Source of the DNA: Verrucomicrobiia bacterium | Lineage (GTDB): Bacteria; Verrucomicrobiota; Verrucomicrobiia; JADLBR01 | Length of the DNA: 64,000 nt | Assembly: GCA_026646655.1 (NCBI GenBank) | Contig: JAPKHT010000005.1 | Location: 23,956-87,955, forward strand | Reading direction: 5' to 3' | Shown here: piece by piece, positions 1 through 64,000 of the stretch | Position numbering within the stretch: position 1 is the stretch's first letter | Layout: each line of letters begins with the position of its first letter | Notes under the pieces: model-generated | What the model was told of the DNA's origin: nothing | Databases searched by the model: none | Seen by the model: only the letters and a program-made list of their open reading frames with translations | Made by a program: the position numbers and the translations under genes

Positions 1-99
1 TAGCGCGGTGGAGTGCGGTGCGTCCTCGCACCGCTTTGCGCCGAAGCGGGTGAGGAATTTTCATCCCTCGGTGGTCCGGCAGCCGCCGGACCAGGCGGG

Positions 100-1140
100 C
101 TACAATTTCCCGATCCGGCGGATTCCGGTTTCCCTCCTTGGCGAACGGCCGAAATGCCGTTTGAAGGCGGTGGCAAAATATTGGCCCGTGGCGAATCCGC
201 ATGCGTCCGCGATCTGCTTGATCGGCATCTCGGGATGATCGCGCAGGAGGCACGCGCCGCGCGCGAGGCGGAGGCGGTTGAGGAAGGCGAGGGGCGTCTC
301 GTTGGTGAGTTCCCTGCAGTACCGCGTGAACGCGGTGGGGCCGAGGCCGCACTGGCGCGCCATGTCCGGGACCGTCCACTGCCGCGCCAACTGGGCGACG
401 TCGCGCCCCAGCTCATCGAGGAAGATCTCGACGGTGCGCTCGCTGGACGTGAGGGATTCGTCCAGCCGCGGCCTGTGGCGGCGCAGGAGCTCCAGCAACA
501 GGACGAGCAGCTCGTTGATCAGCACGCACAGGCGTGAGCCGGGGGGCGCGGATTGGGCGGAATCGATCGCGCGGGCCATGCCGTCGAAACACTGGCGGAT
601 GCCGGGGCCGGCGGCCCAGACGGGAACCTCCTGGTGGCGCAGGAGGCGGGTGAGCTCGGCGAGATCCTCGCGGGTGAGGATGATCCACGACGGCCAGCGC
701 CACGGCTGATTGGGATGACGGACGCCGACGTCGAGGATGAGCCAGTGGAGGCGCCCGGGCCCGACGCACGGGTCGCCGACACGGTGCGGTTGCCATGGCC
801 GGGTGATGGTCAAAGCGCCCGGACGGAGGGTCTCCCTGGGATGGCCCTCGACGGCGAACGCGACGCGCCCGGACTCGAGGAAGGCGAGCTCGAGGCCCTC
901 GTTGCGATGCCAGTCCAGTCCCCAGTCCTGGGGGGCCGGGGCGTCCCAGTACCCGATGCTGCAGACGCCCCGGAGTTGGCCGGAGGGCAAGCGTCGCCCG
1001 GGGTACTGGAAGCGCGCGAGGGCGCGCAGCCGCACCGCGTTGGCCCGCTCGGCGCGGACGAGGGGCTCGCAGGCGTCGGCCGCATAGGTGTGGCCGCGAT
1101 CGCGGTAGACGGCGCCCCGGGTCTTAGCGCGCATGTTCAA
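100..1140 (-). CDS. AraC-family transcriptional regulator (cupin-like N-terminus, C-terminal HTH_AraC)
   Basis: 346-aa ORF. The C-terminus carries typical AraC HTH motifs (FTRYCRELTNETPLAFLNRLRLARGACLL...IADACGFATGQYFATAFKRHFGRSP). It is divergent from a sugar-isomerase gene. Confidence 0.8.
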   Translation of the reverse strand: MNMRAKTRGAVYRDRGHTYAADACEPLVRAERANAVRLRALARFQYPGRRLPSGQLRGVCSIGYWDAPAPQDWGLDWHRNEGLELAFLESGRVAFAVEGHPRETLRPGALTITRPWQPHRVGDPCVGPGRLHWLILDVGVRHPNQPWRWPSWIILTREDLAELTRLLRHQEVPVWAAGPGIRQCFDGMARAIDSAQSAPPGSRLCVLINELLVLLLELLRRHRPRLDESLTSSERTVEIFLDELGRDVAQLARQWTVPDMARQCGLGPTAFTRYCRELTNETPLAFLNRLRLARGACLLRDHPEMPIKQIADACGFATGQYFATAFKRHFGRSPRRETGIRRIGKL

Positions 1141-1253
1141 AATCCTTCACTGAACGACATTGCACCAAAACGGGCTGGCGGCGCAAGCGCGCGGGGTGGA
1201 GAGTGATTGGGTCCGGGCGCCGCGTCGGCGTTTGGCGCGGAAGGAGAAGCGAC

Positions 1254-2078
1254 ATGGCGAAGGTGGCGATAGGGATCAACATGGAGTTCGTGCGGCACGA
1301 CGACAAGTCGTTCGAGTGGGGCGTGGCGAAGGCCGCGGAACTCGGGTACGAGTACATCGAGCCGATGGTGCACTGGGGCCGGGAACTGCTGAGCGAGGCG
1401 GGATACTTCCACAGCGTGTCGATGCTGGACGACCCGCTGCGGCTGCGGCGCGCCTGCGAGAAGCACGGCGTGAAGATGTCGGGCCTGAGCGCGCACACCC
1501 CGCTGTGCAAGCCGGAGATCGGTGTCGAGTACCTGAAGCAGGCGGTGCGGTTTGCGGCGGAGGCGGGGGCTCCGGTGGTGAATACCGACGAGGGGCCGAA
1601 GCCCGATTGGACGACGTCGGCGGAGGACCATGTCCTGATGCGGTACACGCTCGCGGAGGCGGCGAAGGCGGCCGAGCCGCGCGGCATCCTGATCGGGATC
1701 GAGCCGCACCAGCAGTACAGCAAGACGCCCGAGGGCCTCGACCGCATCCAGGGGCTTGTCGATTCCCCCGCGGTGGGGATCAATTTCGACACGGGCAACA
1801 GCTACCTCGGCGGACAGGATCCGATCGCCTGGCTGGAGCGCGTGCTGGACCGGCTGGTGCACCTTCACGCGAAAGACATCTCGGTGGCGCAGTCCGCCGC
1901 CGAGCGGGGCAAGGTGACGGGGACGCCCGTGGGCTGCGCCTGCGGCGAGGGGGTCATCGACTGGGCCAAGGTGATAGCGATCTGCAAGAAGGCGCCGCGG
2001 GACATCGTGCTGTCGGTCGAATGCGGGACAGTCGATCAGGCGGCGAGGAGTATCGGGTACCTGAGGCGCTTGATGTAG
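1254..2078 (+). CDS. Sugar phosphate isomerase/epimerase (xylose isomerase-like TIM barrel)
   Basis: Start taken at MAKVAIGINMEF, preceded by an AAGGAG SD at 1240-1245. TIM-barrel AP-endonuclease/xylose-isomerase-like motifs (GYEYIE, GIEPH, HAKD). Confidence 0.75.
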   Translation: MAKVAIGINMEFVRHDDKSFEWGVAKAAELGYEYIEPMVHWGRELLSEAGYFHSVSMLDDPLRLRRACEKHGVKMSGLSAHTPLCKPEIGVEYLKQAVRFAAEAGAPVVNTDEGPKPDWTTSAEDHVLMRYTLAEAAKAAEPRGILIGIEPHQQYSKTPEGLDRIQGLVDSPAVGINFDTGNSYLGGQDPIAWLERVLDRLVHLHAKDISVAQSAAERGKVTGTPVGCACGEGVIDWAKVIAICKKAPRDIVLSVECGTVDQAARSIGYLRRLM

Positions 2079-2172
2079 CCGCGCCGGTGACGGCGCGGTG
2101 CGCGCGGGACCGGCGATTTTGAACAGAAGGCAGCGGAGACAGCGAAGGGTGGAATCAGGAGAGGATCGAGTT

Positions 2173-3489
2173 ATGGGACAGCAAGACATGCGTATAGGCG
2201 AGGATGGCGGGCTGACCCGCAGGGGATTTATCGGCAAGGCCGGCGCGGCCGCGGCCGCGGCGGGCGTGGGGCCGTTCTTCGTGATGGGCGAGGAGGCCAA
2301 GGGCGCGAACGAGAAGATCGGGGTCGGATTCATCGGGTGCGGGGGCCGGGCGGGCGCGCACATGAGGCTGGTGAAGCAACTGCAGGAGGCCGGTTATCCG
2401 GTGGAGCCGGTCGCGGTCTGCGACACCTTCAAGCCGCGCCGGGAGCGCGCGATGCAGGCCCTCGGGGTCACCAGGGCCTATGCGGATCACAAGGCCCTGT
2501 TAGCCGATCTTAGCGTGGACCTGGTGTGCATCGCGACGCCTGACCACATCCACGGCCATCAGGCGCTCGACGCGATCGCGGCCGGGAAGGATGTCTATTG
2601 CGAGAAACCGGTGACGCACTGGCGGCAGTTCGAATTGACGAAGAGACTGGCGGACGCGGTCGCGAAGTCGGACCGGGTGTTCCAGTTGGGCACGCAGGCG
2701 ATGAGCGACCCGGTGTGGCGGCAGATGAAGAAACTGGTGAAGGAGGGGCTCATCGGGCAGCCCGTGCACGCCGAGGGAGGCTATTTCCGGACGGGCGATT
2801 TCGGGGAGCGCGGCATGAAGGTGGACGATGCCGAAGTGAGACCCGGGGAGGACCTGAACTGGGAGGCGTTCCTCGGGGACTCGCCGGGGCGGGAGTTCAG
2901 CGCGGACCGCTATTTCCGGTGGCGGCTCTTCGAGGATTACGCGGGCGGCCCGGTGACGGATCTTTACCCGCACAGCCTGACTCAGGTGGTCGATATCATG
3001 GGGCTGGGTTTTCCCGAGAGGGTCACGGGCATGGGCTCGATCGACCGGTACGATTATGAGCTGCGCGAGGTGCCGGACAGTTTTCAGCTGATCGCGCACT
3101 ATCCGGAGAAGGTGACGGTTGTCGGGATGGGGACGCAGGCGAACGATTTCACGGGGGCGACGCGGCGCGGTTCTGGGGCCAGGTGCCCGATCATCCGCGG
3201 CTGGGAGGGGGCCCTGCACATCGACGAGAATAACAAGGAGATCGTCTTCATGCCGGTGCGCGAGAAGGGAGCCAAGCCGCCGCAGCGCATCCCGATCGAG
3301 GGCGGCGAGGACAACGCGGAGCATTGGCGGAACTTGCTAGACGCCTGCCGGGCGCGAAAGAAGGACGACGTGTGGAGTCCGATGGATCTGGCGTTCCGGG
3401 TCCAGACGATGCTCCAGATGGCGATGCTCTCCCACAAGGCGGGGAAGGTCGCGAGGTTCGATGCGGCCAAGCGCGAGATCGTGATCTGA
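2173..3489 (+). CDS. Gfo/Idh/MocA family NAD(P)-dependent oxidoreductase, Tat-exported
   Basis: Tat motif TRRGFIGKAGAAAAAAGV. Rossmann motif GVGFIGCGGRAGAH. AGGAGAGG SD before the ATG at 2173. Confidence 0.85.
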   Translation: MGQQDMRIGEDGGLTRRGFIGKAGAAAAAAGVGPFFVMGEEAKGANEKIGVGFIGCGGRAGAHMRLVKQLQEAGYPVEPVAVCDTFKPRRERAMQALGVTRAYADHKALLADLSVDLVCIATPDHIHGHQALDAIAAGKDVYCEKPVTHWRQFELTKRLADAVAKSDRVFQLGTQAMSDPVWRQMKKLVKEGLIGQPVHAEGGYFRTGDFGERGMKVDDAEVRPGEDLNWEAFLGDSPGREFSADRYFRWRLFEDYAGGPVTDLYPHSLTQVVDIMGLGFPERVTGMGSIDRYDYELREVPDSFQLIAHYPEKVTVVGMGTQANDFTGATRRGSGARCPIIRGWEGALHIDENNKEIVFMPVREKGAKPPQRIPIEGGEDNAEHWRNLLDACRARKKDDVWSPMDLAFRVQTMLQMAMLSHKAGKVARFDAAKREIVI

Positions 3490-3674
3490 ACGGTGGGGAG
3501 AGAATGCGCGGGTTTGACGGGGGCCGAGGCGTGGGGGAAAGCGGTGTGGGGACGCACCGCACTCCAAAGGCCTGCGGCCGAAATGTTGTCCGGGCCGGGG
3601 ATGGCGGACAAATCTCGGGATGCCGCGGAATTTCGGGTGAAGCGCTCTGGGGTGCGGCGGGTCCCCGCGCCGCT

Positions 3675-4565
3675 TTGTCCGAGGGAAGAGAAAGACGGCG
3701 GGACTTTCTGCGGCGTCTGGGGGGCGGCGGCCTTGCCTTCGCCTGCGCGGGGTTGGCGCCCTCGTGCGGGGGGGGGCGGTCGCGGGGGCGCCCGCTGCGG
3801 CTGGCGCTATCCTCGGTGATGTTCTCCGAGGAACCGATCGAGCGGGTGTGCGCGCGGGCCAAGCGGATGGGGTTCGACGGGATCGACATCTGGTGCCCGT
3901 TTGGGCGATGCCGCCATCTGGATGATGTCCTCGAGCGGCTGGGGCCGGAGGGCTTGGGGCGGGTGCTGTCGGCGAACGGATTGGCGCTGAGCAATATCAC
4001 GGTGTACAAGGTGGGGTTCTCCCGTTACGCGGAACTGCTCGGCGGGATGGGCGGCGGGCTGGTGGTGCGCGAATCGCAATATGGCAGGGTCGCCCCGGGG
4101 GAGGTTCGCGGGCGGATCGGGGCGCTGTTCGAATCGCTCAAGCCCGACATCGCGTTGGCGGAGAAGCACGGGTGTCGCCTTGCGATCGAGAATCATTCGG
4201 GGGCCATCCTGAATTCGCCAGACTCGTTTCGCGCCTTCATGGAGATGAACCCTTCGCCGGGGCGCGTGGGGATCGCGCTGGCGCCGTACCACCTGCAGAA
4301 GGGCGGGTTTTCGGTGGAGGAGGTGATCGCCGTCTGCGGATCGCAGATCTGGTTTGTGTACGCGTGGCAGCACGCCGAGGGTGCGGGGCAGTTGCCGGGT
4401 GGCGGGCCGGCGGACTTCCGCCCGTGGCTGAAGGCGCTTGGCGATTCCGGGTACTCGGGATTTCTGAGCCCGTTCACGCATGGCGAAATGGGGGCCGACG
4501 CGATGGAGACCGCGGTGACGAAAGCGTGCGGGTACCTGGATGGCTGCATGGGGGTTGGAGGATAA
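3675..4565 (+). CDS. Sugar phosphate isomerase/epimerase (TIM barrel), Tat signal; start uncertain (TTG 3675, or ATG 3504)
   Basis: Tat motif RRDFLRRLGGGGLAFACAGLAPSC. TIM-barrel motifs (GFDGIDIW, LAIENH). The TTG at 3675 gives a normal-length signal peptide; the upstream ATG at 3504 would give a 60-aa n-region. Confidence 0.65.
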   Translation: MSEGRERRRDFLRRLGGGGLAFACAGLAPSCGGGRSRGRPLRLALSSVMFSEEPIERVCARAKRMGFDGIDIWCPFGRCRHLDDVLERLGPEGLGRVLSANGLALSNITVYKVGFSRYAELLGGMGGGLVVRESQYGRVAPGEVRGRIGALFESLKPDIALAEKHGCRLAIENHSGAILNSPDSFRAFMEMNPSPGRVGIALAPYHLQKGGFSVEEVIAVCGSQIWFVYAWQHAEGAGQLPGGGPADFRPWLKALGDSGYSGFLSPFTHGEMGADAMETAVTKACGYLDGCMGVGG

Positions 4566-4571
4566 CCACGG

Positions 4572-7500
4572 ATGAAGACGGATGGACTCGGATGGAGGTG
4601 GGTGCGCCAGAGAAAGTGTAGCCGAGCGCGTGAGCGCTTGGCCGACGGGGTTGGTGTTGGGCCGGGCCAAACGCTGACGCGTTCGGCTGCGCTGGCCACC
4701 TGGGCGCTCGTGGCGTGGTGCGTGTTTTCGGTTGCCGATGCCGCGCCCGCAAAGGTGCTCTTGTTCTCTGGGCAGAACAACCACGCCTGGGAGAAGACGA
4801 CGCCGGTGCTGAGGGGAATCCTCGAAGATGCGGGGGCCTGTTCGGTGGAGGTGACGGAGGCGCCGCAGGATCTCGATCCGGCGGGGCTGAAGGGCTTCGA
4901 TGTCATCGTCAGCAACTGGAACGCGTGGGGGGCCAAGGGCAAGGGGGCGGCGGTGGCGGATTGGCCGGAGGCGCTGAAGAAGGCGTACGTGGAATTCGTG
5001 GCGTCCGGCGGGGGGCACGTGGCGGTGCACGCGGGCACGTCGTCCTTCGAGGGCTGGGAGGATTACCAGCGGATCTGCGGGGCGACGTGGGGCCTGGGGC
5101 AGACGAGCCATGGCCCGCCGCACGAGTTCGAGGTGCGGGTGGACGACCCATCGCACCCGATCACGCGGGGTTTGGCGGCATTTCGTACGACGGACGAACT
5201 GTGGAATCGCCCCAAGGTGCAGCCGGGATTCCGGGCGATCGCCTCGTCGTTCTCGGAGACGGACCACAAGGGGACGGGGGAATGGGAGCCGACGGCGATC
5301 GTGGGGACCTTTGGGCGGGGCAGGTGCTACGCGCTTCTGCTCGGTCACGATGCGACCGCAATGGGCAACCCGGGATTCAAGGAACTGCTCCGGCGTGGCG
5401 TGGCTTGGGCCGCGGCAGGCAAGGCGGAAGCCGCGGCGGGGAAGGCCGTCCCGGCCTTACGGGACTGGACTCCTGACCAAGGGCTGGCGCCATTCAACGA
5501 GGCGGCCCGGGCGGTGCAGGCCGCCGGCAACGATCCGGCGGGTCGCGCCGAGGTGGCCAAGAAATTGGCGGGGCTATTGGGCGAGCCGGTGCCCGCGGCG
5601 GTGAAGAAGTTCGCCTGCGAGCAGCTGGCGGTCGTGGGAGGGGAGGCGGAGGCGGGGGCGCTCTGCGCGCTGCTGGGTGACGAGGCGCTGGAGACGCCGG
5701 CGAGGGGCGCGCTGGAACGGATTGGTGGACAGAGGGTGGCGGCGCTGCTGCGCGAAGCGTATTCGAGGGCGGAAACACCTGCGCGACGAGCCGGGATCCT
5801 CGGAAGCCTGGCGAAGCTCGGGGACGCGCGGGCGGTGCCTTTGGCGGCCGGGGCGCTGGCGTCGGAGGACGGGGTGCTGCGTGCGGCGGCGATGGTGGCG
5901 CTGGGGCAGATCGGCGGGGAGGCGGCCGCGGGCGCGCTGCTCGGGATCGAGGGGAGCCTGGGCGACGCGGACAAAATGCCGTGGGGCGGCGCTCTGCTGG
6001 CATGCGCCGAGGGGATGGGACCCGCGCAAGGCGGGAGGATTCTGGATCGTCTGGTGAAAGTGGGTCGACCCGCGAGCATCCGTGCCGCGGCGCTCGCGGC
6101 GAAGATCCGGCTGGCGGACCAGGGGGGGTTGGCTCTGGCTGTCCGCGCGCTGCGGGGCGCGGATGAGGCGTTGCGGCGGGGGGCACTCGATGCATTGAGG
6201 GCGGACCGGGGCGCGAGATTGCGGGCATGGCAAGGGGCCATCGCACGAGCGGTGGGCGAGTTTGCCGAGCCGGTGCGCCTGGCGGTGCTGGATGCATATG
6301 TCGCCAATCGCATCCGGGGGGGAGCCCTGCTGGCCGAGGGCTTGGCGAGATCCAAGGATCCCGCCGCTCGCGGTGCGGGTCTGCGCGCGCTTGGCGAGCT
6401 GGGGTCGGAGCCCTATTTCGACATCCTGTTTGATCATCTGGTGGGCGAATCACCGGAAGACCGTGCCGCGGCGACCGACGGATTGGCGGTATTGCGGGCG
6501 GCGTCCACCGACGGGCGACTCATCGCGTTGCTCGAAACGGTTAATCCGACCGCAGCACCCGCGGTGGTCGAAGTGCTGCGGCGCCGGGGCACGACGTCTG
6601 CCGTGCCCGCGCTGTTGACCTTGGCGCGCGGCGGGGATGCCGAGACCGCCAAGGCCGCGGCGCGAGCGGCCGGTGAACTCGGGGGCCCGGCGGCGATCCC
6701 GGGGCTCGCGGATGTCATCTCGAAAGGCGGGCCCGGTGCACAGAGCGCGGCTCAAGTGCTGGCGAAGATCGCCCGGGCGGAACCGGAGGTGGCGAAGGCG
6801 CGGCTGGCGATTGCCATTCCCATGGCGCCGGAATCCGCGCGGGAGACCTTCGGCAAGATACTGGCGCTCGTGGATGGTTCGGCAAAGGGCGGCAGCGCGG
6901 CGGTGCCGGGACTCGGGCGGAATCTGGCGGTGGGCGCCCAGGCCGAAAGCCCGACGGGACTCAAGGCGGACGGTGCCGCCGGCGGGCCGGGCGCCGCCGT
7001 GGATGGCGACCCGGCGACCTATTGGGACGAGCAGAACGGCCAACCGGAGTACCGATTGCGGGTCACGCTGAAAGAGGAGGCGACCGTCTCGAGGTTGCGG
7101 ATCACGGGCTACCGGCACCACGAATTCTCGGCCAGGGATCTCGCGGTGCTGTGCAACGGGCGAGAGGTCAAGAGGGTCGCGGACGCCACGTACGATAACA
7201 ATCAACTGCTATTACAATTTCCAGAAACCCCCTGCAAAGTCGTCGAGCTGCGCATCACGGCCTATTACGGGGGCAGCCCGGCGATCAGGGAACTGGAGAT
7301 CTTTGGCGATGCGGCGCGGAAAGAGGGGGCGAAGGTGCCGGGGGTGCCCTCGGCGGGCGGAGGCCTTTCCTGGGAGAAGGGCGATGATTCCGTGGCGCTG
7401 CTGTCGGCAGGCAAACCGGTGTGGCGGCTCACGCATGGGGCGAAGGAGCCATTCCCCTATTTTGATCCGCTGGGCCTCGTCGGCGGCGGGAATCTGGTGT

Positions 7501-8240
7501 GGAAGAGCCCGCCGGATCACATCCATCATTACGCGCACTGGTTCTCGTGGAAGGTGATCAACGGGGTGAACTACTGGGAATTCGACAAGGCGACGGGCCG
7601 TCCGGTGGGGGTGACGCGGTGCGCGGATGTGAGGCCCGAGACCCGGCCCGACGGTTCGGCGCGGATTGCGATGAGGCTGGCGTATGAGCCGTCCGGGGGA
7701 AAGGCGGTGCTGACCGAGGATAGGATCCTCGACATCTCCGCGCCTGCGGCCGACGGGGGCTACCGGATCGACTGGCGCATGGAATGGACCGCGGCAGATG
7801 AGCCCGTCGTGCTGGATCGGACGCCGCCCCCGGGCGAGCCGGATGGCAAACCGCACGGGGGCTACGCGGGGCTATCGGTGCGATTCTCGAAGGAATTCAC
7901 GGATTGGACCGTCGTCGACAGCGGGGGCGTCCAGGCGATGGACGGTCACCGGAAACGGGCGGCGGCCTCCGAATTTGGCGGGAAGATCGGCGGCAGGGAG
8001 TGCGGGGTCGCGATACTCGATCACCCGGAGAACCCGAACGCGCCGACGCCCTGGTTCTACGTGATCAACCCGGCGGTGCCGTTCGGGTACACGAATCCCG
8101 CCTTCCTGTGCGACTCGCCCAAGCGCATCGAGGCGCGCGGGAAATTGCTGTTGCGTTATCGCGTGATATTGCACGCGGGGCGCTGGGATCCCGGCGCATT
8201 GCGGGCGGCGGTCGCGGCGTACGCGAAGGAGGTGCGATGA
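4572..8240 (+). CDS. Large multidomain secreted protein: ThuA-like (class I glutamine-amidotransferase-like) N-domain, HEAT/PBS-lyase repeats, F5/8-type-C discoidin domain, C-terminal PmoA-like (DUF6807-type) domain
   Basis: 1222-aa ORF with a GGAGGA SD before the ATG at 4572. Domain motifs read directly: KVLLFSGQNNHAWEK...GGGHVAVHAG (ThuA-like), repeated ...ALG.IGGEAAAGALL (HEAT-like), GDPATYWDE...LRITGY (discoidin), HHYAHWFSWKVINGVNYWEF (PmoA-like). The 5' 130 nt contain a full repeat-A copy, so the true start is uncertain. Confidence 0.8.
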   Translation: MKTDGLGWRWVRQRKCSRARERLADGVGVGPGQTLTRSAALATWALVAWCVFSVADAAPAKVLLFSGQNNHAWEKTTPVLRGILEDAGACSVEVTEAPQDLDPAGLKGFDVIVSNWNAWGAKGKGAAVADWPEALKKAYVEFVASGGGHVAVHAGTSSFEGWEDYQRICGATWGLGQTSHGPPHEFEVRVDDPSHPITRGLAAFRTTDELWNRPKVQPGFRAIASSFSETDHKGTGEWEPTAIVGTFGRGRCYALLLGHDATAMGNPGFKELLRRGVAWAAAGKAEAAAGKAVPALRDWTPDQGLAPFNEAARAVQAAGNDPAGRAEVAKKLAGLLGEPVPAAVKKFACEQLAVVGGEAEAGALCALLGDEALETPARGALERIGGQRVAALLREAYSRAETPARRAGILGSLAKLGDARAVPLAAGALASEDGVLRAAAMVALGQIGGEAAAGALLGIEGSLGDADKMPWGGALLACAEGMGPAQGGRILDRLVKVGRPASIRAAALAAKIRLADQGGLALAVRALRGADEALRRGALDALRADRGARLRAWQGAIARAVGEFAEPVRLAVLDAYVANRIRGGALLAEGLARSKDPAARGAGLRALGELGSEPYFDILFDHLVGESPEDRAAATDGLAVLRAASTDGRLIALLETVNPTAAPAVVEVLRRRGTTSAVPALLTLARGGDAETAKAAARAAGELGGPAAIPGLADVISKGGPGAQSAAQVLAKIARAEPEVAKARLAIAIPMAPESARETFGKILALVDGSAKGGSAAVPGLGRNLAVGAQAESPTGLKADGAAGGPGAAVDGDPATYWDEQNGQPEYRLRVTLKEEATVSRLRITGYRHHEFSARDLAVLCNGREVKRVADATYDNNQLLLQFPETPCKVVELRITAYYGGSPAIRELEIFGDAARKEGAKVPGVPSAGGGLSWEKGDDSVALLSAGKPVWRLTHGAKEPFPYFDPLGLVGGGNLVWKSPPDHIHHYAHWFSWKVINGVNYWEFDKATGRPVGVTRCADVRPETRPDGSARIAMRLAYEPSGGKAVLTEDRILDISAPAADGGYRIDWRMEWTAADEPVVLDRTPPPGEPDGKPHGGYAGLSVRFSKEFTDWTVVDSGGVQAMDGHRKRAAASEFGGKIGGRECGVAILDHPENPNAPTPWFYVINPAVPFGYTNPAFLCDSPKRIEARGKLLLRYRVILHAGRWDPGALRAAVAAYAKEVR
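4612..4700 (-). repeat. Dispersed repeat family A, copy 11 (reverse, full length) inside the 5' end of the 4572-8240 ORF
   Basis: gaaagtgtagccgagcgcgtgagcgcttggccgacggggttggtgttgggccgggccaaacgctgacgcgttcggctgcgctggcc. Compare with copy 7. Confidence 0.75.
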
Positions 8241-8295
8241 AAAGCATGGGCGCGGGGATGGTGGCCGAACGCACGGGCGTCTGGCCGGGGAGGCA

Positions 8296-8336
8296 GGTGG
8301 ATCGGCCCAAACGCTTGGCGCGTTCGGCTACGTGCG
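8296..8336 (-). repeat. Partial repeat family A core (second palindrome only)
   Basis: ggcccaaacgcttggcgcgttcggctacgtgcg, between the 1222-aa gene and the preferred Gfo/Idh/MocA start. Confidence 0.6.
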
Positions 8337-8338
8337 AG

Positions 8339-9703
8339 ATGCTCGAATCGCCGGATGGGGGGACTCGCGCCACGCATTCCCGGCGGACGTTTCTCGGGCG
8401 CGGGTTTGCGGCGCTCGGTTTCCCGATGATCGTGCCGGCCCGTGTGCTGGGCGGCCCGGGGGCCCCGTCGAATCGCGTGACCCTGGCGGCGATCGGCTGC
8501 GGCGGGCGCGGGGGTGCGGTGCATCGTGGGATGGCGTCGCTGGAGGGGGTGCAGTACCTCGCGGCGGTGGATCCTTTCAGGGATCGGCGCGAGCGTTTCG
8601 TGCAAACGCTGGATGAGCAGTCCAGGTACGGGGCGGCGGCGAAGCCATGCGCGGATTTTCGGGAGGCGCTGGCGCGGGGAGACATCGATGCGGTGGTGGT
8701 GTGCACCCCGGATCACTGGCATGTGCCGATCGCGATCGCGGCGGCGCGCGCGGGCAAGGACATGTATGTGGAGAAGCCGCTGGGGGTGAGCCTGCGCTGG
8801 GCCAAGGTGTTGCGCGAGGAGGCGGGGCGCCACGGGATCGTTTTCCAGTATGGCACGCAGCAGCGATCGGACCCGAAGTTCCGGTTCGCGTGCGAGCTGG
8901 TGCGCAATGGCCGCATCGGGGAACTGAGGCGCATCGAGGCATGGTGCGCCGACATCTCGAGCCAGTATCAGGCGTTTCACGTCAAAGAGTTCGGGTCGAC
9001 GGAGGAGGTCCCGGTGCCCGAGGGTTTCGACTACGACCTGTGGCTGGGGCCGGCTCCGCCCGCGCCCTTTACGGTGGATCGGTGCACCAGTTACGGGGCG
9101 TGGCACATCTACGACTATGCGCTGGGCTTCATCGCGGGATGGGGCGCGCACCCTCTGGACATCGCGCAGTGGGGCAAGGACGCCGACCACACGGGCCCGG
9201 TGGAGTATTGGGGCACCGGGACCTTGCCCTCAAAGGGCCTGTACGACACGGTCAGCTCGTGGGACGTGATGTGCCGGTATGCCGACGGGATCGAGATGCG
9301 TTTCATGGACCACCGGGCGGCGCGCGAGGTCGTCGCAAAATATCGGACGGCGTCCGACCATGGGACGACGTTTTTCGGCACTCGCGGGTGGGTCAGCGTG
9401 GACCGGAGGGCGGTGCACGCCAGCGATCCGGCCTGGCTGCGGACGAAGTTTGGGCCCGGCGACTCGCGGCTGTACGATAGCCCACGGCACGACCAGAACT
9501 TCATCGATTGCGCGCGGAGTCGTCGGCCGACCATCTGCACGCTGGAGGCCGCGATTCGGTCGGACACGATATCCCATTTGAGCGACATCGCCGTCCGCAC
9601 GGGACGGAAGATCGCCTGGGATCCCGTGAGAGAGGAGGTCGTCGGCGACGGGGCGGCGGCGAGGATGCTGGATCGGCCCGCGCGGGGGCCGTGGGTGGTG
9701 TAG
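8339..9703 (+). CDS. Gfo/Idh/MocA family oxidoreductase, Tat-exported (alternative start 8237)
   Basis: Tat motif SRRTFLGRGFAALGFPMIVPA. Rossmann motif AAIGCGGRGGAVH. The ATG at 8339 gives a 14-aa n-region. The upstream ATG at 8237 has an AAGGAGG SD but would place a repeat-A palindrome inside the CDS. Confidence 0.8.
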   Translation: MLESPDGGTRATHSRRTFLGRGFAALGFPMIVPARVLGGPGAPSNRVTLAAIGCGGRGGAVHRGMASLEGVQYLAAVDPFRDRRERFVQTLDEQSRYGAAAKPCADFREALARGDIDAVVVCTPDHWHVPIAIAAARAGKDMYVEKPLGVSLRWAKVLREEAGRHGIVFQYGTQQRSDPKFRFACELVRNGRIGELRRIEAWCADISSQYQAFHVKEFGSTEEVPVPEGFDYDLWLGPAPPAPFTVDRCTSYGAWHIYDYALGFIAGWGAHPLDIAQWGKDADHTGPVEYWGTGTLPSKGLYDTVSSWDVMCRYADGIEMRFMDHRAAREVVAKYRTASDHGTTFFGTRGWVSVDRRAVHASDPAWLRTKFGPGDSRLYDSPRHDQNFIDCARSRRPTICTLEAAIRSDTISHLSDIAVRTGRKIAWDPVREEVVGDGAAARMLDRPARGPWVV

Positions 9704-9711
9704 GGCAAATG

Positions 9712-9802
9712 AGGCTATCTCGAGAATTGCCGCAGCACTTCCCGTAGGCGAACGCGCGAGCGTTTGGGCGCGAAAGCCTCACGGCTTCGGCTACATTTTG
9801 CC
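9712..9802 (+). repeat. Dispersed repeat family A, copy 1 (forward orientation)
   Basis: ctcgagaattgccgcagcacttcccgtaggcgaacgcgcgagcgtttgggcgcgaaagcctcacggcttcggctacattttgcc. Intergenic, between the Gfo/Idh/MocA gene and hemY. Confidence 0.85.
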
Positions 9803-9811
9803 AAGCCGGGC

Positions 9812-11179
9812 CTATTCTCGAATTAGCTTGGTCGCCAGTCCGACCCCCTGCACGAGGCAGTCGGGCAGCGAGATCCCGCCCCGGTAGTTGCCGGCGAGGT
9901 GGAGGCCGGGGCAATCCGCTTCCGCCTTGTCGCAGGCGGCGAGGAAGCGGTCGTGGTCGGCCTCGTACTGGGGGATGGCCTCGGGCCAGCGGGTCACGCG
10001 GTGGAAGGCGGGAGTGCCCCGGATGCCAAGGAGCGGCGCGATGTCGTAGAGGACGGCCGCGGTGAGATCGCGGTCGTTGAGGTGGAGGGCCTCCGGATCC
10101 TTGCGCCCGCCGATGAAGGCGGTGAGCAGGGCGTGGCCCTCCGGGGCGCGTCCCGGGAATAGCGTGGAGGAGAAGAGGACGCCGAGGGTGCGGATGCCGC
10201 GGGCGCGGGAGATGAGCGCGCCGAAGCCGTCGAGGGGATGGCCGATCTGCTCGCGGGGATATCCGAGGTGGACGACGCACATCGGGGCCTGCGGGATTTC
10301 CAGCAGGGCGCGGGCGGGTTCGGCGAGGGGTGTGGCGAGGCGCGCGGCCTCGCGCGCGGGCGTGGCGATGATGACGTGGTCCGCGTCGAAATTGCCGCGC
10401 CCGGATCGGGCGATGAAGCGGTTGCCCTGCCGGGTGATCTCCTCGATGCGGGTGGAGGGGTGGAACGAGGGGCCGAGGGGCCCCGTGAGGATCCGAAAGA
10501 AATCCGCGAAACCCCCTGGCCACGAGACGAGGCGACTCTTGATCCGCGGGGGGCCACCCTCGCGGCGGCGCGCCCTGGCCTTGCCGACGAAGCCGCGGAC
10601 GATCCCGCCGTATTGGCGTTCCATCTGGAAGATCGCCGGCATCGCGTGGCGCATGACGAGGCGCGAGGGATCGCCGGCATAGATCCCCGACACGAAGGGG
10701 TCGAGGAGCTCGCGGGCGGCCCCCATGCCGATGCGGCGCTCGAAGAACTTCAGGACCGGCTCGTTGTCATCGGTGCCCTTCGGGGCGAAGAGATCGCCGA
10801 GGACGCGCAACTTGCCCCATGGGCTCAGCAGGGGCGTGGCGATGAGGCCGGGCGGCGCGGTCGGTATCGGCAGCAGCCGCCCGCCGCGCACGAGGAAGCG
10901 GCGCTTGGCATCCGGGGCGGCATCGAGCGCCGGGGCCAGCGCGCCATGCTTTTCCATGAATGCGATCACCTCGGGTTTGGACAGGAGCGCGGTATTCGGG
11001 CCCGCCTCGCACAGGAATCCGTCCTCGCGAAAGGTGCGGGCAGAACCGCCGGCGGCGGGATCCTCCGTGACCACCGTGACGTGCCATCCCGCCCCGCGCA
11101 AGGTCAGCGCCGCGCCGAGGCCCGTGGCGCCGGCGCCAATGATGAGGGCGGTGCGGGGATCGGTTCTCCCAGGTGCCAT
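9812..11179 (-). CDS. hemY: Protoporphyrinogen oxidase (FAD-dependent, HemY type)
   Basis: N-terminal FAD dinucleotide-binding motif ALIIGAGATGLGAA. About 455 aa. Lies immediately downstream of ferrochelatase on the same strand. The first ATG, at 11179, is used (the longer ORF starts with a TTG at 11206). Confidence 0.75.
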   Translation of the reverse strand: MAPGRTDPRTALIIGAGATGLGAALTLRGAGWHVTVVTEDPAAGGSARTFREDGFLCEAGPNTALLSKPEVIAFMEKHGALAPALDAAPDAKRRFLVRGGRLLPIPTAPPGLIATPLLSPWGKLRVLGDLFAPKGTDDNEPVLKFFERRIGMGAARELLDPFVSGIYAGDPSRLVMRHAMPAIFQMERQYGGIVRGFVGKARARRREGGPPRIKSRLVSWPGGFADFFRILTGPLGPSFHPSTRIEEITRQGNRFIARSGRGNFDADHVIIATPAREAARLATPLAEPARALLEIPQAPMCVVHLGYPREQIGHPLDGFGALISRARGIRTLGVLFSSTLFPGRAPEGHALLTAFIGGRKDPEALHLNDRDLTAAVLYDIAPLLGIRGTPAFHRVTRWPEAIPQYEADHDRFLAACDKAEADCPGLHLAGNYRGGISLPDCLVQGVGLATKLIRE

Positions 11180-11237
11180 GGGGGGCAATGTAAGGTCAAA
11201 GGGCAAAGGTCAAAAGTCAAAACCACAGGTGATATCT

Positions 11238-11322
11238 GGCTCGAGAATTGCCGCATCGCTTCCCGTAGCCGAACGCGTAAGCGTTTGGCCGCCAAAGCCT
11301 CACGGCTTCGGCTGCACTTTCA
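11238..11322 (+). repeat. Dispersed repeat family A, copy 2 (forward)
   Basis: ctcgagaattgccgcatcgcttcccgtagccgaacgcgtaagcgtttggccgccaaagcctcacggcttcggctgcactttcac. Lies between hemH and hemY and overlaps the hemH 3' end. Confidence 0.85.
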
Positions 11323-12391
11323 CCCCCGGCGGTGCCCCGTCTGCGGGGCATGATGTCTGACCCGAATATGCCTCGACCCTGCGCTGGAGGAACTCGACCC
11401 ATTTTGGGTGCTCGTTGAGGCAGGGGATCAGATCGAAGGACTCGCCGCCGGCGTCGAGGAAGGTCTTCTTTCCCATGACGCCGAGTTCCTCGAGGGTCTC
11501 GAGGCAGTCGGAGACAAAAGCGGGGGAAATGAGCAGAAGGCGGCGGGTGCCGGATTTGGCCAACCGCTCCAACTCGAAATCGGTGTAGGGCCCGAGCCAC
11601 GGGTCCTTGCCCAGGCGCGACTGGAAGGAAACGGAGTATCTCTCTGGTGAGAGGCCCGCCAGTGCGGCGAAAGCGCGGGTGGTGGCAAACACCTGGTGCC
11701 GATAGCAGACCTTGTGGACGGGATGGGGAGTGTCGCAGCAATCGGGGCGCGCGAGGCAGTGCGAACCGGAGGCGTCCGCCTTGCGGCAGTGGCGCTCGGG
11801 GATGCCGTGGTAGGAGAAGAGGAGGTGGTCGTGGGGACGATCGAGCCAGGGGCGTGCGCTCGCGACCAGGGCGGCGATGTAATCCGGGTCGGCGTAGAAA
11901 GGGGGCTGGACGGTCAGCCGGCAACCCGGTGCGGCGCGGCGCAGGACCTCACGCACGCGGACGACGACCGTCTCGTAGCTCGACATGGCATAGTGGGGGT
12001 AGAGGGGTATCAGGAGCAGGTCGTCGACGCCGTCGCCCGCGAGGTTGCGGATGACATCCGGGATCGAGGGATTGCCATAGCGCATCGCCAGCGCGACGGG
12101 GACCCGGACCCGCGCGGCGAGGAGGTCCCGCAATCTCCTGCTGCTCAGCACGAGCGGTGACCCCTCGGGCGTCCATATGGAATGATATGCCTCGGCGGAA
12201 TTGTGCACGCGTTTCGGGATGATGGCCCCGCGGACCAGCAACTGGCGGAGGACCCACGGGATATCGATCACCCGCGGGTCCAGGAGGAATTCGGTCAGGT
12301 AGCGCCGCACGTCGGGCACGGATGGCGAGTCGGGCGAACCGAGGTTCACCAGGAGCACGGCGCGGCGGGCGGGGGTTGGGTCGGCGAGCAT
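11300..12391 (-). CDS. hemH: Ferrochelatase
   Basis: 363 aa. Motifs VLLVNLGSPDSP, LIPLYPHY, SYHGIPE and LLISPAFVSDCLETLEE are typical of ferrochelatase. Confidence 0.9.
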   Translation of the reverse strand: MLADPTPARRAVLLVNLGSPDSPSVPDVRRYLTEFLLDPRVIDIPWVLRQLLVRGAIIPKRVHNSAEAYHSIWTPEGSPLVLSSRRLRDLLAARVRVPVALAMRYGNPSIPDVIRNLAGDGVDDLLLIPLYPHYAMSSYETVVVRVREVLRRAAPGCRLTVQPPFYADPDYIAALVASARPWLDRPHDHLLFSYHGIPERHCRKADASGSHCLARPDCCDTPHPVHKVCYRHQVFATTRAFAALAGLSPERYSVSFQSRLGKDPWLGPYTDFELERLAKSGTRRLLLISPAFVSDCLETLEELGVMGKKTFLDAGGESFDLIPCLNEHPKWVEFLQRRVEAYSGQTSCPADGAPPGVKVQPKP

Positions 12392-12520
12392 GCCTGGATG
12401 CTATCCGGTTTTGGGTGGGCTGCAATGCACCGTCGCCCCTTGCCGGAGGAGGTTGCCGGACGGAGCCCGCCCAACTCCCGACGCCTGGTGGGGGTGTAAT
12501 ACCCGCGACGTGTCGTGGGC

Positions 12521-12949
12521 TCAGCGCGCGGCCACGCGCTCTTGGGCGAGCAGGACCGGGGTCACCCCGAGATCGCGAACATCGGCGAGCGAAGTCGAGA
12601 CCGTCGAGGGCGAATAGCTGACTCGCAGGGAGCGCGCGCCGTTGACCGTGATCAGGATCTTATCCCCCTGCGTGTGCGCCGTGGTCACGGCAAAGCCACG
12701 GGCGCAGAGTTCGCCGGCGATCTCGTTCGCAACGGTCTGGAGCGGCGTGCCTTTCGCGAAATCCCGCAGCACGACATGGGGGTCGCCGATGCCGGGTTCC
12801 GCGATCAGCCGCATCCGGGTCTTTTCGGCGATCGTGCCCTCACCGCCGACCGACCAGACATAGAGACCTATGGACCCCTTGTCAGCCGCAGTCGCCTCAA
12901 GGGCCATGGCGAACAACAAAGGCAACAGGATCAGGCAGTTCCGTCTCAT
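12521..12949 (-). CDS. Hypothetical exported protein
   Basis: ORF with a signal peptide, MRRNCLILLPLLFAMALEATAADKGS. No recognisable domain. Confidence 0.45.
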   Translation of the reverse strand: MRRNCLILLPLLFAMALEATAADKGSIGLYVWSVGGEGTIAEKTRMRLIAEPGIGDPHVVLRDFAKGTPLQTVANEIAGELCARGFAVTTAHTQGDKILITVNGARSLRVSYSPSTVSTSLADVRDLGVTPVLLAQERVAAR

Positions 12950-13118
12950 CGTCACGGGAACGTAACACAAAAGGCACGCGGCTGCAACAATCATCTGTTC
13001 CGGACCGGATGAGAAAAGTCACGGATTTGTCGCGCCGATGTCGTGGTCCCGTCATCTGGAAGCGGCACGTGGGAGGGCGAGATGAGCGACGGTCGAGAAA
13101 CACCCGGGGGTTTGCCGC

Positions 13119-13805
13119 ATGCTGGGACGCATACTGGTGGTGGAAGACGATGAGGATCTGAGGGATCTGCTGGGTTCGACCATCCGGAAGGCCGGGTATC
13201 AGGTGATCACCGCGGACGGAGGACGCGCATGCCTGCGCAAGACAATCGACGAAAAGCCCGACCTGATCCTGCTCGACATCATGCTCCCCGACCTTGCGGG
13301 CACGGACGTGTGCCGTCGCCTGCGCAGCGACGGCGCGACGGCGGCCACGCCGATCATCGTGCTTTCCGCAAAGTCCGAGGAGGCCGACAGGATCCTGGGG
13401 CTTGAGGTGGGGGCCGATGACTACGTCACCAAACCCTTCAGCCCACGGGAACTGGTGGTCCGCATCGGGAAGGTCCTGGAGAGAACGCGCGGCAGGACCA
13501 TGATGTCGGATCATGTGACGGCCGGCGAACTCGTGCTTGATCGAGCGGCATACCTACTGCTCTTCCGGGGTAACGAGGTCCGGTTGACGCGCACGGAGTT
13601 TAAGCTTCTCGGGTTGCTGATGGACCGATGCGGCCGGGTGCAGACGAGGGAGCGGTTGCTGGCGGAGGTCTGGGAGTATGACACATCCATGGATACCCGG
13701 ACCGTTGACACGCACGTCCAGCGCCTGCGGGGTAAACTTGGCGAAGCGGGGAAATACATCGAGACTGTCAGGGGTTTCGGCTATCGGCTGGTGGTGCCGT
13801 CCTGA
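13119..13805 (+). CDS. OmpR-family two-component response regulator (receiver plus winged-helix)
   Basis: 228 aa. Receiver motifs ILVVEDDEDL...DLILLDIMLPDLAGTD...IIVLSAKSEE, and a C-terminal trans_reg_C motif (LTRTEFKLLGLLM...RTVDTHVQRLRGKL). Confidence 0.9.
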   Translation: MLGRILVVEDDEDLRDLLGSTIRKAGYQVITADGGRACLRKTIDEKPDLILLDIMLPDLAGTDVCRRLRSDGATAATPIIVLSAKSEEADRILGLEVGADDYVTKPFSPRELVVRIGKVLERTRGRTMMSDHVTAGELVLDRAAYLLLFRGNEVRLTRTEFKLLGLLMDRCGRVQTRERLLAEVWEYDTSMDTRTVDTHVQRLRGKLGEAGKYIETVRGFGYRLVVPS

Positions 13806-14878
13806 TGATGGCCTTGCCGGCAGCGAGACGTCCTTGGGGAAGACTGGCGGGCTGGACTTTTCCGTCCCGCTGGATCTCGCTGGCGGCGGTCTTGGCGGGC
13901 GTGATGGGGTTCGAGGGGGAGGTCTTTTCCGGGGATGACCCCGACGCTGGGCGGATCGCGGAGTGGTTGCGCCTTCCGGAGGAATCGCTGGGGGCGGCCA
14001 TGGGCCCGGGCGACTTCGAGGGCGTGATCGCGCGCGCCGGGGGAGGCGACCCAAAGGCCCAGGCGCTGGCCGGCCGATGCCAACTGGTCGGTATCGGGGG
14101 CGCTATCGACCTGGATGCTGCGGTGGGGTGGTTCCGGCGGGCGGCGGAGGCGGGCGAACCCAATGGCGAGGTCTCGCTGGGCAAGTGCTATTACTATGGG
14201 ACATGGGTGACGCAGGACTTCCGCTGCGCCGAGGGATGGTTCCGCCGGGCGGCCGACGAGGGTCACGCGCACGCGCAGGAATACCTCGGCCTGCTGGCGC
14301 TGCGGGGCGCGGTCTCCGGTCGCCCGGACCCCGGGGTTGCCGCAAACTGGTTCGCCCGGGCGGCGGACCAGGGTCTCCCGCAAAGCATGCACAATCTGGC
14401 GCGCCTGTACTCGGAAGGGCACGGCGTTGGCAAGGACCTCGATAAGGCGGTGGGGTGGTACAGGAGGGCCGCGGAGCAGGGCTTCCCGCCATCACAATAC
14501 AATCTCGGGCGCATGTATGCCGAGGGGCTCGGGTGCCCGAAAGATCTGCGCGGGGCATTCCGCTGGTATCGGGAGGCGGCCCGCCAAAATTTCGCGCCGG
14601 CCGCATACAATCTTGGCGTCATGTACGAGAACGGCATCGGCATACCGGCCAACGCCCGCGAGGCGGCCCGGTACTACCGCGATGCCGCGGAGCTGGGAGA
14701 CCCGAAGGCGCAGTACAATCTCGCGGTCCTCCTGCTGAACGGCCAGGGCGTGCCGCCGAACGCGGAAGAGGCGGTCCGGTGGCTCAGGCTGTCGGCGGCC
14801 CAGAACGACGCCTACGCGATTCGCGCCCTCGAGGATCTGGGGGCCGGCAGACCCCGGGAAATGTCCCCGATCAACTGA
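13805..14878 (+). CDS. Sel1-like repeat (TPR-like) protein, translationally coupled to the response regulator
   Basis: Eight or more Sel1 repeats of the form AxxWFRRAAEQGxxxAQYNLGxMY. The start overlaps the response-regulator stop (TGATG). Confidence 0.85.
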   Translation: MMALPAARRPWGRLAGWTFPSRWISLAAVLAGVMGFEGEVFSGDDPDAGRIAEWLRLPEESLGAAMGPGDFEGVIARAGGGDPKAQALAGRCQLVGIGGAIDLDAAVGWFRRAAEAGEPNGEVSLGKCYYYGTWVTQDFRCAEGWFRRAADEGHAHAQEYLGLLALRGAVSGRPDPGVAANWFARAADQGLPQSMHNLARLYSEGHGVGKDLDKAVGWYRRAAEQGFPPSQYNLGRMYAEGLGCPKDLRGAFRWYREAARQNFAPAAYNLGVMYENGIGIPANAREAARYYRDAAELGDPKAQYNLAVLLLNGQGVPPNAEEAVRWLRLSAAQNDAYAIRALEDLGAGRPREMSPIN

Positions 14879-14909
14879 CGTCGGGGTCATGCGGCCGCCC
14901 GACCGGCCA

Positions 14910-15062
14910 GCTCGAAAATAGCCGCAGCGCCTCCCGCAACCGAACGCGTAAGCGTTTGGCCGCCAATGCCTGACTCGAAAATTCGTAGCCACGGTCGCCA
15001 GACCGTGGACCCGGGGTTGAGTCGAACGATCTCCGGCAACCGCCGGACCAGATGGGCTACAC
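14910..15062 (+). repeat. Dispersed repeat family A, copy 3: two tandem units (forward), the second divergent
   Basis: First unit: ctcgaaaatagccgcagcgcctcccgcaaccgaacgcgtaagcgtttggccgccaatgcctga. Second unit: ctcgaaaattcgtagccacggtcgccagaccgtggac...gggctacactttggctc. Confidence 0.75.
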
Positions 15063-15190
15063 TTTGGCTCGTGCGGAATAATGGTGGCTGTCGATGGGAC
15101 GATGGCCAAACGGACGCTCGCCGGTTTCATCGGGAACTCACGAACTCAGGAAGGGCTGGGAACGGAATGGCGCTCAGTCAGGTGATGTCT

Positions 15191-15215
15191 GGGAGGGCCC
15201 GCGGCCTCGCGGGCC
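15191..15215 (+). repeat. GC-hairpin repeat family C, copy a (GGGAGGGCCCGCGGCCTCGCGGGCC)
   Basis: Perfect 8-bp GC stem GGCCCGCG/CGCGGGCC flanked by GGGAGG. Intergenic. Confidence 0.7.
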
Positions 15216-15589
15216 GCGCTGGCCACGGCAACGGCGGCGTTCGGGTGGATGGCGGACGCCGGGGGCCAACGTCCCTCCCAAAGGAAAGCGTGTGGGTCTG
15301 GCCGGCGACATCCAGACGGATACGCTCCAGACCTTCTTTCCGGCCTTCCTGAGTTCCAGATTGCACAGGCCCGATGCCGATCACAGCCGTCGCCGAGATT
15401 CCCCGCAAAATCGGAAGCATGGCCCGACGATCGCACACTAAGTTCCCTAAAGAGCCATCATAATGTCACAGTCATGTTTCAGAAGGGTTACGGGCGCCCG
15501 CACGACACCGTAACATGATTATTACATTACGTACCTTGACCGGATACCTAACATCGGGCAACAGGGGCGAGACACGAGAGGAAGTTATC

Positions 15590-16525
15590 ATGAGACACGC
15601 GCAGAGCATATTGGTGTGGATTCTAACGTTCGCGGCGCTCTCCACCGGCCTGAGGTCAGCGGAGGCGGCCCCCGTCGCCGCGCCCGGCGGGGGCGCCCCG
15701 GCCAATGGCGGCAAGCAGGTTCAGGCGACGACCGCGGCCCCGCAGCCGGGAAACGGCCAGCCCGCCCAGGGGAACGGGGACGCATGGATGAACTTCGGCA
15801 TCGATGAGTCCGTGATCCAGGAGGAGCCCAAGAAAAAGAAGATCACGCTCAAGGGCCAGTACTTCAGGACGGACGTGGGGGTGGGCGAGGTCGAGCCGAT
15901 CGCGTTCCGGCCCGATGGGGACATCGTCGTGGGGCGCACGAAGGACGGGGGCGCCATCACGGTGGATTCGGACGAGCTGGACCGGAAGGGGCTCCGCCCG
16001 GAAATCAATACCGAGGCCGGGGTGCGGGCCGCGATCGCCGCCGGATACAATTTCAATGAATACGTCGGGGTCGAGTTCGAGATACAGGCGCAGTATGCGC
16101 GGCTCGGCAGCGTGAACATCGGCGGGGGCGTGACCAACGGCAACACGCACATCGACACGGGCGGCAGCCTCTGGCAGATCCCGGTCTTCGTCAACCTGGC
16201 CGTCCAGTACCCGACGCCCTGGAACCTGACACCGTTCGCCGGCGTCGGCGGCGGCCTGCTGTTCGCCTACACGTCCATCGACCAGCCGTCGGTCGAGGCC
16301 TTCGGCCTCGAGGACCAGGGCAAGCGCGTCACGGGCACGGTGCTGACCCCGGCCTACCAGTGGTTCGGCGGCCTGCGCTGGGAGATCTCCAAGGATATCG
16401 GCCTCTATGGCATGTACAAGTTCATGGCCACCGGCGACTACTCCTACAACGGCGACATGGAGGGCATCGAATTCGACGGGATCGAGACCCACAGCTACTC
16501 GGGCGGCCTAGTATTTCGCTATTAG
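15590..16525 (+). CDS. Outer-membrane beta-barrel protein (OmpA-like/porin-family barrel)
   Basis: Signal peptide MRHAQSILVWILTFAALSTGLRSAEA, GAGGAAG SD, alternating amphipathic beta-strands, and a C-terminal aromatic residue (LVFRY), the usual terminal-aromatic signature of OM beta-barrels. The upstream region is AT-rich. Confidence 0.65.
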   Translation: MRHAQSILVWILTFAALSTGLRSAEAAPVAAPGGGAPANGGKQVQATTAAPQPGNGQPAQGNGDAWMNFGIDESVIQEEPKKKKITLKGQYFRTDVGVGEVEPIAFRPDGDIVVGRTKDGGAITVDSDELDRKGLRPEINTEAGVRAAIAAGYNFNEYVGVEFEIQAQYARLGSVNIGGGVTNGNTHIDTGGSLWQIPVFVNLAVQYPTPWNLTPFAGVGGGLLFAYTSIDQPSVEAFGLEDQGKRVTGTVLTPAYQWFGGLRWEISKDIGLYGMYKFMATGDYSYNGDMEGIEFDGIETHSYSGGLVFRY

Positions 16526-16720
16526 CGGCTTGCGAGGACCGTAACGCGATTGACGCGCGGGGAAGGGCCAAAAACGTAACAGAGTTGTTCACGGGGCGGC
16601 GCGGATCCGAAACCTTGGACGGGCAGCCTACACGCAGATCCAGAAGATCTTTTCGAGGCACGCGGGGGCCGAAAGCTCTCAAAAGGAACAGCGGAAACTA
16701 AGAGGAAAGGACAGAGGAAA

Positions 16721-17770
16721 ATGAAGAAATTGAAGGTGGTGGGTGCGCTGGTCGCTTCGGCGCTGTGCGCGGTCGGGACCCAGGCGTCCCAGGTGGCAAG
16801 GGAGAATGGGGTGCTGGCAGTGGGATTCAATGCGTCCGAGACGAAATTCGTGGGAACTCCCTTCGTCCGTCCGCCGACGGTGCTGGGTGCCGTTGTCTCC
16901 GCTGGGCCCAGCAATATCGTCACAACCGGTGGACTGACGGATGGCGAATTCAACCCCGCAGGTCCAGATAACTACTTCGAGTTGGAATTGACCTCCGGGC
17001 GGCACATCGGACTCGTCCTTGCCGTCCTGAGCAACTCGACGACCGCTGTGTACCTTGACGGGGCGCTGCCGACAACGATTCTCGAAGATACCAGCTTCGT
17101 CGTCCGGAAGAGCTGGACGGTTGGGAGCCTCTTCGGCACGAACGCGACCCAGGTTACAGGCAAGGGATTAAAGACCGGAACGACGCAGGCAAGTTCGACG
17201 ACCGTCAGGGTCTATAACCCAGCATCGAATGCCTTTAGCGTTGAGACGTTCTTCCGCAGTTCGAGCGCGCAGTGGCGTCTGGCGGGCTCCCCCACCACGG
17301 TCACGAACCTCGCGGGCGTGCGCCTTGGACCGCAAAACGCCTTCGTGATGCAACAAGGCTCGTCTGCGGGAGCGACTATCGTGCTGTTGACGGGCGAGTA
17401 TCGCAAAACTCGGTCCCTCATCTCCGCCGGGGCAGCTGCCAGCAATGATCGCACGACGTTCGCGAATCCAAGCCCATTTGCGACGACGCTCGCGACATCA
17501 GGGCTCTTCAATACAAACGGCGAGAGTTCAGCTTCGAACAGCGTCGACACCGGAACAACGGCGGGGACGGCTGATGAAGTGACGAAGTACTTCGGATCAA
17601 ACAACAGCATCACGAACTTCTTTCGCCATGCCTCCGGTTCGAATTGGAGGATCTCCGGCACCACGACCGGCGGCGATGCCACTGCGTTGGGCGCTGGCGA
17701 AGGTTTCATTTTCAAACGCCAACCGGCTGGCGAGGCATTCGTGGCATTCGACCCAGTTTTCAATGAATAA
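16721..17770 (+). CDS. Hypothetical secreted protein (lower-GC gene)
   Basis: Signal peptide MKKLKVVGALVASALCAVGTQA, an AGAGGAAAGG SD, and a Thr/Ser/Gly-rich composition. No recognisable domain. Confidence 0.6.
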   Translation: MKKLKVVGALVASALCAVGTQASQVARENGVLAVGFNASETKFVGTPFVRPPTVLGAVVSAGPSNIVTTGGLTDGEFNPAGPDNYFELELTSGRHIGLVLAVLSNSTTAVYLDGALPTTILEDTSFVVRKSWTVGSLFGTNATQVTGKGLKTGTTQASSTTVRVYNPASNAFSVETFFRSSSAQWRLAGSPTTVTNLAGVRLGPQNAFVMQQGSSAGATIVLLTGEYRKTRSLISAGAAASNDRTTFANPSPFATTLATSGLFNTNGESSASNSVDTGTTAGTADEVTKYFGSNNSITNFFRHASGSNWRISGTTTGGDATALGAGEGFIFKRQPAGEAFVAFDPVFNE

Positions 17771-17813
17771 GAGGATGTGAAATAAAGGAACTCACAAGAA
17801 AAGGAACAGACCC

Positions 17814-18470
17814 ATGAAAAAACAACTTACAATCGCGGCGTTCGCCCTGGCTATGACTGCCAGCGGCTGGGCGCAGGTAAACGGCTACTACGCCGCTGGC
17901 AACAGCCTCGACTTCACCAACGTGCTGAGCGCTGGAGGCGGCAGCCTCGGTCTCGGGAATGTCGTGGCCTACGGGAATTTCAACGGCGCGTACTCTGATA
18001 CGGACCTCCAGAACTTCCTATCGGGCGGGCTCACTCCTGCCGAGCTGGCGTCTATCAACGGCGCATTTGATCCGCTGTTCCTTTGGGACATCGGCGATGG
18101 CACGGGTGCGGCAGGTACATTCGAAGTCACTCCGACGACGAACAACGCCACGGCAACGCCGTTTGCAGATGAGCGGATGTACATGCTGATCTACAATGTG
18201 TCTGATTTCGCTAATGCTGATCTGGCGACAGAGTTTGGAGTGTTGCGAAACGACTTCGATCTCGGCACCGGCGGTCGATTTGGAACGCCGGGCGCATTTC
18301 CGATCAGCAGCGAAGGCATCGTGTTCCCCGACAACCAGACGGCGCTGATCGGGTCCTATGTGTCTGGCGGGTTTCAATTGGCCTCGGTTGTCATTCCCGA
18401 GCCTGGGACGTGGGCGATGCTCCTGATCGGGCTGGGGATGGTGGCATGGCGCGCTCGGCGGAAGCGCTAA
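17814..18470 (+). CDS. PEP-CTERM sorting-domain protein
   Basis: Signal peptide, and a C-terminal VIPEPGTWAMLLIGLGMVAWRARRKR (PEP motif, TM helix, basic tail). Confidence 0.8.
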   Translation: MKKQLTIAAFALAMTASGWAQVNGYYAAGNSLDFTNVLSAGGGSLGLGNVVAYGNFNGAYSDTDLQNFLSGGLTPAELASINGAFDPLFLWDIGDGTGAAGTFEVTPTTNNATATPFADERMYMLIYNVSDFANADLATEFGVLRNDFDLGTGGRFGTPGAFPISSEGIVFPDNQTALIGSYVSGGFQLASVVIPEPGTWAMLLIGLGMVAWRARRKR

Positions 18471-18513
18471 TCGAGCGCGTATCAGAAACTTGAAGGGATA
18501 GGAGAAATCTGAA

Positions 18514-20523
18514 ATGAAGATGAGATTGAAGCAGTTCGGGGCGGCGGTGGCGGGGCTGGCGATGGCGGGCGCGGGGAACGCGGCGTTCAACGCGGGGCAG
18601 TACACGAATGGCGTGCCGCAGACGGTGAACGGGGTGACGTTCGTGCTGGTGACCGACCCGGCGAGCGCGATCACGCGGATCACGAACGACACGCGGTGGA
18701 CGGCGAACAACGTGTACGTGCTGGACAAGCTGACTTTCGTGGCGGGCGGGGCGACCCTGGTCATCGAGCCGGGGACGCTGATCCGGGGCGAGCGTCCCTT
18801 GAACAAGACGGGGACGCTGGCGCAGCCGGCGGACCCCGGGACGCTGATCTGCGCGAAGGGCTCGAAGATCATCGCGAACGGGACGGCGGAGTCGCCGATC
18901 ATCATGACGTCGATCGATGATCCGTACGTGCCCGGGGGGACGAACACGATCCCGCCGTGGCTGAACACCAACGCGTTCACCGACCTCGACTGGAAGTACT
19001 ACGACAACACGGTCGAGGACCTGTACGGGGGTGCCGACGAGGGCGGCAACGCGTACGGGCAGCAGGGGTGGTGGGGCGCGCTGGGGATCGCGGGGCAGGC
19101 CCGCGTGGCGCAGAACAACACGAATGGCACGACCTTCGACCTGTCGACCTTCACGAACGGGCAGAACCTGGCCGTCGGGGGCGACTATATCGAGGGCTTC
19201 CAGAGCGTGAGCGATGGCGCCTATGGCGGCACCGACGACGACGACAACAGCGGCGTCTATCGGTTCATATCGATCCGGTATTCGGGGTTCGTGCTGACGC
19301 CGAACAACGAGCTCAATGGGGTGACGTTCGGCGGCGTGGGGCGGGGCACGACGGTGGAGTTCATGGAGTCGTTCAACTCGATGGATGACGGGTTCGAGTG
19401 GTTTGGCGGCTGCGTGAACGCGAAGTATCTGGCGGCGCTCTTCGCCGCGGACGAGGCGTTCGACTACGACGAGGGGTACCGGGGCAACAACCAGTTCCTG
19501 CTGGCGATGCAGGGCAACAAGTACGTCAAGACGAACGCGTCCTCGGGGTACGTCAACACGGGTCGTCCGACCCCGACCGAACAGAATGGGAACCCGCCAT
19601 CGAGCGAGACGATGATCCACGACTCCCTGTTCGAGTGCGATGGCGCCGAGCCCGACAACGGCGGCGGGCGCCCGTATTCGATCCCGAAGTTCTACAACGT
19701 GACGGGCATCGGGCGCGGCACGAACGAGACGCAGACGAGGGACCGGAACGGCCTGCGCTTCAAGCTGGATGCGGGGGGCAAGTTCTACAACGCCATCTTC
19801 GTGGAGCAGGATGGGGGGACGGACAACCTGAGCATCGAGGATGTGACGACGAGCAACAAGTTCGTGTCGGTGCGGTCGACGGGCGGCGAGTACGGGTTCT
19901 CGACGAACGGCGCGGCGGCCACCGAGGAGGACCTGCTGTTTCGGGCGTGCTCCTGGTACGACATCGGCAATGGCGGCGCGACCACGGCGGCGGCCATCAA
20001 CCGGGATGGCTCGACGGTGAAGGATGCGCTGGCGTCGCAGTTCCTGACCAACGCGGCGTACCAGAACACGTTTGACGTGGCCCCCGGCATCGTGAGGGTG
20101 GGGCGGGTCGTCGGCCAGGAGTTCGACCCGAGGCTGACGGGTGGTTCCGCGATGCGCGGCAACACGACATTCACGGCGCCCAACGATGGGTTCTTCACGC
20201 CGAGCGCGAATTTCCGCGGCGCGTTCCGCGACAACTTCTGGCTGAAGGGCTGGTCGTTGCTGGATTATCTGGGCGTCAACACGACCAACGCGTCGGCGTC
20301 GATCAACCCGGTGGTGTCGCTGTCATCCTATGACGGCACCAACGTCGTGGTCTCCTTCGACTCGCAGGCCGGGGTGTACTACTCGATCGAGCGGTCGCTC
20401 GACGGCAAGGCGTACACGCCGCTGACGGTGATCGCGGGCGCCGGGGCCGGGACCACGGTGTACACGAACGTGAACGCCGCCCCGATCTCGGGGGCATTGC
20501 TCTACCGCGTGCTGGCGCTGTAG
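18514..20523 (+). CDS. Large hypothetical secreted protein (possible beta-helix/adhesin-like)
   Basis: 669 aa with signal peptide MKMRLKQFGAAVAGLAMAGAGNA and a GGAGAAA SD. Asn/Gly/Thr-rich. Confidence 0.6.
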   Translation: MKMRLKQFGAAVAGLAMAGAGNAAFNAGQYTNGVPQTVNGVTFVLVTDPASAITRITNDTRWTANNVYVLDKLTFVAGGATLVIEPGTLIRGERPLNKTGTLAQPADPGTLICAKGSKIIANGTAESPIIMTSIDDPYVPGGTNTIPPWLNTNAFTDLDWKYYDNTVEDLYGGADEGGNAYGQQGWWGALGIAGQARVAQNNTNGTTFDLSTFTNGQNLAVGGDYIEGFQSVSDGAYGGTDDDDNSGVYRFISIRYSGFVLTPNNELNGVTFGGVGRGTTVEFMESFNSMDDGFEWFGGCVNAKYLAALFAADEAFDYDEGYRGNNQFLLAMQGNKYVKTNASSGYVNTGRPTPTEQNGNPPSSETMIHDSLFECDGAEPDNGGGRPYSIPKFYNVTGIGRGTNETQTRDRNGLRFKLDAGGKFYNAIFVEQDGGTDNLSIEDVTTSNKFVSVRSTGGEYGFSTNGAAATEEDLLFRACSWYDIGNGGATTAAAINRDGSTVKDALASQFLTNAAYQNTFDVAPGIVRVGRVVGQEFDPRLTGGSAMRGNTTFTAPNDGFFTPSANFRGAFRDNFWLKGWSLLDYLGVNTTNASASINPVVSLSSYDGTNVVVSFDSQAGVYYSIERSLDGKAYTPLTVIAGAGAGTTVYTNVNAAPISGALLYRVLAL

Positions 20524-20672
20524 GGACCGGTCAAGCGGGTGCGGCCAGGGCCGCAGGACTCGATTAGGGGGGTCGCGCCGCCTCGGTGGCGCGGCCCCTT
20601 CGAGTTCGGGGGACGCGGGTGGATACGGTGAGGATGGTCCGGGGTGGCGTGTTGGGTCGAGAGTGTGGAGAT

Positions 20673-22235
20673 ATGGCGACGCGAATAAGACGGTTTGGTG
20701 GCGCGGTGTGCGCGTGGCTCCTGTGCCTGCCCGGGGCCGCCTGGGATGCGCAGGCGGCGGCGGGGAAGGCGGAGTTTCCCGAGGCGTACCGGATCGCCGT
20801 GGAGTTCAGCGAGTTTCTGCGGACGGATTCTGAGCGGGAGGCGAAGTACAAGGAGCGCATCGCGATCCGGTTGGCCGAGGATGGTTTCTTCAGTCAGGCG
20901 GTCGACCTGCTGGGGGGCGTGTCGATGAGCGAATGGAGGCGGCCGCAGGGCATGGCCGGGGTCGCGGCCATCGCCGCGCAGGCGGGAGAGATGGATCTGG
21001 CGCGGGAGCTGACCGGGCGTGCGTCGGCCGAGATCGAACTGCATGGCGACTGGCGGCGTGCCCGCGTGGCGGCGGAGGTGGTGGCGGCCCTCGGGGAGCA
21101 AGGGCGATTCGAGGAGGCGCGACCGCTGTGGGCGACCCTGGAGGGACACGATGGCGAACGGGACTACGCGGCCGGTCGGCTTTGCGCGGCGGCGGCGCGC
21201 CTGAATCGCAGCGACGCATGGGGGGAGCTTTCGGGGGGTGACGGGGCAGGGAAGAGTTCGGGACTCGTGACCTCGGAGGCGAACGCCCTGGTCAATGCGG
21301 CGGCATGGTGCCAGACCCGGGGCGATGCCGGGCGGGCGAAGGAATTTGCGGCACGCGCGCGGGGACTGGCGGAAGGCTTGCTCGCATGGGATGGCTCCGG
21401 GTTGATGGCGGAGGTGGCGACCCAGCTGCGCATGTCCGGGCTCCAGGACGATGCGCGGGCGATGCTCGACGAGGCCGAAACGGTGGCCCTGGCGCTGCCC
21501 GATGGGGTGGCGTGGAAGGCGCAAAATCTCGTGCGGGTCGCGGACGCGCTGCTCGGATTCGGAGATCGCGACCGGGCCGGCGCCCTGTTGGAGGTTGCGG
21601 CCAGACAGCCGGCCCTCCTCCAGCCTCTGGAACGCGGCGAGAGCGCGGCGGCCGTGGCGTACGGGTATCAGCGGCTCCATGGGGGGGACGAGGCCGCCCG
21701 GCGCTGGCTCGCGGCGGCCGAGGTGGCGCTGAAGGATGTGACACACCACCGGGTGCGGAGCATGAGCGTGATCGATACCTGCCTGGCCATGGGCAAGGCG
21801 GGTGTCGCGCCATCGGAATCCGTGAGGGCCTGCCTCGGGCAGGTGCGGGCGATCGTGGAGCGGGACGTGGCCGCGTGGGAGAAGGAGTTTGGGCCCCCGA
21901 AGAAGATCCTGCCGCCCGGGGTCCCGACAACGCGTGGCCACGGTCGCCGTGCCGTGGACGCACCCGCGGGACCATCTGGCCAGAAACTTCGAAGTTCCAT
22001 GCACCACGACGCGTTTCACAACAAACACCTAAACCGTTGGTTATGCGGATGCCGCCTTAAGGCGGCACTACGAGCCCAAGACCACGGGGGTGTTCGTAGT
22101 GCTGCCTTCAGGCAGCCCGGATCCACCAGGTGTCTCCGCATGCAGGAGGCGGGGCGTGCGCGCGCGGGCGGAGGAGTCGGTCCAGAATCACAATCGGCGC
22201 GGTGCTGCCACACGAATGTAACAGAGTGGGCCTAG
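20673..22235 (+). CDS. Hypothetical exported alpha-helical (HEAT/TPR-like) repeat protein; 3' end unreliable
   Basis: Signal peptide MATRIRRFGGAVCAWLLCLPGAAWDAQA and Ala/Leu-rich helical repeats. The frame stays open through the repeat-B element at 22021-22140, and the last ~80 codons look non-coding (Cys/His/Arg junk). Confidence 0.5.
   Translation: MATRIRRFGGAVCAWLLCLPGAAWDAQAAAGKAEFPEAYRIAVEFSEFLRTDSEREAKYKERIAIRLAEDGFFSQAVDLLGGVSMSEWRRPQGMAGVAAIAAQAGEMDLARELTGRASAEIELHGDWRRARVAAEVVAALGEQGRFEEARPLWATLEGHDGERDYAAGRLCAAAARLNRSDAWGELSGGDGAGKSSGLVTSEANALVNAAAWCQTRGDAGRAKEFAARARGLAEGLLAWDGSGLMAEVATQLRMSGLQDDARAMLDEAETVALALPDGVAWKAQNLVRVADALLGFGDRDRAGALLEVAARQPALLQPLERGESAAAVAYGYQRLHGGDEAARRWLAAAEVALKDVTHHRVRSMSVIDTCLAMGKAGVAPSESVRACLGQVRAIVERDVAAWEKEFGPPKKILPPGVPTTRGHGRRAVDAPAGPSGQKLRSSMHHDAFHNKHLNRWLCGCRLKAALRAQDHGGVRSAAFRQPGSTRCLRMQEAGRARAGGGVGPESQSARCCHTNVTEWA
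22021..22140 (+). repeat. Structured repeat family B, copy 1 (double hairpin: ccgccTTAAggcgg, cactacgag...ttcgtagtg, ctgccTTCAggcag)
   Basis: About 85% identical to 45625-45745 over the core gccgccttaaggcggcactacgagcccaagaccacgggggtgttcgtagtgctgccttcaggcag. Confidence 0.75.
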
Positions 22236-22245
22236 AGATTCTCGC

Positions 22246-25173
22246 ATGCGGGATGAGCCACAGCCTTGGATGAGGGCGCCGCGCCGGTTGGCGTGTGCCC
22301 TTGTCGCATTGGCATATGGTTTCACCGTTTCCGATGCGCGTCCGCAGGCCGAGGGCAACCTGGGCGGGATCCGGGGTTCGGTGCTGGACGCCGACGGCGG
22401 CGGGGGCATCGCCAATGCGCGGGTGAGCGTCATGGAGACGGGGGCGTCCGTCCAGACCGATTCGAGCGGGCGCTTCGTTTTCGATGCGCTGGCGCCGGGC
22501 GTCTATTCGGTGAGCGTGACGCGTGAGGGGTACGAGCGGCGGACGGCCTCGGATGTCGCGGTGGTTTCGGGCTCGTTCGCGGACCTCTCGATCCGCATGG
22601 ACTCGCAGGTGTACGAGATGGACGAACTGGTCGTGAGCGGAGAGCTCTTCGCCGAGGGCGAGTCGCAGCTGCTCATCCAGCGCCAGGAGGCCGCATCGTC
22701 CATCGAGTCCCTGGGCTCCGAGTTCTTCTCCAGGGCGGGCACGACGAGCGCGGCCGGGGCGCTGAAGAAGGTCGCGGGGACGACCGTCGTCGACGACAAG
22801 TACGTGGTGGTCCGCGGTCTGGCGGACCGGTATAACAACACGCTGCTGAATGGGGGACGGATTCCGAGCGCCGATCCGGACCGGCGCGCGGTGAACGTGG
22901 ACCTGTTCCCGACCAAGCTGCTGGACAGCATCACCGCGAGCAAGACATTCACGCCCGACATGCCCGGCGATTTCACGGGCGGGAGCATCGACATACAGAC
23001 GCGCAAGATGCCGGAGGAGTTCACGTTCTCCGTGAGCGGGAAGGTGGGCTACAAGAGCAACGCGACATTCAACGACGACTTCCTGAGCTATCGCGGGGGG
23101 GGAGTGAGCTTCCTGGGATTCGACGAGGGGGGGCGGGCGCTCCCGGATGTCACGGACAAGTACGCGCCGGAGGGCGCCCCGCCTTTCCAGACGAAGGACG
23201 AGAGCGTGGCGAAGAAGTGGGACGCGGCCACGCAGGCCCTCTCGCCGGTCCTTGGCGTGGAGGAGGACTCCGCGCCGGTCGACCGCGCGTTCTCGGCGAT
23301 CATCGGCGACACCGTGGAGTTTCTCGGGGTCCCGCTGGGCCTCGTCCTGGGGATGACCTACGACAGGCAGTTCAACGCGGTGTGGGACGGGGAGGAGGGC
23401 CGATATCAGTACTCGGGCGGCGACCAGCTCGCCCCGAAGGGCGAGGACGTGCGGAACATATACCGGTATGACGAGGGCGTCGAGGAGTTGACCTGGGGCA
23501 GCCTCTTCTCCCTCGCGCTCAAGGCGTCGGACGACCACAGCCTCTCGTTCACCATGTTCTTCTCGAAGAGCACGAGCGACACGGCCAAGTATCGCCTGAG
23601 CGAGTTCCCGAATCCGGACAACATGACGCGGTTCGAGCGCGAGACGCTGGAGTACATCGAGCGGACGCTGCTGGCATTCCAGCTCGACGGGCACCACGAG
23701 TTCCTCAACGGCGTGACGGTGGACTGGCTGATCGGCTCGGCGCTGGCGGAGCAGGACGAGCCGGACACGAGGAGCTTCGAGGCGAATGTCATCGTCGACG
23801 GGGATAACCGCACCTACCCGGACCCGGCCTCGGTCCAGAGGCTGTGGAGGTTCTTCGAGGAGAGGTCGGACACGGCGCGGATCGACGTGACGATACCCCT
23901 GGATTCCTCGGGCCGAAACGAGTCGGCGATCAAGGCGGGGTTCTCGTACGAGCGGGCGCGCAGGGATTTCGAGCAGGACGAAGTGTCTTACGTGTCCCAG
24001 TCCGGGTTCGGGTTGAACAGCTATGCCTCGGCGGATGGCACGCGGTGGTCGGAGGTCTATCTGGATCCCGAGTACCTGGGCATCTCGGGGAAGGACAGGC
24101 GGGGCAACTACCTGTTTAGGCGCCTGGCCTATCGTCCGGGCGGCGAGGAGTTGAACGAGTATATCGGGAGGCAGACCTTTGTCGCGGGGTACGCGATGGC
24201 GACGATCGACGTCGCATCTTATCTGGAGCTGATCGCCGGGGCGAGGATCGAGTCGAGCCGGATCAGCGTGCCGGAGCCGACCAGCGACCTGTTCCTGGGG
24301 GATGGCCAGATCGCGCAGAACGACATCCTGCCGGCGATACTGTGCAACTTCGACCTCGCCGAGGACGTGAAGCTCCGATTCGCGTGGTCGCAGACCGTCG
24401 CGCGCCCGACCTTCAAGGAGCTGGCGCCGATCGTCTACGAGGACCCGAATAACATCGAGTTGTTCATCGGCAACCCGGCGCTCGAGATGTCCGCCATCGA
24501 CAATTTTGACGCCAGGATGGAATGGTTCCCCGTGCCGGGCAGCGTGGTGGCGGGGAGCCTGTTCTACAAGAACATCCGCGAGCCGATCGAGCGCGCGAGG
24601 GGCCAGTTTGCCGAGACGGAGTTCGTGCGGTTCGAGAACTTCCCGGAGGCGCAGGTGTACGGGATCGAGCTGGAGATGCGGCATCGTCTCGCCGCGATGG
24701 CGGCGGCGTTCGAGGAGTGGGACATCTTCCGGAATCTGGAGGTGGGCGTCAACGGGGCGTACATCGTGTCGGAGGTCAAGAATCCTCCGGACCTCGTGGA
24801 ACAGCAGCGGCCCTACGGGTATCGGCCGGAGCGCCAGCTCCAGGATCAGCCGACCTTCACGCTCAACGCGAGCATCGCGTACGACAACCCCGACACCGGG
24901 ACATTCATCGGCCTGTTCTACAACCAGACGGGCCCGAGGCTGTACCTGATCGGCAAGAACGGGCTGCCGGACATCTACGAGTTCCCGCCGGCCCAGATCG
25001 ACCTGACCATCCAGCAGGACCTGTGGGAGCACTGGGCGGTGACGCTCCGTGCCAAGAACCTGCTCGATCTGGAGACGGAGCGGCTGCACCAGTCGTTCGG
25101 CGGGGTGGCCAAGGTCTACCAGAAGTATCGCGTCGGGCGGGAGTACTCGATCGGGCTGGAGTATTCGTGGTGA
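22246..25173 (+). CDS. TonB-dependent outer-membrane receptor with N-terminal carboxypeptidase-regulatory-like domain
   Basis: 975 aa. The CarbopepD_reg-like motifs (GSVLDADGGGGIANARVSV...TDSSGRFVF) precede a plug region (VVVRGLADRYNNTLLNGGRIPSADPDRRAVNVDLFP, the usual position of the TonB box/plug), and the C-terminus is a beta-barrel ending ...IGLEYSW. Confidence 0.85.
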   Translation: MRDEPQPWMRAPRRLACALVALAYGFTVSDARPQAEGNLGGIRGSVLDADGGGGIANARVSVMETGASVQTDSSGRFVFDALAPGVYSVSVTREGYERRTASDVAVVSGSFADLSIRMDSQVYEMDELVVSGELFAEGESQLLIQRQEAASSIESLGSEFFSRAGTTSAAGALKKVAGTTVVDDKYVVVRGLADRYNNTLLNGGRIPSADPDRRAVNVDLFPTKLLDSITASKTFTPDMPGDFTGGSIDIQTRKMPEEFTFSVSGKVGYKSNATFNDDFLSYRGGGVSFLGFDEGGRALPDVTDKYAPEGAPPFQTKDESVAKKWDAATQALSPVLGVEEDSAPVDRAFSAIIGDTVEFLGVPLGLVLGMTYDRQFNAVWDGEEGRYQYSGGDQLAPKGEDVRNIYRYDEGVEELTWGSLFSLALKASDDHSLSFTMFFSKSTSDTAKYRLSEFPNPDNMTRFERETLEYIERTLLAFQLDGHHEFLNGVTVDWLIGSALAEQDEPDTRSFEANVIVDGDNRTYPDPASVQRLWRFFEERSDTARIDVTIPLDSSGRNESAIKAGFSYERARRDFEQDEVSYVSQSGFGLNSYASADGTRWSEVYLDPEYLGISGKDRRGNYLFRRLAYRPGGEELNEYIGRQTFVAGYAMATIDVASYLELIAGARIESSRISVPEPTSDLFLGDGQIAQNDILPAILCNFDLAEDVKLRFAWSQTVARPTFKELAPIVYEDPNNIELFIGNPALEMSAIDNFDARMEWFPVPGSVVAGSLFYKNIREPIERARGQFAETEFVRFENFPEAQVYGIELEMRHRLAAMAAAFEEWDIFRNLEVGVNGAYIVSEVKNPPDLVEQQRPYGYRPERQLQDQPTFTLNASIAYDNPDTGTFIGLFYNQTGPRLYLIGKNGLPDIYEFPPAQIDLTIQQDLWEHWAVTLRAKNLLDLETERLHQSFGGVAKVYQKYRVGREYSIGLEYSW

Positions 25174-25199
25174 GGATTTGGTGGAGCAAGAGCAGGAGG

Positions 25200-25976
25200 A
25201 TGAAGACGATGAGACAGTGCACATTGACATTGGCGGCGGTTCTGATGGCGGCCGTGGCGCACGGGCAAGAGGCGTCCGTCTCGCCGCTGAAGGACGCGCG
25301 GCTGAAGCTGGAGAAGTGGGTGGAGGCCGAGCAGCTGATCTCCAAGGAGCGCCAGGACTGGGAGCTGGGCAAGCAGATCCTGGAGGAGCGGGTGTCGCTG
25401 GTGGAGCGTGAGATCAAGGAACTGGGGGAGAAGACCGCCGGGGCGCGGAAGAAGGCGGAGGATGCGGGCTCGGAGAACGGGAAGCTGCGGGCGGAGCGGG
25501 ACACGCTGGAGCAGGCGGGGGCGTTTCTGGCGGAGCGGGTGCCGACGCTGGAGCGGCGGGTGAAGGGGGAGGTGCTGCCGCTGTTGCCGGACGTGCTGCG
25601 GCAGAAGGTGAAGCCGCTGGTGCGGCGGATGCCGGAGAATCCCGCGGAGTCGAAGCTGACGTTATTGGAGCGGTACCAGAACGTGGTGGGGATCCTGAAC
25701 GAGGTGGACAAGTTCAACCGCGAGGTGGTGGTGAGCCGGGAGCTGCGGGCGGTGGGGGACGGGAAGACCGCCGAGGTGCGCACGCTGTACCTGGGGCTCG
25801 GGCAGGCGTTCTACGCGAACCCGGAGAAGGGCGTGGCCGGGCGGGGGATCCCGACGGAGGGCGGCTGGAAGTGGGAGGACATGCAGGGCGCGGCGGGCCA
25901 GATCGCGGAGGCGATCGGCATTTCGGAGAACGAGAAGGTGGCGGACTTCGTGCCGCTGCCGGTGAAGGTGCAGTGA
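25200..25976 (+). CDS. DUF3450-family periplasmic coiled-coil protein (TtpB-like component of TonB2-type systems)
   Basis: Signal peptide MKTMRQCTLTLAAVLMAAVAHGQEA, a strong AGGAGGA SD, and coiled-coil heptads. Sits immediately 5' of the ExbB-like genes. Confidence 0.6.
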   Translation: MKTMRQCTLTLAAVLMAAVAHGQEASVSPLKDARLKLEKWVEAEQLISKERQDWELGKQILEERVSLVEREIKELGEKTAGARKKAEDAGSENGKLRAERDTLEQAGAFLAERVPTLERRVKGEVLPLLPDVLRQKVKPLVRRMPENPAESKLTLLERYQNVVGILNEVDKFNREVVVSRELRAVGDGKTAEVRTLYLGLGQAFYANPEKGVAGRGIPTEGGWKWEDMQGAAGQIAEAIGISENEKVADFVPLPVKVQ

Positions 25977-26088
25977 TACCAACCACGGATGGACACGAAT
26001 GGACGCGAATGGTTTCCCTCGTAGCTGCCGACGTAAGGAGGCAGTCCCACTTAACCACGGATGGAAACGGATGAACACGGACGGGCCT

Positions 26089-27501
26089 ATGAAGATGAAG
26101 ATTTTTGAAGTGGCGGTATTGGGGGTGGCGCTGTGCCTCGCGCCCTGGGCGAGGGCGCAGGAGACGCTGCAGGGCGTGGCGAATCAGGCGGGCGCGGAGC
26201 TGGAGGAGGCGCTGGAGCAGCTCTCGGCGGCGCGCGAGGAGATCGGCAAGGAGAAGATCCCGCTGTCGAAAAAGCTCAGCGGCCTGGAGGACGAGGTGCT
26301 GGCGGCTCGGCGCCAGTACGACGAGGCGGCGCGCGAGCTGGACAACCGGAGCCTCGAGACGGCGAACCTGAAGAACGAGATCAAGGCCAAGAGCCAGGAA
26401 TCGACGTACATCGCGAACCTCCTGGATGAGTATATCCGGAATTTCGAGTCGCGGGTGCACATCGGGGAATTGCAGAGGTACAAGCCGGTGATCGAGGCGG
26501 CGCGCGCGGCATCGGTGAGCGGCGACGCGACGACGCTGTCGAGGCTGACCGAGCAGATGAAGGTGCTGGAGGGGGCGCTGGACCGGGTCAAGCGGGTGGC
26601 CGGCGGCGAGGTGTTTCCGGGGACGGCGGTGGCGCCGAACGGCGAGGTCAAGAAGGGGACCTTCGCGCTCGTGGGGCCGGTGGCGGTGTTCGCCTCGGAG
26701 GACGGGGGCGCGACGGGCCTTGTGGAGCAGAAGCTCGGCTCGACGGAGCCGAACGTGGTGGACGTCGAGGCCGGGGCGTTCGTGAAGCCGATCCGGGACC
26801 TGGTGACCTCGGGGCAGGGCGACATGCCGATGGACCCGACGATGGGCAGCGCGTTCAAGCTGGCCGAGACCAAGGAGACGATCGTGGAGCACATCATCAG
26901 CGGCGGGCCGACGATGGTGCCGATCCTGGGGCTGGCGGCGTGCGCGCTGGTGGTGGCGCTGATCAAGTGGGTCCAGATGGCGAGCGTGCGGGAGGTCGGC
27001 TCGGCGCAGATGGAGAAGCTGTTCAAGGAGGTCAATGAACGCGGCGTGCAGGCGGGGGCGGCGTTCGCGAAGCGCATCGGCGGCCACGTGGGCGACATGC
27101 TGCACGCGGGCCTGAGCCACGTGGGCGAGCCGAAGGAGCTGATCGAGGAGGTCATGTTCGAGAAGGTGCTGGCGGCGAGGCTCAAGGTGAACAACATGTT
27201 GCCCTTCATCGCGCTGTGCGCCTCGGCGGCGCCGCTGCTGGGGCTGCTGGGCACGGTGACCGGGATGATCAACACCTTCAAGATGATCACGGTGTTTGGC
27301 ACGGGCGACGCGAAGACGCTGTCGGGCGGCATCTCGGAGGCGCTGGTGACGACGGAGTACGGGCTAATCGTGGCGATCCCGTCGCTGCTGATGCACGCGT
27401 TCATGTCGCGGAAGGCGGCGGGGCTGATCCAGAACATGGAGAAGGTGGCGATCTCGTTCCTGAACCGGCTGCCTGGAGCGGAGGACCGGAAGGCGGCCTA
27501 G
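26089..27501 (+). CDS. MotA/TolQ/ExbB proton-channel protein with long N-terminal periplasmic coiled-coil extension (TtpC-like)
   Basis: Signal peptide, about 250 aa of coiled coil, then three TM helices carrying the ExbB signature (APLLGLLGTVTGMINTF...LSGGISEALVTTEYGL). Confidence 0.8.
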   Translation: MKMKIFEVAVLGVALCLAPWARAQETLQGVANQAGAELEEALEQLSAAREEIGKEKIPLSKKLSGLEDEVLAARRQYDEAARELDNRSLETANLKNEIKAKSQESTYIANLLDEYIRNFESRVHIGELQRYKPVIEAARAASVSGDATTLSRLTEQMKVLEGALDRVKRVAGGEVFPGTAVAPNGEVKKGTFALVGPVAVFASEDGGATGLVEQKLGSTEPNVVDVEAGAFVKPIRDLVTSGQGDMPMDPTMGSAFKLAETKETIVEHIISGGPTMVPILGLAACALVVALIKWVQMASVREVGSAQMEKLFKEVNERGVQAGAAFAKRIGGHVGDMLHAGLSHVGEPKELIEEVMFEKVLAARLKVNNMLPFIALCASAAPLLGLLGTVTGMINTFKMITVFGTGDAKTLSGGISEALVTTEYGLIVAIPSLLMHAFMSRKAAGLIQNMEKVAISFLNRLPGAEDRKAA

Positions 27502-27512
27502 GGTTTGCGAAG

Positions 27513-28127
27513 ATGGCGGATCTCCTGAAACAGGCGCTGGATATCTGGCAGAAGGGCGGGTGGGCGATGGTGCCCCTGGCCATCGTGAGCTTCATGCTCT
27601 TTTACAAGGGCATGGAGATACGGCTGGCGCTGAAGGACAAGGCGTACCGCAGGGTGGCGGAGCCCGAGTGGCGGGGATGGATCGGGGAGGCCGGGGGTCG
27701 GAAGGGGCCGATCGGGCGGATCATCCATTTCGCGATGCAGAGCCACGACCTCGAGGAGATCGGCGCCCGGTTTGCGGAGATCCGGATCGGGGAGCTGAAG
27801 CCCTTTGCGCGGGATCTCCGGTTCATGAAGGTGTGCGTGGCGGCGGCGCCGCTGCTGGGGCTGCTCGGGACGGTGACGGGGATGTTCGCGACGTTCCAGG
27901 GGCTGTCGATGGGGGGCGGCGGCGAGAAGACGATGGACATGGTGTCGGGCGGCATCTCGGAGGCGCTGATCACGACGCAGACGGGCCTGGTGATCGCGCT
28001 GCCCGGCTATTTCTGGCACTACCAGCTCGCGAGGGAGCGGGACCGGTACGCGGCCTTTCTGGCGCACATGGAGAGCCTGTGCGCGCAGTTCATACACAAG
28101 TGCGTCAAGAAGGGGAGGAAGGCATGA
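27513..28127 (+). CDS. exbB: MotA/TolQ/ExbB proton-channel protein
   Basis: 204 aa with ExbB signature AAPLLGLLGTVTGMFATFQG...SGGISEALITTQTGLVIALP. Confidence 0.85.
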   Translation: MADLLKQALDIWQKGGWAMVPLAIVSFMLFYKGMEIRLALKDKAYRRVAEPEWRGWIGEAGGRKGPIGRIIHFAMQSHDLEEIGARFAEIRIGELKPFARDLRFMKVCVAAAPLLGLLGTVTGMFATFQGLSMGGGGEKTMDMVSGGISEALITTQTGLVIALPGYFWHYQLARERDRYAAFLAHMESLCAQFIHKCVKKGRKA

Positions 28128-28148
28128 GCGAGAGGCTGTTCCTTAGCG

Positions 28149-28208
28149 GACGCCGGGGCCGGCGTCCCTCCGCGCTTGAGGCGGGAGGGCCCGCGGCCTC
28201 GCGGGCCG
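28149..28208 (+). repeat. GC-hairpin repeat family C, copy b (two modules: gacgccggggccggcgtc + gggagggcccgcggcctcgcgggcc)
   Basis: Intergenic between exbB and exbD. Both palindromes were read directly. Confidence 0.7.
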
Positions 28209-28227
28209 GGAGCCAGGGAGGCGATCC

Positions 28228-28638
28228 ATGAAGCGATTCCAGACACTCGAGGAAGACAGCGGGGAGGGCGGGATCGACATGTCGCCCCTCATCGACTGCG
28301 TGTTCATCCTGCTGATCTTCTTCATCGTGACGACGACGTTCGTGGAGGAGACGGGGATCGAGGTGGACAAGCCGCAGGCGGCGTCGGCGTCGAATTTGGA
28401 GAAGAACAGCATCCTGCTGGCGGTCACCGCGGACGGCGCCGTGGTGTACGGGGGGCGGGACATCGGGTTGAACGGGGTGCAGCCGCTGGTGAAGCGGATG
28501 ATCGCGCAGGAGGACATGCCGGTGATCGTGCAGGTGGACAAGAGCGCGCAGGCGGGGCTCTTCGTGCGGGTGATCGACGAGGCGAAGCTGGCGGGCGCGA
28601 CGAAGGTGAGCGTCGCGACCGCGAGGGTGGTCCAGTAG
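28228..28638 (+). CDS. exbD: ExbD/TolR biopolymer transport protein
   Basis: 136 aa with a GGGAGG SD. The TM helix and ExbD motifs are present ([21 protein letters not shown]...[15 protein letters not shown]). Confidence 0.9.
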
Positions 28639-28671
28639 GGCGGTTCGCGGGATGGCGAGCGGGCATCGTGC

Positions 28672-29337
28672 ATGAGCGCGTCACTTAAGGAAGGGCCGGG
28701 GCTGTTTCGGTGGCTGCGCTCCGTATTCTGGGCGGTCGCGTTCAGCGTGGCGGTGTTCCTGGTGCTGCCGTTGCTGCAGGTGATCGGCGGGGGCGGGGGC
28801 AAGGACGATCTGCTGCGGCTGGTGGACGTCGCGCAGCTGCCTCCGCCGGTCGCGCCGCAGGAGCCGCCGCCGGAGCAGAAGCAGGAGGAGCCGGAGCCCG
28901 AGCCGGACCAGGCGCCGCCGGCGCCGCTGGACCTGTCGCAGCTGGAGCTGGCGCTGAATCCGGGTGCGGTGGGCGGCGATGGGGCGGGCATGATCGCGGA
29001 CCTGACGCGGGCGGCGTTCAGCAGGGCGGCGGAGGGCGTGGATGTCGAGGAGGTGTTTTCGGCCTCGGACCTGGACCAGCCGCCGAAGGTGGTCAACCAG
29101 GTGAAGCCGAACTACCCGCCGGAGCTGCGCAAGCAGGAGATCACGGGGCGTGTGCTGGTGGCATTCACCGTGCTGGCCGACGGGAGGGTGACCAACGTGC
29201 GCGTCGATCAATCGACCAACCCGGCGTTCGACCAGGCGGCGCTCGCGGCGGTGCGGCAGTGGCGGTTCGAGCCGGGGCAGAAGGGCGGCAAGTCCGTCTC
29301 GTTTCGCATGAGGATACCGATCAGTTTCAAGCCGTGA
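28672..29337 (+). CDS. tonB: TonB-family energy transducer (N-terminal TM anchor, Pro-rich spacer, TonB C-terminal domain)
   Basis: Pro/Glu-rich spacer PPPVAPQEPPPEQKQEEPEPEPDQAPP, then a C-terminal domain KPNYPPELRKQEITGRVLVAFTVLADGRVTNVRVDQS...FEPG. Confidence 0.85.
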   Translation: MSASLKEGPGLFRWLRSVFWAVAFSVAVFLVLPLLQVIGGGGGKDDLLRLVDVAQLPPPVAPQEPPPEQKQEEPEPEPDQAPPAPLDLSQLELALNPGAVGGDGAGMIADLTRAAFSRAAEGVDVEEVFSASDLDQPPKVVNQVKPNYPPELRKQEITGRVLVAFTVLADGRVTNVRVDQSTNPAFDQAALAAVRQWRFEPGQKGGKSVSFRMRIPISFKP

Positions 29338-29413
29338 TGGAGGAGATATGAAATCGAGTGGAGACAGCAATCTTGCCGCGATGGGCGCTATCGTGGATGG
29401 CGCATCCTCAGAC

Positions 29414-29497
29414 CGGGAGGGACGCCGGCCCCGGCGTCCGGGTTTCACCCGCCTGCGGATGCCTTGTGGGACGCGGCCCGCGAGGCCGCGGGCCCTC
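29414..29497 (-). repeat. GC-hairpin repeat family C, copy c (both modules, opposite orientation)
   Basis: gacgccggccccggcgtc ... ggcccgcgaggccgcgggccctccc. Lies upstream of the preferred start of the TPR gene. Confidence 0.7.
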
Positions 29498-29521
29498 CCT
29501 TCCCGGATCTTGCGGTGGGGG

Positions 29522-30871
29522 ATGGTTCCCCTGGGCTTTGCCCTGGCCTCCGGGGTTTCGGCCCAAGAGCCACAGCCCTCGTGGCCGGTCAACTATTTCC
29601 GCTCGGAGGAATTCAAGCGGGATTTCTTGGGCAGCTATGGCATGCGGACCGACATCGAGCCCTACCTCTCCACCGAGGAGGAGAAGACGCGGATGCAGGA
29701 ACTCACGGACCTGATCGCGACCAACCCGCGGCAGGCGGTGCGCGACCTGATGGAGTACATCACCGACGAGACCAACGCGCAGTTCGATTTCACCCTGGGC
29801 AACCTGTATTTTCAGGGCGGTGACATCGACCGGGCGGCCTCGCGATACTTCCAGGCGACGAAGAAATTTCCGAATTTCCTCCGGGCGCACAAGAACCTGG
29901 GGATGATCCATTTTCGGAAGGGCCGGAACGCGGAGGCGATCAAGTCGCTGACGCGGGCGGTGGAGCTCGGGGGCGCGGACGGGACGGTGCTGGGGATCCT
30001 CGGCCTGGCGTACCTGAACACGGAGCGCTGGCTCTCGGCGGAGTCCGCGTACCGGAGCGCGCTGCTGCTCCAGCCCGACGTGGCGGATTGGAAGCTGGGG
30101 CTGGCGCGGGCGCTGTTCTCACAGCAGAAATTTGGCGAGGTCAGCGCGCTGATCGACGAGATGATACAGCAGTCGCCGGACCGCGCGGACTACTGGCTGC
30201 TCCAGGCCAACGCGTTCATCGGAATGAACCAGCCGATGAAGGCGGCGCAGAACTACGAGATGCTGATCCGGATGAACAAGGCGACGCCCGAGGCGCTGAA
30301 CCTGCTGGGCGACATCTACGTCAACGAGAAGCTCTACGGGCTGGCCGCGAGGGCCTACGTGATGGCGATGGATGTGGAGCCCGACAAGGGGCTGCCGTCC
30401 GGTGTCCGCGCGGCGGAGATCCTGGCGCAGCGGGGGGCCACCGCCGCGGCGAAGGATGTCGTGAAAGGGCTCCGCGACGCGGGCCTGGACAAGCTGGCGG
30501 CGGAGGACAAGCGGCGGGTGCTGAAGACCGAGGCGAGGGTGGCGGCGGCCGAGGGGGCGGGGGACGAGGCGGCGAAGGTGCTGCACGAGATCGTGGATCT
30601 CGACCCGCTCGACGGCGAGGCATTGCTGCTGCTGGGGCAGCACTACGGGCGCAAGGGCGAGCCGGAGAAGGCAATCTTCATGTACGAGCGGGCGGCGGGC
30701 ATCGAGGCCTTCGAGGCGGACGCCAAGGTGCGCCACGCGCAGTTGCTGGTGGAGCAGGGCAAGCTCGAGCCGGCCGTGCCGTTGCTCAAGCGCGCTCAGG
30801 AGATCAAGCCGCGCGACAGCGTCGGCCAGTTCCTCGACCAGGTGGAGCGGATTGTCAGGAGGCGACGGTAG
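29522..30871 (+). CDS. Tetratricopeptide-repeat protein (TtpD-like accessory of TonB2-type systems); alternative start 29348
   Basis: Signal peptide MVPLGFALASGVSAQEP followed by multiple TPR units. The upstream ATG at 29348 has a GGAGGAG SD, but it would put a repeat-C element and a 58-aa n-region inside the CDS. Confidence 0.75.
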   Translation: MVPLGFALASGVSAQEPQPSWPVNYFRSEEFKRDFLGSYGMRTDIEPYLSTEEEKTRMQELTDLIATNPRQAVRDLMEYITDETNAQFDFTLGNLYFQGGDIDRAASRYFQATKKFPNFLRAHKNLGMIHFRKGRNAEAIKSLTRAVELGGADGTVLGILGLAYLNTERWLSAESAYRSALLLQPDVADWKLGLARALFSQQKFGEVSALIDEMIQQSPDRADYWLLQANAFIGMNQPMKAAQNYEMLIRMNKATPEALNLLGDIYVNEKLYGLAARAYVMAMDVEPDKGLPSGVRAAEILAQRGATAAAKDVVKGLRDAGLDKLAAEDKRRVLKTEARVAAAEGAGDEAAKVLHEIVDLDPLDGEALLLLGQHYGRKGEPEKAIFMYERAAGIEAFEADAKVRHAQLLVEQGKLEPAVPLLKRAQEIKPRDSVGQFLDQVERIVRRRR

Positions 30872-30918
30872 CGCAGTGTCGCAGACGTCATGCGCGTCGC
30901 GGCGGGCACCACCGGGAC

Positions 30919-31006
30919 AGAAAATGCAGCCGAGGCCGTGAGGCCTTGGCGGCCAAACGCTTACGCGTTCGGCTACGGGAGGCGATGCGGCATTTTCGGG
31001 TCAGCC
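30919..31006 (-). repeat. Dispersed repeat family A, copy 4 (reverse)
   Basis: Its reverse complement (gctgacccgaaaatgccgcatcgcctcccgtagccgaacgcgtaagcgtttggccgccaaggcctcacggcctcggctgcattttc) is near-identical to copy 2. Confidence 0.85.
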
Positions 31007-31010
31007 GACG

Positions 31011-31035
31011 CGGCCCGCGAGGCCGCGGGCCCTCC
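31011..31035 (-). repeat. GC-hairpin repeat family C, copy d
   Basis: ggcccgcgaggccgcgggccctccc, directly abutting repeat-A copy 4. Confidence 0.7.
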
Positions 31036-31178
31036 CGGCGAGCGTGCCAATGAGCGACCCGCGCGACGACCGGCGTGCGGCGCGTGCCGGGGCCCGCGGT
31101 CTCTTGACAGGGGTCGGGTCTCCGCTAGGGGTTCCGGGTGTGGATGTTGCACATCTGAGGCGTTAGGAGTGACTGGCG

Positions 31179-31523
31179 GTGCATCGGCTTGCTGACATGG
31201 GTGTCCCTGGATCGTGCGGGATCGTCGGGGCGATCGACGAGGCGTCGCCTTTTGGGCGTCGGCTGCGCGAGATGGGGATCCGGGAGGGGGAGGAGTTCGA
31301 ATGGGTGTCGGGCGAGGACCCGGTGTTGCTGCGGTGCGGGGGTTCGCGGCTGGCGGTATGCCGGGAGATGCTGGGTGCGGTGTGGGTGTGCCGGTGTCGC
31401 GGGGCGGGGACGGAGTGCGGATTGACCGGGATGGCGGCGGTGTGCCCCGAGCCGTGCGGGTCGCTCCGCCGGATCGTGTGCCGGGCGGCGAGGGGGGCGA
31501 TGGCGCTGTTCCGTCGGCCATGA
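31179..31523 (+). CDS. feoA: FeoA-domain protein (GTG start) with Cys-rich C-terminal tail
   Basis: FeoA motif LADMGVPGSCGIVGAIDEASPFGRRLREMGIREGEEFEWVSGEDPVLLRCGGSRLAVCREMLGAVWV, with a TAGGAGTG SD eight nt upstream of the GTG. Confidence 0.7.
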   Translation: MHRLADMGVPGSCGIVGAIDEASPFGRRLREMGIREGEEFEWVSGEDPVLLRCGGSRLAVCREMLGAVWVCRCRGAGTECGLTGMAAVCPEPCGSLRRIVCRAARGAMALFRRP

Positions 31524-31756
31524 GGGCGCTCAGCGAGCTGCCGCTGGGAGGCTGCGGGCGATTGGCCGCGATCGATGCGGCGTGCGGGGCCTCGCAGAGG
31601 CTGATGGCGATGGGGTTTCTCCCGGGCGCAGACATTAAGGTGGTGGGCGTGGCGCCGTTCGGCGACCCGATCACGGTGGAGATCCGGGGGAGACGGGTGA
31701 GCCTGCGGCGGGCTGACGCGGCGGCGATCCGGGTTGGGGAAGCGGGTCCGGCGTAG
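31520..31756 (+). CDS. feoA: FeoA-domain protein (second copy, ATGA-overlapped with the first)
   Basis: 78 aa with FeoA motif LSELPLGGCGRLAAIDAACGASQRLMAMGFLPGADIKVVGVAPFGDPITVEIRGRRVSLRRADAAAIRV. Confidence 0.7.
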   Translation: MRALSELPLGGCGRLAAIDAACGASQRLMAMGFLPGADIKVVGVAPFGDPITVEIRGRRVSLRRADAAAIRVGEAGPA

Positions 31757-31795
31757 CTCGAAAATAGGGCGCCCGCAACGCAGCCGCGGATTTTT
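31756..31795 (+). repeat. Truncated repeat family A fragment (5' part only)
   Basis: gctcgaaaatagggcgcccgcaacgcagccgcgg matches the 5' arm of copies 2 and 3. Confidence 0.5.
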
Positions 31796-31905
31796 GGATT
31801 TGGTGTTGACGCACCGCCCGGGAACGTCTTTATTCAGCGTTTGCCCCGGCCCGGATTGGTCCGGGGCTCGCGGTATCTATATCTGTCGAATCTGGAGCAG
31901 CGCAT

Positions 31906-32610
31906 ATGGCGAAGGCGATTGATCTGAAGGCGTACGCGAGGGCGGCCAAGGGGCGCGGGCCCGTGGGCCGACTGAGGCGGAGCGGGCGCGTCCCGGCCGT
32001 GCTATACGGGAAGCGCACCGACGCGGTTTCCCTCGAGGTGGCCGAGAAGGACCTCAACGCGGCGGTCCATGGCACCTCCAGCGAGAACGTCCTGCTGGAT
32101 TTGGACATGGAGCTGGGCGACAAGAGCCGCAAGACGACGGCGTTCGTGCAGCACGTGCAGCACGATCCGGTCACCGGGAGGATCCTCCACGTGGATCTCC
32201 ACGAGATCGCGGCGAACGAGAAGCTGAAGGCGCACGTTCCGGTGCGGTCCCTGGGCGAGCCGATCGGCGTCAAGACATTCGGGGGCATCCTGGAGAACAT
32301 CCTGCGCGAGTTGCATGTCGAGTGCCTGCCGAAGGATCTGCCGGACCGGATCGAGGTGGACGTGAGCGGCCTCAACGTGGGCCAGAGCATCCACGTCAAG
32401 GAGATCGCGGTTCCCGACGGGGTGGCGGTCCTGAATTCTGGCGACGTGGTGGTCTTTGCCGTCGCGGCGCCGACCGTGGCGGAAGAAGAGGCGGCGCCCG
32501 CCGAGGGGGCCGCGGAAGGTGCGGCCGGTGCGGCCCCGGCGGCCGAGGGCGCGGCGCCCGCCGCGGAGGCCGGACAGGCCCCCGAGGCCAAGGGCAAGGG
32601 CAAGGGTTGA
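31906..32610 (+). CDS. rplY: 50S ribosomal protein L25 / general stress protein Ctc, with Ala/Glu-rich C-terminal tail
   Basis: N-terminus MAKAIDLKAYARAAKGRGPVGRLRRSGRVPAVLYG and motifs HVDLHEI...HVKEI are typical of L25/Ctc. Confidence 0.85.
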   Translation: MAKAIDLKAYARAAKGRGPVGRLRRSGRVPAVLYGKRTDAVSLEVAEKDLNAAVHGTSSENVLLDLDMELGDKSRKTTAFVQHVQHDPVTGRILHVDLHEIAANEKLKAHVPVRSLGEPIGVKTFGGILENILRELHVECLPKDLPDRIEVDVSGLNVGQSIHVKEIAVPDGVAVLNSGDVVVFAVAAPTVAEEEAAPAEGAAEGAAGAAPAAEGAAPAAEAGQAPEAKGKGKG

Positions 32611-32640
32611 TCCCGGGCTGGCGACGGAGGAATTTGACGG

Positions 32641-33246
32641 GTGGTGCGCGTGGTCGCGGGTCTTGGAAATCCTGGCGTGGAATACGAGCAGACGCGCCAC
32701 AACATCGGCTATGCGGTGCTGGACTGCGTGGCCGCCCGGCGCGGCGCGCTCTGGCGCGAGCAGCGGTGGTGCAAGGCCGCGGTCGCGGAGACCAATTTCG
32801 GCTCCGCGGAAGGGCCGCGCATCCCGGTCTGGCTGCTGAAGCCGCGCACCTACATGAACCGCTCGGGCGACGCGCTGGCGGCATTCTGCAAGGACAAGGG
32901 GGTCAATCCGGAAGAGGTGCTCGTCGTGCTCGATGACGTGGCGCTGGAGGTGGGCCAGCTGCGGCTCCGGGCGAGCGGCAGCTCGGGGGGCCACAATGGG
33001 CTGGAGTCGATCGAGGAGCGACTCGGGACGAGGGAGTACCCGCGCCTGCGCTGCGGCGTGGGGGCGCCGCGCGGCGGCGATCTGGCGGGGTTCGTGCTCG
33101 ACGCGTTCGCGCCGGGCGAGGCCCTTGCGGTCGACGGCATGATCGACCGGGCGTCCCGGGCGGTGGACGCGGCCTGCACCTTGGGATTGACTGCGGCGAT
33201 GAACGAATTTAATCGGAGGAATGACTCGGAGGGCGGTCGCGGTTAG
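32641..33246 (+). CDS. pth: Peptidyl-tRNA hydrolase
   Basis: GTG start with a GGAGGA SD. Motifs VVAGLGNPGVEYEQTRHNIG, LLKPRTYMNRSG and GGHNGLESI. Confidence 0.9.
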   Translation: MVRVVAGLGNPGVEYEQTRHNIGYAVLDCVAARRGALWREQRWCKAAVAETNFGSAEGPRIPVWLLKPRTYMNRSGDALAAFCKDKGVNPEEVLVVLDDVALEVGQLRLRASGSSGGHNGLESIEERLGTREYPRLRCGVGAPRGGDLAGFVLDAFAPGEALAVDGMIDRASRAVDAACTLGLTAAMNEFNRRNDSEGGRG

Positions 33247-33302
33247 TCGGGCCGCCCTCGTTCTGCAAAGCAATGGCACCCACGGCACCTGAGATAGAGA
33301 AC

Positions 33303-33641
33303 ATGGCGATCAAAGAATACGAGGCACTGTACATACTGGACACCCGGGGCAAGGACGAGGGCGTCGGGGAAATCATCGAGCGGATCGAGGCGGAGATTCG
33401 GGAGGCCGGGGGATTCGTCCGGGGCGTCCAGAAGATGGACCGCCACAGGTTCGAGCGGGTGGCGGGGAATCTGGACAGCGGATTTTTCGTCAACATCCAG
33501 TTCTCCGCCCCGGCGGACGCGATCGACAAGATCCGCCCGAAGCTGGCCTTCGACGCGGAGGTCTTCCGGCAATTTTACGTCAACGCGAAGGCGGGGGCCA
33601 AGCCGGGCGGCGAGGCCAAGGGCGCCGCGGCATCCGAGTAG
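33303..33641 (+). CDS. rpsF: 30S ribosomal protein S6
   Basis: MAIKEYEALYILD... N-terminus typical of S6. Immediately followed by ssb. Confidence 0.8.
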   Translation: MAIKEYEALYILDTRGKDEGVGEIIERIEAEIREAGGFVRGVQKMDRHRFERVAGNLDSGFFVNIQFSAPADAIDKIRPKLAFDAEVFRQFYVNAKAGAKPGGEAKGAAASE

Positions 33642-33654
33642 CGGGGATGGCAAG

Positions 33655-34116
33655 ATGGCGTCGCTGAACAAAGTTTTCCTGATGGGCAACCTGACCCGCG
33701 ATCCGGATGTCAGGTACACGCCCAAGGGGACCGCGGTCGCCGACATCAGCATGGCGATCAACATGGTCTACCGCACGCAGGATGGCAGCGATCGCGAGGA
33801 GGTCGTCTACGTCGACGTCGTGACGTGGGGCCGGCAGGCGGAGACCTGCGGCCAGTATCTGTCGAAGGGGTCGCCCGTATTCGTGGAGGGGCGGCTGCAG
33901 CTGGACCAGTGGGAGGACAAGGACGGACAGAAGCGGAGCCGCCTGCGGGTGCGGGCGGAGCGGGTCCAGTTTTTGGGTCGCGGCAAGGCGAGCGAGGGCA
34001 AGGCGCCGGCGCCGGCACCCTCATCCGAGGGGCAGGCGGCGCAGCGGCCGCCAGCGCCCGGGCCCGCGCCCGCCGAGGAGCATGGCCATCCCGAGGAAGA
34101 CGACATCCCGTTCTAA
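33655..34116 (+). CDS. ssb: Single-stranded DNA-binding protein
   Basis: OB-fold motifs NKVFLMGNLTRDPDVRYT...VFVEGRLQ, a Gly/Pro/Ala-rich linker, and the acidic tail EEDDIPF. Confidence 0.9.
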   Translation: MASLNKVFLMGNLTRDPDVRYTPKGTAVADISMAINMVYRTQDGSDREEVVYVDVVTWGRQAETCGQYLSKGSPVFVEGRLQLDQWEDKDGQKRSRLRVRAERVQFLGRGKASEGKAPAPAPSSEGQAAQRPPAPGPAPAEEHGHPEEDDIPF

Positions 34117-34152
34117 GGGTTGGGCGAGAATCAATCATAGGAGCACCAGACG

Positions 34153-34764
34153 ATGCACACCGAGATCATCCTCAAAGCGAAAGTGGAGGGCCTGGGGGCC
34201 GAGGCCGACCTCGTGAAGGTCCGGCCGGGCTACGCCCGGAACTACCTGATCCCGCGGGGCCTCGCCATGCCGGCGACCTCGGCGGTCAAACACCAGGTGG
34301 AGAAGCTCAAGCAGGCGCGCGCCGAGCGCGAGGCCCGCGAGCTCAACGAGGCCAACGCGCTGGCCACCCGGATCAACCGCATGACGCTCACGTTCCAGAT
34401 GACCGCGGGCGGCGAGGGCGAGAAGGTCTTCGGCTCGGTCACGGCGCACGACGTCGTGGAGCGGCTGGCCAAGGAGAATGTCCACATCGACCGCAAGAAG
34501 CTCAAGTTGCCGCACCCGATCAAGGCGACCGGCGAGCACGAGATCGAGGTGAACCTGCACCCCGACGTGAAGGGCACGCTGCGAGTCGTGCTCGAGGTCA
34601 AGCGTGTGGCGGGCGAGGACGAGGAGCACGAGGCCAAGGGCCACAAGGGCCACAAGGCCGCCAAGCGCCCCAAGAAGGGCGAGGAACCCGAGGACAAGGG
34701 CAAGGACAAGAAGGCCAAGGATTCCGGCAAGGGCGCCAAGGGCGCCAAGGCCAAGGGCGGCTGA
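34153..34764 (+). CDS. rplI: 50S ribosomal protein L9 with Lys-rich C-terminal extension
   Basis: N-terminus MHTEIILKAKVEGLGAEADLVKVRPGYARNYLIPRGLA is typical of L9. Confidence 0.9.
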   Translation: MHTEIILKAKVEGLGAEADLVKVRPGYARNYLIPRGLAMPATSAVKHQVEKLKQARAEREARELNEANALATRINRMTLTFQMTAGGEGEKVFGSVTAHDVVERLAKENVHIDRKKLKLPHPIKATGEHEIEVNLHPDVKGTLRVVLEVKRVAGEDEEHEAKGHKGHKAAKRPKKGEEPEDKGKDKKAKDSGKGAKGAKAKGG

Positions 34765-34793
34765 TGGGCCGGGGTCCCGGCGGGGGGTGAGGG

Positions 34794-36245
34794 GTGGCTG
34801 ACGCGAAGCCGAAGGGACAGCAGGGCGGCCGGGGGGCTGGCGACCGGCGCCCCGCGGCGCGGGCGGAGATGCCGCGCACCTGGCCGATCCCGCACAGCCT
34901 CGAGGCCGAGAAGGGCGTCCTGGGCTCGATGTTGCTCTCGCCCCGGGAGGCCGCCGACGAGGCGCGCGAGAAACTCGTCGAGGAGGCGTTTTTCGATCCG
35001 CGCAACCAGGACATCTTTCGCGGCATCAAGGACATCCTGGACCGGGGCATCCAGCTCGATCTGCTGACGCTGCGGCAGTGGCTCGAGGACCGCGGTCTCC
35101 TGGAGCGCGTCGGGGGCGATGGCTACATCGCCGAACTGGTCACCGAGGTGCCGACCCCGGCGCACATCTTCAGCTATATCGGCCTGGTCCGCAACAAGTA
35201 CCTGCTTCGCCGCGCGGTGCACTCCTGCGCCGAGATCGTCCATCTGGTGCACGAGTCGCCCGAGGAGCCGGCGCCGGTCCTGGAGATGGCCCAGGAGGCC
35301 TTCTTCGAGATCTCCTCGGAGAACATCACCCGGGAGGCGCGGAGCGCCAGGGAGCTGGCGGTGCCGGTGATGAGGCACATCGAGGAGCGCGTCGAGCGCC
35401 GAAAGGCCGGCGATCCGATCACGGGCGTGCCGACGGGTTTCAAGGATTTCGACAACCTCACGGGCGGGCTGAACGGCGGGGAGATGATCGTGTTCGCCGC
35501 GAGGCCGGGGGTGGGCAAGACCTCCTTCGCGCTCAACATCGCCGAGCACGCCGCGGTCGAGGCCCGCCGCAAGGTCGGCATCTTCTCCCTGGAGATGACC
35601 GCGGAGCAGCTCATGCTTCGGCTCCTGGCCTCGCGCGCCCGGATCGACCTCTCGACCATCCGCAAGGGCTTCGTCAACGAGTCCCAGTTCCACCGCCTCG
35701 CCCAGGTCACCGACGACCTGATGCAGTCCGACATCATCATCGACGACGGGGTGGGCATCACCATGCAACAGCTCAGGACCAAGTCCCGCCGGCTGCAGCG
35801 GCGACACGGGTTGGACCTGATCATCATCGACTATCTCCAGTTGCTCCAGCCGGGCGCATCCCGGCCCCACGACAGCCGCCAGACCGAGGTGGCGGAGATC
35901 TCTGGCGCCATCAAAGGGTTGGCCAAGGAACTGTCGGTGCCGGTGATCGTCCTGTGCCAGCTCAACCGCAAGCCGGAGGAGCGGGGCGGCCAACCCCGGC
36001 TCTCGGACCTCCGCGAGTCGGGGGCGATCGAGCAGGACGCCGATCTGGTCGGCATGCTCTACCGTCCGGACATGTACCGGGAGGGGGAGGCCGCCGAGGA
36101 TCCCTCCCCCGTCGGCGAGGCCGTCCTCGATATCCAGAAACACCGCAACGGACCCACGCAAAAAATTGATTTGACCTTTCTTAAGCAGCTAACCAGATTC
36201 GAGACTCGAGCCCGGGCCAGAGATGCTGAGCCCGGGGCCGAGTGA
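34794..36245 (+). CDS. dnaB: Replicative DNA helicase DnaB
   Basis: GTG start. Walker A (ARPGVGKTSFALNIA), motif H4 (LIIIDYLQLL) and the RecA-like core (SGAIEQDADLV). Confidence 0.9.
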   Translation: MADAKPKGQQGGRGAGDRRPAARAEMPRTWPIPHSLEAEKGVLGSMLLSPREAADEAREKLVEEAFFDPRNQDIFRGIKDILDRGIQLDLLTLRQWLEDRGLLERVGGDGYIAELVTEVPTPAHIFSYIGLVRNKYLLRRAVHSCAEIVHLVHESPEEPAPVLEMAQEAFFEISSENITREARSARELAVPVMRHIEERVERRKAGDPITGVPTGFKDFDNLTGGLNGGEMIVFAARPGVGKTSFALNIAEHAAVEARRKVGIFSLEMTAEQLMLRLLASRARIDLSTIRKGFVNESQFHRLAQVTDDLMQSDIIIDDGVGITMQQLRTKSRRLQRRHGLDLIIIDYLQLLQPGASRPHDSRQTEVAEISGAIKGLAKELSVPVIVLCQLNRKPEERGGQPRLSDLRESGAIEQDADLVGMLYRPDMYREGEAAEDPSPVGEAVLDIQKHRNGPTQKIDLTFLKQLTRFETRARARDAEPGAE

Positions 36246-36280
36246 GGATTTTGGAAGCCAGAAAGGTAAGGGATTGTCGT

Positions 36281-38665
36281 ATGCATAGCGCATGGGAGAA
36301 GGCGGCCCGCACGGCGGCGGCCGCGGGGTGGATGTGTTGTATCGCCCTGACGGTCAACGCGCAGCAGTTGGTGCCGCCCCCCTCGCAGTCGGATGGCCGG
36401 GCCGTCGGGCCGACCGTCCGGGAGATCGAGGTCGAGTACGCCGGCCCCAAGGCCGTCAACGAGAGCGTCGTCCGGTCCAACATGAGGACGACGGTCGGGC
36501 AGCCGTTCTCGAAGGCGATGGTCGAGGAGGACGTCCGGAACCTCTATGCCACGGGCCTGTTCACCAACCTGCGCATCTATGACGAACCGGTCGCCGACGG
36601 CGTCAAGGTCGTCGTGATCGTGCAGCCCAAGCCGATGGTCAAGCAGGTCATCCTGGCGGGGTTCTCGAAAGTCGAGGAGAAGCGGCTCCGCAAGGAGATC
36701 GCGACCAAGGCGGGGGGCAACCTCAACGAGCAGCAGATCGCGGCGGACGCGCGCAAGCTGGCCGAGTTCTACCAGAAGCGCGGGTTCAAGGACGCGAAGG
36801 TCACCTACAACACGGAGGTGTCGGAGACCTCGGGCCGCGCCACGGTCACCTTCAACATCGACGAGGGCGACAAGCGCCACGTGCGGAGCATCCAGTTCGA
36901 GGGCAACGAGAAGTTTGACGACGGCAAGCTGCTGAAGGGCAAGGTGTACGTCGGCCAGGGCCAGACGGTGCCGGTCTTCAAGACGAAGAAGCGCGGCATG
37001 CTCTCGTGGCTCTTTGGCACGGGCGTCGTGAAGGACGAGGAGTTCCAGGAGGATCTGCGCAAGCTGCGGCGCTTCTACCAGAACGAGGGATACGTCGATT
37101 TCGAGGTCAAGAACGTGGAGTTCAGGCCGGCCGAGGGCGAGGACTCGGTGGACATCGTCATCCACGTCGCCGAGGGCAACCAGTATCGCGTGGGCACGCT
37201 CAAGATCGAGGGCTACACCCTCTTCACCGAGGAGCAGATCCGGCGCCGCCTCAAGATGAAGGAGAACGAGATCTTCTCGCCGACGACGATGGAGGAGGAC
37301 GTGGAGCGGGTCCGCGAGCTCTATGGCGCCGACGGGTACATCGACTCGAACGTGGGGACGCGCCAGATGCCGGCGGTGGAATCCGGCCGGATGGACCTTC
37401 ACTACCGGATCTCCGAGGGGCCGCAGGTGTTCGTCGAGAGGATCGTCATCCAGGGCAACAACAAGACCAAGGACAAGGTCATCCGCCGGGAGATCGCGCT
37501 GGCGCCGGGCGACATCTACAGCACCGTCCGCGCGGAGGCGTCCAAGAACCGGCTCCAGAACCTCAACTACTTCTCGAAGGTCGACGTGAATCCCCAGGAC
37601 ACCGCGATCCCGAGCCGGAAGAACATGGTCATCAACGTGGAGGAGCAGCGCACCGGGTCGTTCACCTTTGGCGCGGGATTCTCGACGATCGACAGCATCC
37701 TCGGGTTCATAGAGCTGTCGCAGAGCAACTTCGACATCGCGAACTGGCCCGGTTTCACGGGCGCCGGCCAGAAGTTCCGGCTGCGCCTGCAGTTTGGCGC
37801 GAAACGGCAGGACTACATCGTGTCGTTCGTGGAGCCCTGGTTCCTCAACCAGCGCTTGGCGCTGGGGGTGGACGTGTTCTACCGGACGGCGAGCTACCTG
37901 AGCACGCTGTATGACGAGGACCGCTTCGGCATGAGCACGCGCCTCAGCAAGTCGCTGAACCAGTTCCTGAGCGCGCGCGTCGTCTACCGCTTCGAGTCGA
38001 TCGGCATCGTCAACGTCGAGGACGGGGCCCCCGACATCATCAAGGAGGAGGAGGGCAAGAGGCTCCGGAGCGCGATCGAGCTGGGCCTGACCCACGACAC
38101 CCGGGACAGCGTGTTCCTCTCGCGGAAGGGCCACAAGGTCGACGTGTTCGGCGAACTGGCCGGCGGCCCGTTCTTCGGCGACACGGACATCTATCGGTTC
38201 GGGTTCGAGGCGCAGAAGTTCTTCCTGTTGCCCAAGGATGTGATCTTCTCGCTCCAGATGGCCTCCGCGATCGTGGAGTCCTACGGGGACACCGACCGGG
38301 TGCCGATCTTCGACCGGCTCTTCGTGGGAGGCTCCAACACCGTCCGCGGTTTCCGCTATCGCGACGTCGGCCCGAAGGACGAAGACGGGGTGCCGATCGG
38401 CGGTGGCACGATGGCATACGGCAATGCCGAGGTGACGTTCCCGGTCATCGAGCGCATCCGCGGCGCGCTGTTCGTGGATGGCGGTTTCGCGAACGAGGGA
38501 TCGTTTAACTACGACATGGACAATTTCAGCCTGGGCGCCGGTTTCGGCGTCCGCCTGAATCTGCCGATCGGGCCGCTGCGGCTCGACTACGGCTTCCCGC
38601 TCATCTCGGATGAGTTCAACAACCGGGGCGGGCAATTCCACTTCAATGTGGGATACCAATTCTAA
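36281..38665 (+). CDS. bamA: Outer-membrane protein assembly factor BamA
   Basis: 794 aa: signal peptide, five POTRA-like repeats, then a C-terminal beta-barrel ending GGQFHFNVGYQF. Confidence 0.9.
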   Translation: MHSAWEKAARTAAAAGWMCCIALTVNAQQLVPPPSQSDGRAVGPTVREIEVEYAGPKAVNESVVRSNMRTTVGQPFSKAMVEEDVRNLYATGLFTNLRIYDEPVADGVKVVVIVQPKPMVKQVILAGFSKVEEKRLRKEIATKAGGNLNEQQIAADARKLAEFYQKRGFKDAKVTYNTEVSETSGRATVTFNIDEGDKRHVRSIQFEGNEKFDDGKLLKGKVYVGQGQTVPVFKTKKRGMLSWLFGTGVVKDEEFQEDLRKLRRFYQNEGYVDFEVKNVEFRPAEGEDSVDIVIHVAEGNQYRVGTLKIEGYTLFTEEQIRRRLKMKENEIFSPTTMEEDVERVRELYGADGYIDSNVGTRQMPAVESGRMDLHYRISEGPQVFVERIVIQGNNKTKDKVIRREIALAPGDIYSTVRAEASKNRLQNLNYFSKVDVNPQDTAIPSRKNMVINVEEQRTGSFTFGAGFSTIDSILGFIELSQSNFDIANWPGFTGAGQKFRLRLQFGAKRQDYIVSFVEPWFLNQRLALGVDVFYRTASYLSTLYDEDRFGMSTRLSKSLNQFLSARVVYRFESIGIVNVEDGAPDIIKEEEGKRLRSAIELGLTHDTRDSVFLSRKGHKVDVFGELAGGPFFGDTDIYRFGFEAQKFFLLPKDVIFSLQMASAIVESYGDTDRVPIFDRLFVGGSNTVRGFRYRDVGPKDEDGVPIGGGTMAYGNAEVTFPVIERIRGALFVDGGFANEGSFNYDMDNFSLGAGFGVRLNLPIGPLRLDYGFPLISDEFNNRGGQFHFNVGYQF

Positions 38666-38701
38666 CAGCAACGAGACACGCACAGGAGGGACATCACCGT
38701 C

Positions 38702-39325
38702 ATGAAAAAGACCGCACTCGCAATATGCGCCACGCTCGGCCTGGCGGCCGCCGCGCAGGCCCAGATGAAGATCGGGACCGTCGATCTGAACAAGATCTTT
38801 GAGGGTTACTACAAGACGGAGCAGGCCAAGGCGACCGTCAACACGCTGCAGAACAACTACAACAACGACCGGAAGATCAAGACCGACGATTACGCCAAGC
38901 GTCGGGACGAGGTCGTGAAGCTCCGGGACGAGGCGAACAACCCCGCGCTGAGCGCGGACATCAAGCAGCAGAAGAACCTGCTCCTCCAGGAGAAGGGGAA
39001 AGAGCTGCTGGCGCTGGAGAGGGAGATCATGGAGTTCGACCGGCAGCGGCGGGGCGACATCCAGCAGCAGATGCTGCGGATGCGCAACGAGGTCGTCAAA
39101 GAGATCACCGACACGGTGCAGGCGATCGCGAAGCAGCAGGGGTTCTCGCTGGTGTTCGACAAGACGGGCCAGTCGATGGCGGCGGCGCCGCTGCTGGTTT
39201 TCGCGAACGACGCGCTGGATTTCAGCCAGGTCGTGGTGGACCAGTTGAACGCCGGTCGCCCCCAGGGTGCCGCTGCCCCGGCCGCGGCGCCGGCGGCGCC
39301 GGCCGCACCGGCACAGCGCAGGTGA
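38702..39325 (+). CDS. skp: OmpH/Skp periplasmic chaperone
   Basis: Signal peptide MKKTALAICATLGLAAAAQAQ, coiled-coil OmpH motifs (KIGTVDLNKIF), and a position between bamA and lpxD. Confidence 0.85.
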   Translation: MKKTALAICATLGLAAAAQAQMKIGTVDLNKIFEGYYKTEQAKATVNTLQNNYNNDRKIKTDDYAKRRDEVVKLRDEANNPALSADIKQQKNLLLQEKGKELLALEREIMEFDRQRRGDIQQQMLRMRNEVVKEITDTVQAIAKQQGFSLVFDKTGQSMAAAPLLVFANDALDFSQVVVDQLNAGRPQGAAAPAAAPAAPAAPAQRR

Positions 39326-39357
39326 CGTCGGCCGTTGGCCGATCCTAGGCGGCCCGC

Positions 39358-40389
39358 GTGAGGACCGTTGGAGAGCTTTCCGCCCACGTGGGCGGGGTGG
39401 TCGAGGGCGACCCGGCCCGCGGCATAGCGGGTGTCGCTGGGCTTTCGGATGCCGAACCTGATCAGATCTCGTTTTTGGCGAGTCCTCTTTACGCCCGGGC
39501 GGCGCGGCATTCGCGGGCGGGCGCGATCTTGGTTGGGCTGAACGTGCCGCGGCCGAACGATTCGGCGGTACTGGTCCGTGCGGAGAATCCATCGCTGGCG
39601 TTCTCGCGGGTGTGCGAGATTTTCGCGCCCGAGCCGGTGCGTTTCGAGCCGGGCGTGAGTCCCCGGGCCCACGTGTCACCGGGGGCGGAAATTGGGGAGG
39701 GCGTGAGCATACAGCCCGGGGCGGTGATCGAGCCAGGGGCGCGCGTGGGGCGGCGGACGGTGATCGGGGCCAATTGTTACGTGGGGCACGAGAGCCGGAT
39801 TGGCGATGACTGCGTCATCTACCCCAACGTGTGCATCCGGGAGCGGGTGACCATCGGCAACCACGTGATCATACATTGTGGGGCGGTGATCGGGGCCGAT
39901 GGCTTTGGTTTCGACATTTCCTCTGCCGAGGCGCAGAAGATCCCACAGATCGGGACCGTCCGAATCGATGACCGCGTGGAGATTGGCGCGAATGCCACGG
40001 TGGACCGGGCGCGGTTCGGCCAGACGTGGATCCAGGAGGGGGCGAAGATCGATAATCTGGTGCAGGTGGCGCACAACGTGGTGATCGGCAAGAACTCGCT
40101 CATTGCGGCGCAGGCGGGAATTTCTGGGAGCTCGCGGCTGGGGCAACGGGTGATCTTGGCGGGGCAGGCGGGGATCGCGGGTCACGTGGCCATCGGCGAC
40201 GGGGCGATCGTGGCCGCGCAGGCCGGGGTGGGCAAGGACGTGCCGCCGCGGCTGATGGTGGCGGGATACCACGCGCAACCCATTCGACAGGAGCAGAGGA
40301 TGGAGGCGTCCATGAGGCGTCTGCCGGAGATCATTCAGAGGTTGCGCCGGGTCGAACAGCGGCTGGGCCAACGGTCGGACGATGATTGA
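39358..40389 (+). CDS. lpxD: UDP-3-O-acylglucosamine N-acyltransferase
   Basis: GTG start and left-handed beta-helix hexapeptide repeats (IGDDCVIYPNVCIRERVTIGNHVIIHCGAVIGADGFGF). Part of the conserved bamA-skp-lpxD order. Confidence 0.9.
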   Translation: MRTVGELSAHVGGVVEGDPARGIAGVAGLSDAEPDQISFLASPLYARAARHSRAGAILVGLNVPRPNDSAVLVRAENPSLAFSRVCEIFAPEPVRFEPGVSPRAHVSPGAEIGEGVSIQPGAVIEPGARVGRRTVIGANCYVGHESRIGDDCVIYPNVCIRERVTIGNHVIIHCGAVIGADGFGFDISSAEAQKIPQIGTVRIDDRVEIGANATVDRARFGQTWIQEGAKIDNLVQVAHNVVIGKNSLIAAQAGISGSSRLGQRVILAGQAGIAGHVAIGDGAIVAAQAGVGKDVPPRLMVAGYHAQPIRQEQRMEASMRRLPEIIQRLRRVEQRLGQRSDDD

Positions 40390-41908
40390 GGGACGGCCGG
40401 GGTGCGGCGTCTATTGGGCCGCGGGCGCGATGGCGCTGTCGATCTGCGGGGGTGTGTTTCTGTGCGCGCCGGAGCTGGCGCCTTGGTCGATGCGGGCCCG
40501 GGGGATTTTGGTCGGTCGCGGTGACATGGCCTCGCCCCAGCGCGCTGGCGGCGAGGCCGCCGCGGGTGAGGGGAGGCCACCGGTTCACCCAGGACCGGCG
40601 AGGGTCGTCGATGCCCGGAAGTCGGCGCCGGCAGCGCCCCCGCGAGTCCAGCAGGCCCCACCGCCGCCCCCTGAGCCGCCTTTGCCGCGGCGCTACATCC
40701 CGTATGGGCGCATCGAGACGGCCCGGATCTTCAACGGTGTCCAGCTCGAGGCGAAGGTGCAGACGGAGCAGGGGAGCGCCGCCTCCAAGGAGCGTGAGTC
40801 AGATCCGAGTTACCGCGTGGCGCTGGACGTCAGGGTCAACGTCCCGACGCCCGTCGACACCGTGGCGGGATTGGCCCGCCTGAACCCCGGGCTCCCCACC
40901 GCGCTGCCCGGATTGTCGGGGCTGGTGTCCTCGGGGAAAGTGTCGGACTTTTTTCATGGCCTGTACGAGAGGAAGGTAGCCTATCTGCACGATCAGGTCG
41001 CCCGCCTGGACCAGCTCGTCTCGCGCCACAATTTTTACGACTGCGAGACGATCCTGGAGCTGCGGGATGCGGGAACGGGCCGCAGGGCGCTGCTGATTCA
41101 GGGGGAGATGGACGTGGTGGCCGACGGATCGGACGGGGACCGCATGAGCCAGGGCGATGGCGGGAGCGCGAATTTTCAGCCGTTCACCAGCTATCGCTGG
41201 AAGAAGAGGACCGAGAGACCGAATCCATTTCTGGCCGACCGGAAGCGGAGGCTGGCGGAGGCCGAGCGGGACTTTGCGGTGAAGGGCTTGAGCGTCGAGC
41301 GCAACCGGGAACTGCGCGCGACGATCGATCAGATGCGCCGCGAGATCGTCGATCTGGAGCGCTACAGCTTTCTGGTTGCGGCGATGGACCCCTTTGTGGT
41401 CGTGCCTGGCTTCATCCTCAGGTATCCGGATTTGCCATTTGCCCCCGGCATCGGGGACATGGCCGTCGTCATTCGCGGCGGACGGGCGTATCCGGCGCTC
41501 GTTGGCGATGCGGGGCCGTCGTACAAAGCGGGCGAGGCCTCGCTGAAGATAGCACGCGCCATTGACCCGAAGAGCGACCCATATCGGCGCCCGGTGAGCG
41601 ACCTGAGCGTCACCTATATTGTATTCCCGAAGACGGCGACGGAGCCGGCCGGGCCACCGGACGTGGCGAAGATGCGCGCGAGGTGCGCGGATCTGCTGCG
41701 GGAGATTGGGGGGTTCGCGGGGGAGGTGCACGACTGGGCTCCGCCACCGCCCCCGGTCATGACAAATGCCACGGCATCCGCGGTCGCGGTCGTGGCGGGT
41801 GGCACGAACGCGGCGCCGGCCGCAGGGCCCACCTCGGACGAGCGCGCCGGGCCTCAGCCCGCCGGAACGAATGGCCGTGGCGGACCCGTGGTTTCGCCCC
41901 AAGAATGA
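40382..41908 (+). CDS. Hypothetical membrane-anchored protein (N-terminal TM, Pro-rich linker, C-terminal globular domain of unknown function)
   Basis: 508-aa ORF whose start overlaps the lpxD stop by 8 nt. N-terminal hydrophobic segment LSICGGVFLCAP. No domain confidently recognised. Confidence 0.55.
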   Translation: MIEGRPGCGVYWAAGAMALSICGGVFLCAPELAPWSMRARGILVGRGDMASPQRAGGEAAAGEGRPPVHPGPARVVDARKSAPAAPPRVQQAPPPPPEPPLPRRYIPYGRIETARIFNGVQLEAKVQTEQGSAASKERESDPSYRVALDVRVNVPTPVDTVAGLARLNPGLPTALPGLSGLVSSGKVSDFFHGLYERKVAYLHDQVARLDQLVSRHNFYDCETILELRDAGTGRRALLIQGEMDVVADGSDGDRMSQGDGGSANFQPFTSYRWKKRTERPNPFLADRKRRLAEAERDFAVKGLSVERNRELRATIDQMRREIVDLERYSFLVAAMDPFVVVPGFILRYPDLPFAPGIGDMAVVIRGGRAYPALVGDAGPSYKAGEASLKIARAIDPKSDPYRRPVSDLSVTYIVFPKTATEPAGPPDVAKMRARCADLLREIGGFAGEVHDWAPPPPPVMTNATASAVAVVAGGTNAAPAAGPTSDERAGPQPAGTNGRGGPVVSPQE

Positions 41909-42014
41909 CACGGCCCGACGGATGGGAGTGTCCTCTCCAGCAAGATGGGCGGCAACGCGCTTCCACCTCGCAAGCTCTTGCCACGGCGCGGACTTCCCAG
42001 TGCCCGTGCTTTTC

Positions 42015-42118
42015 AAAAGCCGTAAGGCTGTAGGTGTCCGGATTCGCCAAACGGAGATCCAGTGGCCGGACGCGTGAGCGTTCGGCCAAAGCCTTACGGC
42101 TTCGGCTACATTTTCATC
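42015..42118 (+). repeat. Dispersed repeat family A, copy 5 (forward, variant 5' arm)
   Basis: ...gccaaacggagatccagtggccggacgcgtgagcgttcggccaaagccttacggcttcggctacattttcatc. Confidence 0.75.
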
Positions 42119-43595
42119 GGACGAGTGGGTCGCCCTTGATCATCCGGGCGATGATCTCGCTGGCGAGTTTTGGGTTCGCCTTGCCTTTGGAGAGCTTCAT
42201 GACTTGGCCCGTGAGGAAGTTCAGCGCGGAGGCCTTGCCGTCGCGGACATCCTGGACGGGGCCTGGGTGGGCCCCGATGACCTGGCGGGCGAGGGCCTCG
42301 ATGGCCCCGGTGTCGCTGACCTGTTCGAGACCCTTGGCCCTGACGATGGCGGCGGGAGCGGCGCCGGTCTCGAACATCTCCCTGAAGACCTCCTTGGCCT
42401 GTTTGCTATTGATCCGGCCGGCGTCGATGAGTCCGACGAGTTCCCGGAGGTCGGCGGGTTGGACGGGGCATTCGGACAGCGCCTTCTCGGACGAGGCGAG
42501 GGCGCTGAGCAGGTCGTTGAGGAGGAAATTGGCGATGCCCTTGGGGTTGGATGCCCCGGAGGCGGCTGCCTCGAAGAAACGCGCCAGGTGAGGATCGGAG
42601 GCGAGGACCGAGGCATCGTACTCGGTGACGCCGAGATCGCGGGTGTAGCGGTCGGCGCGGGCGCCCGGGAGTTCGATGAGGCGGGCCCGGGCCTCCTCAA
42701 GGAGGCCATCGGTCGTCCGGATGGGCATGAGGTCGGGATCGGGGAAATAGCGGTAGTCGTGGGCCTCCTCCTTGGACCGCATCGTGGATGTCTGCCCGAT
42801 GTCGTCATCCCAGCGGCGGGTCTCTTGGGTGATGCGGCCCCCGGCGGACACGACTTCGATCTGGCGGGCGATCTCATAGGCCAGCGCGCGCCGGACGCCG
42901 CTGATGCTGTTCATGTTCTTGATCTCGCACTTCGTGCCGAACGCCTTCTGGCCCCTGGGGCGGACGCTGACGTTGCAGTCGCAGCGCAGTTGGCCCTTCT
43001 CCATGTCGGCATCGCTGACGCCGGCCTGGACGAGGATGAGGCGGAGCGCGGTGAGGAAGGCGAATGCCTCCTCGGGTGAGGCGATGTCGGCCTCGGTGAC
43101 AATCTCCATCAGGGGTGTGCCGGCGCGGTTAAAATCGATGCCGCTGGTGGTATCGAAGTGGGTGGATTTGGCGACATCTTCCTCGAGGTGGATGCGGGTG
43201 AGGTGGACCCGCTTGCGGGCAGAGGCCTCCGGGGAATCCTGCGCATCCTTCGGGAATGAGAACCGGTCCAGGGTGACGCCGCCGCCGCGGCACAGGGGCA
43301 TATCGTACTGCGATATCTGGTAGTTCTTGGGCATGTCGGGGTAGAAATAGTTCTTCCGGTCGAATTTGCAGTACTCGTCGATCTGGCAACCGAGGAGGAG
43401 GCCGGTCTGGATCGTGCGGACGATGGCCTCGCGATTGGGGACCGGCAGGACGCCGGGGTGGCCGAGGCAGACGGGGCAGGTGAGTGCGTTGGGGGACTCT
43501 CCGAAGCCGGTGCGGCAACCGCAGAACATCTTGCTGCGGGTGCGCACCTGGCAGTGCACCTCGAGCCCGATCACCGGTTCGTAGTCGGTCTTCAT
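42114..43595 (-). CDS. gatB: Asp-tRNA(Asn)/Glu-tRNA(Gln) amidotransferase subunit B
   Basis: N-terminus MKTDYEPVIGLEVHCQV and motif CGCRTGFGESPNALTCPVCLGHPG are typical of GatB. Confidence 0.9.
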   Translation of the reverse strand: MKTDYEPVIGLEVHCQVRTRSKMFCGCRTGFGESPNALTCPVCLGHPGVLPVPNREAIVRTIQTGLLLGCQIDEYCKFDRKNYFYPDMPKNYQISQYDMPLCRGGGVTLDRFSFPKDAQDSPEASARKRVHLTRIHLEEDVAKSTHFDTTSGIDFNRAGTPLMEIVTEADIASPEEAFAFLTALRLILVQAGVSDADMEKGQLRCDCNVSVRPRGQKAFGTKCEIKNMNSISGVRRALAYEIARQIEVVSAGGRITQETRRWDDDIGQTSTMRSKEEAHDYRYFPDPDLMPIRTTDGLLEEARARLIELPGARADRYTRDLGVTEYDASVLASDPHLARFFEAAASGASNPKGIANFLLNDLLSALASSEKALSECPVQPADLRELVGLIDAGRINSKQAKEVFREMFETGAAPAAIVRAKGLEQVSDTGAIEALARQVIGAHPGPVQDVRDGKASALNFLTGQVMKLSKGKANPKLASEIIARMIKGDPLVR

Positions 43596-43619
43596 GGGGT
43601 CATCGCGGGCGCCGCGCCC

Positions 43620-45068
43620 TCATATCGGCGGTCTTTCCCTGTGCCATGGCGTGGTCCGCTCGTAATGGTGGGCCGCGCGGAGGATGGTCGATTCGCCGAA
43701 CGGTCGACCGATGATCTGGAGCCCGATGGGCAGGCGTCCCCCGCCCTCATCGGCGAAGCCGCAGGGGACGGAGATGCCGCAGGTGCCGGCCATGTTGACG
43801 GCGATGGTGAAGACATCGCCGAGGTACATGCTGATGGGATCGTCCAGTTTCTCGCCCAGCCTGAAGGCGGGGGAGGGGGCCGTGGGGGTCAGGATGGCAT
43901 CGCAGGAGGCAAAGGCGCGATCGAAGTCGCGGCGTATGAGGGTGCGGACCTTCTGGGCGCGCAGGTAATAGGCGTCGTAGTATCCCGAGCTCAGGACATA
44001 GGTGCCGAGGAGGATGCGGCGCTTGACCTCGCTGCCGAAGCCCTCCCTGCGGGTCCGCGCGTAGCAGTCGATCACATCGGCGGGATCCTTGGCGCGGTGG
44101 CCGTAGCGGACGCCATCGAAGCGGGCCAGGTTCGAGGATGCCTCTGCGGGTGCGATGATGTAATAGGACGCGATCGCGTACTCGGTGTGGGGCAGGGAGA
44201 TGTCAATGATCTCGGCCCCCTCGCGGGCGAGGTGATCGATGGCGCCCCGGACCGCCCGCTCGACCGCGGGATCCATGCCCGGGATGAAGTACTCCTTGGG
44301 CACGCCGAATTTCAGCCCTTTCACCCCGCCTTCCAGCGATGCGGCGAAATCGGGGACGGGCCGGTCCACGGAGGTGCAATCGGACGGGTCGTGTCCCGAG
44401 ATGGCGCCCAGGATCAGGGCGGCGTCCTCGACGTAGTGGGCCAACGGGCCGATCTGGTCCAGCGACGACGCGAACGCCACCAGCCCAAAGCGCGAGACGC
44501 GCCCATACGTGGGTTTGAGGCCCACGCAACCGCAGAAGGACGCCGGCTGGCGGATCGAGCCGCCCGTGTCGCTGCCCAGGGCCACCACGGCCAGGCCGCC
44601 TGCCACGGCGGCGGCGCTTCCCCCGCTGCTGCCCCCCGGCGCGCGCGACGTGTCCCAGGGATTCCTGCAGGGGCCGTAGTACGAATTCTCGTTGGACGAA
44701 CCCATGGCGAACTCGTCCATGTTCACCCGGCCCGCGGGGATCGCGCCCGCCCCGCGCAACTTGCGGATGACGGTCGCATCATAGATCGACCGATGACCCT
44801 GGAGGATGCCGGAGCCGCAGGTGCACGGCTGGCCCCGCACCGCTATCACGTCCTTGATGGCGACCGGTATGCCCCCCAGCGGCAGCGCGATGTCCGCGCG
44901 GTCCGCCTCGGCACATGCCGCATCCCAGTCGGTGTGGACATAGGCGTTCAGGGCCGGGTTATGGGCCTCCACCCGCTCCCGGATCGCCGCGACGATGTCC
45001 CGCGGGCGGATCTCGCCCGCGCGCAACTGCGCCCGCAAGGCCGCGACCGACTCAAGGGGCAAGCTCAT
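43620..45068 (-). CDS. gatA: Glutamyl-tRNA(Gln) amidotransferase subunit A (amidase signature family)
   Basis: Amidase signature GGSSGGSAAAVA...GSDTGGSIRQPA. Confidence 0.9.
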   Translation of the reverse strand: MSLPLESVAALRAQLRAGEIRPRDIVAAIRERVEAHNPALNAYVHTDWDAACAEADRADIALPLGGIPVAIKDVIAVRGQPCTCGSGILQGHRSIYDATVIRKLRGAGAIPAGRVNMDEFAMGSSNENSYYGPCRNPWDTSRAPGGSSGGSAAAVAGGLAVVALGSDTGGSIRQPASFCGCVGLKPTYGRVSRFGLVAFASSLDQIGPLAHYVEDAALILGAISGHDPSDCTSVDRPVPDFAASLEGGVKGLKFGVPKEYFIPGMDPAVERAVRGAIDHLAREGAEIIDISLPHTEYAIASYYIIAPAEASSNLARFDGVRYGHRAKDPADVIDCYARTRREGFGSEVKRRILLGTYVLSSGYYDAYYLRAQKVRTLIRRDFDRAFASCDAILTPTAPSPAFRLGEKLDDPISMYLGDVFTIAVNMAGTCGISVPCGFADEGGGRLPIGLQIIGRPFGESTILRAAHHYERTTPWHRERPPI

Positions 45069-45352
45069 TCGACGATCTTTGGCGTGATGAACAAGCCGTT
45101 GGCCGCCAGCGGGGCATTGGCGAGCGCGTCGGATTCCGGAACCGACTCCCGCGGTTCGTCGGCGCGAAATACATTGTGGATCGGCGCGGCATGTGCCGTC
45201 GGCTCAATCCCTTCCAGATCCAGCCGCCCCAATGCCGCTATATGCCCCAGTACCCCATCCAGTTGCCCCTGAAACGCCTCCGCCTCGCCATCGTTCAGCT
45301 CCAGCCGCGCCAAATGGGCCACGTACGCCACGTCGATCTCGACCTTTCCCAT
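45065..45352 (-). CDS. gatC: Glutamyl-tRNA(Gln) amidotransferase subunit C
   Basis: 95 aa starting MGKVEIDVAYVAHLARLEL. The stop overlaps the gatA start (ATGA). A longer TTG-initiated form starts at 45391. Confidence 0.75.
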   Translation of the reverse strand: MGKVEIDVAYVAHLARLELNDGEAEAFQGQLDGVLGHIAALGRLDLEGIEPTAHAAPIHNVFRADEPRESVPESDALANAPLAANGLFITPKIVE

Positions 45353-45465
45353 CGCAGTTCGACCGATAGCGCGGGCCGCCGGATCTGGCAACTCCCGATG
45401 CCGGTCAGAAACCGGAATCTGCGCCCCCCAGGGTCGCTCCGATCCCCTTCGATATCCGGGGGTGA

Positions 45466-45552
45466 CTCAAAAATTACCGCGTCGCTTCCCGTAGCCGAAC
45501 GCGTGAGCGTTTGGGCGCCAATCGCCCGAGGCGATCGGCCACATTTTCCCAA
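45466..45552 (+). repeat. Dispersed repeat family A, copy 6 (forward)
   Basis: ctcaaaaattaccgcgtcgcttcccgtagccgaacgcgtgagcgtttgggcgccaatcgcccgaggcgatcggccacattttccc. Confidence 0.85.
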
Positions 45553-45624
45553 GCCGGTGGTCCGGCGGTTGCCGGATGGGATCTAACCAGAAACTTCAAA
45601 GTTGGGGACACTTCGATGCGTGTC

Positions 45625-45745
45625 ACAACATACACGGAATCAGCAGCTTATTCGGACACCGCCTGAAGGCGGCACTACGAGCACACGACCACGGGAATGT
45701 TCGTAGTGGTGCCTTCAGGCACTCCGCGACCCACCAGAGGTTTCC
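45625..45745 (+). repeat. Structured repeat family B, copy 2
   Basis: caccgcctgaaggcggcactacgagcacacgaccacgggaatgttcgtagtggtgccttcaggcac, with the same double-hairpin architecture as 22021-22140. Confidence 0.75.
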
Positions 45746-45807
45746 CCCTGAATAATCCGGCGCGTGGAGAACTCTGGCCATCTCCGCCCGCGTCAACGCA
45801 TGGGGGC

Positions 45808-45836
45808 AAAAAAAAGCGGCCGCCGAAGCGGCCGCC
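45808..45836 (-). terminator. Rho-independent terminator (minus strand): GCGGCCGC-ttcg-GCGGCCGC stem followed by U8
   Basis: The plus strand reads aaaaaaaa gcggccgccgaagcggccgcc. On the minus strand this is the hairpin followed by TTTTTTTT, about 360 nt downstream of the ECF S-component stop. Confidence 0.7.
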
Positions 45837-46192
45837 CTCTGCAGGGCGGCCAGCGTGTGCTTGGGATCAGGTGCTCCTACTCCGGGTTTTGGGATAGGGG
45901 GGGAAAGAACGAGAGTAGGAGGTGCCAACCGCGCCTGCAAATCTTCAAAATTTGCAACTCTGCCCCATATGGAACGATTTCCATTTGGAGGCCGAGTGTT
46001 CAAAGAACTGTTGAATCAATACATCGATTCGGTGCCTCGCGCAACCGAAAAGGGGACATTTGTAAACTTTATGAAAAAAATTAATGTCATGACGAGGTGT
46101 GGTTTCGATGGCATGCGGATTGCTGTCTTGGGATTTGGGGGGCCGACATCGGGGCAACGCAAGACGATATTATTCAAATAGTTATAGAAATG

Positions 46193-46801
46193 TCAGCCAT
46201 GGGGTGGTTGTCGGTGGCGGTGGAGGATGCGGAGGAGGGGTTGTGCGGCGGTGGCGATGAGGAGTGCGTTGGTGGCGGCGTGTGCGGCATCGAAGGGGAG
46301 GGAGGCGGCATTGACGGCGATCCAAGTGGCGGCGTTGAGTGGGTGGACGAAGGCGATCCAGTGCCAGAGGTTCTGGAGCCAGCCGAAGAGGAAGCCCCAG
46401 GCGATGCCGAGGGTGACGAGGAGTCCGGTGGGGGGATTTGGCCAGAGGCGTCCGATCCAGCCGAGGCTGAGTCCACAGATGCCCCAACCTGCGGCCTGCC
46501 AGAGAGTCCAGAGTCCTTGGCCGAGGAAGAAGTTCGAGCCGATGGTGGCGATGACACCGGTCATGAATCCGGCCGAGGGGCCGAGGGCGAGGCCGGCGAG
46601 CATGACGAGGAAGGTGGTGGGCTGGACGGAGGGCACGACGGCGGTGAGGACGCGGCCTAGGGCGGCGGTGGCCGCGAGCACGGCGATGAGGGGAACGTGC
46701 TGCAGGGGCCGGCGCCCGCGCTCGAACCAGAAGAGGCCCGCAGCGATGAGCGCGAGGGCCATGGCGGGCAGGAGCCAGGCGGGTGCGAAGGGGCCAGTCA
46801 T
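46193..46801 (-). CDS. ECF transporter substrate-specific (S) component; possibly cobalamin-specific CbrT-like
   Basis: About 200 aa with six predicted TM helices, ATGA-overlapped with the ecfA stop. Substrate is inferred from the upstream riboswitch only. Confidence 0.6.
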   Translation of the reverse strand: MTGPFAPAWLLPAMALALIAAGLFWFERGRRPLQHVPLIAVLAATAALGRVLTAVVPSVQPTTFLVMLAGLALGPSAGFMTGVIATIGSNFFLGQGLWTLWQAAGWGICGLSLGWIGRLWPNPPTGLLVTLGIAWGFLFGWLQNLWHWIAFVHPLNAATWIAVNAASLPFDAAHAATNALLIATAAQPLLRILHRHRQPPHG

Positions 46802-48465
46802 GAGGGGCCCTGGGTTTCGGTGAGGCGGGGGGCGAAGGCGAGGTGGGCTTGCCGTCGGGTGAGGATGCCGCGGCAATCGGACCGGCCGCGGAGGGCGCGT
46901 CCCCATGCCGTGGAGAAAAAGAGGCCTTGCTCGAGGATATCGCCGGGGGGGCCGGAGGCGACGATTTCGCCATCGAACATGAGGGCGGCGCGGTGGGCGA
47001 TGTCGGCGGCGAACTCGAAATCCTGGGTCGCCATGATGATCGTGCGGCGGCGACCGGCGACGAGGTCGGCGAGGAGGTTCGAGAGGGCCGCGCGCATGCG
47101 TTCGCTGAGCCCCCGGGTGGGTTCATCGAGGAGGAGGAGGTCGGGGTCGGTGGCCAGGGTGGATGCCAGGGCGACGCGGCGTCGCTCGCCGGCGCTCAGG
47201 TCGTGGGGGTGGCGGTGCGCGAGGGGCGCGACATGGAGCCGATCCAGCAGCGGCTGTAACTCGGCTGATCCATCGAGGTTGGCCAGGGTTCTAGAAAAAG
47301 CGATCTCCTCGGCGACCGTCTCGTGGGCGAGATGATGGTCGGGGTTCTGAGAGAGGTAGCCGATGCGGCGGAGGCGTTCAGCGGGTGGGATGACTGCCGG
47401 GTCTTTGCCGAAGACCGAGACTTCGCCGGAATTCGGGCGGAGGAGGCCCAGTAGCATTGCGAGGAGGGTGCTCTTACCCGCGCCGTTGCCGCCGAGGAGG
47501 CATAAGATCTCTCCTCGCGAGACGTCGATATCGATGCCGCGGAGGGCCTCGCGATCGTGGCCGTAGGCGAAGTGGGCGCCGCGGGCGCGGATGACCGTCT
47601 TCTGGGGCGAGGGAGGGGTTGGAGGGGCCGAGGGGCAGGGAGCGGGGATGGGAGGCAGGGAGGCGATGGCGGCGCGGGCCTCGGGAACTGTGAGGGGCAG
47701 GAGCGTGCGTCCGTCGGGGCCGGGGAACGGGATGGCCGTCTGCGGGATGTTGGCGCCGTGATCGAGCGCCCACCGGGCATAGTCGCGGGGGGGCAGGTCA
47801 CAGGCCACCCTGCCGTGATCGAGGGCGACGACGCGGTTCGCCCATGACAGGCAACCATCGAGGTGCTGTTCGATGAGAATGAGGGTGAGGCCGAGATCCT
47901 GATTCAGGCGCCTCAAAACCTCAAAGACCTCGGCGGCGGCCATCGGATCGAGCTGGGAGGTGGGTTCATCCAAGACCAGGGCGGTTTGGGCCATGGCGAG
48001 AATCGCCCCGATCACCGTCTTCTGCTTTTCGCCGCCCGAGAGTTCATGGCAGTGCCGGTCGAGCAGGGGCTCGAGGCCGAGCCAGCCGGTGACCTCGGCC
48101 ATCGAGCGGCGCATCTCACCCCTGGGAATCCCTAGGTTCTCCATCCCGGTCGCGATCTCGCGGCGCACGGTCGATGCGATGATCTGGCGCTCGGGGTCCT
48201 GAAAGACCATGCCCACGTGGCGGCGCAGGCCGGTGCCCCAGTCGGCGAGGGCGCGATCGGAGAACCGGACCGAGCCGGATAGTTCGCCCCCCTGGAACTC
48301 GGGGATGAGGCCACCCATCACGCGGGCGAGGGTGGACTTGCCGCTGCCGGATTCGCCGGTGACGAGCAGGCATTGGCCGCGCGCCACGCGAAGATCGATG
48401 CGGTCCAGGGCGGGGGAATCGGAGCCCGGGTACGAGAACGAGACGTTATCGAGTTCGAAGATCAT
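46798..48465 (-). CDS. ecfA: ECF transporter ATPase, fused tandem EcfA-EcfA' (two ABC nucleotide-binding domains)
   Basis: Two Walker A motifs (GESGSGKST and GGNGAGKST), two LSGGE/LSAGE signatures, and two Walker B motifs (LVLDEPTS and LLLDEPTR). Confidence 0.9.
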   Translation of the reverse strand: MIFELDNVSFSYPGSDSPALDRIDLRVARGQCLLVTGESGSGKSTLARVMGGLIPEFQGGELSGSVRFSDRALADWGTGLRRHVGMVFQDPERQIIASTVRREIATGMENLGIPRGEMRRSMAEVTGWLGLEPLLDRHCHELSGGEKQKTVIGAILAMAQTALVLDEPTSQLDPMAAAEVFEVLRRLNQDLGLTLILIEQHLDGCLSWANRVVALDHGRVACDLPPRDYARWALDHGANIPQTAIPFPGPDGRTLLPLTVPEARAAIASLPPIPAPCPSAPPTPPSPQKTVIRARGAHFAYGHDREALRGIDIDVSRGEILCLLGGNGAGKSTLLAMLLGLLRPNSGEVSVFGKDPAVIPPAERLRRIGYLSQNPDHHLAHETVAEEIAFSRTLANLDGSAELQPLLDRLHVAPLAHRHPHDLSAGERRRVALASTLATDPDLLLLDEPTRGLSERMRAALSNLLADLVAGRRRTIIMATQDFEFAADIAHRAALMFDGEIVASGPPGDILEQGLFFSTAWGRALRGRSDCRGILTRRQAHLAFAPRLTETQGPS

Positions 48466-48540
48466 GGATCAAGAATGTCGCTGATCGCCGGGACGAAAAA
48501 GTGTGGCCCATCTGATCCGGCAGCTGCCGGACCACCGGGG

Positions 48541-48630
48541 GTGAAAGTGTAGCCGATCGCCTCGGGCGATTGGCGGCCAAACGCTCACGCGTTCGGCTAC
48601 GGGACGCGATGCGGCCATTTTCGAGTCAGC
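48541..48630 (-). repeat. Dispersed repeat family A, copy 7 (reverse)
   Basis: gtgaaagtgtagccgatcgcctcgggcgattggcggccaaacgctcacgcgttcggctacgggacgcgatgcggccattttcgagtcagc. Confidence 0.85.
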
Positions 48631-49534
48631 ACGCACGGGCATGGCGGCGGATGAGGGTTGGCGCGCGCCAGGCGAACCAGGCGAGGGCGGCGGTGGCGAC
48701 CGGGATGGCGGCGAGGGCCAGGGAGATGGCCGGGCGGGTTGGGGTGAGCCTCGGGTAGAAGTGGAACTGTGCCGTTCCCGAGATGGCCAAGGCGAGGGCG
48801 GCGGTGGCCAGCAGGGCGCCGGCGGCCGTTGCCACCCGGTCGCGGGGCGTCAGGTGATCGGGGTCGATGAAGGATCGTGGCCCCGAGCCAAAACCCCGGG
48901 CGGCGAGCGCCTCGGCGAGATCCCTGGCGCCCTCGAGTGCCGAGGCGAGGAGGGTGCGCCACAAGAGGCCCGCGGCCGCGGCGCGCGACCGGAGGGTGCC
49001 CGCCCGCAGGTCGATGCCTTGCGACCAGAGGATCGCCTGAATCTGGCGTGCTTCTCGGAGCAATGATGGGATGAGTTGAATCACGATGCCCAAGGTCACG
49101 GCCGTGCGGGGCGCCGCCTTGCCGAGCAGGCCGAGGGAGCGATCCGTGTCACTGAGCCGCGCCCAGAGGGCGAATGTCGCCATGACGGTGGCGAGTTTCG
49201 CGCCGGCGATCGCGCCAAACGCGACAGCCTCTAGAGTGATCGCGCTCGCGCCGGGCCACCAGGCTGGGAGCGGTGACAGGATCGTGGAACCGGCCCCCGA
49301 GAAGAAGGCGTTGATCGCAGCCATCATGAGGGCCGGGGGCAGTGCGAACAGCGCCGTTTGGCGAAACTGGCCATCGCGGGCCAGCCAAGCGAAACTGGCG
49401 AGCGTGGCCCCGACCACGGCGCCGGGTTGATCCACGGCCAGAAGCCAGAGCAGGAACCCCATCGCAAATGTGGCGCCGGCGAGCGGATGGATGGGTGGGG
49501 CACTCCGCCGGGGGCATTCGAGGGGTCTGATCAT
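48626..49534 (-). CDS. ecfT: ECF transporter transmembrane (T) component EcfT/CbiQ family
   Basis: 302 aa, multi-TM, with the C-terminal EcfT coupling motifs ...LLREARQIQAILWSQGIDLRAGTL...ARGF. Confidence 0.8.
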   Translation of the reverse strand: MIRPLECPRRSAPPIHPLAGATFAMGFLLWLLAVDQPGAVVGATLASFAWLARDGQFRQTALFALPPALMMAAINAFFSGAGSTILSPLPAWWPGASAITLEAVAFGAIAGAKLATVMATFALWARLSDTDRSLGLLGKAAPRTAVTLGIVIQLIPSLLREARQIQAILWSQGIDLRAGTLRSRAAAAGLLWRTLLASALEGARDLAEALAARGFGSGPRSFIDPDHLTPRDRVATAAGALLATAALALAISGTAQFHFYPRLTPTRPAISLALAAIPVATAALAWFAWRAPTLIRRHARAC

Positions 49535-50580
49535 GGCGGGATCGCCCGGGGGCGGATGGGGAGCGGTAGCGTGACGCGTCGCCCGTCCACGATCATGAGG
49601 CCAGCGGCGCCCGCAAGGGATTCGGGCGAGCGCGCGAGCAGGCCTGCGGTCGCCCGCGTTTCAACATCGCCCGTTCCCGTGACGAGCCAGAGGCACGCCC
49701 CTCGCCGAGCGCCGGTCTTGGCGGCCAGGATGGCGCCGCCGGGCGCAGGGGGTCCAGGCGCCTCGCCGTGCCAATCGCGACCCGACGCGCCGCGGTCCGA
49801 GAACTCGACCAGCAGCCCGGTCTTTGCCGCATGGCGGTGGATGTCGGCGACCGCGGGATGGGCGACCAACGCGCCCCAGGGGCCGAGCAGCAGCGGGAAG
49901 GACGTCTCCACATCGATCGTTACGGAGGGGCCGAAAGGGACTTGCACGACATCGCGGACGCCGAGTTCCTTCAACCTGGCGGCGATCGCGCTGGCCTCCG
50001 CCTCAAAACCCGCGGCGTGGAGGAGCCGCGTGGGCGCCGTCTTGCCGCCGTGGCCATGCGCGAAAGGCTCTGGGAACGCGCCGACGAGGGCCCCGACCTG
50101 AAAGCCCTCCGACCATGGATGGTAATCCCACCAGATGTGATCGCCGGACGCCGGACGATATTGCGCGGCGCCCACCGGGGACAGCACCCCGTTGATAAAA
50201 TAGAACCAGTCCTCGTCGCGTCCCTCGAGAGTGCCCGAGCGCAGGTCGCCGATGGCGGTCACGAAGCCGGCCCGCGTTGCCTCGATGGGGATCGACGCGC
50301 GGAGCACATCGACGACGCTGCCGCCGGGGCGTTGGGCGCTCTGGACGATGGGCTCCGCCCCGAACGCGCGCGTGACGCGGAGCGTGACGTCCGCCGGGGG
50401 CGAGGCGGGGAGCGGCATGGGCGAAAGGCCGAGGACAATGGCCGTGGCAGCGAGAATGAGCGACCGGCGCGGCGGCCCGCTTGGCCACGCATTGCCCGCC
50501 CTTCGCCGGTCAAAGGGGGCCCGCGTCGCCACGGTCTGGCGAACGTGGCCACGGATTTTCGAGTCAACCGCCTGGTGCAT
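49531..50580 (-). CDS. Membrane-anchored periplasmic protein with a DUF4430-like segment (possible B12-binding, transcobalamin-beta-like)
   Basis: N-terminal TM or signal anchor LILAATAIVLGLSPMPLPA. The segment DWFYFINGVLSPVGAAQYRPASGDHIWWDYHPW resembles the DUF4430 W-Y-VNG...GD-I-W-Y motif, recalled from memory. ATGA-coupled to ecfT. Confidence 0.55.
   Translation of the reverse strand: MHQAVDSKIRGHVRQTVATRAPFDRRRAGNAWPSGPPRRSLILAATAIVLGLSPMPLPASPPADVTLRVTRAFGAEPIVQSAQRPGGSVVDVLRASIPIEATRAGFVTAIGDLRSGTLEGRDEDWFYFINGVLSPVGAAQYRPASGDHIWWDYHPWSEGFQVGALVGAFPEPFAHGHGGKTAPTRLLHAAGFEAEASAIAARLKELGVRDVVQVPFGPSVTIDVETSFPLLLGPWGALVAHPAVADIHRHAAKTGLLVEFSDRGASGRDWHGEAPGPPAPGGAILAAKTGARRGACLWLVTGTGDVETRATAGLLARSPESLAGAAGLMIVDGRRVTLPLPIRPRAIPP
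50521..50580 (-). repeat. Partial repeat family A unit (reverse) overlapping the 5' end of the 49531-50580 CDS
   Basis: The reverse complement ...ttgactcgaaaatccgtggccacgttcgccagaccgtggcg is about 90% identical to the second unit of copy 3 (14963-15012). Confidence 0.55.
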
Positions 50581-50584
50581 GGCT

Positions 50585-52837
50585 TCAGTAATTCACGGCC
50601 GTGACGGCATCGAGGTCGAAGCCGGAGTTGCCCGCCGTCCGGAGCGCGGCACCGGTAAAATTCGTGTGGCGCACCGCGTCGCCGTTGCCGTCGATGATCC
50701 AGTTGTCGCCGGTGGATTGGATCTTGACGAATCGGGCCCACGCGAGGCCGACGGTCGCGAGATCAAAGCTGTCGCCGCCAGACTCGGACGGGTTGGTCGG
50801 GTCGGCATTTGGCAGGACCGGGTTTATCCCCGCGAAGCCGCTCCCGTAGCAGTAGGGGTGCTGCAAGTTCAGGTTGCCCGCGTCGTCGTATCGCGGCGAG
50901 AAATCGATGGGGAATCGTTTCCAGGAGGAACCGTCCTGGCTGACGTAGACCACGGCGGGTTCCATGAATCGGTTGAGGTGATCCCCGCCGATGTAGAAGG
51001 CGTTTTCGAAGACCGTGAAGTCATTGCCGGGGCCATCGACGATCACGTTGTCGGTGAACTCGACGACGATCTCGCCGCCGTAGGGTGCCGAGCCACTTCC
51101 ATTGATGGCGGCCCCCAGCGAGACGACGTCCTTAGATCCATTTGCGTAGCCGAGTCCGTTGGGGGGGCCAAGTACGATGCCGGGCACGCTTGCGGCGTTG
51201 AACCGGTCGGCCCCGGCCAAGGGCGTGAAATAGGCCGCGTCGGCGTGCGGGTCGGCCGCTCCGGCTGCGGCGCGGCCCTTGGTAAAGGGCAGGATAGTCG
51301 CAGAGCCATAGGATGTCGCGTCGAGGGCGCTGTATTCCCCGTCCGGGGTGAAGGCGAAGGCCGCGTAGTGGTAGGTCGTCCCATCGGCGAGCGCCTGATC
51401 AATGGTCGTCGTGCCGACGCCCTGATAGACGATGTCGCCCTCGTCGGGGGTGGCCGGAATGGCGGCGGTGCTGCGCACCACGAGGGTCTCCGCGAACTCG
51501 GGCTCATCGGGATTGTTCCATGTTAGGACCGCCTTGCCCGCGCTGGGGTAGACCCTCAGGTCGGTGACGGGGCCAATGGGCGCCTCGGTGATCTCCAAAT
51601 AGAAATCCCCGTAGGCGATCTGTGGTTCGGGGGCGGTGGCATCCCAGACGGCGACGGAGAGCGGGCCGAAGGAGCCTATGGTTTCGGGGGTACCGGAGAA
51701 GACGCCGTCCGCGAACGTGAGGCCCGGGGGGATTTCGCCGGCGATCAGTTCCCATCGGTAGGGGGTCGTGCCGCCTTCCGCATCGAGTGGTATTTCGGCG
51801 GGTTTGCCCTGTTGGGCGGGATCGAGCTGTTGCGCGGAGACGATGCGTAGCGCCCTCGAGACGACCTTGAGGACGAGATCTTTCGATGCCTGGGTCCCCT
51901 GTGCGTCGGTCACGGTGACCGACAGCGGATAACTCTTGAACTCGCCGGTCGGGTTGCCCGAAATGGCGCCGGCGGAGGATATCGAGACGCCCGGGGGCAG
52001 TTCGCCGCTGACCGACCACTCGTATGTGGGGACGCCACCCGCCGCGGCGAGCGCGATCGCAAGCGGGTTGCCGACGCTGGCGTCGGGGAGGGACTCCGTC
52101 ACGATGCGCAGTTGATCCTCCGGTAGGATGACCAGGAGGTACTCGGCCTCGTCGCTGTTGGAGTCGGCGTCGCTGACCCGGACGCGGAGTGAATCGCTGA
52201 AGAGTTGCAGCGGGGTCCCGTAGAAGAGGCCGCGGGCGGTGTCGAATTGGAGGCCGAGGGGGAGTGTGCCCGAGGTGCTCCACGAATAGGGGGGCGTGCC
52301 CCCCGTGGCGAGGATCTGCGCGTTGAATGCCTTGGAGAGGGTGCCCTCCGGAAGCGATCCGGTCGTGATGAGCAACTGGACGAGCACGTTATCGCCCGCC
52401 GCGCCCACCCCGCTGGCCCGGGACAGGCCGCGATGGCCGCCGGGACCCGGGACCAATTCTGCCGGCAGCCACTTGCCATCTCGCAGCACCATGCCGCTGC
52501 GGCGGATCGAGGCGATGTCTTCGGCGGACGCGGGCGTCCCGCGCTGCGATTCGCAAGGTGCCTCCGCATGGCCGGCGCCATTGCGCCAGTCCTCGTCATC
52601 CCAGGGCGCCTTGTCCCCGGACCTCTTTCCCTTCCACCACGACCGGAGGAAACCGGGGTCGTCATCGGTGCCGATGATGGCACCGTCGAGGGCGAAGCGG
52701 TCGAGCGCGATACCGCCCCCGACAAGGCCGGCCATGGCGAGTGCGATGGCGGTCGTGAGCCCGGCGATGGCGTTCGGCTCCAGCGCCCGGACCGCGGCCA
52801 TCCCACGGCAAAGCCAGCCCAGTATCCCGCGGATCAT
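50585..52837 (-). CDS. Large membrane-anchored surface protein with tandem putative-Ig (He_PIG-type) repeats and a C-terminal domain of unknown function
   Basis: 750 aa: N-terminal TM anchor, about five repeats of the LPxGLxF...GxxxGTP type (for example GTPPYSWSTSGTLPLGLQFDTARGLFYGTP), then a C-terminal beta-rich domain. The stop is 4 nt from the next start. Confidence 0.65.
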   Translation of the reverse strand: MIRGILGWLCRGMAAVRALEPNAIAGLTTAIALAMAGLVGGGIALDRFALDGAIIGTDDDPGFLRSWWKGKRSGDKAPWDDEDWRNGAGHAEAPCESQRGTPASAEDIASIRRSGMVLRDGKWLPAELVPGPGGHRGLSRASGVGAAGDNVLVQLLITTGSLPEGTLSKAFNAQILATGGTPPYSWSTSGTLPLGLQFDTARGLFYGTPLQLFSDSLRVRVSDADSNSDEAEYLLVILPEDQLRIVTESLPDASVGNPLAIALAAAGGVPTYEWSVSGELPPGVSISSAGAISGNPTGEFKSYPLSVTVTDAQGTQASKDLVLKVVSRALRIVSAQQLDPAQQGKPAEIPLDAEGGTTPYRWELIAGEIPPGLTFADGVFSGTPETIGSFGPLSVAVWDATAPEPQIAYGDFYLEITEAPIGPVTDLRVYPSAGKAVLTWNNPDEPEFAETLVVRSTAAIPATPDEGDIVYQGVGTTTIDQALADGTTYHYAAFAFTPDGEYSALDATSYGSATILPFTKGRAAAGAADPHADAAYFTPLAGADRFNAASVPGIVLGPPNGLGYANGSKDVVSLGAAINGSGSAPYGGEIVVEFTDNVIVDGPGNDFTVFENAFYIGGDHLNRFMEPAVVYVSQDGSSWKRFPIDFSPRYDDAGNLNLQHPYCYGSGFAGINPVLPNADPTNPSESGGDSFDLATVGLAWARFVKIQSTGDNWIIDGNGDAVRHTNFTGAALRTAGNSGFDLDAVTAVNY

Positions 52838-54237
52838 GGTTGGATGAGCTCCGCGCGGACCCGAATGAACCGCGCCGTGCCGCCACCGGGGTCGGCGACT
52901 GTCACGCGGACCTTCTGGCCCGCTAGGGATTCGGTAATCTGTCCGGTGCCGGTGGTGGGGGTGCCGGCGGCGCTCCGCGCGATCTCCTGCCAGTCCCCGG
53001 GCTGCAGGGTGCCGGAAACCTCAACGACATAGTCGAGATCCCGATTCATGGGGTCACGGGTAAAGCGGATGCTCAGGCGGCCTCCGGAGACAGTCGGCTC
53101 GATGGCATCATGGGCGTCCGGTCGTCTCGGGTTCCCGGAGAAGGCATACTCCAATCCGTTGGGTTGGGCGTCGCCATCGGGATTTGCGAAGAATCCCGAG
53201 ACGCTGTCGTCAAGTTGTTCCGCCGGAGTGAAGAGGGTGGCGTTCCAGGAGGCACGGGAATTGGGCACCCCGACCGCGATGATCGCGTTGAAAGCCCCGA
53301 AGTCGGTCAGGAGCGCGTAGAGGGTGCCGGCGTCGTACGAGGATGGCTCAAACGGCCCGCTCCCGGGCCTAAACTGCATGGAGCTGACCACCGCAAACCC
53401 GCCCGTGATGGAACCGAAAAGGGATGGGTGACCCGATGTCGTGTCGAAGGCGTAGAGGCTGCCGGAGAAGTCGGGAAAGAAGATATCGGCATCGGAGTCT
53501 GCGGCCAGGTAGCTGGAGCCGGCGAGATTGGTGCCGACATGGACGCCGGCGGATGGCTGGAGCGCCACGCCGAGTGCGATCGCGTTGGAAACCTGGGCCC
53601 GCGTGAAGCGGAAGAGGTTATTCTGGAAACTGGCGGTGGTCTGCGCGACGTAGAGGTCGCCGTTGGTGGCGAAGGCAAGGCCGCCGGAATAGGTGGGCAT
53701 CTCGATGACGCGATTGGTCCCCGTTCCAGAGACCAGAAACACCGCGTTGGAATTGGGATTTCCGGTGAAGAAGATGCGCCCGGCGGCGTCGAGCGCGGAG
53801 GCGTAGTTCTGAAGGAGCAAGTTAGTCGTGAGGCCCGAGCCGTCGAGTCCGATGGACATGACGCGGTTGGTCTCGCTGGTGGCGTCGGGGTACGCACCCG
53901 ACTGTCCGAAGTAGACCCGGCTGCCCGCCGTCTCCACGAAACTGCCGAACGCCGTGTCTGGGAATATGTACAGGGTATTGAACGCATGGCCGATGGGGTC
54001 CCAGCGGACCAGCGATGAGGCCGCGCTCCCATAGCCGCCGCTTCCAAGGATCATGACGATGGAACCATCGTCGGCGACGTCGAAGCCGCCGATGCCGGCG
54101 TTGGTGGCAAAGATGTTCTGGACGGCGTAGCCCGCCGGGGCTGCGAAGGCCTGGGCGCGGGCCGCCTGCGGCGCGAGGGCGCCCATGGCGAGGGTCATTG
54201 CTGCCAGTCCGAATCCGCGGGCGGGAAAGCCATTCAT
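52834..54237 (-). CDS. Secreted beta-propeller-like protein (possible BtuG-like B12-capture protein)
   Basis: Signal peptide MNGFPARGFGLAAMTLAMGALAPQAARAQA, a perfect GGAGGA SD, and blade-like repeats (DGSIVMILGSGGYG..., NGDLYVAQTT...). ATGA-coupled to the next gene. The BtuG analogy is inference only. Confidence 0.55.
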   Translation of the reverse strand: MNGFPARGFGLAAMTLAMGALAPQAARAQAFAAPAGYAVQNIFATNAGIGGFDVADDGSIVMILGSGGYGSAASSLVRWDPIGHAFNTLYIFPDTAFGSFVETAGSRVYFGQSGAYPDATSETNRVMSIGLDGSGLTTNLLLQNYASALDAAGRIFFTGNPNSNAVFLVSGTGTNRVIEMPTYSGGLAFATNGDLYVAQTTASFQNNLFRFTRAQVSNAIALGVALQPSAGVHVGTNLAGSSYLAADSDADIFFPDFSGSLYAFDTTSGHPSLFGSITGGFAVVSSMQFRPGSGPFEPSSYDAGTLYALLTDFGAFNAIIAVGVPNSRASWNATLFTPAEQLDDSVSGFFANPDGDAQPNGLEYAFSGNPRRPDAHDAIEPTVSGGRLSIRFTRDPMNRDLDYVVEVSGTLQPGDWQEIARSAAGTPTTGTGQITESLAGQKVRVTVADPGGGTARFIRVRAELIQP

Positions 54238-54240
54238 GTG

Positions 54241-54272
54241 AATCCTCCAGTCTTTTGAGAACCTGGAGGCCG
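54241..54272 (-). promoter_or_regulatory. SD-sequestering hairpin (anti-SD CCUCCAGG / SD CUGGAGG) at the 3' end of the riboswitch
   Basis: The plus strand reads aatcctccag tcttttgagaa cctggagg. On the mRNA this is cctccagg...ctggagga immediately before the AUG at 54237. Confidence 0.55.
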
Positions 54273-54515
54273 GGCAGTGCGCCCGATCCCGCGGTCCTCA
54301 TTCTTCATTGTGGCGATGAAGTTTTATGCGCCCACCGCACCCGCGGCGGGCGAATGAGAGGGAGCGGCGCAGATATTCGGACTTCGGGCCTCGAACCTCG
54401 CTCCCGCCTTCACCGCCGGACTTGGACCGGAGACTGGCATCTTGGGAGTCTGTAACCCGTTACCGTAGCGCAACTGTTCCCGATTCTCACGGGATTCCCT
54501 GGAGCCGCACCCATC
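54250..54515 (-). promoter_or_regulatory. Cobalamin (AdoCbl) riboswitch with SD-sequestering expression platform
   Basis: The minus-strand RNA reads GGGUGCGGCUCCAGGGAAUCCCGUGAGAAUCGGGAACAGUUGCGCUACGGUAAC...GCACUGCCCGGCCUCCAGG...CUGGAGGAUUCACAUG. It matches the Rfam RF00174 core (GGUGC..AGGGAA..GGUGnAAnUCC..ACnGUAA) and a B12-box-like GCACUGCC. The anti-SD CCUCCAGG pairs with the SD CUGGAGG of the downstream gene. Confidence 0.55.
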
Positions 54516-54660
54516 TTGTCACCCGGTTCCCCGCATCGCGTGCCGGGGCCGGGCCGGATCTAGCAAAGAACCGGATCCAGCCTGATCGCGCGGGGGCGGG
54601 GAGTCAAGGGGAGATTCGGGACCGCGTGCCGAGGCGAGGGGGCGTCGGCCCCAGGAATTG

Positions 54661-55605
54661 TCACCCGAGTATCGCCCTGAGCACGGCGAGGTCCTTCTTG
54701 ATTGCGGCGAAGACTTCTTCGCGCGGGATGGACTGGCCGGGGGCCGGGCGCTCGGGGAGGTATTCGCTGTGGAGGCTGACGGGTGCCGAGGCGGCCGGGC
54801 CGGTGAGGAGTTTCACGAAGCGCTTGAAGTCGACCAGGCCGGTCCCCAGGGGGACGTTGTCGACGGTCTGTTTGCCATCTTTCTCTTTGAAGGCGAAGTC
54901 CTTGAAGTTGAGCGTCTGGATATATGGCATGATGGCGGCGAGGCCGAGTTGCCAGCAACCGAGGCCCTCGACGGTCGCGTGGCGGATGTCGTACTGGCAA
55001 CCGATCCACTCCGAGGTGATGTTGCGGAGCACGTGCCACAGGTCCCAGATCGCGGCGCCGAAATACTCGCCGGCGTGGTTCTGGACATTGCCGCGGATCC
55101 CGATGTCCTTGTTCATCTGCGCGAGCGCCCTGAGATGGGCCTCGATGTCGGACAACGACTTCTCGATCGGGGACGACTTGTCGTACTTGTGCCAGTTGGT
55201 GCGGTAGAATTTGATCCCGACCTTGGCGGCGGTGCGCAGTATGGTTTCGGCGTGGGGATCTTCCGGGCTGCCGATGGCGGTGACGATGGTGTCGAGGCGC
55301 ATGCCGTTGGCCCTGGCGGCCTCGGCGGCCCTGGGGAGGTCGTCGGCGGCGCGCTCGGGCAGGACGTGGCCCTTGGGGCGCACGGTGAGGTCGAGGCCGT
55401 CGAGGCCGAGTTCTGCGGCGGCGGCGAAGGCGTCCTTGCAGTCGAGCCAATGCAGTTGCTTTGAGAAAAAGGAGATGGGCCGTTTGGCCGGTGCGGCTGA
55501 TTGGGCCGGCGATGCTCCGGCGGCGGCGCCGAGGGCCAGTCCGGCGGTCGCGCCTGCGGATAGGGTCAGGAAACTCCTGCGGTTCATGCGGGGTTCAATA
55601 TTCAT
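54661..55605 (-). CDS. Sugar phosphate isomerase/epimerase (xylose isomerase-like TIM barrel), Tat-exported
   Basis: Tat motif NRRSFLTLSAGATAGLALGAAA plus TIM-barrel motifs. Start taken at 55605 (alternative at 55587). Confidence 0.75.
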   Translation of the reverse strand: MNIEPRMNRRSFLTLSAGATAGLALGAAAGASPAQSAAPAKRPISFFSKQLHWLDCKDAFAAAAELGLDGLDLTVRPKGHVLPERAADDLPRAAEAARANGMRLDTIVTAIGSPEDPHAETILRTAAKVGIKFYRTNWHKYDKSSPIEKSLSDIEAHLRALAQMNKDIGIRGNVQNHAGEYFGAAIWDLWHVLRNITSEWIGCQYDIRHATVEGLGCWQLGLAAIMPYIQTLNFKDFAFKEKDGKQTVDNVPLGTGLVDFKRFVKLLTGPAASAPVSLHSEYLPERPAPGQSIPREEVFAAIKKDLAVLRAILG

Positions 55606-55631
55606 AGGCTGGGCTCTTCTCTGGCGTGGCG

Positions 55632-56513
55632 TCAGGCCAGCGACGCCGCGGTCTTCTCCACGAAATCGATGCAGGCCTTGAGGTCGTCCAGAAGTTGGGG
55701 GGATTGATGCTCGTATTCGAGCGTCATGGTCCCCTGAAACTTCTGGCGGTGCAATTCGCGCAGGACGGCGTCGTAGCGGGCCTTGCCGGTGCCGAGGGGC
55801 ACGTCGCGGCATTTCGGGTTGCCGACCTCGGGGACATCCTTGGCGTGGACGTTGATGATGCGTCCCTCGAGTTTCTTGAGGCACTCGACGGGATCGAGGC
55901 CCGAGCGCACCCAGTGGCCGGTGTCGGGGCAGGCGCCGATCCGGGGACCGCGGTCCTTGACGGCGGCGAGCACGCTTTCGGGATTCCAGTATTTCGATGT
56001 GGGCCTGTCGTTGGGGTGGTTGTGGATGGCGAGGTTGATGGCGTAACTCTCGCAGAGTTCCTCGATGCCATCGAGCGCCTCGGTCGGGGGTTCGGCGACG
56101 AGGGTCTCGACGCCCATCTCCTTGGCGTACTCGAAGATGGCGCGGTTGGCGTCGGGGTCCGCCTCGACCTTGGCGTAGAAGTTGGTCATCGCGACGCCCG
56201 CCTTGGCCAGGCGACCCTTGAGTTCCTCGCGGAGTTCCGGGGCGAGGGACTCGGATGTGGTGAGCTTGGGCCTGGAGGCGTCGAGTTTCAGGAAGAAGGC
56301 GGGCTCGATATGGCGGATGCCGAGGCCGGCGATCTGGTCCAGCGCCTCGTAGAGGCTGATGGCGCGGAAGGTGTAGGTTGCGACGCAGAATTGCCAGCCG
56401 AGTCTTGCGGCGGCGGACGAGTCGGCCGGGGCGGAGCGGGCGCGGCGCGGGAGCGCGGCCGCGAGGCCCGAGGAGGCGAGGAATCCGCGGCGGGTGATGA
56501 CGGGTGCGACCAT
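55632..56513 (-). CDS. Sugar phosphate isomerase/epimerase (TIM barrel), Tat-exported
   Basis: Tat motif TRRGFLASSGLAAAL. Motifs GIRHIEP, LAIHNH, GHW and HAKD. Confidence 0.8.
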   Translation of the reverse strand: MVAPVITRRGFLASSGLAAALPRRARSAPADSSAAARLGWQFCVATYTFRAISLYEALDQIAGLGIRHIEPAFFLKLDASRPKLTTSESLAPELREELKGRLAKAGVAMTNFYAKVEADPDANRAIFEYAKEMGVETLVAEPPTEALDGIEELCESYAINLAIHNHPNDRPTSKYWNPESVLAAVKDRGPRIGACPDTGHWVRSGLDPVECLKKLEGRIINVHAKDVPEVGNPKCRDVPLGTGKARYDAVLRELHRQKFQGTMTLEYEHQSPQLLDDLKACIDFVEKTAASLA

Positions 56514-56709
56514 GAGGACATGTTGCTGCGGGGAGGGGCCCGCGGCAACATCATTTCAGGTCACATGATCCGACAACGAAGGCAATGCGTATTGAGGGCG
56601 ATCCGGCGCCTGGATCGCTTGGACGACTTAATCCGGCTGGCGCGCGCCCATGAGAATCATAGGCGCGCGCGGGTGCCGGACCACGGCGTGAGATAGACGG
56701 TCCTACTTG

Positions 56710-57969
56710 TCACTCGACGGTGGGTTTCACACCGGTGCGGAAGGCGACGTTGCGGGCCTTGAACTCCTGCTGGAGGCGCGGGGAGAACTCACCGGTCGTC
56801 CAGATGACGAGTTGTTTGCCGGGCAACTGGGTCGCGATCTCATCGGCGCGTTGCGCGATGCGAGGGAACCAGATGGCATAGTCCAGGTGGACGGGGATGA
56901 AGACGCGGCCCTGGGCGTCCTCGCAGAGCATCACGAGCTTGCTGGGGAGGATGCGGACGATCGGCGCCTCGGTCTTGTGGTACATGGCCATGAGCTGCGC
57001 GCAGCGCTGGAAGAAGTGGGCGTCCTCCTCGGCCTGCGAGAGCACGGCGGTCTGGAGGAAGGCGCCTGCGTCGACGCTGCGCCCGAGCGTGGCGAGGGCA
57101 TCGCAGATCACCGCCTCGTGCATCGGGGAGAACGCGTGGTGCTGGAGGAATGGCTCGGTCTGCTCGCGGCTGAGGCCCAGTTCGAGGAGCTTCTTCCGGT
57201 CCTCGATGCGGAGGTTTGCGGGGTCGGTATCGCGGACGCGCTGGTAGAGGCGGGTGTTGGCATTGACCGCGGTGACGGCGAGTCCGGCCGCGCCGCCGGT
57301 CGCGGCGCTCAGGCCGAGGTTGATCGCGCCGCCGACGCCGGCCTGGACCCAGGCGATCTTGTTCAGCTCGTCCTGGAGTTCCGGGTTGGTGGAATAGGGG
57401 TCGACGTTGTACTTCGCGGCAAGCTGGCGCTTGGCCTGCGAGGCGCCGGCGAGGTCGGTATATGCCTTGTCCTCGTAGTCGCTGGCGCCGCCCTTGAGGT
57501 TCTCGCCGATCTTGCCGAAGAAGCGGCTGGCGCCCTTGGGGACGGAGCCGATGGTCTTTAGGGGATTCATGATGGCGCTGCCCGCGGCCTTGAGCTTGTC
57601 GCCGCCGGCCTTGCCGAGGGCCTGGCCAAAGCTCTCGCTGGAGGAGACGCGGCGCATGTCCTCGATCGCGGCGGCCTCGGCGATGCGCTGGAGGAGCAAC
57701 TCGGTGCCGAGCACCTCGTAGCTCTTGCCGGACGAGAGGGTGATCTGATAGCGATTCATCAGCCCGTCGTTGTACGCCTGCGGGTACACGCTGTAGCCGG
57801 CCCCTTGCAGCGGGGCGGGCGCGGTGAAGTGCGCCGCATTTACCGGCCCTGGGTTCTCGAAGGCCCCGGTTTCCGGGGCGTCCGCCCAGGCGCCGCACGC
57901 CGCAACCCAAGCTGCCGCCATAGCCGAGAACACCCGTCCCGGCACCCTGTTGTCGCACTTGTATCTCAT
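56710..57969 (-). CDS. Hypothetical secreted protein, 26 nt downstream of the pentameric channel gene
   Basis: 419 aa with a strong AAGGAG SD, signal peptide VFSAMAAAWVAACGAWA, and no recognisable domain. Confidence 0.6.
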   Translation of the reverse strand: MRYKCDNRVPGRVFSAMAAAWVAACGAWADAPETGAFENPGPVNAAHFTAPAPLQGAGYSVYPQAYNDGLMNRYQITLSSGKSYEVLGTELLLQRIAEAAAIEDMRRVSSSESFGQALGKAGGDKLKAAGSAIMNPLKTIGSVPKGASRFFGKIGENLKGGASDYEDKAYTDLAGASQAKRQLAAKYNVDPYSTNPELQDELNKIAWVQAGVGGAINLGLSAATGGAAGLAVTAVNANTRLYQRVRDTDPANLRIEDRKKLLELGLSREQTEPFLQHHAFSPMHEAVICDALATLGRSVDAGAFLQTAVLSQAEEDAHFFQRCAQLMAMYHKTEAPIVRILPSKLVMLCEDAQGRVFIPVHLDYAIWFPRIAQRADEIATQLPGKQLVIWTTGEFSPRLQQEFKARNVAFRTGVKPTVE

Positions 57970-57995
57970 GGTTCTCCTTCTCCGTTTCAGTTGTT

Positions 57996-59195
57996 TCAAA
58001 AGCAAAAAGTCGAGATCCCCGCCACCGCGGCGATCAGCAGCGCATAGGTGATCGGAAACGCCCACCGGCAGCGGTGATCGATGCGGTGGCCGCGCGCCGA
58101 CTCGCCACGCTTTTCGCAGGCGCCGACCCAGAGGTTGACCGCGACGGTGGCGCACATCAACAGGAAACTGACGTTGAGGAAGCCGTGGATGAATGTCACG
58201 TACGCGATATCCGGGAGGATGCCGCCGATGACCATCTGGTAGGCGACGACCGTCAGGATGCCGACGAAGGACACGCTGACGCGGTCTCCGGCGGCGGACC
58301 GGTCCATCCAGAAGACCGACCAGGAGAGCATGACGATCACCACCAGCGGCAGCATGATCAGTCGCACCACGAAGAACGACTGCCTGCGCACATCGATCGC
58401 GAGGACGAATGCGGAGGACGCGCCCTCGGTGCCGGCGTAGGGGGCCTCGAGTTTTCGTGTCGACGAGGTAACGTCGCGGAGATCCCACTGGGGAACGCGG
58501 AGTTGCGGCGGGGGCTGCTCCCGGTCATCCTTTGCCACCTCGAGCGCCACGTCGCCCGACCCGAAACCGAGGACCTCGAAGACCGCCTCGAGCCGCTGGC
58601 GATCGAACGGATAGCGGCGCAGGTTGAGGTCCGACTTGGCGACGGCGTTAAATGTCTCTATCTGGGTGCACGTCCCATCCGGGCGGACGCGCAGCAGGAT
58701 CGCGTCCCGGTCGCACGTGCCGGAAACATTGGCGAGCACCACCTGGGGATACCAGGAGGGTGAGATCTCATCGCACTGATACGAGCCCTGATAGATTTTT
58801 TCGGCGACGCCCTCTTTGGCGGGGTCGAAGGCCTGCCGCGGGTCCTTCCAGACAAGTGTCAGGACGCCGGTGAACTCGAAGGTCTCCGCCTCGTCGTCGA
58901 TCCCGTTGATTTCCCAAAGGTGGAACGAGGCGCGGACGACCACAGGACGGTCGCCAGGAGGCGGCGTCAGCGCGCCGGGTGGGACGGATTGTGCCGGCGC
59001 GGCGCAGGGCGCCGCGATCACCGATGCCGCGACGAGCGACAGGGTCGGCTTGAAAAATTCCGTGGCCGAACGCGCCAGGCGTTTGGCGCGAGTCACCAGC
59101 GCCGTCGGCCAAACGCTTGCGCGTTCGGCTACATTTTCCCGGCGCGCCGCGTCCGGCGCGAGGCCCGGCCCACGCTGTTCAGACACCCGGGCCAT
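57996..59195 (-). CDS. Pentameric ligand-gated ion channel (Cys-loop receptor family, prokaryotic pLGIC); start uncertain (ATG 59195 or GTG 59096)
   Basis: Extracellular ligand-binding-domain motifs (PVVVRASFHLWEINGIDDEAETFEFTGVLTLVWKDPR) followed by four TM helices (M1: FFVVRLIMLPLVVIVMLSWSVFWM). The N-terminal about 45 codons are encoded by repeat-A copy 8. Confidence 0.75.
   Translation of the reverse strand: MARVSEQRGPGLAPDAARRENVAERASVWPTALVTRAKRLARSATEFFKPTLSLVAASVIAAPCAAPAQSVPPGALTPPPGDRPVVVRASFHLWEINGIDDEAETFEFTGVLTLVWKDPRQAFDPAKEGVAEKIYQGSYQCDEISPSWYPQVVLANVSGTCDRDAILLRVRPDGTCTQIETFNAVAKSDLNLRRYPFDRQRLEAVFEVLGFGSGDVALEVAKDDREQPPPQLRVPQWDLRDVTSSTRKLEAPYAGTEGASSAFVLAIDVRRQSFFVVRLIMLPLVVIVMLSWSVFWMDRSAAGDRVSVSFVGILTVVAYQMVIGGILPDIAYVTFIHGFLNVSFLLMCATVAVNLWVGACEKRGESARGHRIDHRCRWAFPITYALLIAAVAGISTFCF
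59052..59140 (+). repeat. Dispersed repeat family A, copy 8 (forward, two palindrome cores)
   Basis: gaaaaattccgtggccgaacgcgccaggcgtttggcgcgagtcaccagcgccgtcggccaaacgcttgcgcgttcggctacattttccc. Lies inside the 5' end of the pLGIC ORF. Confidence 0.8.
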
Positions 59196-59199
59196 CAGT

Positions 59200-61668
59200 T
59201 CACTGTCGGCCCATCGCGGCATTGATGGCGTCCTCCGGATTGACGAGATGGTCCGCGTTGTTCGGGTCATCGGCGATGGAGAGCTGGACGCCGCTGACGT
59301 CGCCGTTGAAACCATTGCCGACGGGGCCGTAATCGGGGGAGACGGGGGCGCCGGTATCCTCACCGACGTCGCAGCCGTCATCGGCGGAGAAGACGATGGC
59401 CTGTGTCATCGGGATCTCGCCCTGACCGACTGGCTTGCCATCGACGAACAGGGTGGCCTTGCCGCCCTTGCCGAGGCCGCCGCCGGCGTAGGCGAACTCC
59501 ATGCGCACCTGGCGCCGGCCCGGCGGCAGGGCATCCTTCGACTCGACGAAGAAATGCTTCACGCCGGCCAGGTTGTAGCAGTACTTCAATTTTCCGCCCT
59601 TGGCGTAGAGGCTCCAGCCGCCGATGTTCGCGCCCTGGGCGATGATCACCCCTTCGGCGCCAGATGGGGGCACATCGATCTCCGCGGTGATCGAGTGGGA
59701 TTTGTTCTTGATGCTGAGCACGCAATTCTCGGAGAGGCGGCCCATGCCGCCGAAGAGGAGCTGGGTCTTGCCCCTGACGAGGATCGGGCGTCCGGCGGTA
59801 TCCGGATCCATCTTCTCGGTGGTCCTGTCGTCGATGGGCAGCACCTTGTGGCGGGTCGCCTCGATCAGCCAGAGCCGCTGCAGGTCGCGGAGTTTCTCGG
59901 GCATCTGTTTCGACAGGTCATTCGCCTGGCTCCAGTCCTTATCCGAGTAGAGTTCCCAGACGTCGTCGTCGAGTGGGACGGTCTTCTGTCCCATGATAAT
60001 CCACGGTGTGCGGTGCTTCGTGACGGCGGTCCATCCCTTGTGGTAGATGCCGCGGTTGCCGAACATCTCGAAGTACTGGGTCTCGTGGCGCTCGGGGGCA
60101 TCTGCGCCGTTGAATGAGTACAGCATGCTGACGCCTTCGATGGGATCCTGCTGGATGCCGTTCACGAACTCGGGCTGCGGGAGTCCCGCCGCCTCGAGGA
60201 TGGTGGGCGCGACATCGATGACGTGGGCGAACTGCGATCGGATTTCGCCCCGGGCCTTGATTCCCTTGGGCCAGTGGATGACGGTGCCATTGCGGGTGCC
60301 GCCCCAGTGGGAGGCGACCTGCTTGGTCCACTGGTAGGGGGTGTTGAGCGCGTGCGCCCAGCCGACGGCATAGTGGTTGTAGGATTCCGGCCCGCCGAGC
60401 TTGTCGATGCGGGCCATGAGGAACTCGGGGGTCTCGAGGGCCGCCAGGCCATTGAAGTTGGCCATCTCGTTATACGCGCCGTTCAAGGTGCCCTCGGCCG
60501 AGGCGCCGTTGTCCCCGACGATGTAATACACGAGGGTGTCGTCGAGGATGCCGAGTTTCTCGAGGGAATCGATGATGCGGCCGACGTGGTGATCGACGTA
60601 TTCCATGTACCCCGCGTAGACTTCCATCTGGCGGCGCAGCACGGGTTTGAGGGCCTCGGGCATCTCGTCCCAGGATGGGATTTCCTTGTGGCGGGCGGTG
60701 AGCTGGCAATCGGCGGGAATGACGCCCAGCTTCTTCTGTCGGGCGAAGATCTCCTCGCGGAGCTTGTCATAGCCCTGGTCGAACTTGCCCTTGTACTTGT
60801 CAGCCCACTCCTTCGGCACATGGTGCGGCGCGTGGGTGGCGCCGGGGGCGAAATAGATGAAGAAGGGCTTGTCGGGCGTGAGGGCCTTCTGCTGGCCGAT
60901 CCATTTGAGGGCCTTGTCCGTCATGTCGGCCACGAGATGATAGCCCTGTTCGGGCGTTTTCTTGAGTTCGACGGGGGTGGTGCCCTCGTAGAGCGTGGGG
61001 TACCACTGGTTGGCCTCGCCGCCGATGAACCCGTAGAAGTACTCGAAGCCGCCGCCGCCGGTGGGCCAGGCATCGAACGGCCCGGCCGGGCTCGTCTGCC
61101 AGACCGGGACCTCGTGGCATTTGCCAAACTGCGCGGTCGCATAGCCGTTGAGCGTGAGCGTGCGCGCGAGCGGGGACATGGTGTTGGGCAGGACCGAGCA
61201 GTAGCCCGGCGCGCCGGTGGCGACCTCCGTGATGCCACCCATGCCCGCCGAGTGATGATTGCGGCCGGTGAGCAGCGCCTGGCGCGTGGGCGAGCAGAGG
61301 GCCGTGGTGTGGAACCGATTGTACTTGAGACCGCCCGCGGCGAGTCTCTCGACGGTGGGAGTCTGGCAGGGGCCGCCGAAGGCGCTGGAGGAACCGAAGC
61401 CGGCGTCATCGATGAGGATGACCAGGACGTTCGGGGCGCCCTTTGGCGGGCGGAGTTGTTGGATAGGGGGGAACTTGCTGTCCGGGTCCCTGGCATCGTA
61501 GGTGATCAGGGCGGGCCGGGTCGTATTCGGCATGGGCAGGTGGGAGCGGTGCTTGATTTCAAGCCCGGCGGTGGAGGCGGCCTTTTCCTGTGCCATGGCA
61601 GGGAAGGCGAGGGTTGCGATCGCGGCGACGAAAATTGCGGCGATTGAGGTCCGGAGGGTGTTTTTCAT
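59200..61668 (-). CDS. Arylsulfatase (formylglycine-dependent, Cys-type) with about 300-aa C-terminal extension
   Basis: Signal peptide MKNTLRTSIAAIFVAAIATLAFPAMAQE. Sulfatase signature CSPTRQALLTGR plus GKCHE. 822 aa. The stop is 4 nt upstream of the pLGIC ATG. Confidence 0.9.
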   Translation of the reverse strand: MKNTLRTSIAAIFVAAIATLAFPAMAQEKAASTAGLEIKHRSHLPMPNTTRPALITYDARDPDSKFPPIQQLRPPKGAPNVLVILIDDAGFGSSSAFGGPCQTPTVERLAAGGLKYNRFHTTALCSPTRQALLTGRNHHSAGMGGITEVATGAPGYCSVLPNTMSPLARTLTLNGYATAQFGKCHEVPVWQTSPAGPFDAWPTGGGGFEYFYGFIGGEANQWYPTLYEGTTPVELKKTPEQGYHLVADMTDKALKWIGQQKALTPDKPFFIYFAPGATHAPHHVPKEWADKYKGKFDQGYDKLREEIFARQKKLGVIPADCQLTARHKEIPSWDEMPEALKPVLRRQMEVYAGYMEYVDHHVGRIIDSLEKLGILDDTLVYYIVGDNGASAEGTLNGAYNEMANFNGLAALETPEFLMARIDKLGGPESYNHYAVGWAHALNTPYQWTKQVASHWGGTRNGTVIHWPKGIKARGEIRSQFAHVIDVAPTILEAAGLPQPEFVNGIQQDPIEGVSMLYSFNGADAPERHETQYFEMFGNRGIYHKGWTAVTKHRTPWIIMGQKTVPLDDDVWELYSDKDWSQANDLSKQMPEKLRDLQRLWLIEATRHKVLPIDDRTTEKMDPDTAGRPILVRGKTQLLFGGMGRLSENCVLSIKNKSHSITAEIDVPPSGAEGVIIAQGANIGGWSLYAKGGKLKYCYNLAGVKHFFVESKDALPPGRRQVRMEFAYAGGGLGKGGKATLFVDGKPVGQGEIPMTQAIVFSADDGCDVGEDTGAPVSPDYGPVGNGFNGDVSGVQLSIADDPNNADHLVNPEDAINAAMGRQ

Positions 61669-61734
61669 GTGTGGCTTCCGTTCGGGGGTTGCGTTGGTAG
61701 GTTCAGGAATTTGTTGTTGTGTGAGGGGCAGCCA

Positions 61735-61825
61735 CAAGCGGGAAAGAGTCTAGCCGATCGCCCCAGGCGATGGGCCGATGGTCTTGGTGGCGCGGGCCAA
61801 ACGCTGGCGCGTTCGGCTACAAATG
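61735..61825 (-). repeat. Dispersed repeat family A, copy 9 (reverse, 3' arm diverged)
   Basis: gagtctagccgatcgccccaggcgatgggccgatggtcttggtggcgcgggccaaacgctggcgcgttcggctacaaatgctcgc. Confidence 0.75.
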
Positions 61826-61874
61826 CTCGCGTCCGCTCCCATGATGCTGGCGAACCTTTCGGGCGGCCCGGGGA

Positions 61875-62768
61875 TCATTCTTCGACTTTCGACCATCCAT
61901 CGCCGGGGTTGTATTCCGTCATCGCGGACGCGGTCGTGGCCGTGTCTGGGCCAAGGTCCTTCTCGTAGACGACGCCGTAGTGATTAACGAGGAAGGTCAT
62001 CACGCCGGTCTCCCGGTATCCGGCGGGCCAGGCGACCATGGCGAAGCCGCCGATGAAGTGGTCGTTGATGATGTAGCTATACTTGCCTGCGGGCGCCTTG
62101 TCTCCCTGTGCGGTGAGGATCTTGAAGTGATAGCCCCAGTGGGGGGTATCCGGGTCTTTGATCGCGGGTCCGGCCGGGCTGGGCTCCTCGCCCTTCTTGG
62201 GATCAGAAGGCCAATAGAGGCCGTCCTTCTTGCCTGGCGAGCTCTGGATCTTGCGCGCGAATTGGCGGACCGCGGTGCCGTCGCGCGGGACGGCGGCGTA
62301 TTGCCGTTGCGCATCGACGTAGGCGCGCAGGGCGGTGATCGCCGCCAGCTCATTCTCGCCGACGCGGCGTTTCACGACCTCGTCGATGCCGGCATCGGTG
62401 TCGAACCGCCAGCCGGCGTCGGTCTTGACCAGGGGGATCGGGAAGGGCCACGCCTCGAAGCCGACGACGAGGCTGACTGAGCCATCGTCGTTGCCGCGGA
62501 GGCGCTTGCGCTCCCCGGCCATCTTGGCGAATTTGGCGCGCAACTCGCGGTCGCGCGTGGGATCGGCGGTGCCGATCTGGTCCTTGTGCTTGTCGCCAAA
62601 AATTTCCAGCAGGGGTGCCGTCTCGCCGGTTTTTGCGGCGGCGATCAGGGCCTCGCCGGCATCGTAGGGCGTGGGGAAGACGCGCTGGGCCGGGGCCTTT
62701 TCCTCCGCACCGGTGGCGTGGTTCAGGAAAGCCGCTGTCAGGATCAAGAGGATGATGCGTGTTTTCAT
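61875..62768 (-). CDS. DUF2950-family secreted protein
   Basis: Signal peptide MKTRIILLILTAAFLNHATGA, about 297 aa. Adjacent to a DUF3300-like gene (a gene pair conserved in proteobacteria). Family assignment is from memory and of moderate confidence. Confidence 0.55.
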   Translation of the reverse strand: MKTRIILLILTAAFLNHATGAEEKAPAQRVFPTPYDAGEALIAAAKTGETAPLLEIFGDKHKDQIGTADPTRDRELRAKFAKMAGERKRLRGNDDGSVSLVVGFEAWPFPIPLVKTDAGWRFDTDAGIDEVVKRRVGENELAAITALRAYVDAQRQYAAVPRDGTAVRQFARKIQSSPGKKDGLYWPSDPKKGEEPSPAGPAIKDPDTPHWGYHFKILTAQGDKAPAGKYSYIINDHFIGGFAMVAWPAGYRETGVMTFLVNHYGVVYEKDLGPDTATTASAMTEYNPGDGWSKVEE

Positions 62769-62795
62769 GTTCGGATCTCTGGTTGGGTTGTGATG

Positions 62796-64000
62796 TTACC
62801 GCCGCCCGCCCCGCGAGCGACCGCCTCCGCCACCTCCGCCGAAGCTGTGGGAGCCTCGCTCGCTGACGCCGCGGGATTGAAATCCCGAAGACGCCCCGCC
62901 GAAGGCGCCCCCGCCGGAGCGACCCTCGAAGCCTCCGCCCCCTCCCCCGAATCGATTTTCGAGCCCGCCGCCTCCACCTCCTCCAAAGCGATTCTCGACG
63001 CCGCCGGCCTGGCCCCCTCCAAGGCGGCTTTCGAGTCCTCCGGACGAGGCGCCACCGGAACGCTCACCGAATCCCGAACCGCCCCCGAAGCCGGACGAGG
63101 CGTATTGGCTGGCGCCCGCCCAGCCGCCCTGGCGGTTGGCGGCGGCGGCCTGCCAATTCTGCCCCCCAGCCGGCATGCTGGGCATCGTGCTGGGGCGCTG
63201 GGACTGGGCGCCCGAAACCGCGGTTTGGCGCTGGGCCTGCATGTCGGCCCTTTGGGTCTGGGCGCCGCTGAAGGCATCTTGCCGCTGGGATTGATTCGCG
63301 GAGGTGGTGTCGCGGAAAGCATCCTGCCGCTGGGTCTGATTGTTCTGGGCGGCCTGCTGGCGATCCTTCTGCCGATCCTCGCCGTAGTCCTGCCAATCTT
63401 CGCGCGCGTCCGTGCGGTAATCTTGCCAGTCCTCGCGGGCGTGGTTCGCGTAGTCCATCCGCTGGTCTTGGAGGTAGGCGGCCTGGGCACCGTAGGGGGC
63501 GTAATACACGGACCCGGCAGCCCAGTTCATGCTGTAGGCGGTCGCGAGCCCGGCGATGTACCCGACGGCGGCCGCCGCCCCAGGGGCGTAGTATGCAGGC
63601 GCGGGCGCCGAGTACGTGACCACGGGCGCCGCCTGTTGCACCACCACCGTAGTGGGCTGGTATTGGGGGACGTAGATCACATTCGGCTGGGCGGGCTGGA
63701 TCTGCACCACGTCCTGTTTGACGACGATGGTCTGCTTGTCGTTGGATTGGAGATTGCCGGCGCTCTGCGCCTTCCGGCGGAAGATCTGGATCGCGTCGAA
63801 CACGTCTTTCTGTTGATGCGTCACCGCATAGCCCAGCGCCTGGGTCCAATCGAGGTTATCGCCCATGAGATTCACCACTTCGGGATACGCCATGAGCCCG
63901 AGAATCGGCTGGGGAATCGAGGGGTCAGGCTTCAGGGTCTTGTCCTTGGCGTACTGCGCCAGAAAGCGCTGCGCCTTGACGATCTCCAGGGGCGTGGTGG
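62796..64000 (-). CDS. DUF3300-like protein with Gln/Arg-rich and Gly-rich low-complexity C-terminus; 5' end lies beyond the window
   Basis: The frame stays open upstream of 63893 to the window edge. The C-terminus carries degenerate QxQRQDAF and GGGGxxENRFGGGG repeats. Confidence 0.5.
   Translation of the reverse strand, partial: TTPLEIVKAQRFLAQYAKDKTLKPDPSIPQPILGLMAYPEVVNLMGDNLDWTQALGYAVTHQQKDVFDAIQIFRRKAQSAGNLQSNDKQTIVVKQDVVQIQPAQPNVIYVPQYQPTTVVVQQAAPVVTYSAPAPAYYAPGAAAAVGYIAGLATAYSMNWAAGSVYYAPYGAQAAYLQDQRMDYANHAREDWQDYRTDAREDWQDYGEDRQKDRQQAAQNNQTQRQDAFRDTTSANQSQRQDAFSGAQTQRADMQAQRQTAVSGAQSQRPSTMPSMPAGGQNWQAAAANRQGGWAGASQYASSGFGGGSGFGERSGGASSGGLESRLGGGQAGGVENRFGGGGGGGLENRFGGGGGGFEGRSGGGAFGGASSGFQSRGVSERGSHSFGGGGGGGRSRGGRR

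Follow-up and report, generated by a model that had tools for sequence, protein, structure and literature searches.

GTAG-tagged REP hairpins of an uncultured Verrucomicrobiae bacterium and their probable mobilization by a RAYT

The window analyzed here, a 64-kb stretch of DNA from an uncultured Verrucomicrobiae bacterium, contains 21 copies of a ~25-nt hairpin at 11 intergenic sites, each recovered at E ≤ 6e-6 with a covariance model of the single hairpin, and these repeats very probably represent a GTAG-tagged family of repetitive extragenic palindromes (REPs) mobilized by a REP-associated tyrosine transposase (RAYT). The class itself is already known, comprising GTAG-tagged REP/BIME/REPIN elements such as those of Opitutus terrae, and the window's family is a further member that leaves the general picture of REPs unchanged.

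Repeat unit and copies in the window

The covariance-model search was run with filters off, and the next match after the 21 units had an E value of 0.15, with no marginal matches. The unit has the form GTAGCC-GA-NNNN-loop-NNNN-TT-GGC, with a 5′ GTAG tag, a stem of 9–10 bp, a loop of 4–5 nt, and a fourth stem pair that is a conserved G·T wobble, owing to which the unit folds well on one strand only. This wobble (G·U) is kept in 19 of the 21 units. The 5′ foot is an exact GTAG in 12 of the 21, lies one base off (GCAG, GTGG, or CTAG) in 8, and reads GCAA in 1. Across the units, 95.8% of stem cells are paired, and compensatory double changes are present at three of the nine stem pairs (13 cells, 0 unpaired). 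Searching for a 32-nt core with ≤3 mismatches gave 5 matches, against 0 expected from shuffles, while GTAGCCGA-N12-TTGGC with ≤1 mismatch gave 12 against 0.14. All 13 places listed in the first-pass annotation were found to hold related sequence, far above chance, and the repeat is real. The copies are as follows.

Site 1, 4612–4696: inverted pair (4612–4645 plus, E 2e-10; 4663–4696 minus, E 2e-8), ~23-nt spacer, no leader; between a xylose-isomerase-like gene (stop 4565) and a ThuA/DUF6807 gene, whose 5′ end it probably overlaps.
Site 2, 8255–8337: inverted pair (8255–8288 plus, 8303–8337 minus), ~15-nt spacer, no leader; begins 15 nt past a stop at 8240 and ends 1 nt ahead of the ATG at 8339 of a GFO/IDH/MocA oxidoreductase gene.
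Site 3, 9719–9800, plus: full composite with leader CTCGAGAATTGCCGCAGCACTTCCC and units 9738–9771 plus and 9767–9800 minus (nhmmer E 2e-26); fills the gap between convergent genes (stops 9703 and 9812).
Site 4, 11240–11321, plus: full composite, units 11259–11292 plus and 11288–11321 minus (nhmmer E 8e-28); between two minus-strand genes, for ferrochelatase and an amine oxidase, the former taking its stop codon from the second unit's loop.
Site 5, 14911–14963, plus: leader and single unit 14930–14963 plus (nhmmer E 5e-15); a Sel1-repeat gene lies upstream, and a head-to-tail REP of another family follows at 14971–15008.
Site 6, 30920–31000, minus: full reversed composite, units 30920–30953 plus and 30949–30982 minus, leader 30977–31000 (nhmmer E 5e-25); between a TPR gene (stop 30871) and a FeoA gene.
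Site 7, 42056–42115: tight pair without leader (42056–42089 plus, 42082–42115 minus); between convergent genes, GH75-like (stop 41908) and gatB (stop 42114).
Site 8, 45466–45548, plus: full composite, leader 45466–45490, units 45485–45518 plus and 45514–45548 minus (nhmmer E 6e-26); upstream of gatA (minus strand).
Site 9, 48543–48628, minus: full reversed composite, units 48543–48577 plus and 48573–48606 minus, leader to 48628 (nhmmer E 4e-26); between two minus-strand genes, an ABC-F ATPase (start 48465) and an ORF (stop 48626).
Site 10, 59056–59138: inverted pair (59056–59090 plus, 59105–59138 minus), ~17-nt spacer, no leader; between two minus-strand genes, for a ligand-gated-channel homologue and a sulfatase.
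Site 11, 61744–61826: inverted pair (61744–61778 plus, 61793–61826 minus), ~17-nt spacer, no leader; between a sulfatase start at 61737 and a DUF2950 stop at 61875.
Remnant, 31757–31790, plus: leader-like GCTCGAAAATAG... without the hairpin of the main family; 0 matches to the unit model.
REP of another family, 50529–50566, minus: TGACTCGAAAAT leader and a GTGGCC-ACGTTC-GCCA-GACCGT hairpin.

What had first been annotated as an ~85-nt unit is a composite in which a 25-nt leader is followed by two hairpins 2 nt apart with different inner stems. It is complete at five sites (9719, 11240, and 45466, and on the minus strand 30917 and 48541), the true unit being the ~25-nt hairpin. The sites at 4612, 8255, 42056, 59056, and 61744, at or near places that had also been counted as ~85-nt copies, are pairs without a leader, and the supposed tandem pair at 14910 is one further composite, truncated after its first hairpin and followed by the REP of another family. 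Two places described as fragments, 31756 and 50521, do share the CTCGAAAAT leader and lack the hairpin of the main family, that at 50521 belonging to a different one; the REP at 50529–50566 has only leader and head in common with the main family and is 92% complementary to 14971–15008. Calling the density unusually high was an overstatement, as it amounts to one unit per ~3 kb and is within the range reported for REP-rich genomes. The mini-ORFs were rightly regarded as spurious, given that the peptide AEAVRLWRPNAYAFGYGKRCGNSR is a reverse-strand translation of the composite and a by-product.

Paired architecture and folding

Inverted pairs with the GTAG ends outside were observed at 10 of the 11 sites, with spacers of either 2 nt or 15–23 nt; single units and head-to-tail clusters are also present. 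The paired units are BIME/REPIN-like doublets, or 'HH dimers' in the nomenclature of Di Nocera et al. 2013. The two palindromes, previously thought to be in tandem, are inverted relative to each other with the wobble on each GTAG strand, which accounts for the correctly noticed swap of G-U and A-C irregularities between strands. Folding separated two kinds of pair. The four spaced pairs each fold as one long hairpin, with z scores from −2.2 to −5.1 (site 1, −29.6 kcal/mol, z −5.1; site 10, −30.4 kcal/mol, z −5.1; site 2, z −2.4; site 11, z −2.2). In the tight heterodimers, two hairpins or mixed structures form instead, with only a slight advantage over shuffled sequences (z −1.3 to −2.3), and the long REPIN hairpin is not formed by tight pairs with unlike stems; the tight pair at site 7 forms two adjacent hairpins (z −4.9).

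Genomic context and orthologous loci

All 11 sites occupy short intergenic gaps, often directly after a stop codon, and copies run in both orientations, as originally described. The genes on either side are unrelated; the flanking families include ferrochelatase, gatA/gatB, ABC-F, sulfatase, TPR, Sel1, and FeoA, among others. At least 37 stretches, belonging to six Verrucomicrobiota genomes, contain the exact hairpin; its matches are limited to genomes of this phylum, and it is absent from the viral contigs searched. Over 73 nt, the site 10 copy shares 94.5% identity with one in a further stretch of DNA (L036), and another stretch (L053) has a stem variant of the window's hairpin. At an orthologous locus (L051; 83% amino-acid identity), the site 4 composite is wholly absent, and different GTAG REPs occupy the site 3 position. 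The difference at site 4 is a single case, in which the whole doublet may have been gained by insertion or lost by deletion alike, and mobility rests on it together with the different occupants at site 3. At the gathering score, the repeats had no Rfam match across the window. The sole Rfam match in the window is a cobalamin riboswitch at 54349–54568.

Such placement might suggest that the hairpins are mainly host-serving cis elements under selection (bidirectional terminators, mRNA 3′-end stabilizers, or protein-binding sites) whose link to a transposase is historical. The confinement of every copy to short intergenic gaps, often right behind a stop codon, the two sites between convergent genes, the ATTTTC that follows many outer GGCTAC ends, and the established effects of E. 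coli REPs on mRNA decay and termination (PMC3733652) all agree with this proposal. However, a consensus scan of positions 4000–16000 flagged 0 units as intrinsic terminators because their T-tail is too short, with no T-rich tail and at most ATTTTC, and the composites run both ways relative to transcription (sites 4, 6, and 8 versus site 9). Orthologous gaps hold either no REP or different REPs, and neither the GTAG tag nor the flanking of RAYT homologues by the hairpin (see below) would be explained. We consider it unlikely that host function accounts for the family; a cis-element role as an added effect is compatible with the REP/RAYT explanation.

RAYT homologues flanked by the hairpin

No RAYT was found by tblastn in the 64-kb window; the window's exact hairpin flanks a RAYT homologue in two related genomes. 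In one of them (L003, an Oleiharenicola MAG), an ORF at 97–600 on the minus strand is bracketed by four copies of GTAGCCGAACGCGTGAGCGTTTGG(C), and in the other (L043), a homologue 65% identical to the L003 protein is flanked by the window's hairpin in tight pairs with a second stem type, which is the window's architecture. Five more distant homologue loci (L041, L042, L044, L045, L049) are flanked by other GTAGC-headed hairpins. The gene neighborhood is conserved, a 179-aa gene being shared by L003, L043, and L044, and PPK2 by the latter two. The L003 ORF matched NCBIfam NF047646 REP_Tyr_transpos with E 7.6e-14 over positions 14–146 of 146, the homologues scoring under the curated cut-offs (NCBIfam, 51.8 bits versus 80; Pfam Y1_Tnp, 14.2 bits versus 23). 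A profile of the homologue family matched TnpAREP (PDB 4ER8) at E 2e-11 (hhalign 97.5%) and ISDra2 TnpA weakly, at E 0.002. The HUH (PDHLHL) and Tyr (YILDNP) motifs align with those of 4ER8, and PDHLH and Y-x-x-x-N-P are (nearly) invariant across 19 homologues. Judged from its sequence, the L003/L043 protein is RAYT-type, being closer to TnpAREP than to IS200 TnpA. The flanking of this homologue in L003 and L043, together with the GTAG foot, the imperfect hairpin, the inverted pairs, and the intergenic copies, supports the REP/BIME-like character assigned in the first pass.

The repeats might instead be palindrome-associated elements that descend from a true IS200/IS605 element and are moved by it (TnpA) rather than by a domesticated RAYT, since the chemistry and the hairpin-plus-guide logic are identical and the associated protein does match ISDra2 TnpA and Pfam Y1_Tnp weakly. 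This appears very unlikely to us: the protein resembles TnpAREP (E 2e-11 versus 2e-3) and NCBIfam REP_Tyr_transpos far more closely, its gene occupies a conserved chromosomal neighborhood in three genomes and is not a multicopy IS, no tnpB was found beside it among the called genes, and several REPs lie on both flanks instead of distinct left and right ends.

The repeats had also been likened to MITEs, and pairs of short, non-coding, dispersed inverted repeats around a short spacer do resemble the products of a DDE-type insertion sequence, which would have terminal inverted repeats and target-site duplications. That origin is scarcely credible, as no target-site duplications beyond chance were detected (flanking direct repeats of ≥5 nt at 2 of 10 sites versus 37% of random positions), single units and head-to-tail clusters occur, each 'terminal repeat' forms a hairpin of its own, with compensatory changes, and a matching IS was not observed. 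Two further readings, that these are conserved leaders or terminators belonging to paralogous genes or GC-rich palindromes arising by chance, have practically no probability, their sole support being the high G+C content (66–69%), which favors hairpins, and they are refuted, respectively, by the unrelated flanking gene families and by the 0–0.14 matches expected from shuffles.

Comparison with known systems and proposed mechanism

O. terrae, of the same phylum as the window, is highly enriched in GTAG REPs, including HH dimers 1–2 bp apart (PMC3733652). Like its families GTAG-17 to -20 (Di Nocera, De Gregorio & Rocco 2013, PMC3733652), the window's family carries its tag, GTAG or sometimes GTGG, at one end of a 6–9 bp stem. 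In both, multiple families coexist per genome, partners in HH dimers are only 1–2 bp apart with GTAG outside, heterodimers combine different stems, clusters occur, REPs extend into ORF ends, and the TAG of GTAG is used as a stop codon. The stem sequence differs: GTAG-17 encodes VAGVADPGPG intragenically, whereas the window's family would give PNAYAFGY or SRTRKRLA, and neither GTAGCCGAA nor GCCGAACGC was found in the supplementary files of PMC3733652. Nor is the 25-nt CTCGARAAT...TCCC leader described in PMC3733652.

In E. coli, TnpAREP binding and cleavage need GTAG and the stem mismatch (Messing et al. 2012, PMC3479197). As in the E. coli REP/BIME and TnpAREP (RayT) system, the window's hairpins have a 5′ GTAG at their foot and an irregular stem predicted to make one strand alone the substrate, two REP types alternate in inverted orientation, the transposase gene is bracketed by REPs (in the related genomes), and the associated protein aligns to 4ER8 with its HUH and Tyr motifs in register. 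The window's stem sequence bears no relation to that of E. coli, its irregularity is a G·T wobble where E. coli has an A/C bulge, and the protein, only ~17% identical to TnpAREP, shows no counterpart of the E. coli C-terminal tail region in the alignment. With the Pseudomonas REPIN-RAYT system (Bertels & Rainey 2011, PMC3116915), the window's family shares a predominance of inverted doublets, spaced doublets that form one long hairpin, a RAYT at a conserved locus with flanking repeats, and presence/absence differences among relatives. It departs from that system in that about half of the window's doublets are tight heterodimers (2-nt spacer, unlike inner stems) forming two hairpins and in its PVC-type RAYT lineage, which resembles R. 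baltica RB11751 in the alignment of PMC3733652. Palindrome-associated elements derived from IS200/IS605 likewise involve a Y1 HUH enzyme, single-strand hairpin recognition (here inferred), and no target duplication, but the window's repeats are without distinct left and right ends and without tnpB, and the enzyme groups with RAYTs.

By homology with E. coli TnpAREP and IS200/IS605, a single-copy RAYT (HUH/Y1) encoded elsewhere in the genome would bind the folded hairpin and GTAG on single-stranded DNA, cleave it, and rejoin it nearby, whereby doublets would be spread or removed without target-site duplication. Hairpins in short intergenic gaps probably double as passive mRNA 3′-end structures.

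A less probable extension of the REP/RAYT explanation is a scheme in which one PVC-type RAYT lineage would serve many hairpin families, the 85-nt asymmetric composite would transpose, and the CT of the leader would be cleaved. All that the families have in common may be a GTAGCC head, the five outermost stem pairs, G·T wobble included, and sometimes a (TGA)CTCGAAAAT leader, while the inner stem may be free to drift through compensatory change. By analogy with E. coli, the CT at the start of the leader may be a cleavage site read by A3/G4 of GTAG. If true, this would provide a natural covariation data set for the RAYT recognition code outside Proteobacteria.

Significance

Few REP-RAYT systems have been examined in uncultured Verrucomicrobiota, to which the window's family contributes a well-resolved pairing, and the family's natural stem-swapped heterodimers distinguish the conserved parts (GTAG, outer stem, wobble) from those free to vary (inner stem, loop). 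For annotation, the hairpins give rise to spurious small ORFs, lengthen or shorten real ones, and break metagenome assemblies; examples of altered ORFs are the ferrochelatase C-terminus at site 4 and a probable signal peptide at site 1.

The repeat unit and its pairing

The repeat of the window, family A, is a structured, strand-asymmetric, GTAG-tagged hairpin family arranged in inverted pairs. At the 13 places where the first-pass annotation had claimed a repeat of about 85 nt, reading of each one revealed related sequence in every case (13/13). The 32-nt core of its consensus gave five matches at ≤3 mismatches in the window against 0 in 100 shuffles, a looser pattern, GTAGCCGA-N12-TTGGC, gave 12 matches against 0.14 expected, and a repeat finder retrieved family A in both orientations (families D1, D3-D5 and D8; pairs I1-I9). 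The ~85-nt blocks are related in sequence but are not the true unit; the element is modular, and its unit is a hairpin of about 25 nt, GTAGCC-GA-(3-5 nt)-loop-(3-5 nt)-TT-GGC. A covariance model made from the alignment of 21 such units and run on the window with filters off retrieved exactly these 21 (E 9e-11 to 6e-6), with the next match only at E 0.15; the catalogue is therefore complete, at 21 units in 11 sites. An Rfam scan returned no family at the repeats, and a tRNA gene search found none.

Inverted pairs with the GTAG ends outermost occupy 10 of the 11 sites, in two main architectures plus one pair outside both.

Architectures of family-A sites (numbered 1-11 by position in the window)
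9719 (site 3), 11240 (site 4), 45466 (site 8), all +; 30917 (site 6), 48541 (site 9), both -; truncated at 14911 (site 5): tight heterodimer with leader (~85-nt composite)
4612 (site 1), 8255 (site 2), 59056 (site 10), 61744 (site 11): spaced near-homodimer without leader, spacer 15-23 nt
42056 (site 7): tight pair without leader, outside both; two adjacent hairpins, z -4.9

The composite consists of a leader, CTCGARAAT-NGCCGCANCGCNTCCC, a 'CCC-GTAGCCGAACGC' unit, 2 nt and an inverted 'GAAART-GTAGCCGA(AGCC/TCGCC/GGCC)' unit, and for the most part it folds into two hairpins (z -1.3 to -2.3); each of the spaced near-homodimers folds into a single long hairpin (-21.5 to -30.4 kcal/mol, z -2.2 to -5.1). 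Two supposed fragments, at 31756 and 50521, have the CTCGAAAAT leader in common with family A but lack the remainder of the element; a different hairpin, GTAGCC/GTGGCC-headed (pair I11), is present at 50521 and 14971. The exact 5' leader pattern had no match in the loci from other genomes, and a shorter form, CTCGAAAAT-TCCC-GTAGCC, is present in the CAZYWZ01 genome.

The 5' head reads exactly GTAG in 12 of the 21 units, is one base off (GCAG, GTGG or CTAG) in eight and two off in one. The stem comprises 9 pairs (10 in the ATCGCC variant) with 95.8% of cells paired, and pairing falls to 22-44% when partner columns are slid out of register. Compensatory double changes occur at the three inner pairs (AACGC/GCGTT, AAGCC/GGCTT, ATCGCC/GGCGAT, AGCGC/GCGCT, AGGCC/GGCCT), in 13 cells, none of them unpaired. 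The fourth stem pair is G·U(T) in 19/21 units; in each unit the wobble sits on the strand bearing its GTAG, and the complement has an A·C mismatch there. The exchange of G-U and A-C between strands noticed earlier was confirmed: two units in inverted orientation put one wobble hairpin and one mismatch hairpin together on the top strand.

A transposase homologue beside the hairpin in two relatives

With one genome taken per species, a scan for the exact hairpin pattern gave at least 37 matching stretches; the matches listed all came from six Verrucomicrobiota MAGs, mostly an Oleiharenicola MAG, in which the copies form classic inverted pairs with spacers of 10-25 nt. The hairpin occurred in none of the viral contigs scanned, and blastn of the window against loci from the six genomes yielded REP-sized matches only, which shows that the window derives from none of them.

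At two loci from related genomes, L003 and L043, a REP-associated tyrosine transposase (RAYT) gene lies beside this hairpin. In the Oleiharenicola locus L003, four hairpin copies bracket a small ORF (97-600, -) with the motifs PDHLHL and YILDNPVRAGL, which matched NCBIfam NF047646 'REP-associated tyrosine transposase' across the whole profile (E 7.6e-14; 51.8 bits, below the 80-bit equivalog cut-off) and Pfam Y1_Tnp weakly. Its homologues in the protein collection number 43, several labelled RayT by JGI, and a profile of 19 of them matched E. coli TnpAREP (PDB 4ER8) at E 2e-11 versus 2e-3 for ISDra2 TnpA. By hhalign, the match to E. coli RayT (sequence from NC_000913) had a probability of 97.5%, and the HUH and Tyr motifs lined up. 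GTAGC-headed hairpins stood beside the RAYT gene at all eight homologue loci examined.

Hairpins beside RAYT genes
L003: reference RAYT; the window's hairpin, four copies
L043: RAYT 65% identical to that of L003; the window's hairpin, tightly paired with a hairpin of a second stem type (GTAGCCGCGCCGGTGACGGCGTGG), the architecture of the window composite
L053: homologue P0005; compensatory variant GTAGCCGAACCTGTAAAGGTTTGGC
L041, L042, L044, L045, L049: RAYTs more distant from that of L003; other stems

A 179-aa gene beside the RAYT is common to L003, L043 and L044, and PPK2, on its other side, to L043 and L044; such a conserved neighbourhood is what one would expect if the RAYT were single-copy and inherited vertically. 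No RAYT was detected in the 64-kb window by tblastn with six Verrucomicrobial RAYTs and that of E. coli as queries, nor were PPK2 and the 179-aa gene found there. None of the RAYT homologues P0008, P0033, P0002-P0005 and P0029 came from GCA_020847615.1, a Verrucomicrobiae MAG with a DnaB identical to that of the window.

In L053 (755-760) and L049 (2543-2546), the TAG of a flanking GTAG REP is the stop codon of the RAYT gene. The CAZYWZ01 genome carries a second, different RAYT-like ORF (L014, ~1990-2660, +; MPNHVHAIL ... YIALNPVKARL), flanked on each side by another repeat, whose translation reads TRTLLSAIHGRTGVSALR; this second ORF suggests several RAYT-REP systems per genome.

Genomic context and turnover

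On a gene map derived from a codon-position G+C filter (window G+C 62-69%), all 11 sites fall in short gaps. Two lie between convergent genes (9703/9812; 41908/42114), the others between same-strand neighbours or 3' of a gene. Flanking genes comprise xylose-isomerase-like, ThuA/DUF6807, GFO/IDH/MocA oxidoreductase, amine oxidase, ferrochelatase, Sel1, TPR and FeoA genes, together with GH75-like, GatB, GatA, ABC-F ATPase, ligand-gated channel homologue, sulfatase and DUF2950 genes.

The REP/BIME interpretation offered earlier is supported. The MITE alternative is not supported, as flanking direct repeats, the mark of target-site duplication, were not commoner than at random positions, and the claim of unusually high density was not upheld. 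That the copies might be leaders or terminators of paralogous genes was ruled out because the flanking genes are unrelated. The asymmetric composite faces transcription in both orientations (sites 4, 6 and 8 one way, site 9 the other), and a terminator scan flagged none of the family-A units in 4000-16000 as an intrinsic terminator. CRISPR and integron attC arrays were dropped in view of the irregular spacing, inverted units and housekeeping flanking genes, in which Pfam scans found no Cas or integrase domain.

REP copies appear to have been gained or lost among relatives without target duplication. An orthologous locus, L051 (83% amino-acid identity, synteny on both sides), emerged from a scan in which the amine-oxidase gene (9812-11206) was run against metagenome contigs. 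There, site 4 lacks both the composite and the small hairpin at 11333-11350, and the alignment picks up immediately beyond the leader's CTCGAG end; at site 3, the same conserved flanks enclose GTAG-headed REPs that differ from those of the window. Occupancy of these sites therefore varies between relatives, and the leader probably belongs with the element. The window's ferrochelatase ORF (-) runs through the small hairpin into the REP and stops in its loop (11300-11350), about 17 codons beyond its earlier end in L051.

At 4602-4710, the site-1 pair lies within the sole open frame running into the ThuA/DUF6807 gene, which likely starts at TTG 4638 or GTG 4602; the right-hand REP would then encode the charged N-region of a signal peptide (…GQTLTRSAA…). 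Elsewhere, 57996-59042 (-) encodes a bacterial pentameric ligand-gated ion channel homologue (Neur_chan_LBD + Neur_chan_memb), a cobalamin riboswitch (54349-54568, -; Rfam RF00174, 45.5 bits) lies upstream of the ORF at 52834..54237 (-), and GC skew is positive across 1-64000 (0.08-0.22) despite the main coding strand changing from + to - near 42 kb.

Comparison with known systems

If the RAYT works as its E. coli counterpart does (PMC3479197), it would bind the folded hairpin and GTAG on single-stranded DNA, stem irregularity and GTAG would both be required, and A3/G4 of GTAG would specify a CT dinucleotide as the cleavage site. It is speculation that the CT opening the CTCGARAAT leader is such a site. 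The hairpins may plausibly also have secondary effects at mRNA ends.

Di Nocera et al. 2013 (PMC3733652) recognised two superfamilies of prokaryotic REPs, GTAG-tagged and CGTC-tagged. Their description of Opitutus terrae (Verrucomicrobia) includes several coexisting GTAG families, GTGG variants, HH dimers separated by only 1-2 bp, heterodimers, REPs inside genes and stop codons supplied by the TAG of GTAG; each of these features was found here too. The family-A stem differs from the O. terrae families in the text compared, which gives no description of the 25-nt leader.

Other hairpin repeats in the window

Several further repeats accompany family A.

75-108, 15032-15065, 30165-30198, 48516-48549: family D7, GT(A/G)GCC-headed hairpin …TCCGGC-NGCT-GCCGGA…GGGCTACAATTT
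15196-15215, 28188-28207, 29475-29494, 31012-31031: GGGAGG-GCCCGCG-GCCT-CGCGGGC hairpin without GTAG head, 4 copies versus 0.05 expected
28147-28181/29406-29440 and 9-42/3533-3566: further GC-rich hairpin repeats without GTAG head, GGAGGGACGCCGGCCCCGGCGTCCG and GGAGTGCGGTGCGTCCTCGCACCGC, from the repeat finder
4563-4605, 25980-26012, 26052-26084: short repeats TAACCACGGATGRANACGGATGG directly after stop codons (D9)

D7 hairpins often adjoin family-A copies (sites 5, 8 and 9), forming REP clusters, and the GC-rich hairpins without a GTAG head may be part of a second REP system. A sequence at 26021-26045, GTAGCTGCCGACGTAAGGAGGCAG, resembles the REP beside the RAYT homologue P0008 in L041. A solitary REP with another stem type, GTAGCCGCGCCGGTGACGGCGCGG, lies at 2075-2100 (+); the ORF at 1128..2078 uses the TAG of this REP (2076-2078) as stop codon, and the REP's hairpin type is that of the partner REP beside the RAYT in L043.

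Follow-up and report, generated by a model that had tools for sequence, protein, structure and literature searches.

REP/REPIN repeats between candidate start codons and signal peptides of three genes in a Verrucomicrobiia genome

Three genes in a stretch of Verrucomicrobiia DNA (contig JAPKHT010000005.1; 64,000 nt, hereafter the window) carry a palindromic repeat, named family A, between a plausible start codon and a Sec or Tat signal peptide. Does translation begin ahead of the repeat and run through it, or have the starts been mis-called, leaving the repeat outside the gene? The preliminary description of the window proposed both alternatives, a mis-called start and a tolerated insertion, and made no choice between them; all the features that it placed at the three open reading frames (ORFs) were found there. 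All comparisons presented here were made with MAG or metagenome contigs, and Sec and Tat signals were recognised by visual inspection of the translated sequences (for Sec a basic n-region, hydrophobic core and A-x-A cleavage site, for Tat S/T-R-R-x-F-L); homologues of the three proteins carry equivalent signals.

Identity and mobility of the repeat family

Family A belongs to the REP/REPIN elements, a class that RAYT transposases mobilise. It is built from a 22-nt hairpin unit, GTA-GCCGAACGC-loop-GCGTTTGGC, with GTAGCC at its head; a conserved GTAG tetranucleotide 5' of the hairpin is a defining feature of E. coli REPs. The 26-mer consensus, with at most three mismatches allowed, matched 11 times in the 64-kb window versus 0 times in 100 shuffles, and on a crude gene map of the window all copies lie at gene starts or ends. 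The stems form sub-families that keep their pairing through compensatory variation (GCCGAACGC/GCGTTTGGC, GCCGAAGCC/GGCTTTGGC, GCCGATCGCC/GGCGATTGGC and GCCACGGTC/GACCGTGGC), with a G.T wobble fixed on the GTAG strand. The identical 24 specified bases of family A were found in several Verrucomicrobiota MAGs.

A single family-A unit had been described at each focal site. A repeat is indeed present, but each site holds an inverted doublet (REPIN) with a spacer of 20-23 nt, folding as one long hairpin with a predicted minimum free energy of -56.4, -43.0 and -45.5 kcal/mol at sites 1, 2 and 3, respectively (z = -6.0, -3.5 and -4.6). In 3/3 cases the doublet is in frame and stop-free, with a start codon on its 5' side and a Sec or Tat signal peptide on its 3' side. 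Sequence conservation of the REP units extends to all three codon positions, and the single change in unit 2 is nonsynonymous, which points to constraint at the nucleotide level, not at the protein level. No known RNA family was found at the repeats with Rfam at the gathering threshold, and consensus scans found no promoters or terminators at the REPINs.

The family resembles the REP/REPIN and RAYT systems of E. coli and Pseudomonas (PMC3116915, PMC3337134) in several respects: (i) the units are short imperfect palindromes with a 5' GTAG and many copies at gene boundaries, and (ii) spaced inverted doublets form one long hairpin and are conserved at the nucleotide level at orthologous sites. 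A candidate RAYT-like ORF is present in a related MAG, of Oleiharenicola (L010): it encodes HLH and YxxxNPV motifs, is flanked by family-A REPs at 22-47, 661-686 and 737-762, and matches NF047646 with E = 1.1e-13 and 51 bits, under the 80-bit NCBIfam curated cut-off. REPINs have been described as extragenic (PMC3116915, PMC3337134), whereas several of those studied here lie inside apparently translated 5' ends of genes. The host also differs, being a member of the Verrucomicrobiota, and a tblastn search of the 64-kb window with an approximate YafM sequence gave no RAYT match.

The family has been mobile: presence and absence differ at the orthologous positions of all three sites. The REPINs of sites 1 and 2 are missing from loci L004 and L039, and that of site 3, present in the window, is missing from L001 (an 86% identical orthologue) and from L002. 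Like the Rickettsia palindromic elements (RPEs), the elements sit in frame within an ORF, introduce no stop codon and are missing from orthologues.

Anatomy of the three sites

Site 1 lies at the start of a gene for a 1222-aa protein with a ThuA domain from residue 61. Its features are the following:

4557-4574, + strand: SD-like GGAGGA (4557-4562), stop codon TAA of the upstream gene (4563-4565) and candidate start ATG 4572
4563-4605, + strand: second repeat motif AACCACGGATGRA... (family D9), containing ATG 4572 and ending at the in-frame GTG 4602
4618-4643, + strand (GTAG strand): REP unit 1, containing the in-frame TTG 4638
4665-4690, - strand (GTAG strand): REP unit 2, read on the + strand as GQTLTRSAA
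4692-4742, + strand: h/c region of the signal peptide, LATWALVAWCVFSVADA, with a predicted A-D-A cleavage before APAK

The 1222-aa ORF opens at ATG 4572, and its repeat translates as ...CSRARERLAD...GQTLTRSAA, followed directly by LATWALVAWCVFSVADA|APAK (Sec signal ...TRSAA-LATWALVAWCVFSV-ADA|A). The SD and ATG are conserved in three lineages (window, L003 and L036). Between this ATG and the h-region there is no indel, even in L036, in which the hairpin has decayed; the sole indel, of 1 nt, falls in the 5-6 nt spacer between stop and ATG. The arginine adjoining the h-region has shifted from position 37 to 35 in L003 and has not been lost. Past the REP, the nearest canonical start is a GTG within the h-region. 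Further copies of the family D9 motif closely precede a real gene start, at 25980 and 26052, and in L016 the motif is an inverted repeat.

Site 2 lies at the start of a Gfo/Idh/MocA gene:

8226-8240, + strand: SD AAGGAGG (8226-8232) and ATG 8237, overlapping the upstream TGA as ATGA
8261-8286, + strand: REP unit 1, with one stem mismatch
8287-8303, + strand: apical loop of the REPIN, with GGGAGG and the in-frame GTG 8297
8304-8331, - strand: REP unit 2, read on the + strand as PKRLARSAT, with the in-frame TTG 8315
8339-8341, + strand: ATG homologous to the ancestral start, used as start by NCBI (P0190, 454 aa)
8378-8404, + strand: twin-arginine motif SRRTFLGRG, present in all orthologues, 15 codons after the repeat

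The two units translate as VAERTGVW...PKRLARSAT ahead of the Tat signal SRRTFLGRGFAALGFP, and unit 2 is nearly invariant across four lineages. The SD and the ATGA are conserved in six orthologous loci. The A that closes the last upstream codon is present in 6/6 loci, against a background in which A makes up only 4.9% of third positions, and in which CCA and CGA account for 5% and 4.5% of the Pro and Arg codons, respectively. In the REP-less loci L004 and L039, the gene starts at the same ATGA and has a 13-aa n-region. In the window, L003, L006 and L036, the S/T-RR motif is preceded by 8 + 24 + 15 codons with no indel, whereas the spacer 3' of the Gfo gene ranges from 77 to about 205 nt in the same four lineages and reaches 427 nt among REP-less loci.

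An additional in-frame ATG after the repeat, ATG 8339, was absent from the preliminary description. The peptide that it opens, MLESPDGG, aligns with MNQRSDGG of the REP-less protein P0193. The codon is intact in the window only, its equivalents being ATT, CTG and GCG in L006, L003 and L036, respectively; in these three lineages the stretch from the REPIN to the RR motif lacks canonical starts, and the first one lies 28-37 codons downstream, past the RR. A target-site duplication was considered at site 2, where the insert of the window is bordered by GTGCGATG and GTGCGAGATG; it is not seen in the three other lineages, and this candidate was rejected.

Site 3 lies at the start of a pLGIC gene on the - strand, downstream of a sulfatase gene:

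59094-59195, - strand: candidate starts ATG 59195, GTG 59186 (NCBI) and GTG 59096 (in frame, in the apical loop of the REPIN)
59107-59132, - strand (GTAG strand, sense strand of pLGIC): REP unit 1, perfect consensus
59062-59089, + strand: REP unit 2, read on the - strand as AKRLARSAT
58992-59057, - strand: remainder of the pLGIC signal peptide, FFKPTLSLVAASVIAAPCAAPA, where homology to REP-less orthologues restarts
59058-59199, - strand: 142-nt segment (67 nt unique plus the REPIN) replacing 1049 nt of L001

ATG 59195 lies 4 nt past the sulfatase stop (59200-59202); the NCBI start GTG 59186 (P0001, 396 aa) also includes the repeat in the protein. The units translate as VAERASVW...TRAKRLARSAT and are followed by the signal peptide EFFKPTLSLVAASVIAAPCAAPA|QS (Sec signal ...RSATEFFK-PTLSLVAASVIAAPCA-APA|Q). 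Window positions 59500-59200 correspond to L001 3663-3963 (96% identity) and positions 59057-58700 to L001 5013-5370 (86%). The 1049 nt lost in between held two genes as well as the native GTG start of pLGIC, which was removed together with codons 1-4; the next canonical start downstream is within the h-region. No second copy of the 67 nt that separate the sulfatase stop from the REPIN occurs in the window or in the compared loci. The polarity of the event, deletion versus insertion, is read from the comparison of the window with L001 alone, because neighbourhoods vary (LssY_C beside pLGIC).

The site 3 event was seen only in this genome, and the native start and two neighbouring genes are gone. 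This would fit with a gene that was recently inactivated or is no longer exported, above all pLGIC, or with junctions that are chimeras of MAG assembly at repeats; a boundary between mosaic blocks of the window and L036 at about 4700 coincides with the 3' edge of the site 1 REPIN. However, none of the three ORFs is interrupted over its length (1222, 488 and 399 aa) and their Pfam domains are complete, sites 1 and 2 recur in independent assemblies from different samples (L003, L006, L036, L037/L038), and identical proteins are found in NCBI and Logan assemblies (P0001, P0121). Inactivation or chimerism is very unlikely.

Choice of the start codon

Of the two alternatives, a tolerated in-frame insertion in the n-region is better supported by the sequence comparisons than a mis-called start, and the repeat is probably now translated as an N-terminal extension. 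Indeed (i) REP-less orthologues (L004, L039, L001, L002) have short ancestral n-regions, and (ii) in REPIN-bearing orthologues the upstream start and the frame are kept, and the ancestral start has been lost or a canonical start after the repeat was never present. The upstream codon would then be the start in use. As for mis-called starts, ATG 8339 is a usable ancestral start of the Gfo gene in the window, but the proposal fails at sites 1 and 3 and in three of the four site 2 lineages: in none of these was conservation beginning downstream of the repeat found together with a good alternative start codon.

The full account is one that we favour on balance, if by no means firmly. The operons would be tightly packed, with no intergenic space, and a REPIN that landed at the boundary of two genes would thus have inserted within the 5' end of the downstream gene, ahead of its signal peptide. 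Initiation would take place at ATG 4572 at site 1, at the ATGA of 8237 at site 2, and at ATG 59195 or GTG 59186 at site 3, and the ribosome would translate through the hairpin in the frame that yields a basic peptide. The outcome would be a long, tolerated n-region before an otherwise normal Sec or Tat signal peptide. The hairpin could in addition modulate translation or mRNA stability at the gene junction.

Against this account stands the hairpin itself, a severe obstacle at -43 to -56 kcal/mol and only a few codons past the start, as does the constraint on the REP units, which is at the nucleotide and not the protein level.

The window and L036 are mosaic, blocks of 100% identity alternating with blocks of 75-85%, and rate arguments for this pair are therefore unreliable; an apparently faster evolution of the REPIN than of synonymous sites between the two was dropped for this reason. 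Profiles of GC3 and codon position around the three starts, in 12-codon windows, were too noisy for start placement and were likewise set aside.

The REPINs could instead be ordinary untranslated intergenic or 5'-UTR repeats, the long ORFs being a by-product of high GC and the real starts lying downstream, at ATG 8339 at site 2 and at non-canonical or h-region codons elsewhere. At a genomic GC content of 67%, long ORFs often arise spuriously, two of the three reading frames across a REPIN lack stops, and most other start-proximal REPs precede a normal ATG and a short n-region (sulfatase 61668, L002, L009, L025). The REPIN flanks show no codon-position periodicity and evolve at a roughly neutral rate, and untranslated DNA would look alike. 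The intact ATG 8339 of the window, being the start called by the NCBI pipeline, also speaks for untranslated repeats and against translation from upstream. However, at sites 1 and 3, and in three of the four lineages at site 2, the stretch from the REPIN to the hydrophobic core or RR contains no ATG, GTG or TTG; the next start would cut off the n-region and part of the h-region, while the homologues all have signal peptides. Furthermore, the ancestral ATG of site 2 is GCG in L036, and length and frame are constant whereas a nearby true spacer varies widely. Untranslated repeats are, in our judgement, quite unlikely.

Initiation could also occur inside the REPIN, in or near its apical loop (GTG 8297, GTG 59096, and TTG 4638 or TTG 8315), in which case only the gene-proximal REP unit would be coding and the upstream ATG would open an accidental in-frame extension. 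GTG 59096 had been put forward as a possible real start of pLGIC; the codon exists, is in frame and lies within the predicted loop, and even with it the gene-proximal unit would be coding. GTG 8297 and its context GTGGATCGG are kept in 4/4 REPIN-bearing orthologues, the codon lies in the predicted loop beside the SD-like GGGAGG in the window and L036, in-frame GTGs occur in the site 1 loop of L003 and L036, and the n-regions would be of more usual length. On the other hand, the site 1 loop of the window holds no in-frame start, the only candidate being TTG 4638, buried in the stem, and a loop of 13-20 nt on a stem of about 30 bp leaves too little room for a 30S initiation complex. A start inside the REPIN also leaves unexplained the retention of the upstream ATG (the A in 6/6 loci at site 2; the ATG in 3/3 lineages at site 1, where the flanks have diverged) and the constant length upstream of the REPIN. 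It is unlikely, and translation from the upstream codon remains the reading that we prefer.

Relation to known elements and possible roles

Palindromic repeats within coding sequences are already known from the RPEs of Rickettsia, and the variant found here is a REPIN ahead of a signal peptide. In PMC10969869, which cites Ogata et al. 2000, RPEs and intragenic ERIC and BOX elements are presented as mobile palindromic repeats in coding sequence. As in these RPEs, insertion would be in frame and without destruction of the gene, the element is absent from orthologues, and a peptide segment is added. The RPEs described there are about 150 bp long and mostly internal and surface-exposed (PMC10969869), while the REPINs are about 75 nt long and presumably unrelated in sequence. 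Unlike RPEs, the REPINs always occupy the very N-terminal end, before a signal peptide that would be removed by cleavage, and at site 3 the REPIN accompanies the replacement of the native start codon. Homology to the RPE families is not expected, because length (about 75 versus about 150 nt) and host phylum differ.

The comparisons indicate that REPINs can persist inside apparently translated sequence across lineages with a synonymous-site divergence above 30%, probably because the N-terminal side of the signal peptide is cleaved off and tolerates additions.

The REPs of E. coli malE-malF are untranslated hairpin elements of the mRNA within operons. As with these, a stable predicted hairpin follows right after an upstream stop codon in a co-directional gene pair, and by analogy such a hairpin could shield the mRNA upstream of it or change how the downstream gene is expressed. 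Unlike in malE-malF, the junctions overlapped or nearly abutted (ATGA) and the hairpin is within the downstream ORF. Should the hairpin influence translational coupling, it would constitute a mobile and reusable regulator of relative expression within operons.

The similar basic peptides that the preliminary description had read at the three sites (QTLTRSAA, PKRLARSAT and TRAKRLARSAT) were confirmed by translation. They share one frame of the unit, hereafter the RSA frame, which is the sole frame giving a basic peptide (KRLARSAT or TLTRSAA). In 4/4 independent insertions, namely sites 1-3 and an HlyD-family gene (L032) with an SD and ATG just ahead of its REPIN, the proximal unit is in this frame (by chance about 1/27, in a tiny sample). 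A first, unfiltered survey of REP units in long ORFs was swamped by spurious GC-rich ORFs and was discarded. After filtering by codon usage, the frames of REPs in ORFs were distributed 11:3:1, an excess of the RSA frame in a small sample, and roughly 8-9:3:1 once orthologous duplicates and one mislabelled unit were removed; the survey pattern cross-matches both orientations of the quasi-palindromic unit, and this excess is suggestive only. A search with the 30-aa REPIN peptide against a library of 1.84 billion representatives gave one match, an unrelated translated repeat array; the query is too short to gauge spread, and the search was set aside.

It is a doubtful, though conceivable, extension of these data that co-option of the REPIN family has recurred in these Verrucomicrobiota, the element serving genes of exported proteins as a ready-made 5'-end cassette. 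Co-option has in its favour so far the RSA frame in 4/4 insertions, the frame excess of the survey and the nucleotide-level conservation of REPs at orthologous sites. If it were true, (i) the RSA frame would supply a basic n-region (KRLARSAT), and some copies would also supply an SD-like motif and a GTG in the loop, (ii) genes would survive insertions or deletions that destroy the native start, as at site 3, and (iii) a conserved hairpin (about -50 kcal/mol) would be placed where translationally coupled genes meet and would act there as a regulator. At pLGIC, the native start was lost in the 1-kb replacement and the start must now lie in repeat-associated DNA.

Gene callers disagree at these sites: NCBI includes the repeat in pLGIC and excludes it from the Gfo gene, while other pipelines include it in all three genes. 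Many mis-set or inconsistent starts of exported proteins are to be expected in REP-dense, GC-rich genomes such as these.

A fourth, weaker case was found in the window:

50528-50549, - strand: REP with another stem type, inside ORF 49531-50580 (DUF4430)

This REP is located between ATG 50580, 4 nt past the upstream stop, and the signal-like sequence RRSLILAATAIVLGLSP.

Repeats at the 5' ends of three intact genes

The window has a GC content of 66.7%, and the three ORFs concerned are all real, intact genes:

Site 1, start ATG 4572: product of 1222 aa, ThuA/HEAT/F5_F8/DUF6807
Site 2, start ATG 8237: product of 488 aa, Gfo/Idh/MocA oxidoreductase
Site 3, start ATG 59195, minus strand: product of 399 aa, pentameric ligand-gated channel (pLGIC), preceded by a sulfatase gene

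The preliminary description had placed repeats ahead of the signal peptides at these 5' ends, and this was borne out at all three sites. Indeed, a REPIN lies in frame and free of stop codons between the upstream start and the signal peptide in each case, and its gene-proximal REP unit translates as ..TLTRSAA (site 1), PKRLARSAT (site 2) and AKRLARSAT (site 3). The pLGIC protein is identical to a Verrucomicrobiae MAG protein in NCBI (P0001). The 1222-aa protein (window 4572-8240) is missing a sulfatase domain (~450-495 aa) that is placed between the ThuA and HEAT regions in its closest orthologues, of 1624-1717 aa (P0122-P0124, and L036 from the sister MAG CAZYWZ01); the lineage of the window seems to have undergone a deletion of this domain. 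P0124 lacks ThuA instead.

Each family A unit is a GTAG-headed hairpin of 22 nt, gtaGCCGAACGC-(3-5 nt)-GCGTTTGGC; in its stem, the GTAG strand carries a G.T wobble and the opposite strand an A.C mismatch. Its 26-mer consensus, with up to 3 mismatches, has 11 matches in the window and 0 in 100 shuffles. Sister sub-families have the same GTAGCC head and outer GCCGA/TTGGC pairs, and their inner stems vary compensatorily (AAGCC/GGCTT, TCGCC/GGCGA, GCCACGGTC/GACCGTGGC type). At gene boundaries the units form inverted, tail-to-tail doublets, spaced by 20-23 nt at sites 1-3 and at 61753-61817. Each focal doublet is predicted to fold into a single long hairpin, of -56.4, -43.0 and -45.5 kcal/mol at sites 1, 2 and 3, respectively (z-scores of -6.0, -3.5 and -4.6). 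REPINs have been described with this same anatomy (PMC3116915, PMC3337134), and the family A repeats are REPINs. Rfam, promoter and terminator scans gave no match at the repeats.

Start codons at orthologous loci

Site 2 provides the clearest evidence. Six orthologous loci were compared: two without REP (L004 and L039) and four, from separate samples and assemblies, with the REPIN (the window, L003, L006 and L036). All six keep the Shine-Dalgarno (SD) sequence (A/G)AGGA(G/A)GT and an ATG overlapping the upstream stop (ATGA). The last upstream codon, CCA in five loci and CGA in one, supplies the A of this ATG as its third base, and in the window's genes third-position A amounts to 4.9%, CCA to 5.1% of Pro codons and CGA to 4.5% of Arg codons. 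In the REP-less loci, the n-region from the ATGA start is 13 residues long (MNQRSDGGRRGMVTRR, MNQVRGRAVGGAVSRR). The four REPIN-bearing loci all have the same spacing between ATG and S/T-RR motif (8 codons, 24 REPIN codons and 15 codons), while the 8- and 15-codon segments share only 43-67% identity among these loci; in the mature part, identity at third positions is 61-69% (87% in the closest pair). In contrast, the spacer 3' of the gene measures 108, 77 and ~205 nt in three REPIN-bearing lineages, and 427 and 152 nt in the REP-less loci.

ATG 8339 of the window, the homologue of the ancestral start (MLESPDGGTRATHSRR aligned with MNQRSDGGRRGMVTRR), is replaced by ATT in L006, CTG in L003 and GCG in L036; the decay of this old ATG shows that its use as the start had ended before these lineages split. 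In the same three loci no in-frame ATG, GTG or TTG follows the REP until 28-37 codons on, beyond the RR motif, so that in three of the four lineages the Tat signal needs a translation start in or before the REPIN. In the window both ATG 8237 and ATG 8339 are possible starts, and the NCBI annotation uses 8339 (P0190). Translation from the conserved upstream start through the REPIN is the reading that we favour, with some reserve, from these sequence comparisons.

At site 1, a GTGA overlap provides the start of the REP-less orthologue L004 (VRRPWLGLAFLLL...). Common to the window, L003 and L036 are the xylose-isomerase-like gene upstream, with its GGAGG(A/G) and stop, an ATG 5-6 nt on, and the REPIN. 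There are no indels from ATG to the h-region, the sole ones being 1 nt in the stop-to-ATG spacer and 2 codons in the c-region of L003. L036 retains an intact frame and length despite the decay of both hairpin arms, and codons 2-6 differ wholly across the three lineages, the ATG being retained. The window and L036 have R37 as the arginine closest to the h-region; L003 has S there and a new R 2 codons earlier. Past the REP, the window offers no canonical start until a GTG midway through the h-region. Window 2721-5448 and L036 1-2727 form a mosaic, with 98-100% blocks at 3441-3980 and 4881-5120 beside 75-85% blocks at 4041-4700 and 5121-5300, and we therefore draw no conclusions on rates from this pair. 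One boundary (~4700) falls at the 3' edge of the site 1 REPIN. The mosaic could be due to recombination or to a chimeric MAG consensus.

At site 3, the nearest orthologue (L001, protein 86% identical) has the gene order sulfatase, 177-aa gene, LssY_C gene and pLGIC with a GTGA-overlap start. Window 59500-59200 aligns with L001 3663-3963 (96%) and window 59057-58700 with L001 5013-5370 (86%), and the intervening 1049 nt of L001 (3964-5012) are replaced by 142 nt (59058-59199), namely 67 nt of unique sequence and a near-consensus REPIN. Thus both intervening genes (the 177-aa membrane protein and the LssY_C protein) and pLGIC codons 1-4, native GTG included, have been lost at the junction where the REPIN now lies. 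A more distant orthologue (L002, 72% identical) likewise lacks a REP here, and its n-region is short (MK...). The event is recent and lineage-specific; the pLGIC gene, although intact at full length, may have lost its function since. The next canonical start after the REP is within the h-region, so a signal peptide depends on a start at ATG 59195, GTG 59186 or, within the hairpin loop, GTG 59096. The last of these would be a start inside the REPIN loop, the main rival to an upstream start and a rather improbable one. Under either reading, the proximal REP unit at minimum is coding.

Translation and reading frame of the REPIN

In the proposed mechanism, REPINs at spacer-less junctions (ATGA, GTGA overlaps) would have ended up within the downstream ORF. 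A purely untranslated REPIN is quite unlikely at sites 1 and 3 and in the relatives of site 2; nevertheless, several points speak against translation. Conservation of the REP units extends to all codon positions (83-94% identity, versus 61-69% at third positions of the mature part) and the single change in unit 2 is nonsynonymous and in the hairpin loop, so that the constraint on the units is at the nucleotide level. In addition, the REPIN flanks appear neutral and the hairpin is highly stable. These points also fit a sequence translated yet unconstrained as protein, as would be plausible, without amounting to proof, for a cleaved n-region extension. The hairpin may have a regulatory role.

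Further cases were found. In the sister genome, L032 has an SD (GGAGGAAGAGG), ATG, 7 more codons, a REPIN read as VAER...LARSAT and the h-region of a HlyD-family protein. One window feature has another stem type:

50528-50549: REP inside a DUF4430 ORF, between ATG 50580 (4 nt past the upstream stop) and RRSLILAATAIVLGLSP

A cobalamin riboswitch (RF00174, 45.5 bits, window 54349-54568, minus strand) lies upstream of the minus-strand cluster containing this DUF4430 gene, the fourth with a REP at the 5' end of its ORF. Other REPs near gene starts are mostly ordinary, being followed by a normal ATG and a short n-region (sulfatase 61668, L002, L009, L025).

Sites 1-3 and L032 represent four independent insertions, and each has its proximal unit in the CGT-TCG-GC frame, which encodes R-S-A and, with the unit's 5' half, K-R-L-A-R. 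Since the unit has no stops in any of the three frames, the chance of four identical frames is ~1/27. In a small survey with a coding-potential filter, the three frames were represented at 11:3:1, or ~8-9:3:1 after removal of orthologous duplicates and of one unit mislabelled by the search pattern; this excess is suggestive only. Repeats also remodel 3' ends of ORFs: the ferrochelatase ORF (11300-12391) terminates in a REP (11291-11347, minus strand), with its stop codon in the loop of the unit, and its C-terminus (...EAYSGQTSCPADGAPPGVKVQPKP) exceeds that of the L039 orthologue (...EAYLASA) by 17 residues.

REPIN/RAYT systems are the closest precedent for the element itself, and Rickettsia palindromic elements and intragenic ERIC/BOX for in-frame palindromic insertion (PMC10969869). 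Unlike in those precedents, a REPIN-type element here lies specifically ahead of signal peptides, is kept at orthologous positions and, at site 3, stands in for a deleted native start.

Distribution of family A and other repeats

The 24 specified bases of the REP core are identical in MAGs labelled Oleiharenicola (Opitutales), Verrucomicrobiales, Chthoniobacteraceae and others (loci L009-L035); if the MAG taxonomy is correct, this order-spanning distribution is unusually broad for a REP family. A tblastn search of the 64-kb window, with a YafM query, found no RAYT. In Oleiharenicola (L010), an ORF with HLH and Y-x3-NPV motifs, flanked by family A REPs, matches the NCBIfam "REP-associated tyrosine transposase" (E = 1.1e-13, under the curated cut-off).

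Other repeats in the window include (i) GGATG motifs at a ~10-nt period (AACCACGGATGRANACGGATG...; 4563-4605, 25980-26012, 26052-26084; also L016 1674-1760, as an inverted repeat), placed directly past stop codons and shortly upstream of gene starts, which we take to resemble CsrA-type GGA sites; one copy contains ATG 4572 and the 26052 copy ends 6 nt ahead of the ATG of a signal-peptide gene, (ii) a palindrome unrelated to family A, GGGAGGGCCCGCG-gcct-CGCGGGCC, which occurs four times, at gene ends (15191-15223, 28183-28215, 29467-29499, 31004-31036), and (iii) family D7 (75-108, 15032-15065, 48516-48549), which, with the hairpins at 14988-15009 and 50528-50549, is GTAGCC-headed or GCTAC-tailed and shares an AAA(A/G/T)TGTAGCC head, some copies having a CTCGAAAAT flank. 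As their stems differ, several REP sub-families coexist in one genome. Finally, the sulfatase 5' leader (61669-61737, minus strand) is rich in A and C (cacacaacaacaaattcctgaacctaccaacgcaaccc...), and ATG 61668 is not preceded by an SD; this arrangement differs from the SD-coupled junctions of sites 1 and 2, and translation initiation in this genome seems to come in two styles.

Follow-up and report, generated by a model that had tools for sequence, protein, structure and literature searches.

Pho-regulated pectin-lyase-fold proteins, proposed to act as surface 'lids' of TonB-dependent transporters (TBDTs), have been described as ElpS, FI-FII-FIII and BT4056 of Bacteroides thetaiotaomicron (PMC2996285; PMC8115612; bioRxiv 10.1101/2023.03.17.533168). 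ElpS of Caulobacter crescentus is surface-exposed and is induced by phosphate (Pi) starvation (PMC2996285). In Flavobacterium johnsoniae, the phoBR operon includes the genes for a pectin-lyase-fold lipoprotein (Fjoh_0546, an FII protein) and for a TBDT (Fjoh_0545) whose domains are Plug, CarbopepD_reg_2 and OMP_b-brl_3; both respond to Pi depletion with strong induction (PMC8115612), while homologues of BT4055 and BT4056 are neighbours in 621 genera (bioRxiv 10.1101/2023.03.17.533168). The energising genes of the Vibrio TonB2/TonB3 systems follow the order ttpB (DUF3450)-ttpC-exbB-exbD-tonB-ttpD, and a receptor gene precedes TonB3 (PMC6957404). In this study, we report a conserved outer-membrane nutrient-uptake operon of Verrucomicrobia, located in a 64-kb window (the whole stretch of DNA that was analysed). 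Taken as a whole, the evidence makes it likely that four surface-protein genes, g1 to g4, form the upstream half of one vertically inherited locus (13119-30871) encoding a TonB-powered uptake machine of the outer membrane, with a swappable cassette, a putative transporter lid and a presumed role in phosphate acquisition.

All genes of the locus lie on the forward strand (Table 1). The stop codon of the response regulator gene overlaps the start of the Sel1 gene, and in NCBIfam the regulator scored best against PhoB (TIGR02154), with 234 bits where the cutoff is 296. The TBDT gene is directly followed by a six-gene TonB2/3-type energiser (DUF3450, long ExbB, ExbB, ExbD, TonB and TPR), for which TtpC and TtpD orthology was assigned from domains only. 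Core genes flank the locus, with hemH upstream and the genes for L25, pth, S6, ssb, L9, dnaB, bamA, skp and lpxD downstream.

Table 1. Features of the uptake locus and their positions in the window
Feature	Coordinates	Strand	Evidence or remark
OmpR/PhoB-family response regulator	13119..13805	+	Pfam Response_reg and Trans_reg_C; kinase gene not adjacent
Sel1-repeat protein, seven repeats	13805..14878	+	PF08238, E 3e-62; kept upstream of the module
Dispersed REP-like intergenic repeats	14910..15218		62-nt unit at 14910-14971; 28-nt perfect GC hairpin at 15191-15218
g1, small outer-membrane beta-barrel protein, 312 aa, GC3 0.91	15587..16525	+	PF13505, E 4.8e-6
g2, secreted all-beta protein, 349 aa, GC3 0.71	16721..17770	+	no Pfam family
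Strain-variable allelic cassette, 1,568 bp, GC 0.584	16811..18378		mature g2, g2-g3 spacer and mature g3 as far as the PEP-CTERM signal
g3, PEP-CTERM-anchored protein, 218 aa, GC3 0.71	17814..18470	+	PF07589, TIGR02595
g4, secreted right-handed beta-helix protein with C-terminal Ig-like domain, 669 aa, GC3 0.94	18514..20523	+	PF28492
g5, exported Ala/Leu/Arg-rich helical protein, 509 aa	20706..22235	+	no Pfam match; start as in the Logan gene call
TonB-dependent transporter (TBDT), Oar/SusC-like type, 975 aa	22246..25173	+	CarboxypepD_reg, CarbopepD_reg_2, Plug, TonB_dep_Rec_b-barrel, OMP_b-brl_3
DUF3450 protein (TtpB-like), first energiser gene	25200..25976	+	PF11932, E 4.5e-25
Long MotA/ExbB-family protein (TtpC-like), 500 aa	25999..27501	+	PF01618, E 1.5e-28
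ExbB	27513..28127	+	PF01618, E 4.6e-21
ExbD	28228..28638	+	PF02472, E 3.9e-28
TonB	28672..29337	+	TonB_C, E 8.2e-24
TPR protein (TtpD-like), final gene of the cluster	29522..30871	+	multiple TPR families

A sequence-only reading of the window had recognised g1 to g4 as four consecutive genes for secreted or surface proteins, and their N-terminal signal peptides are seen directly in the translations. The outer-membrane barrel proposed for g1 was likewise confirmed: the protein is barrel-like and ends in FRY, and its match to PF13505 (27.3 bits) falls just below the cutoff of 28.7. The descriptions of g2 as Thr/Ser-rich (T 12.9%, S 10.0%, A 11.7%, G 11.2%) and of g4 as Asn/Gly-rich (G 13.0%, N 8.1%) are roughly correct, and the PEP-CTERM tail of g3 scored above both cutoffs (PF07589, E 8.3e-8, 32.5 bits against 20.7; TIGR02595, 24.2 bits against 16). 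As the products of the four genes are all exported and the genes form part of a single functional locus, "surface-structure module" was a fair name.

The pairing of a TBDT with a beta-helix protein is conserved across many phyla: of 82 loci with a g4 homologue, drawn from FCB, PVC and other phyla, 70 have a TBDT beside it. By analogy, g4 fits the published ElpS / Fjoh_0546 (FII) / BT4056 family of transporter lids, to which it was likened by architecture, fold class, neighbourhood and a new Pfam family rather than by alignment. Its putative place would be on the outward side of the transporter, where it would capture substrate as a partner protein or lid.

Genes for pst, phoU or PHO4 occur in 24 of the 82 loci with a g4 homologue, and in 33 when PhoB-like regulators and kinases are included. 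In other phyla the pair often stands among pstSCAB, phoU, PHO4 and phoBR genes; the neighbouring PstB, PstA and PstS were called above NCBIfam cutoffs and PhoU by its Pfam match. Of 89 PVC-type loci, many of them on short contigs, only 2 had neighbouring pst, phoU or PHO4 genes and 5 a neighbouring PhoB-like regulator. Such regulators adjoin the module in loci L015, L127 and L171, and the regulator in the window has no PhoR gene beside it. Matches to the E. coli-type Pho box consensus were not enriched (3 against 2.25 expected). The operon probably serves under phosphate shortage, which would switch the locus on for capture of a phosphorus-containing substrate.

These neighbours also bear on the alternative that survives best, a locus of the polysaccharide-utilisation type in which g4 is a secreted lyase or hydrolase, the TBDT imports oligosaccharides and phosphate plays no part. 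We regard this as unlikely. The beta-helix fold is just as common in adhesins and binding proteins, for example Vag8, NosD and PfbA; g4 matches no CAZyme Pfam family and no solved structure by sequence; sugar catabolic and SusD-like genes are absent from this locus and from related loci, where the recurrent neighbours are instead pst, phoU, PHO4 and phoBR genes. Still less probable is an export machine, in which an Oar-like TBDT would secrete g2, g3 or g4 across the outer membrane and import no nutrient. The TBDT does share its CarboxypepD_reg, Plug and barrel architecture with Oar-type transporters, PopC secretion in Myxococcus needs Oar (PMC6434023), no route by which g4 would cross the outer membrane is recognisable, and a dedicated energiser lies downstream. 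However, the paired g4 homologues of FCB phyla have routes of their own (T9SS or surface lipoprotein), so the pairing is independent of a need for export, and adjacency to Pi uptake genes suggests import.

The g4 protein carries a plain signal peptide lacking Cys and is devoid of a lipid anchor and of a T9SS domain, and for this reason g3, which an exosortase encoded elsewhere would attach, may together with g2, g1 and g5 tether or assemble g4 at the surface. Among g4 proteins with g3 upstream, 47 of 48 have no anchor of their own, whereas 52 of 75 of those without g3 carry a lipobox or a T9SS C-terminal domain. A PEP-CTERM-tailed gene of the g3 family precedes g4 in 61 of 63 loci. By iterated HMM search g5, which has weak similarity to L5_410 (28%, E 3e-17), directly follows g4 in 69 loci, and in the PVC-type module it is always downstream of g4. 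No exosortase gene was found among the genes scanned in the window. Verrucomicrobial versions of g4 that have no anchor of their own and are co-encoded with g2, PEP-CTERM g3 and g5 are new. The idea of an anchor in trans is confounded by phylogeny, since T9SS and surface lipoproteins are characteristic of FCB bacteria and PEP-CTERM is widespread in PVC.

The layout is conserved. In the Verrucomicrobiae MAG L003 the order Sel1, g1, g2, g3, g4, g5, TBDT, DUF3450, ExbB, TonB, TPR is kept, at 42-72% protein identity (Sel1 64%, g1 52%, g2 52%, g3 55%, g4 43%, TBDT 42%, DUF3450 45%, ExbB 46% for the long MotA/ExbB gene against L3_484, TonB 60%, TPR 72% against L3_428), and the L003 g3 protein likewise ends VIPEPGTW...RRRR. 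The Verrucomicrobiales MAG L005 keeps the order from g1 (38% identical) to the TBDT (40%). With iterated HMMs, the core g2-g3-g4-g5 was recovered in about 50 of 80 metagenome loci, and in more when loci truncated by contig ends were counted; it is also present in several MAGs, one of them from Planctomycetaceae.

The earlier view of g1 to g4 as a low-GC island, AT-richer throughout 15400-18500, was right that GC dips, but the dip is confined to about 16.5-18.5 kb and low GC3 to g2 and g3. Across the window, 1-kb GC averaged 0.667 (sd 0.027). Values at 15000-16500 were about 1 sd low (0.64-0.65), and the actual dip, at 16500-18500, gave 0.603, 0.585 and 0.573; the only other 1-kb interval below 0.61 in the window was 45501-46500, making four in all. 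GC3 was 0.706 in g2 and 0.708 in g3 (z = -2.9) against a mean of 0.865 in the other genes, and codon-usage divergence was the largest in the cluster for these two (KL 0.18 and 0.21). By GC3, g1 (0.907) and g4 (0.936) are typical of the genome or extreme within it; that g4 is low in overall GC stems from GC1 (0.56, a trait shared with orthologues) and mirrors its amino-acid composition. AT-rich spacers are present as described (GC 0.48 at 15440-15590, 0.42 at 17771-17813 and 0.44 at 18471-18513), and purine-rich Shine-Dalgarno sequences precede g2, g3 and g4. The promoter-like character of the spacers was not borne out, as a sigma-70 promoter scan of 14800-22300 returned 0 sites (1.0 expected); a terminator scan of the same interval returned 0 against 4.9 expected.

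Comparison of strains places a sharp discontinuity in the dip. The conspecific L173 is 99.37% identical to the window over 15235-16810 and 99.22% over 18379-22088, and is unalignable between. Proteins of the two cassette alleles are 46% (g2) and 38% (g3) identical, the two cassettes are similar in GC (0.584-0.585), and the g2 signal peptide (aa 1-30) is kept between strains while the mature part varies: mature g2 is 41% identical in the conspecific strain versus 52-56% in organisms whose g4 is only 43% identical. L012, at 82-84% nucleotide identity to the window, has the same discontinuity, breaking at 18359. The window allele recurs unchanged in 4 independent SRA assemblies, and the alternative allele occurs in at least 3. 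Cassette swapping is recurrent, not universal: in the majority of lake populations the divergence of g2 and g3 roughly keeps pace with that of g4. At 16811-18378 one cassette is replaced by a homologous one within an operon that is itself inherited vertically, and this is not an island insertion. One recombination arm consists of the codons for the g2 signal peptide and the DNA upstream of them, the other of the codons for the g3 PEP-CTERM signal and the DNA downstream, and the swapped piece of about 1.6 kb encodes the exposed portions of two surface proteins. The low GC and GC3 would then mirror membership of a separate, recombining allele pool, maintained by diversifying selection that phages, for instance, would exert on exposed epitopes, rather than foreign island DNA or high expression.

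Could the low GC of g2 and g3 simply follow from amino-acid composition or from high expression, and could the difference between strains be due to paralogy or to an artefact of assembly? This is very improbable. Low GC1 in g2, g3 and g4 (0.54-0.58), here and in orthologues, does make the dip partly compositional, but GC3 is low too and is normal in the L003/L005 orthologues (0.77-0.83), and high expression, offered earlier as a reason for the dip, does not account for it, g2 and g3 having the weakest GC3 bias and not the strongest. Logan contigs of both alleles stop at identical coordinates, yet these shared ends fall on dispersed repeats, independent runs assemble both alleles across both junctions (L010 and L011; L173-L175), the window contig is unbroken through the locus, and an NCBI MAG from this population is broken immediately to the right of the cassette, as mixed strains would give. 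Equally improbable is a horizontally acquired genomic island comprising g1 to g4 (15400-20523) and inserted into the chromosome: despite the GC minimum, the atypical codon usage of g2 and g3, the repeats at the left border and the true exchange of the central segment, the whole gene order is kept in distant MAGs and dozens of metagenome loci, synteny of the kind that the earlier reading had itself named as refuting an island, g1 and g4 have native GC3, core genes flank the locus, no tRNA gene occurs in the window, no integrase or transposase was seen among its genes scanned against Pfam, and the exchanged segment replaces homologous genes and adds none. The border repeats, real as they are, are dispersed REP-like intergenic elements and mark no island border, since further copies lie elsewhere in the window (11239-11300, 30941-30991, 48569-48625, 28183-28208, 29472-29499 and 31009-31036). 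The intuition of acquired DNA is right at the smaller scale of exchange between strains, and not as an inserted island.

Compared with the ElpS, Fjoh_0546 and BT4056 systems, the locus shares a right-handed beta-helix protein beside a TBDT with CarboxypepD_reg, Plug and OMP_b-brl_3 domains, a pairing found across phyla, relatives in pst/phoBR neighbourhoods and, here, a PhoB-like regulator upstream. It differs in that g4 is no lipoprotein and has an extra C-terminal Ig-like domain, that g1, g2, g3 and g5, which the described systems lack, accompany it, and that a strain-variable cassette adjoins g4. The receptor, DUF3450, long MotA/ExbB, ExbB, ExbD, TonB and TPR genes stand in the same domain order as in the Vibrio TonB2/TonB3 systems, although those are iron-regulated and gammaproteobacterial, whereas here the system goes with a PF28492 partner and probably with phosphate. 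As in the PEP-CTERM/exosortase system (Haft et al. 2006, PMC1569441), g3 has an N-terminal signal peptide and the tripartite signal of VIPEPGTW, hydrophobic helix and RRKR; unlike that system, it lies outside an EPS biosynthesis neighbourhood, with no exosortase gene in the window, and is a fixed member of a TBDT operon with a hypervariable mature domain. The SusC/SusD loci of Bacteroidota likewise combine a CarboxypepD_reg-type TBDT, an extracellular partner and more surface proteins in one operon, but the present locus, from another phylum, has its own TonB system and neither a SusD-like protein nor CAZymes. Neisserial TbpB, encoded beside TbpA, is a hypervariable surface partner of a TBDT, maintained by recombination. 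Here too the exposed accessory varies far more than the conserved transporter and whole alleles pass between strains; unlike TbpB, it is g2 and g3 that vary while the putative lid g4 is 99% conserved, and in an environmental organism selection would come from phages or grazers, not from antibody.

The four consecutive genes g1 to g4 belong to a conserved operon, together with g5 (an exported helical protein), a TonB-dependent transporter (TBDT) and a dedicated TonB2/3-type energiser. The sequence-only reading had described g1 to g4 as encoding secreted or cell-surface proteins, one with a PEP-CTERM signal, and this was borne out by their signal peptides (see table) and by g3, which passes both PF07589 and TIGR02595. 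The proposed outer-membrane beta-barrel, g1, matched OMP_b-brl, but only near threshold. In the window only g5 lies between g4 and the TBDT, and downstream of the TBDT the Pfam order DUF3450, 500-aa MotA/ExbB, ExbB, ExbD, TonB and TPR reproduces the six-component TonB2/TonB3 order (TtpB, TtpC, ExbB, ExbD, TonB, TtpD), the same layout as in the Vibrio TonB2/TonB3 operons (PMC6957404).

Features of the operon and of other parts of the window, with protein identity to the Verrucomicrobiae MAG locus L003 (BLASTP)
Feature	Position	Strand	Description	Identity to L003
ThuA fusion gene	4572-8240	+	1,222 aa; ThuA, HEAT repeats, F5/8 type C, DUF6807	
Regulator	13119-13805		directly upstream of the cluster	
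62-nt repeat unit	14910-14971		other copies at 11239, 30941, 48569	
28-nt perfect GC hairpin, GGGAGGGCCCGCGGCCTCGCGGGCCGCG	15191-15218		copies at 28183, 29472, 31009; between TonB operon genes	
Sel1				64%
g1	15587-16525	+	N-terminal signal peptide	52%
g2	16721-17770	+	N-terminal signal peptide	52%
g3	17814-18470	+	N-terminal signal peptide	55% (also PEP-CTERM in L003)
g4	18514-20523	+	N-terminal signal peptide	43%
Cassette	16811-18378		1,568 bp; mature g2 and mature g3	
TBDT	22246-25173		CarboxypepD_reg, Plug, barrel domains	42%
Energiser	25200-30871		six genes	
DUF3450				45%
Long ExbB				46%
TonB				60%
TPR				72%
Non-coding segment	45392-46192		gatC to next gene	
Riboswitch-headed cluster	46193-54237	-		
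Cobalamin riboswitch	54349-54568	-	RF00174, 45.5 bits	
Ligand-gated ion channel homologue	57996-59381	-	Neur_chan_LBD, Neur_chan_memb	

The product of g4 has a right-handed beta-helix fold of the pectin-lyase superfamily (PF28492), and its N-terminus, MKMRLKQFGAAVAGLAMAGAGNAAF, contains no Cys and no lipobox. Comparison of g4, g2 and the g4-family profile with PDB chains gave no meaningful match by sequence. Scanning of GTDB species genomes identified 587 relatives of g4 in Verrucomicrobiota, Bacteroidota, Ignavibacteriota, Latescibacterota, Zixibacteria, Fibrobacterota, Gemmatimonadota and others. Among the 82 loci analysed for neighbours, a TBDT of the same type stood beside the g4 homologue in 70. 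We consider it probable that g4 is the extracellular substrate-binding partner of the TBDT; the TBDT and its beta-helix partner are among the most widespread transporter-plus-lid pairs.

Clustering showed that the other recurrent neighbours of g4 homologues were phosphate genes. PstB, PstA and PstS exceeded the NCBIfam cutoffs, and PhoU, PHO4, PhoB-like regulators and histidine kinases recurred too; Pst, PhoU or PHO4 was found in 24 of the 82 loci, and 33 were reached when regulators were added. The best NCBIfam match of the regulator directly upstream of the window cluster was PhoB, under the cutoff. Among PVC-type loci pst genes were adjacent in only 2 of 89, and a search for Pho boxes with an E. 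coli-type consensus stayed at chance level. From the gene context we give even chances to a locus that is regulated by phosphate starvation and takes up a phosphorus-containing substrate. A glycan-utilisation locus is set against these phosphate neighbours and is unlikely. An Oar-like role of the TBDT in export is less likely still.

A third architecture was seen in Opitutae-type loci (L018, L019, L023, L031, L047 and L066), in which the gene after the TBDT encodes a g4 homologue of ~600-640 aa; its signal peptide is plain, and its C-terminal beta-sandwich is of another type that ends in ...EVYE(V/I)x. These loci carry no g2, g3 or g5, and L019 adjoins pstSCAB-phoU.

Against the window mean of 66.7% GC (sd 0.027, 1-kb windows), the lower GC reported for 15400-18500 was found to be real but narrower. 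GC was 0.64-0.65 over 15000-16500 and fell to 0.603, 0.585 and 0.573 over 16500-18500, the window minimum except for 45501-46500. The sole other dip of similar depth is a non-coding segment of ~0.8 kb (GC 0.58), which holds dispersed-repeat copies and no Rfam family at the gathering threshold. The four genes do not form one low-GC unit, as per-gene composition splits them into two classes. GC3 was 0.706 in g2 and 0.708 in g3 (z = -2.9 against the mean of 0.865, sd 0.055, of the other 40 genes), and codon-usage divergence was the highest in the cluster for these two, whereas the GC3 of g1 (0.907) and g4 (0.936) was at the upper end for the genome. The low GC1 (0.54-0.58) of g2, g3 and g4, found likewise in their orthologues, is an amino-acid effect. 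The spacers between the genes are short, AT- and purine-rich, with the good Shine-Dalgarno sequences that had been noted, but their promoter-like character was not supported: consensus scans of 14800-22300 found no sigma-70 promoter and no intrinsic terminator. Rfam gave no match in the locus, and its sole match in the window was the cobalamin riboswitch.

The nature of the dip was revealed by a g2 homologue, P0128, whose first 30 residues match those of the window g2 exactly but which is only ~45% identical overall. At least three sequencing runs independently yielded its contig (L173, from a conspecific strain), which matches the window at 99.37% identity across 15235-16810 and at 99.22% across 18379-22088. 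The intervening cassette is unalignable, with sharp junctions at 16810/16811 and 18378/18379. Between the two alleles the g2 products share 46% identity, their signal peptides being the same, and the g3 products 38%, with the PEP-CTERM tail conserved. Both cassettes have a GC of 0.584-0.585 and a GC3 of 0.71-0.73, and the flanks a GC of 0.63 and 0.675. Near-identical flanks, sharp junctions and a divergent homologous segment are together those of a recombining allelic surface cassette. The window allele was unchanged in four other runs. An NCBI MAG from this population has a break immediately to the right of the cassette, which is what a mixture of strains would be expected to give. The short-read contigs of both strains end at dispersed repeats, at 15235 and 22088.

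Mature g2 of the conspecific allele is 41% identical to that of the window, against 52-56% for organisms with a g4 identity of only 43%, and the genealogy of the alleles is thus decoupled from the locus and g4 tree. A related species (L012, ~83% nucleotide identity) retains g4 at ~90%, g5 at 77% and the TBDT at 73%, but g2 at 57% and g3 at 46-62%, and its nucleotide similarity to the window returns at 18359. L012 is a chimeric ENA contig, of which the first 6.8 kb alone were used; these are window-related with 57-70% GC, while 6800-11399 has ~32% GC and Bacteroidota-like genes. Genes of L012 are broken up by frameshifts. In other lake populations the divergence of g2 and g3 mostly keeps pace with that of g4, and further decoupled pairs are few, for example L132 versus L008, L151 and L153.

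Given the allelism of the cassette and its decoupled genealogy, the GC dip most likely reflects a pool of recombining alleles rather than a foreign island or high expression, the two explanations first put forward. Diversifying selection by phages or grazers may keep these alleles, although we rate this somewhat below even. The cassette is a clear natural case of allele exchange affecting an exposed surface structure, in Verrucomicrobia that are uncultured and come from fresh water or soil; it can be used to mark strains and to point to candidate phage receptors.

Horizontal acquisition of the four genes as an island was also contradicted by comparative genomics. The nearest non-self g4 homologues are only ~43% identical, yet gene content and gene order on their contigs are the same, and all matches between the window and L003 are collinear (see table). 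Core genes flank the cluster on both sides: upstream hemH and a protoporphyrinogen-oxidase-like gene, and downstream L25, pth, S6, ssb, L9, dnaB, bamA, skp and lpxD. There are no tRNA genes in the window, and no integrase, transposase or other mobility gene among the window genes scanned against Pfam. Atypical composition, which had favoured an island, is confined to g2 and g3. The repeats described at the left border are indeed present, but are copies of dispersed, intergenic REP-like elements. As boundaries of a mobile element they were rejected, since many other intergenic regions contain them too; additional copies of these short repeat families lie at 22052-22114 and at 45659. A four-gene island acquired by horizontal transfer is therefore highly improbable, and artefacts of composition or assembly, set against the independent assemblies of both alleles, are no less so. 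In L003 (1-20652), TonB2/3-type energiser operons stand on both sides of the module, one preceding the Sel1 gene and the other following the TBDT. Only the downstream energiser is present in the window, where a PhoB-like regulator lies upstream instead.

Other parts of the window also contained features of interest. The cobalamin riboswitch heads a minus-strand cluster encoding a 467-aa family-less protein, a 750-aa He_PIG protein, DUF4430, a 302-aa protein, a double ABC ATPase and a membrane protein. This cluster probably serves to capture and take up B12. In L008 and L009, He_PIG genes and ~360-aa genes adjoin the g2-g5 module. A bacterial homologue of pentameric ligand-gated ion channels is encoded on the minus strand, and the ThuA fusion gene is neighboured by xylose-isomerase-like TIM barrel and GFO/IDH/MocA oxidoreductase genes.

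The C-terminus of g3, VVIPEPGTWAMLLIGLGMVAWRARRKR, comprises a PEP motif, a transmembrane helix and a basic cluster at the extreme end, and scored 32.5 bits against PF07589 (cutoff 20.7) and 24.2 bits against TIGR02595 (cutoff 16). Its Sec signal peptide, read by eye from the translation, is MKKQLTIAAFALAMTASGWA/QV. No match to the exosortase (EpsH/Xrt) family was obtained among the window genes scanned against Pfam. In 61 of 63 loci the g3-family protein beside g4 ended in a PEP-CTERM tail. PEP-CTERM proteins are plentiful in environmental bacteria and, to our knowledge, almost none has an assigned role; a constant place in an uptake operon would provide a role for one of them.

The distribution of the accessory genes was determined with iterated HMMs over 166 loci with g4 homologues, 80 metagenome loci being among the sources. 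Scanning the metagenomes with the g4 sequence alone gave no close relatives, and scanning with an alignment succeeded. A PVC-type module, g2-g3-g4-g5, was found in the majority of the 80 metagenome loci and also in several MAGs, one of them binned as Planctomycetaceae. Two g3 paralogues are common in this module, the TBDT may lie to either side of it, and g1 is sometimes present. FCB-type loci carry the TBDT and g4 only. An anchor of its own (lipobox or CTD) was absent from 47 of the 48 complete g4 proteins with g3 upstream. Among the 75 g4 proteins without g3, 34 had a T9SS C-terminal domain and 18 a lipobox, and the remainder includes false negatives. This association, although confounded by phylogeny, suggests that g3, with g2, g1 and g5, holds or assembles at the surface the putative extracellular partner, or "lid", of the TBDT. 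From the complementary anchoring signals we tentatively propose that g4 is tethered in trans via g3 and an exosortase. It is likewise possible, though doubtful, that the PVC lid as a whole lost its anchor and came to be held in trans by a co-encoded set centred on g3, whose exposed ectodomains, with those of g2, would form a hypervariable cassette recombining between strains, probably under pressure from phages or grazers. If true, PEP-CTERM proteins would have a definite task within a nutrient-uptake machine, and the display of a lid by diderms other than Bacteroidota would be explained.

The core of the locus is a member of a known, poorly understood kind. The Flavobacterium johnsoniae TBDT Fjoh_0545 has Plug, CarbopepD_reg_2 and OMP_b-brl_3, three Pfam domains that the window transporter also has, and is encoded beside Fjoh_0546 in the phoBR operon (PMC8115612). 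Fjoh_0546 ("FII") is a pectin-lyase-fold lipoprotein and, with Fjoh_0545, is among the proteins most induced by Pi depletion (PMC8115612). Caulobacter ElpS, kin of the Fjoh proteins, is a surface lipoprotein induced by Pi starvation and tied to alkaline phosphatase activity (PMC2996285). P0129, a Bacteroidota lipoprotein of 451 aa encoded next to PHO4 and a PhoB-like regulator, shares PF28492 with g4, and a search with a Bacteroidaceae homologue returned only unnamed PF28492 proteins. With Bacteroidota lipoprotein homologues sharing this family, g4 likely belongs to the ElpS/FII/BT4056 kind, judged by Pfam family, fold, architecture and neighbourhood. The PVC-type accessory set, the constant presence of a PEP-CTERM protein in a TBDT operon and the sharply bounded hypervariable g2-g3 cassette appear to be undescribed so far. 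Price and Arkin grouped BT4055/BT4056, Fjoh_0546 and ElpS as a TBDT with a putative "lid", adjacent in 621 genera, and pointed out that the family is widespread, yet export of surface lipoproteins is not known outside Bacteroidota (bioRxiv 10.1101/2023.03.17.533168). ElpS, FII and BT4056 are lipoproteins, whereas g4 has no lipobox Cys; an anchorless verrucomicrobial lid, encoded with a PEP-CTERM protein and three other exported proteins, offers a testable answer to that puzzle.
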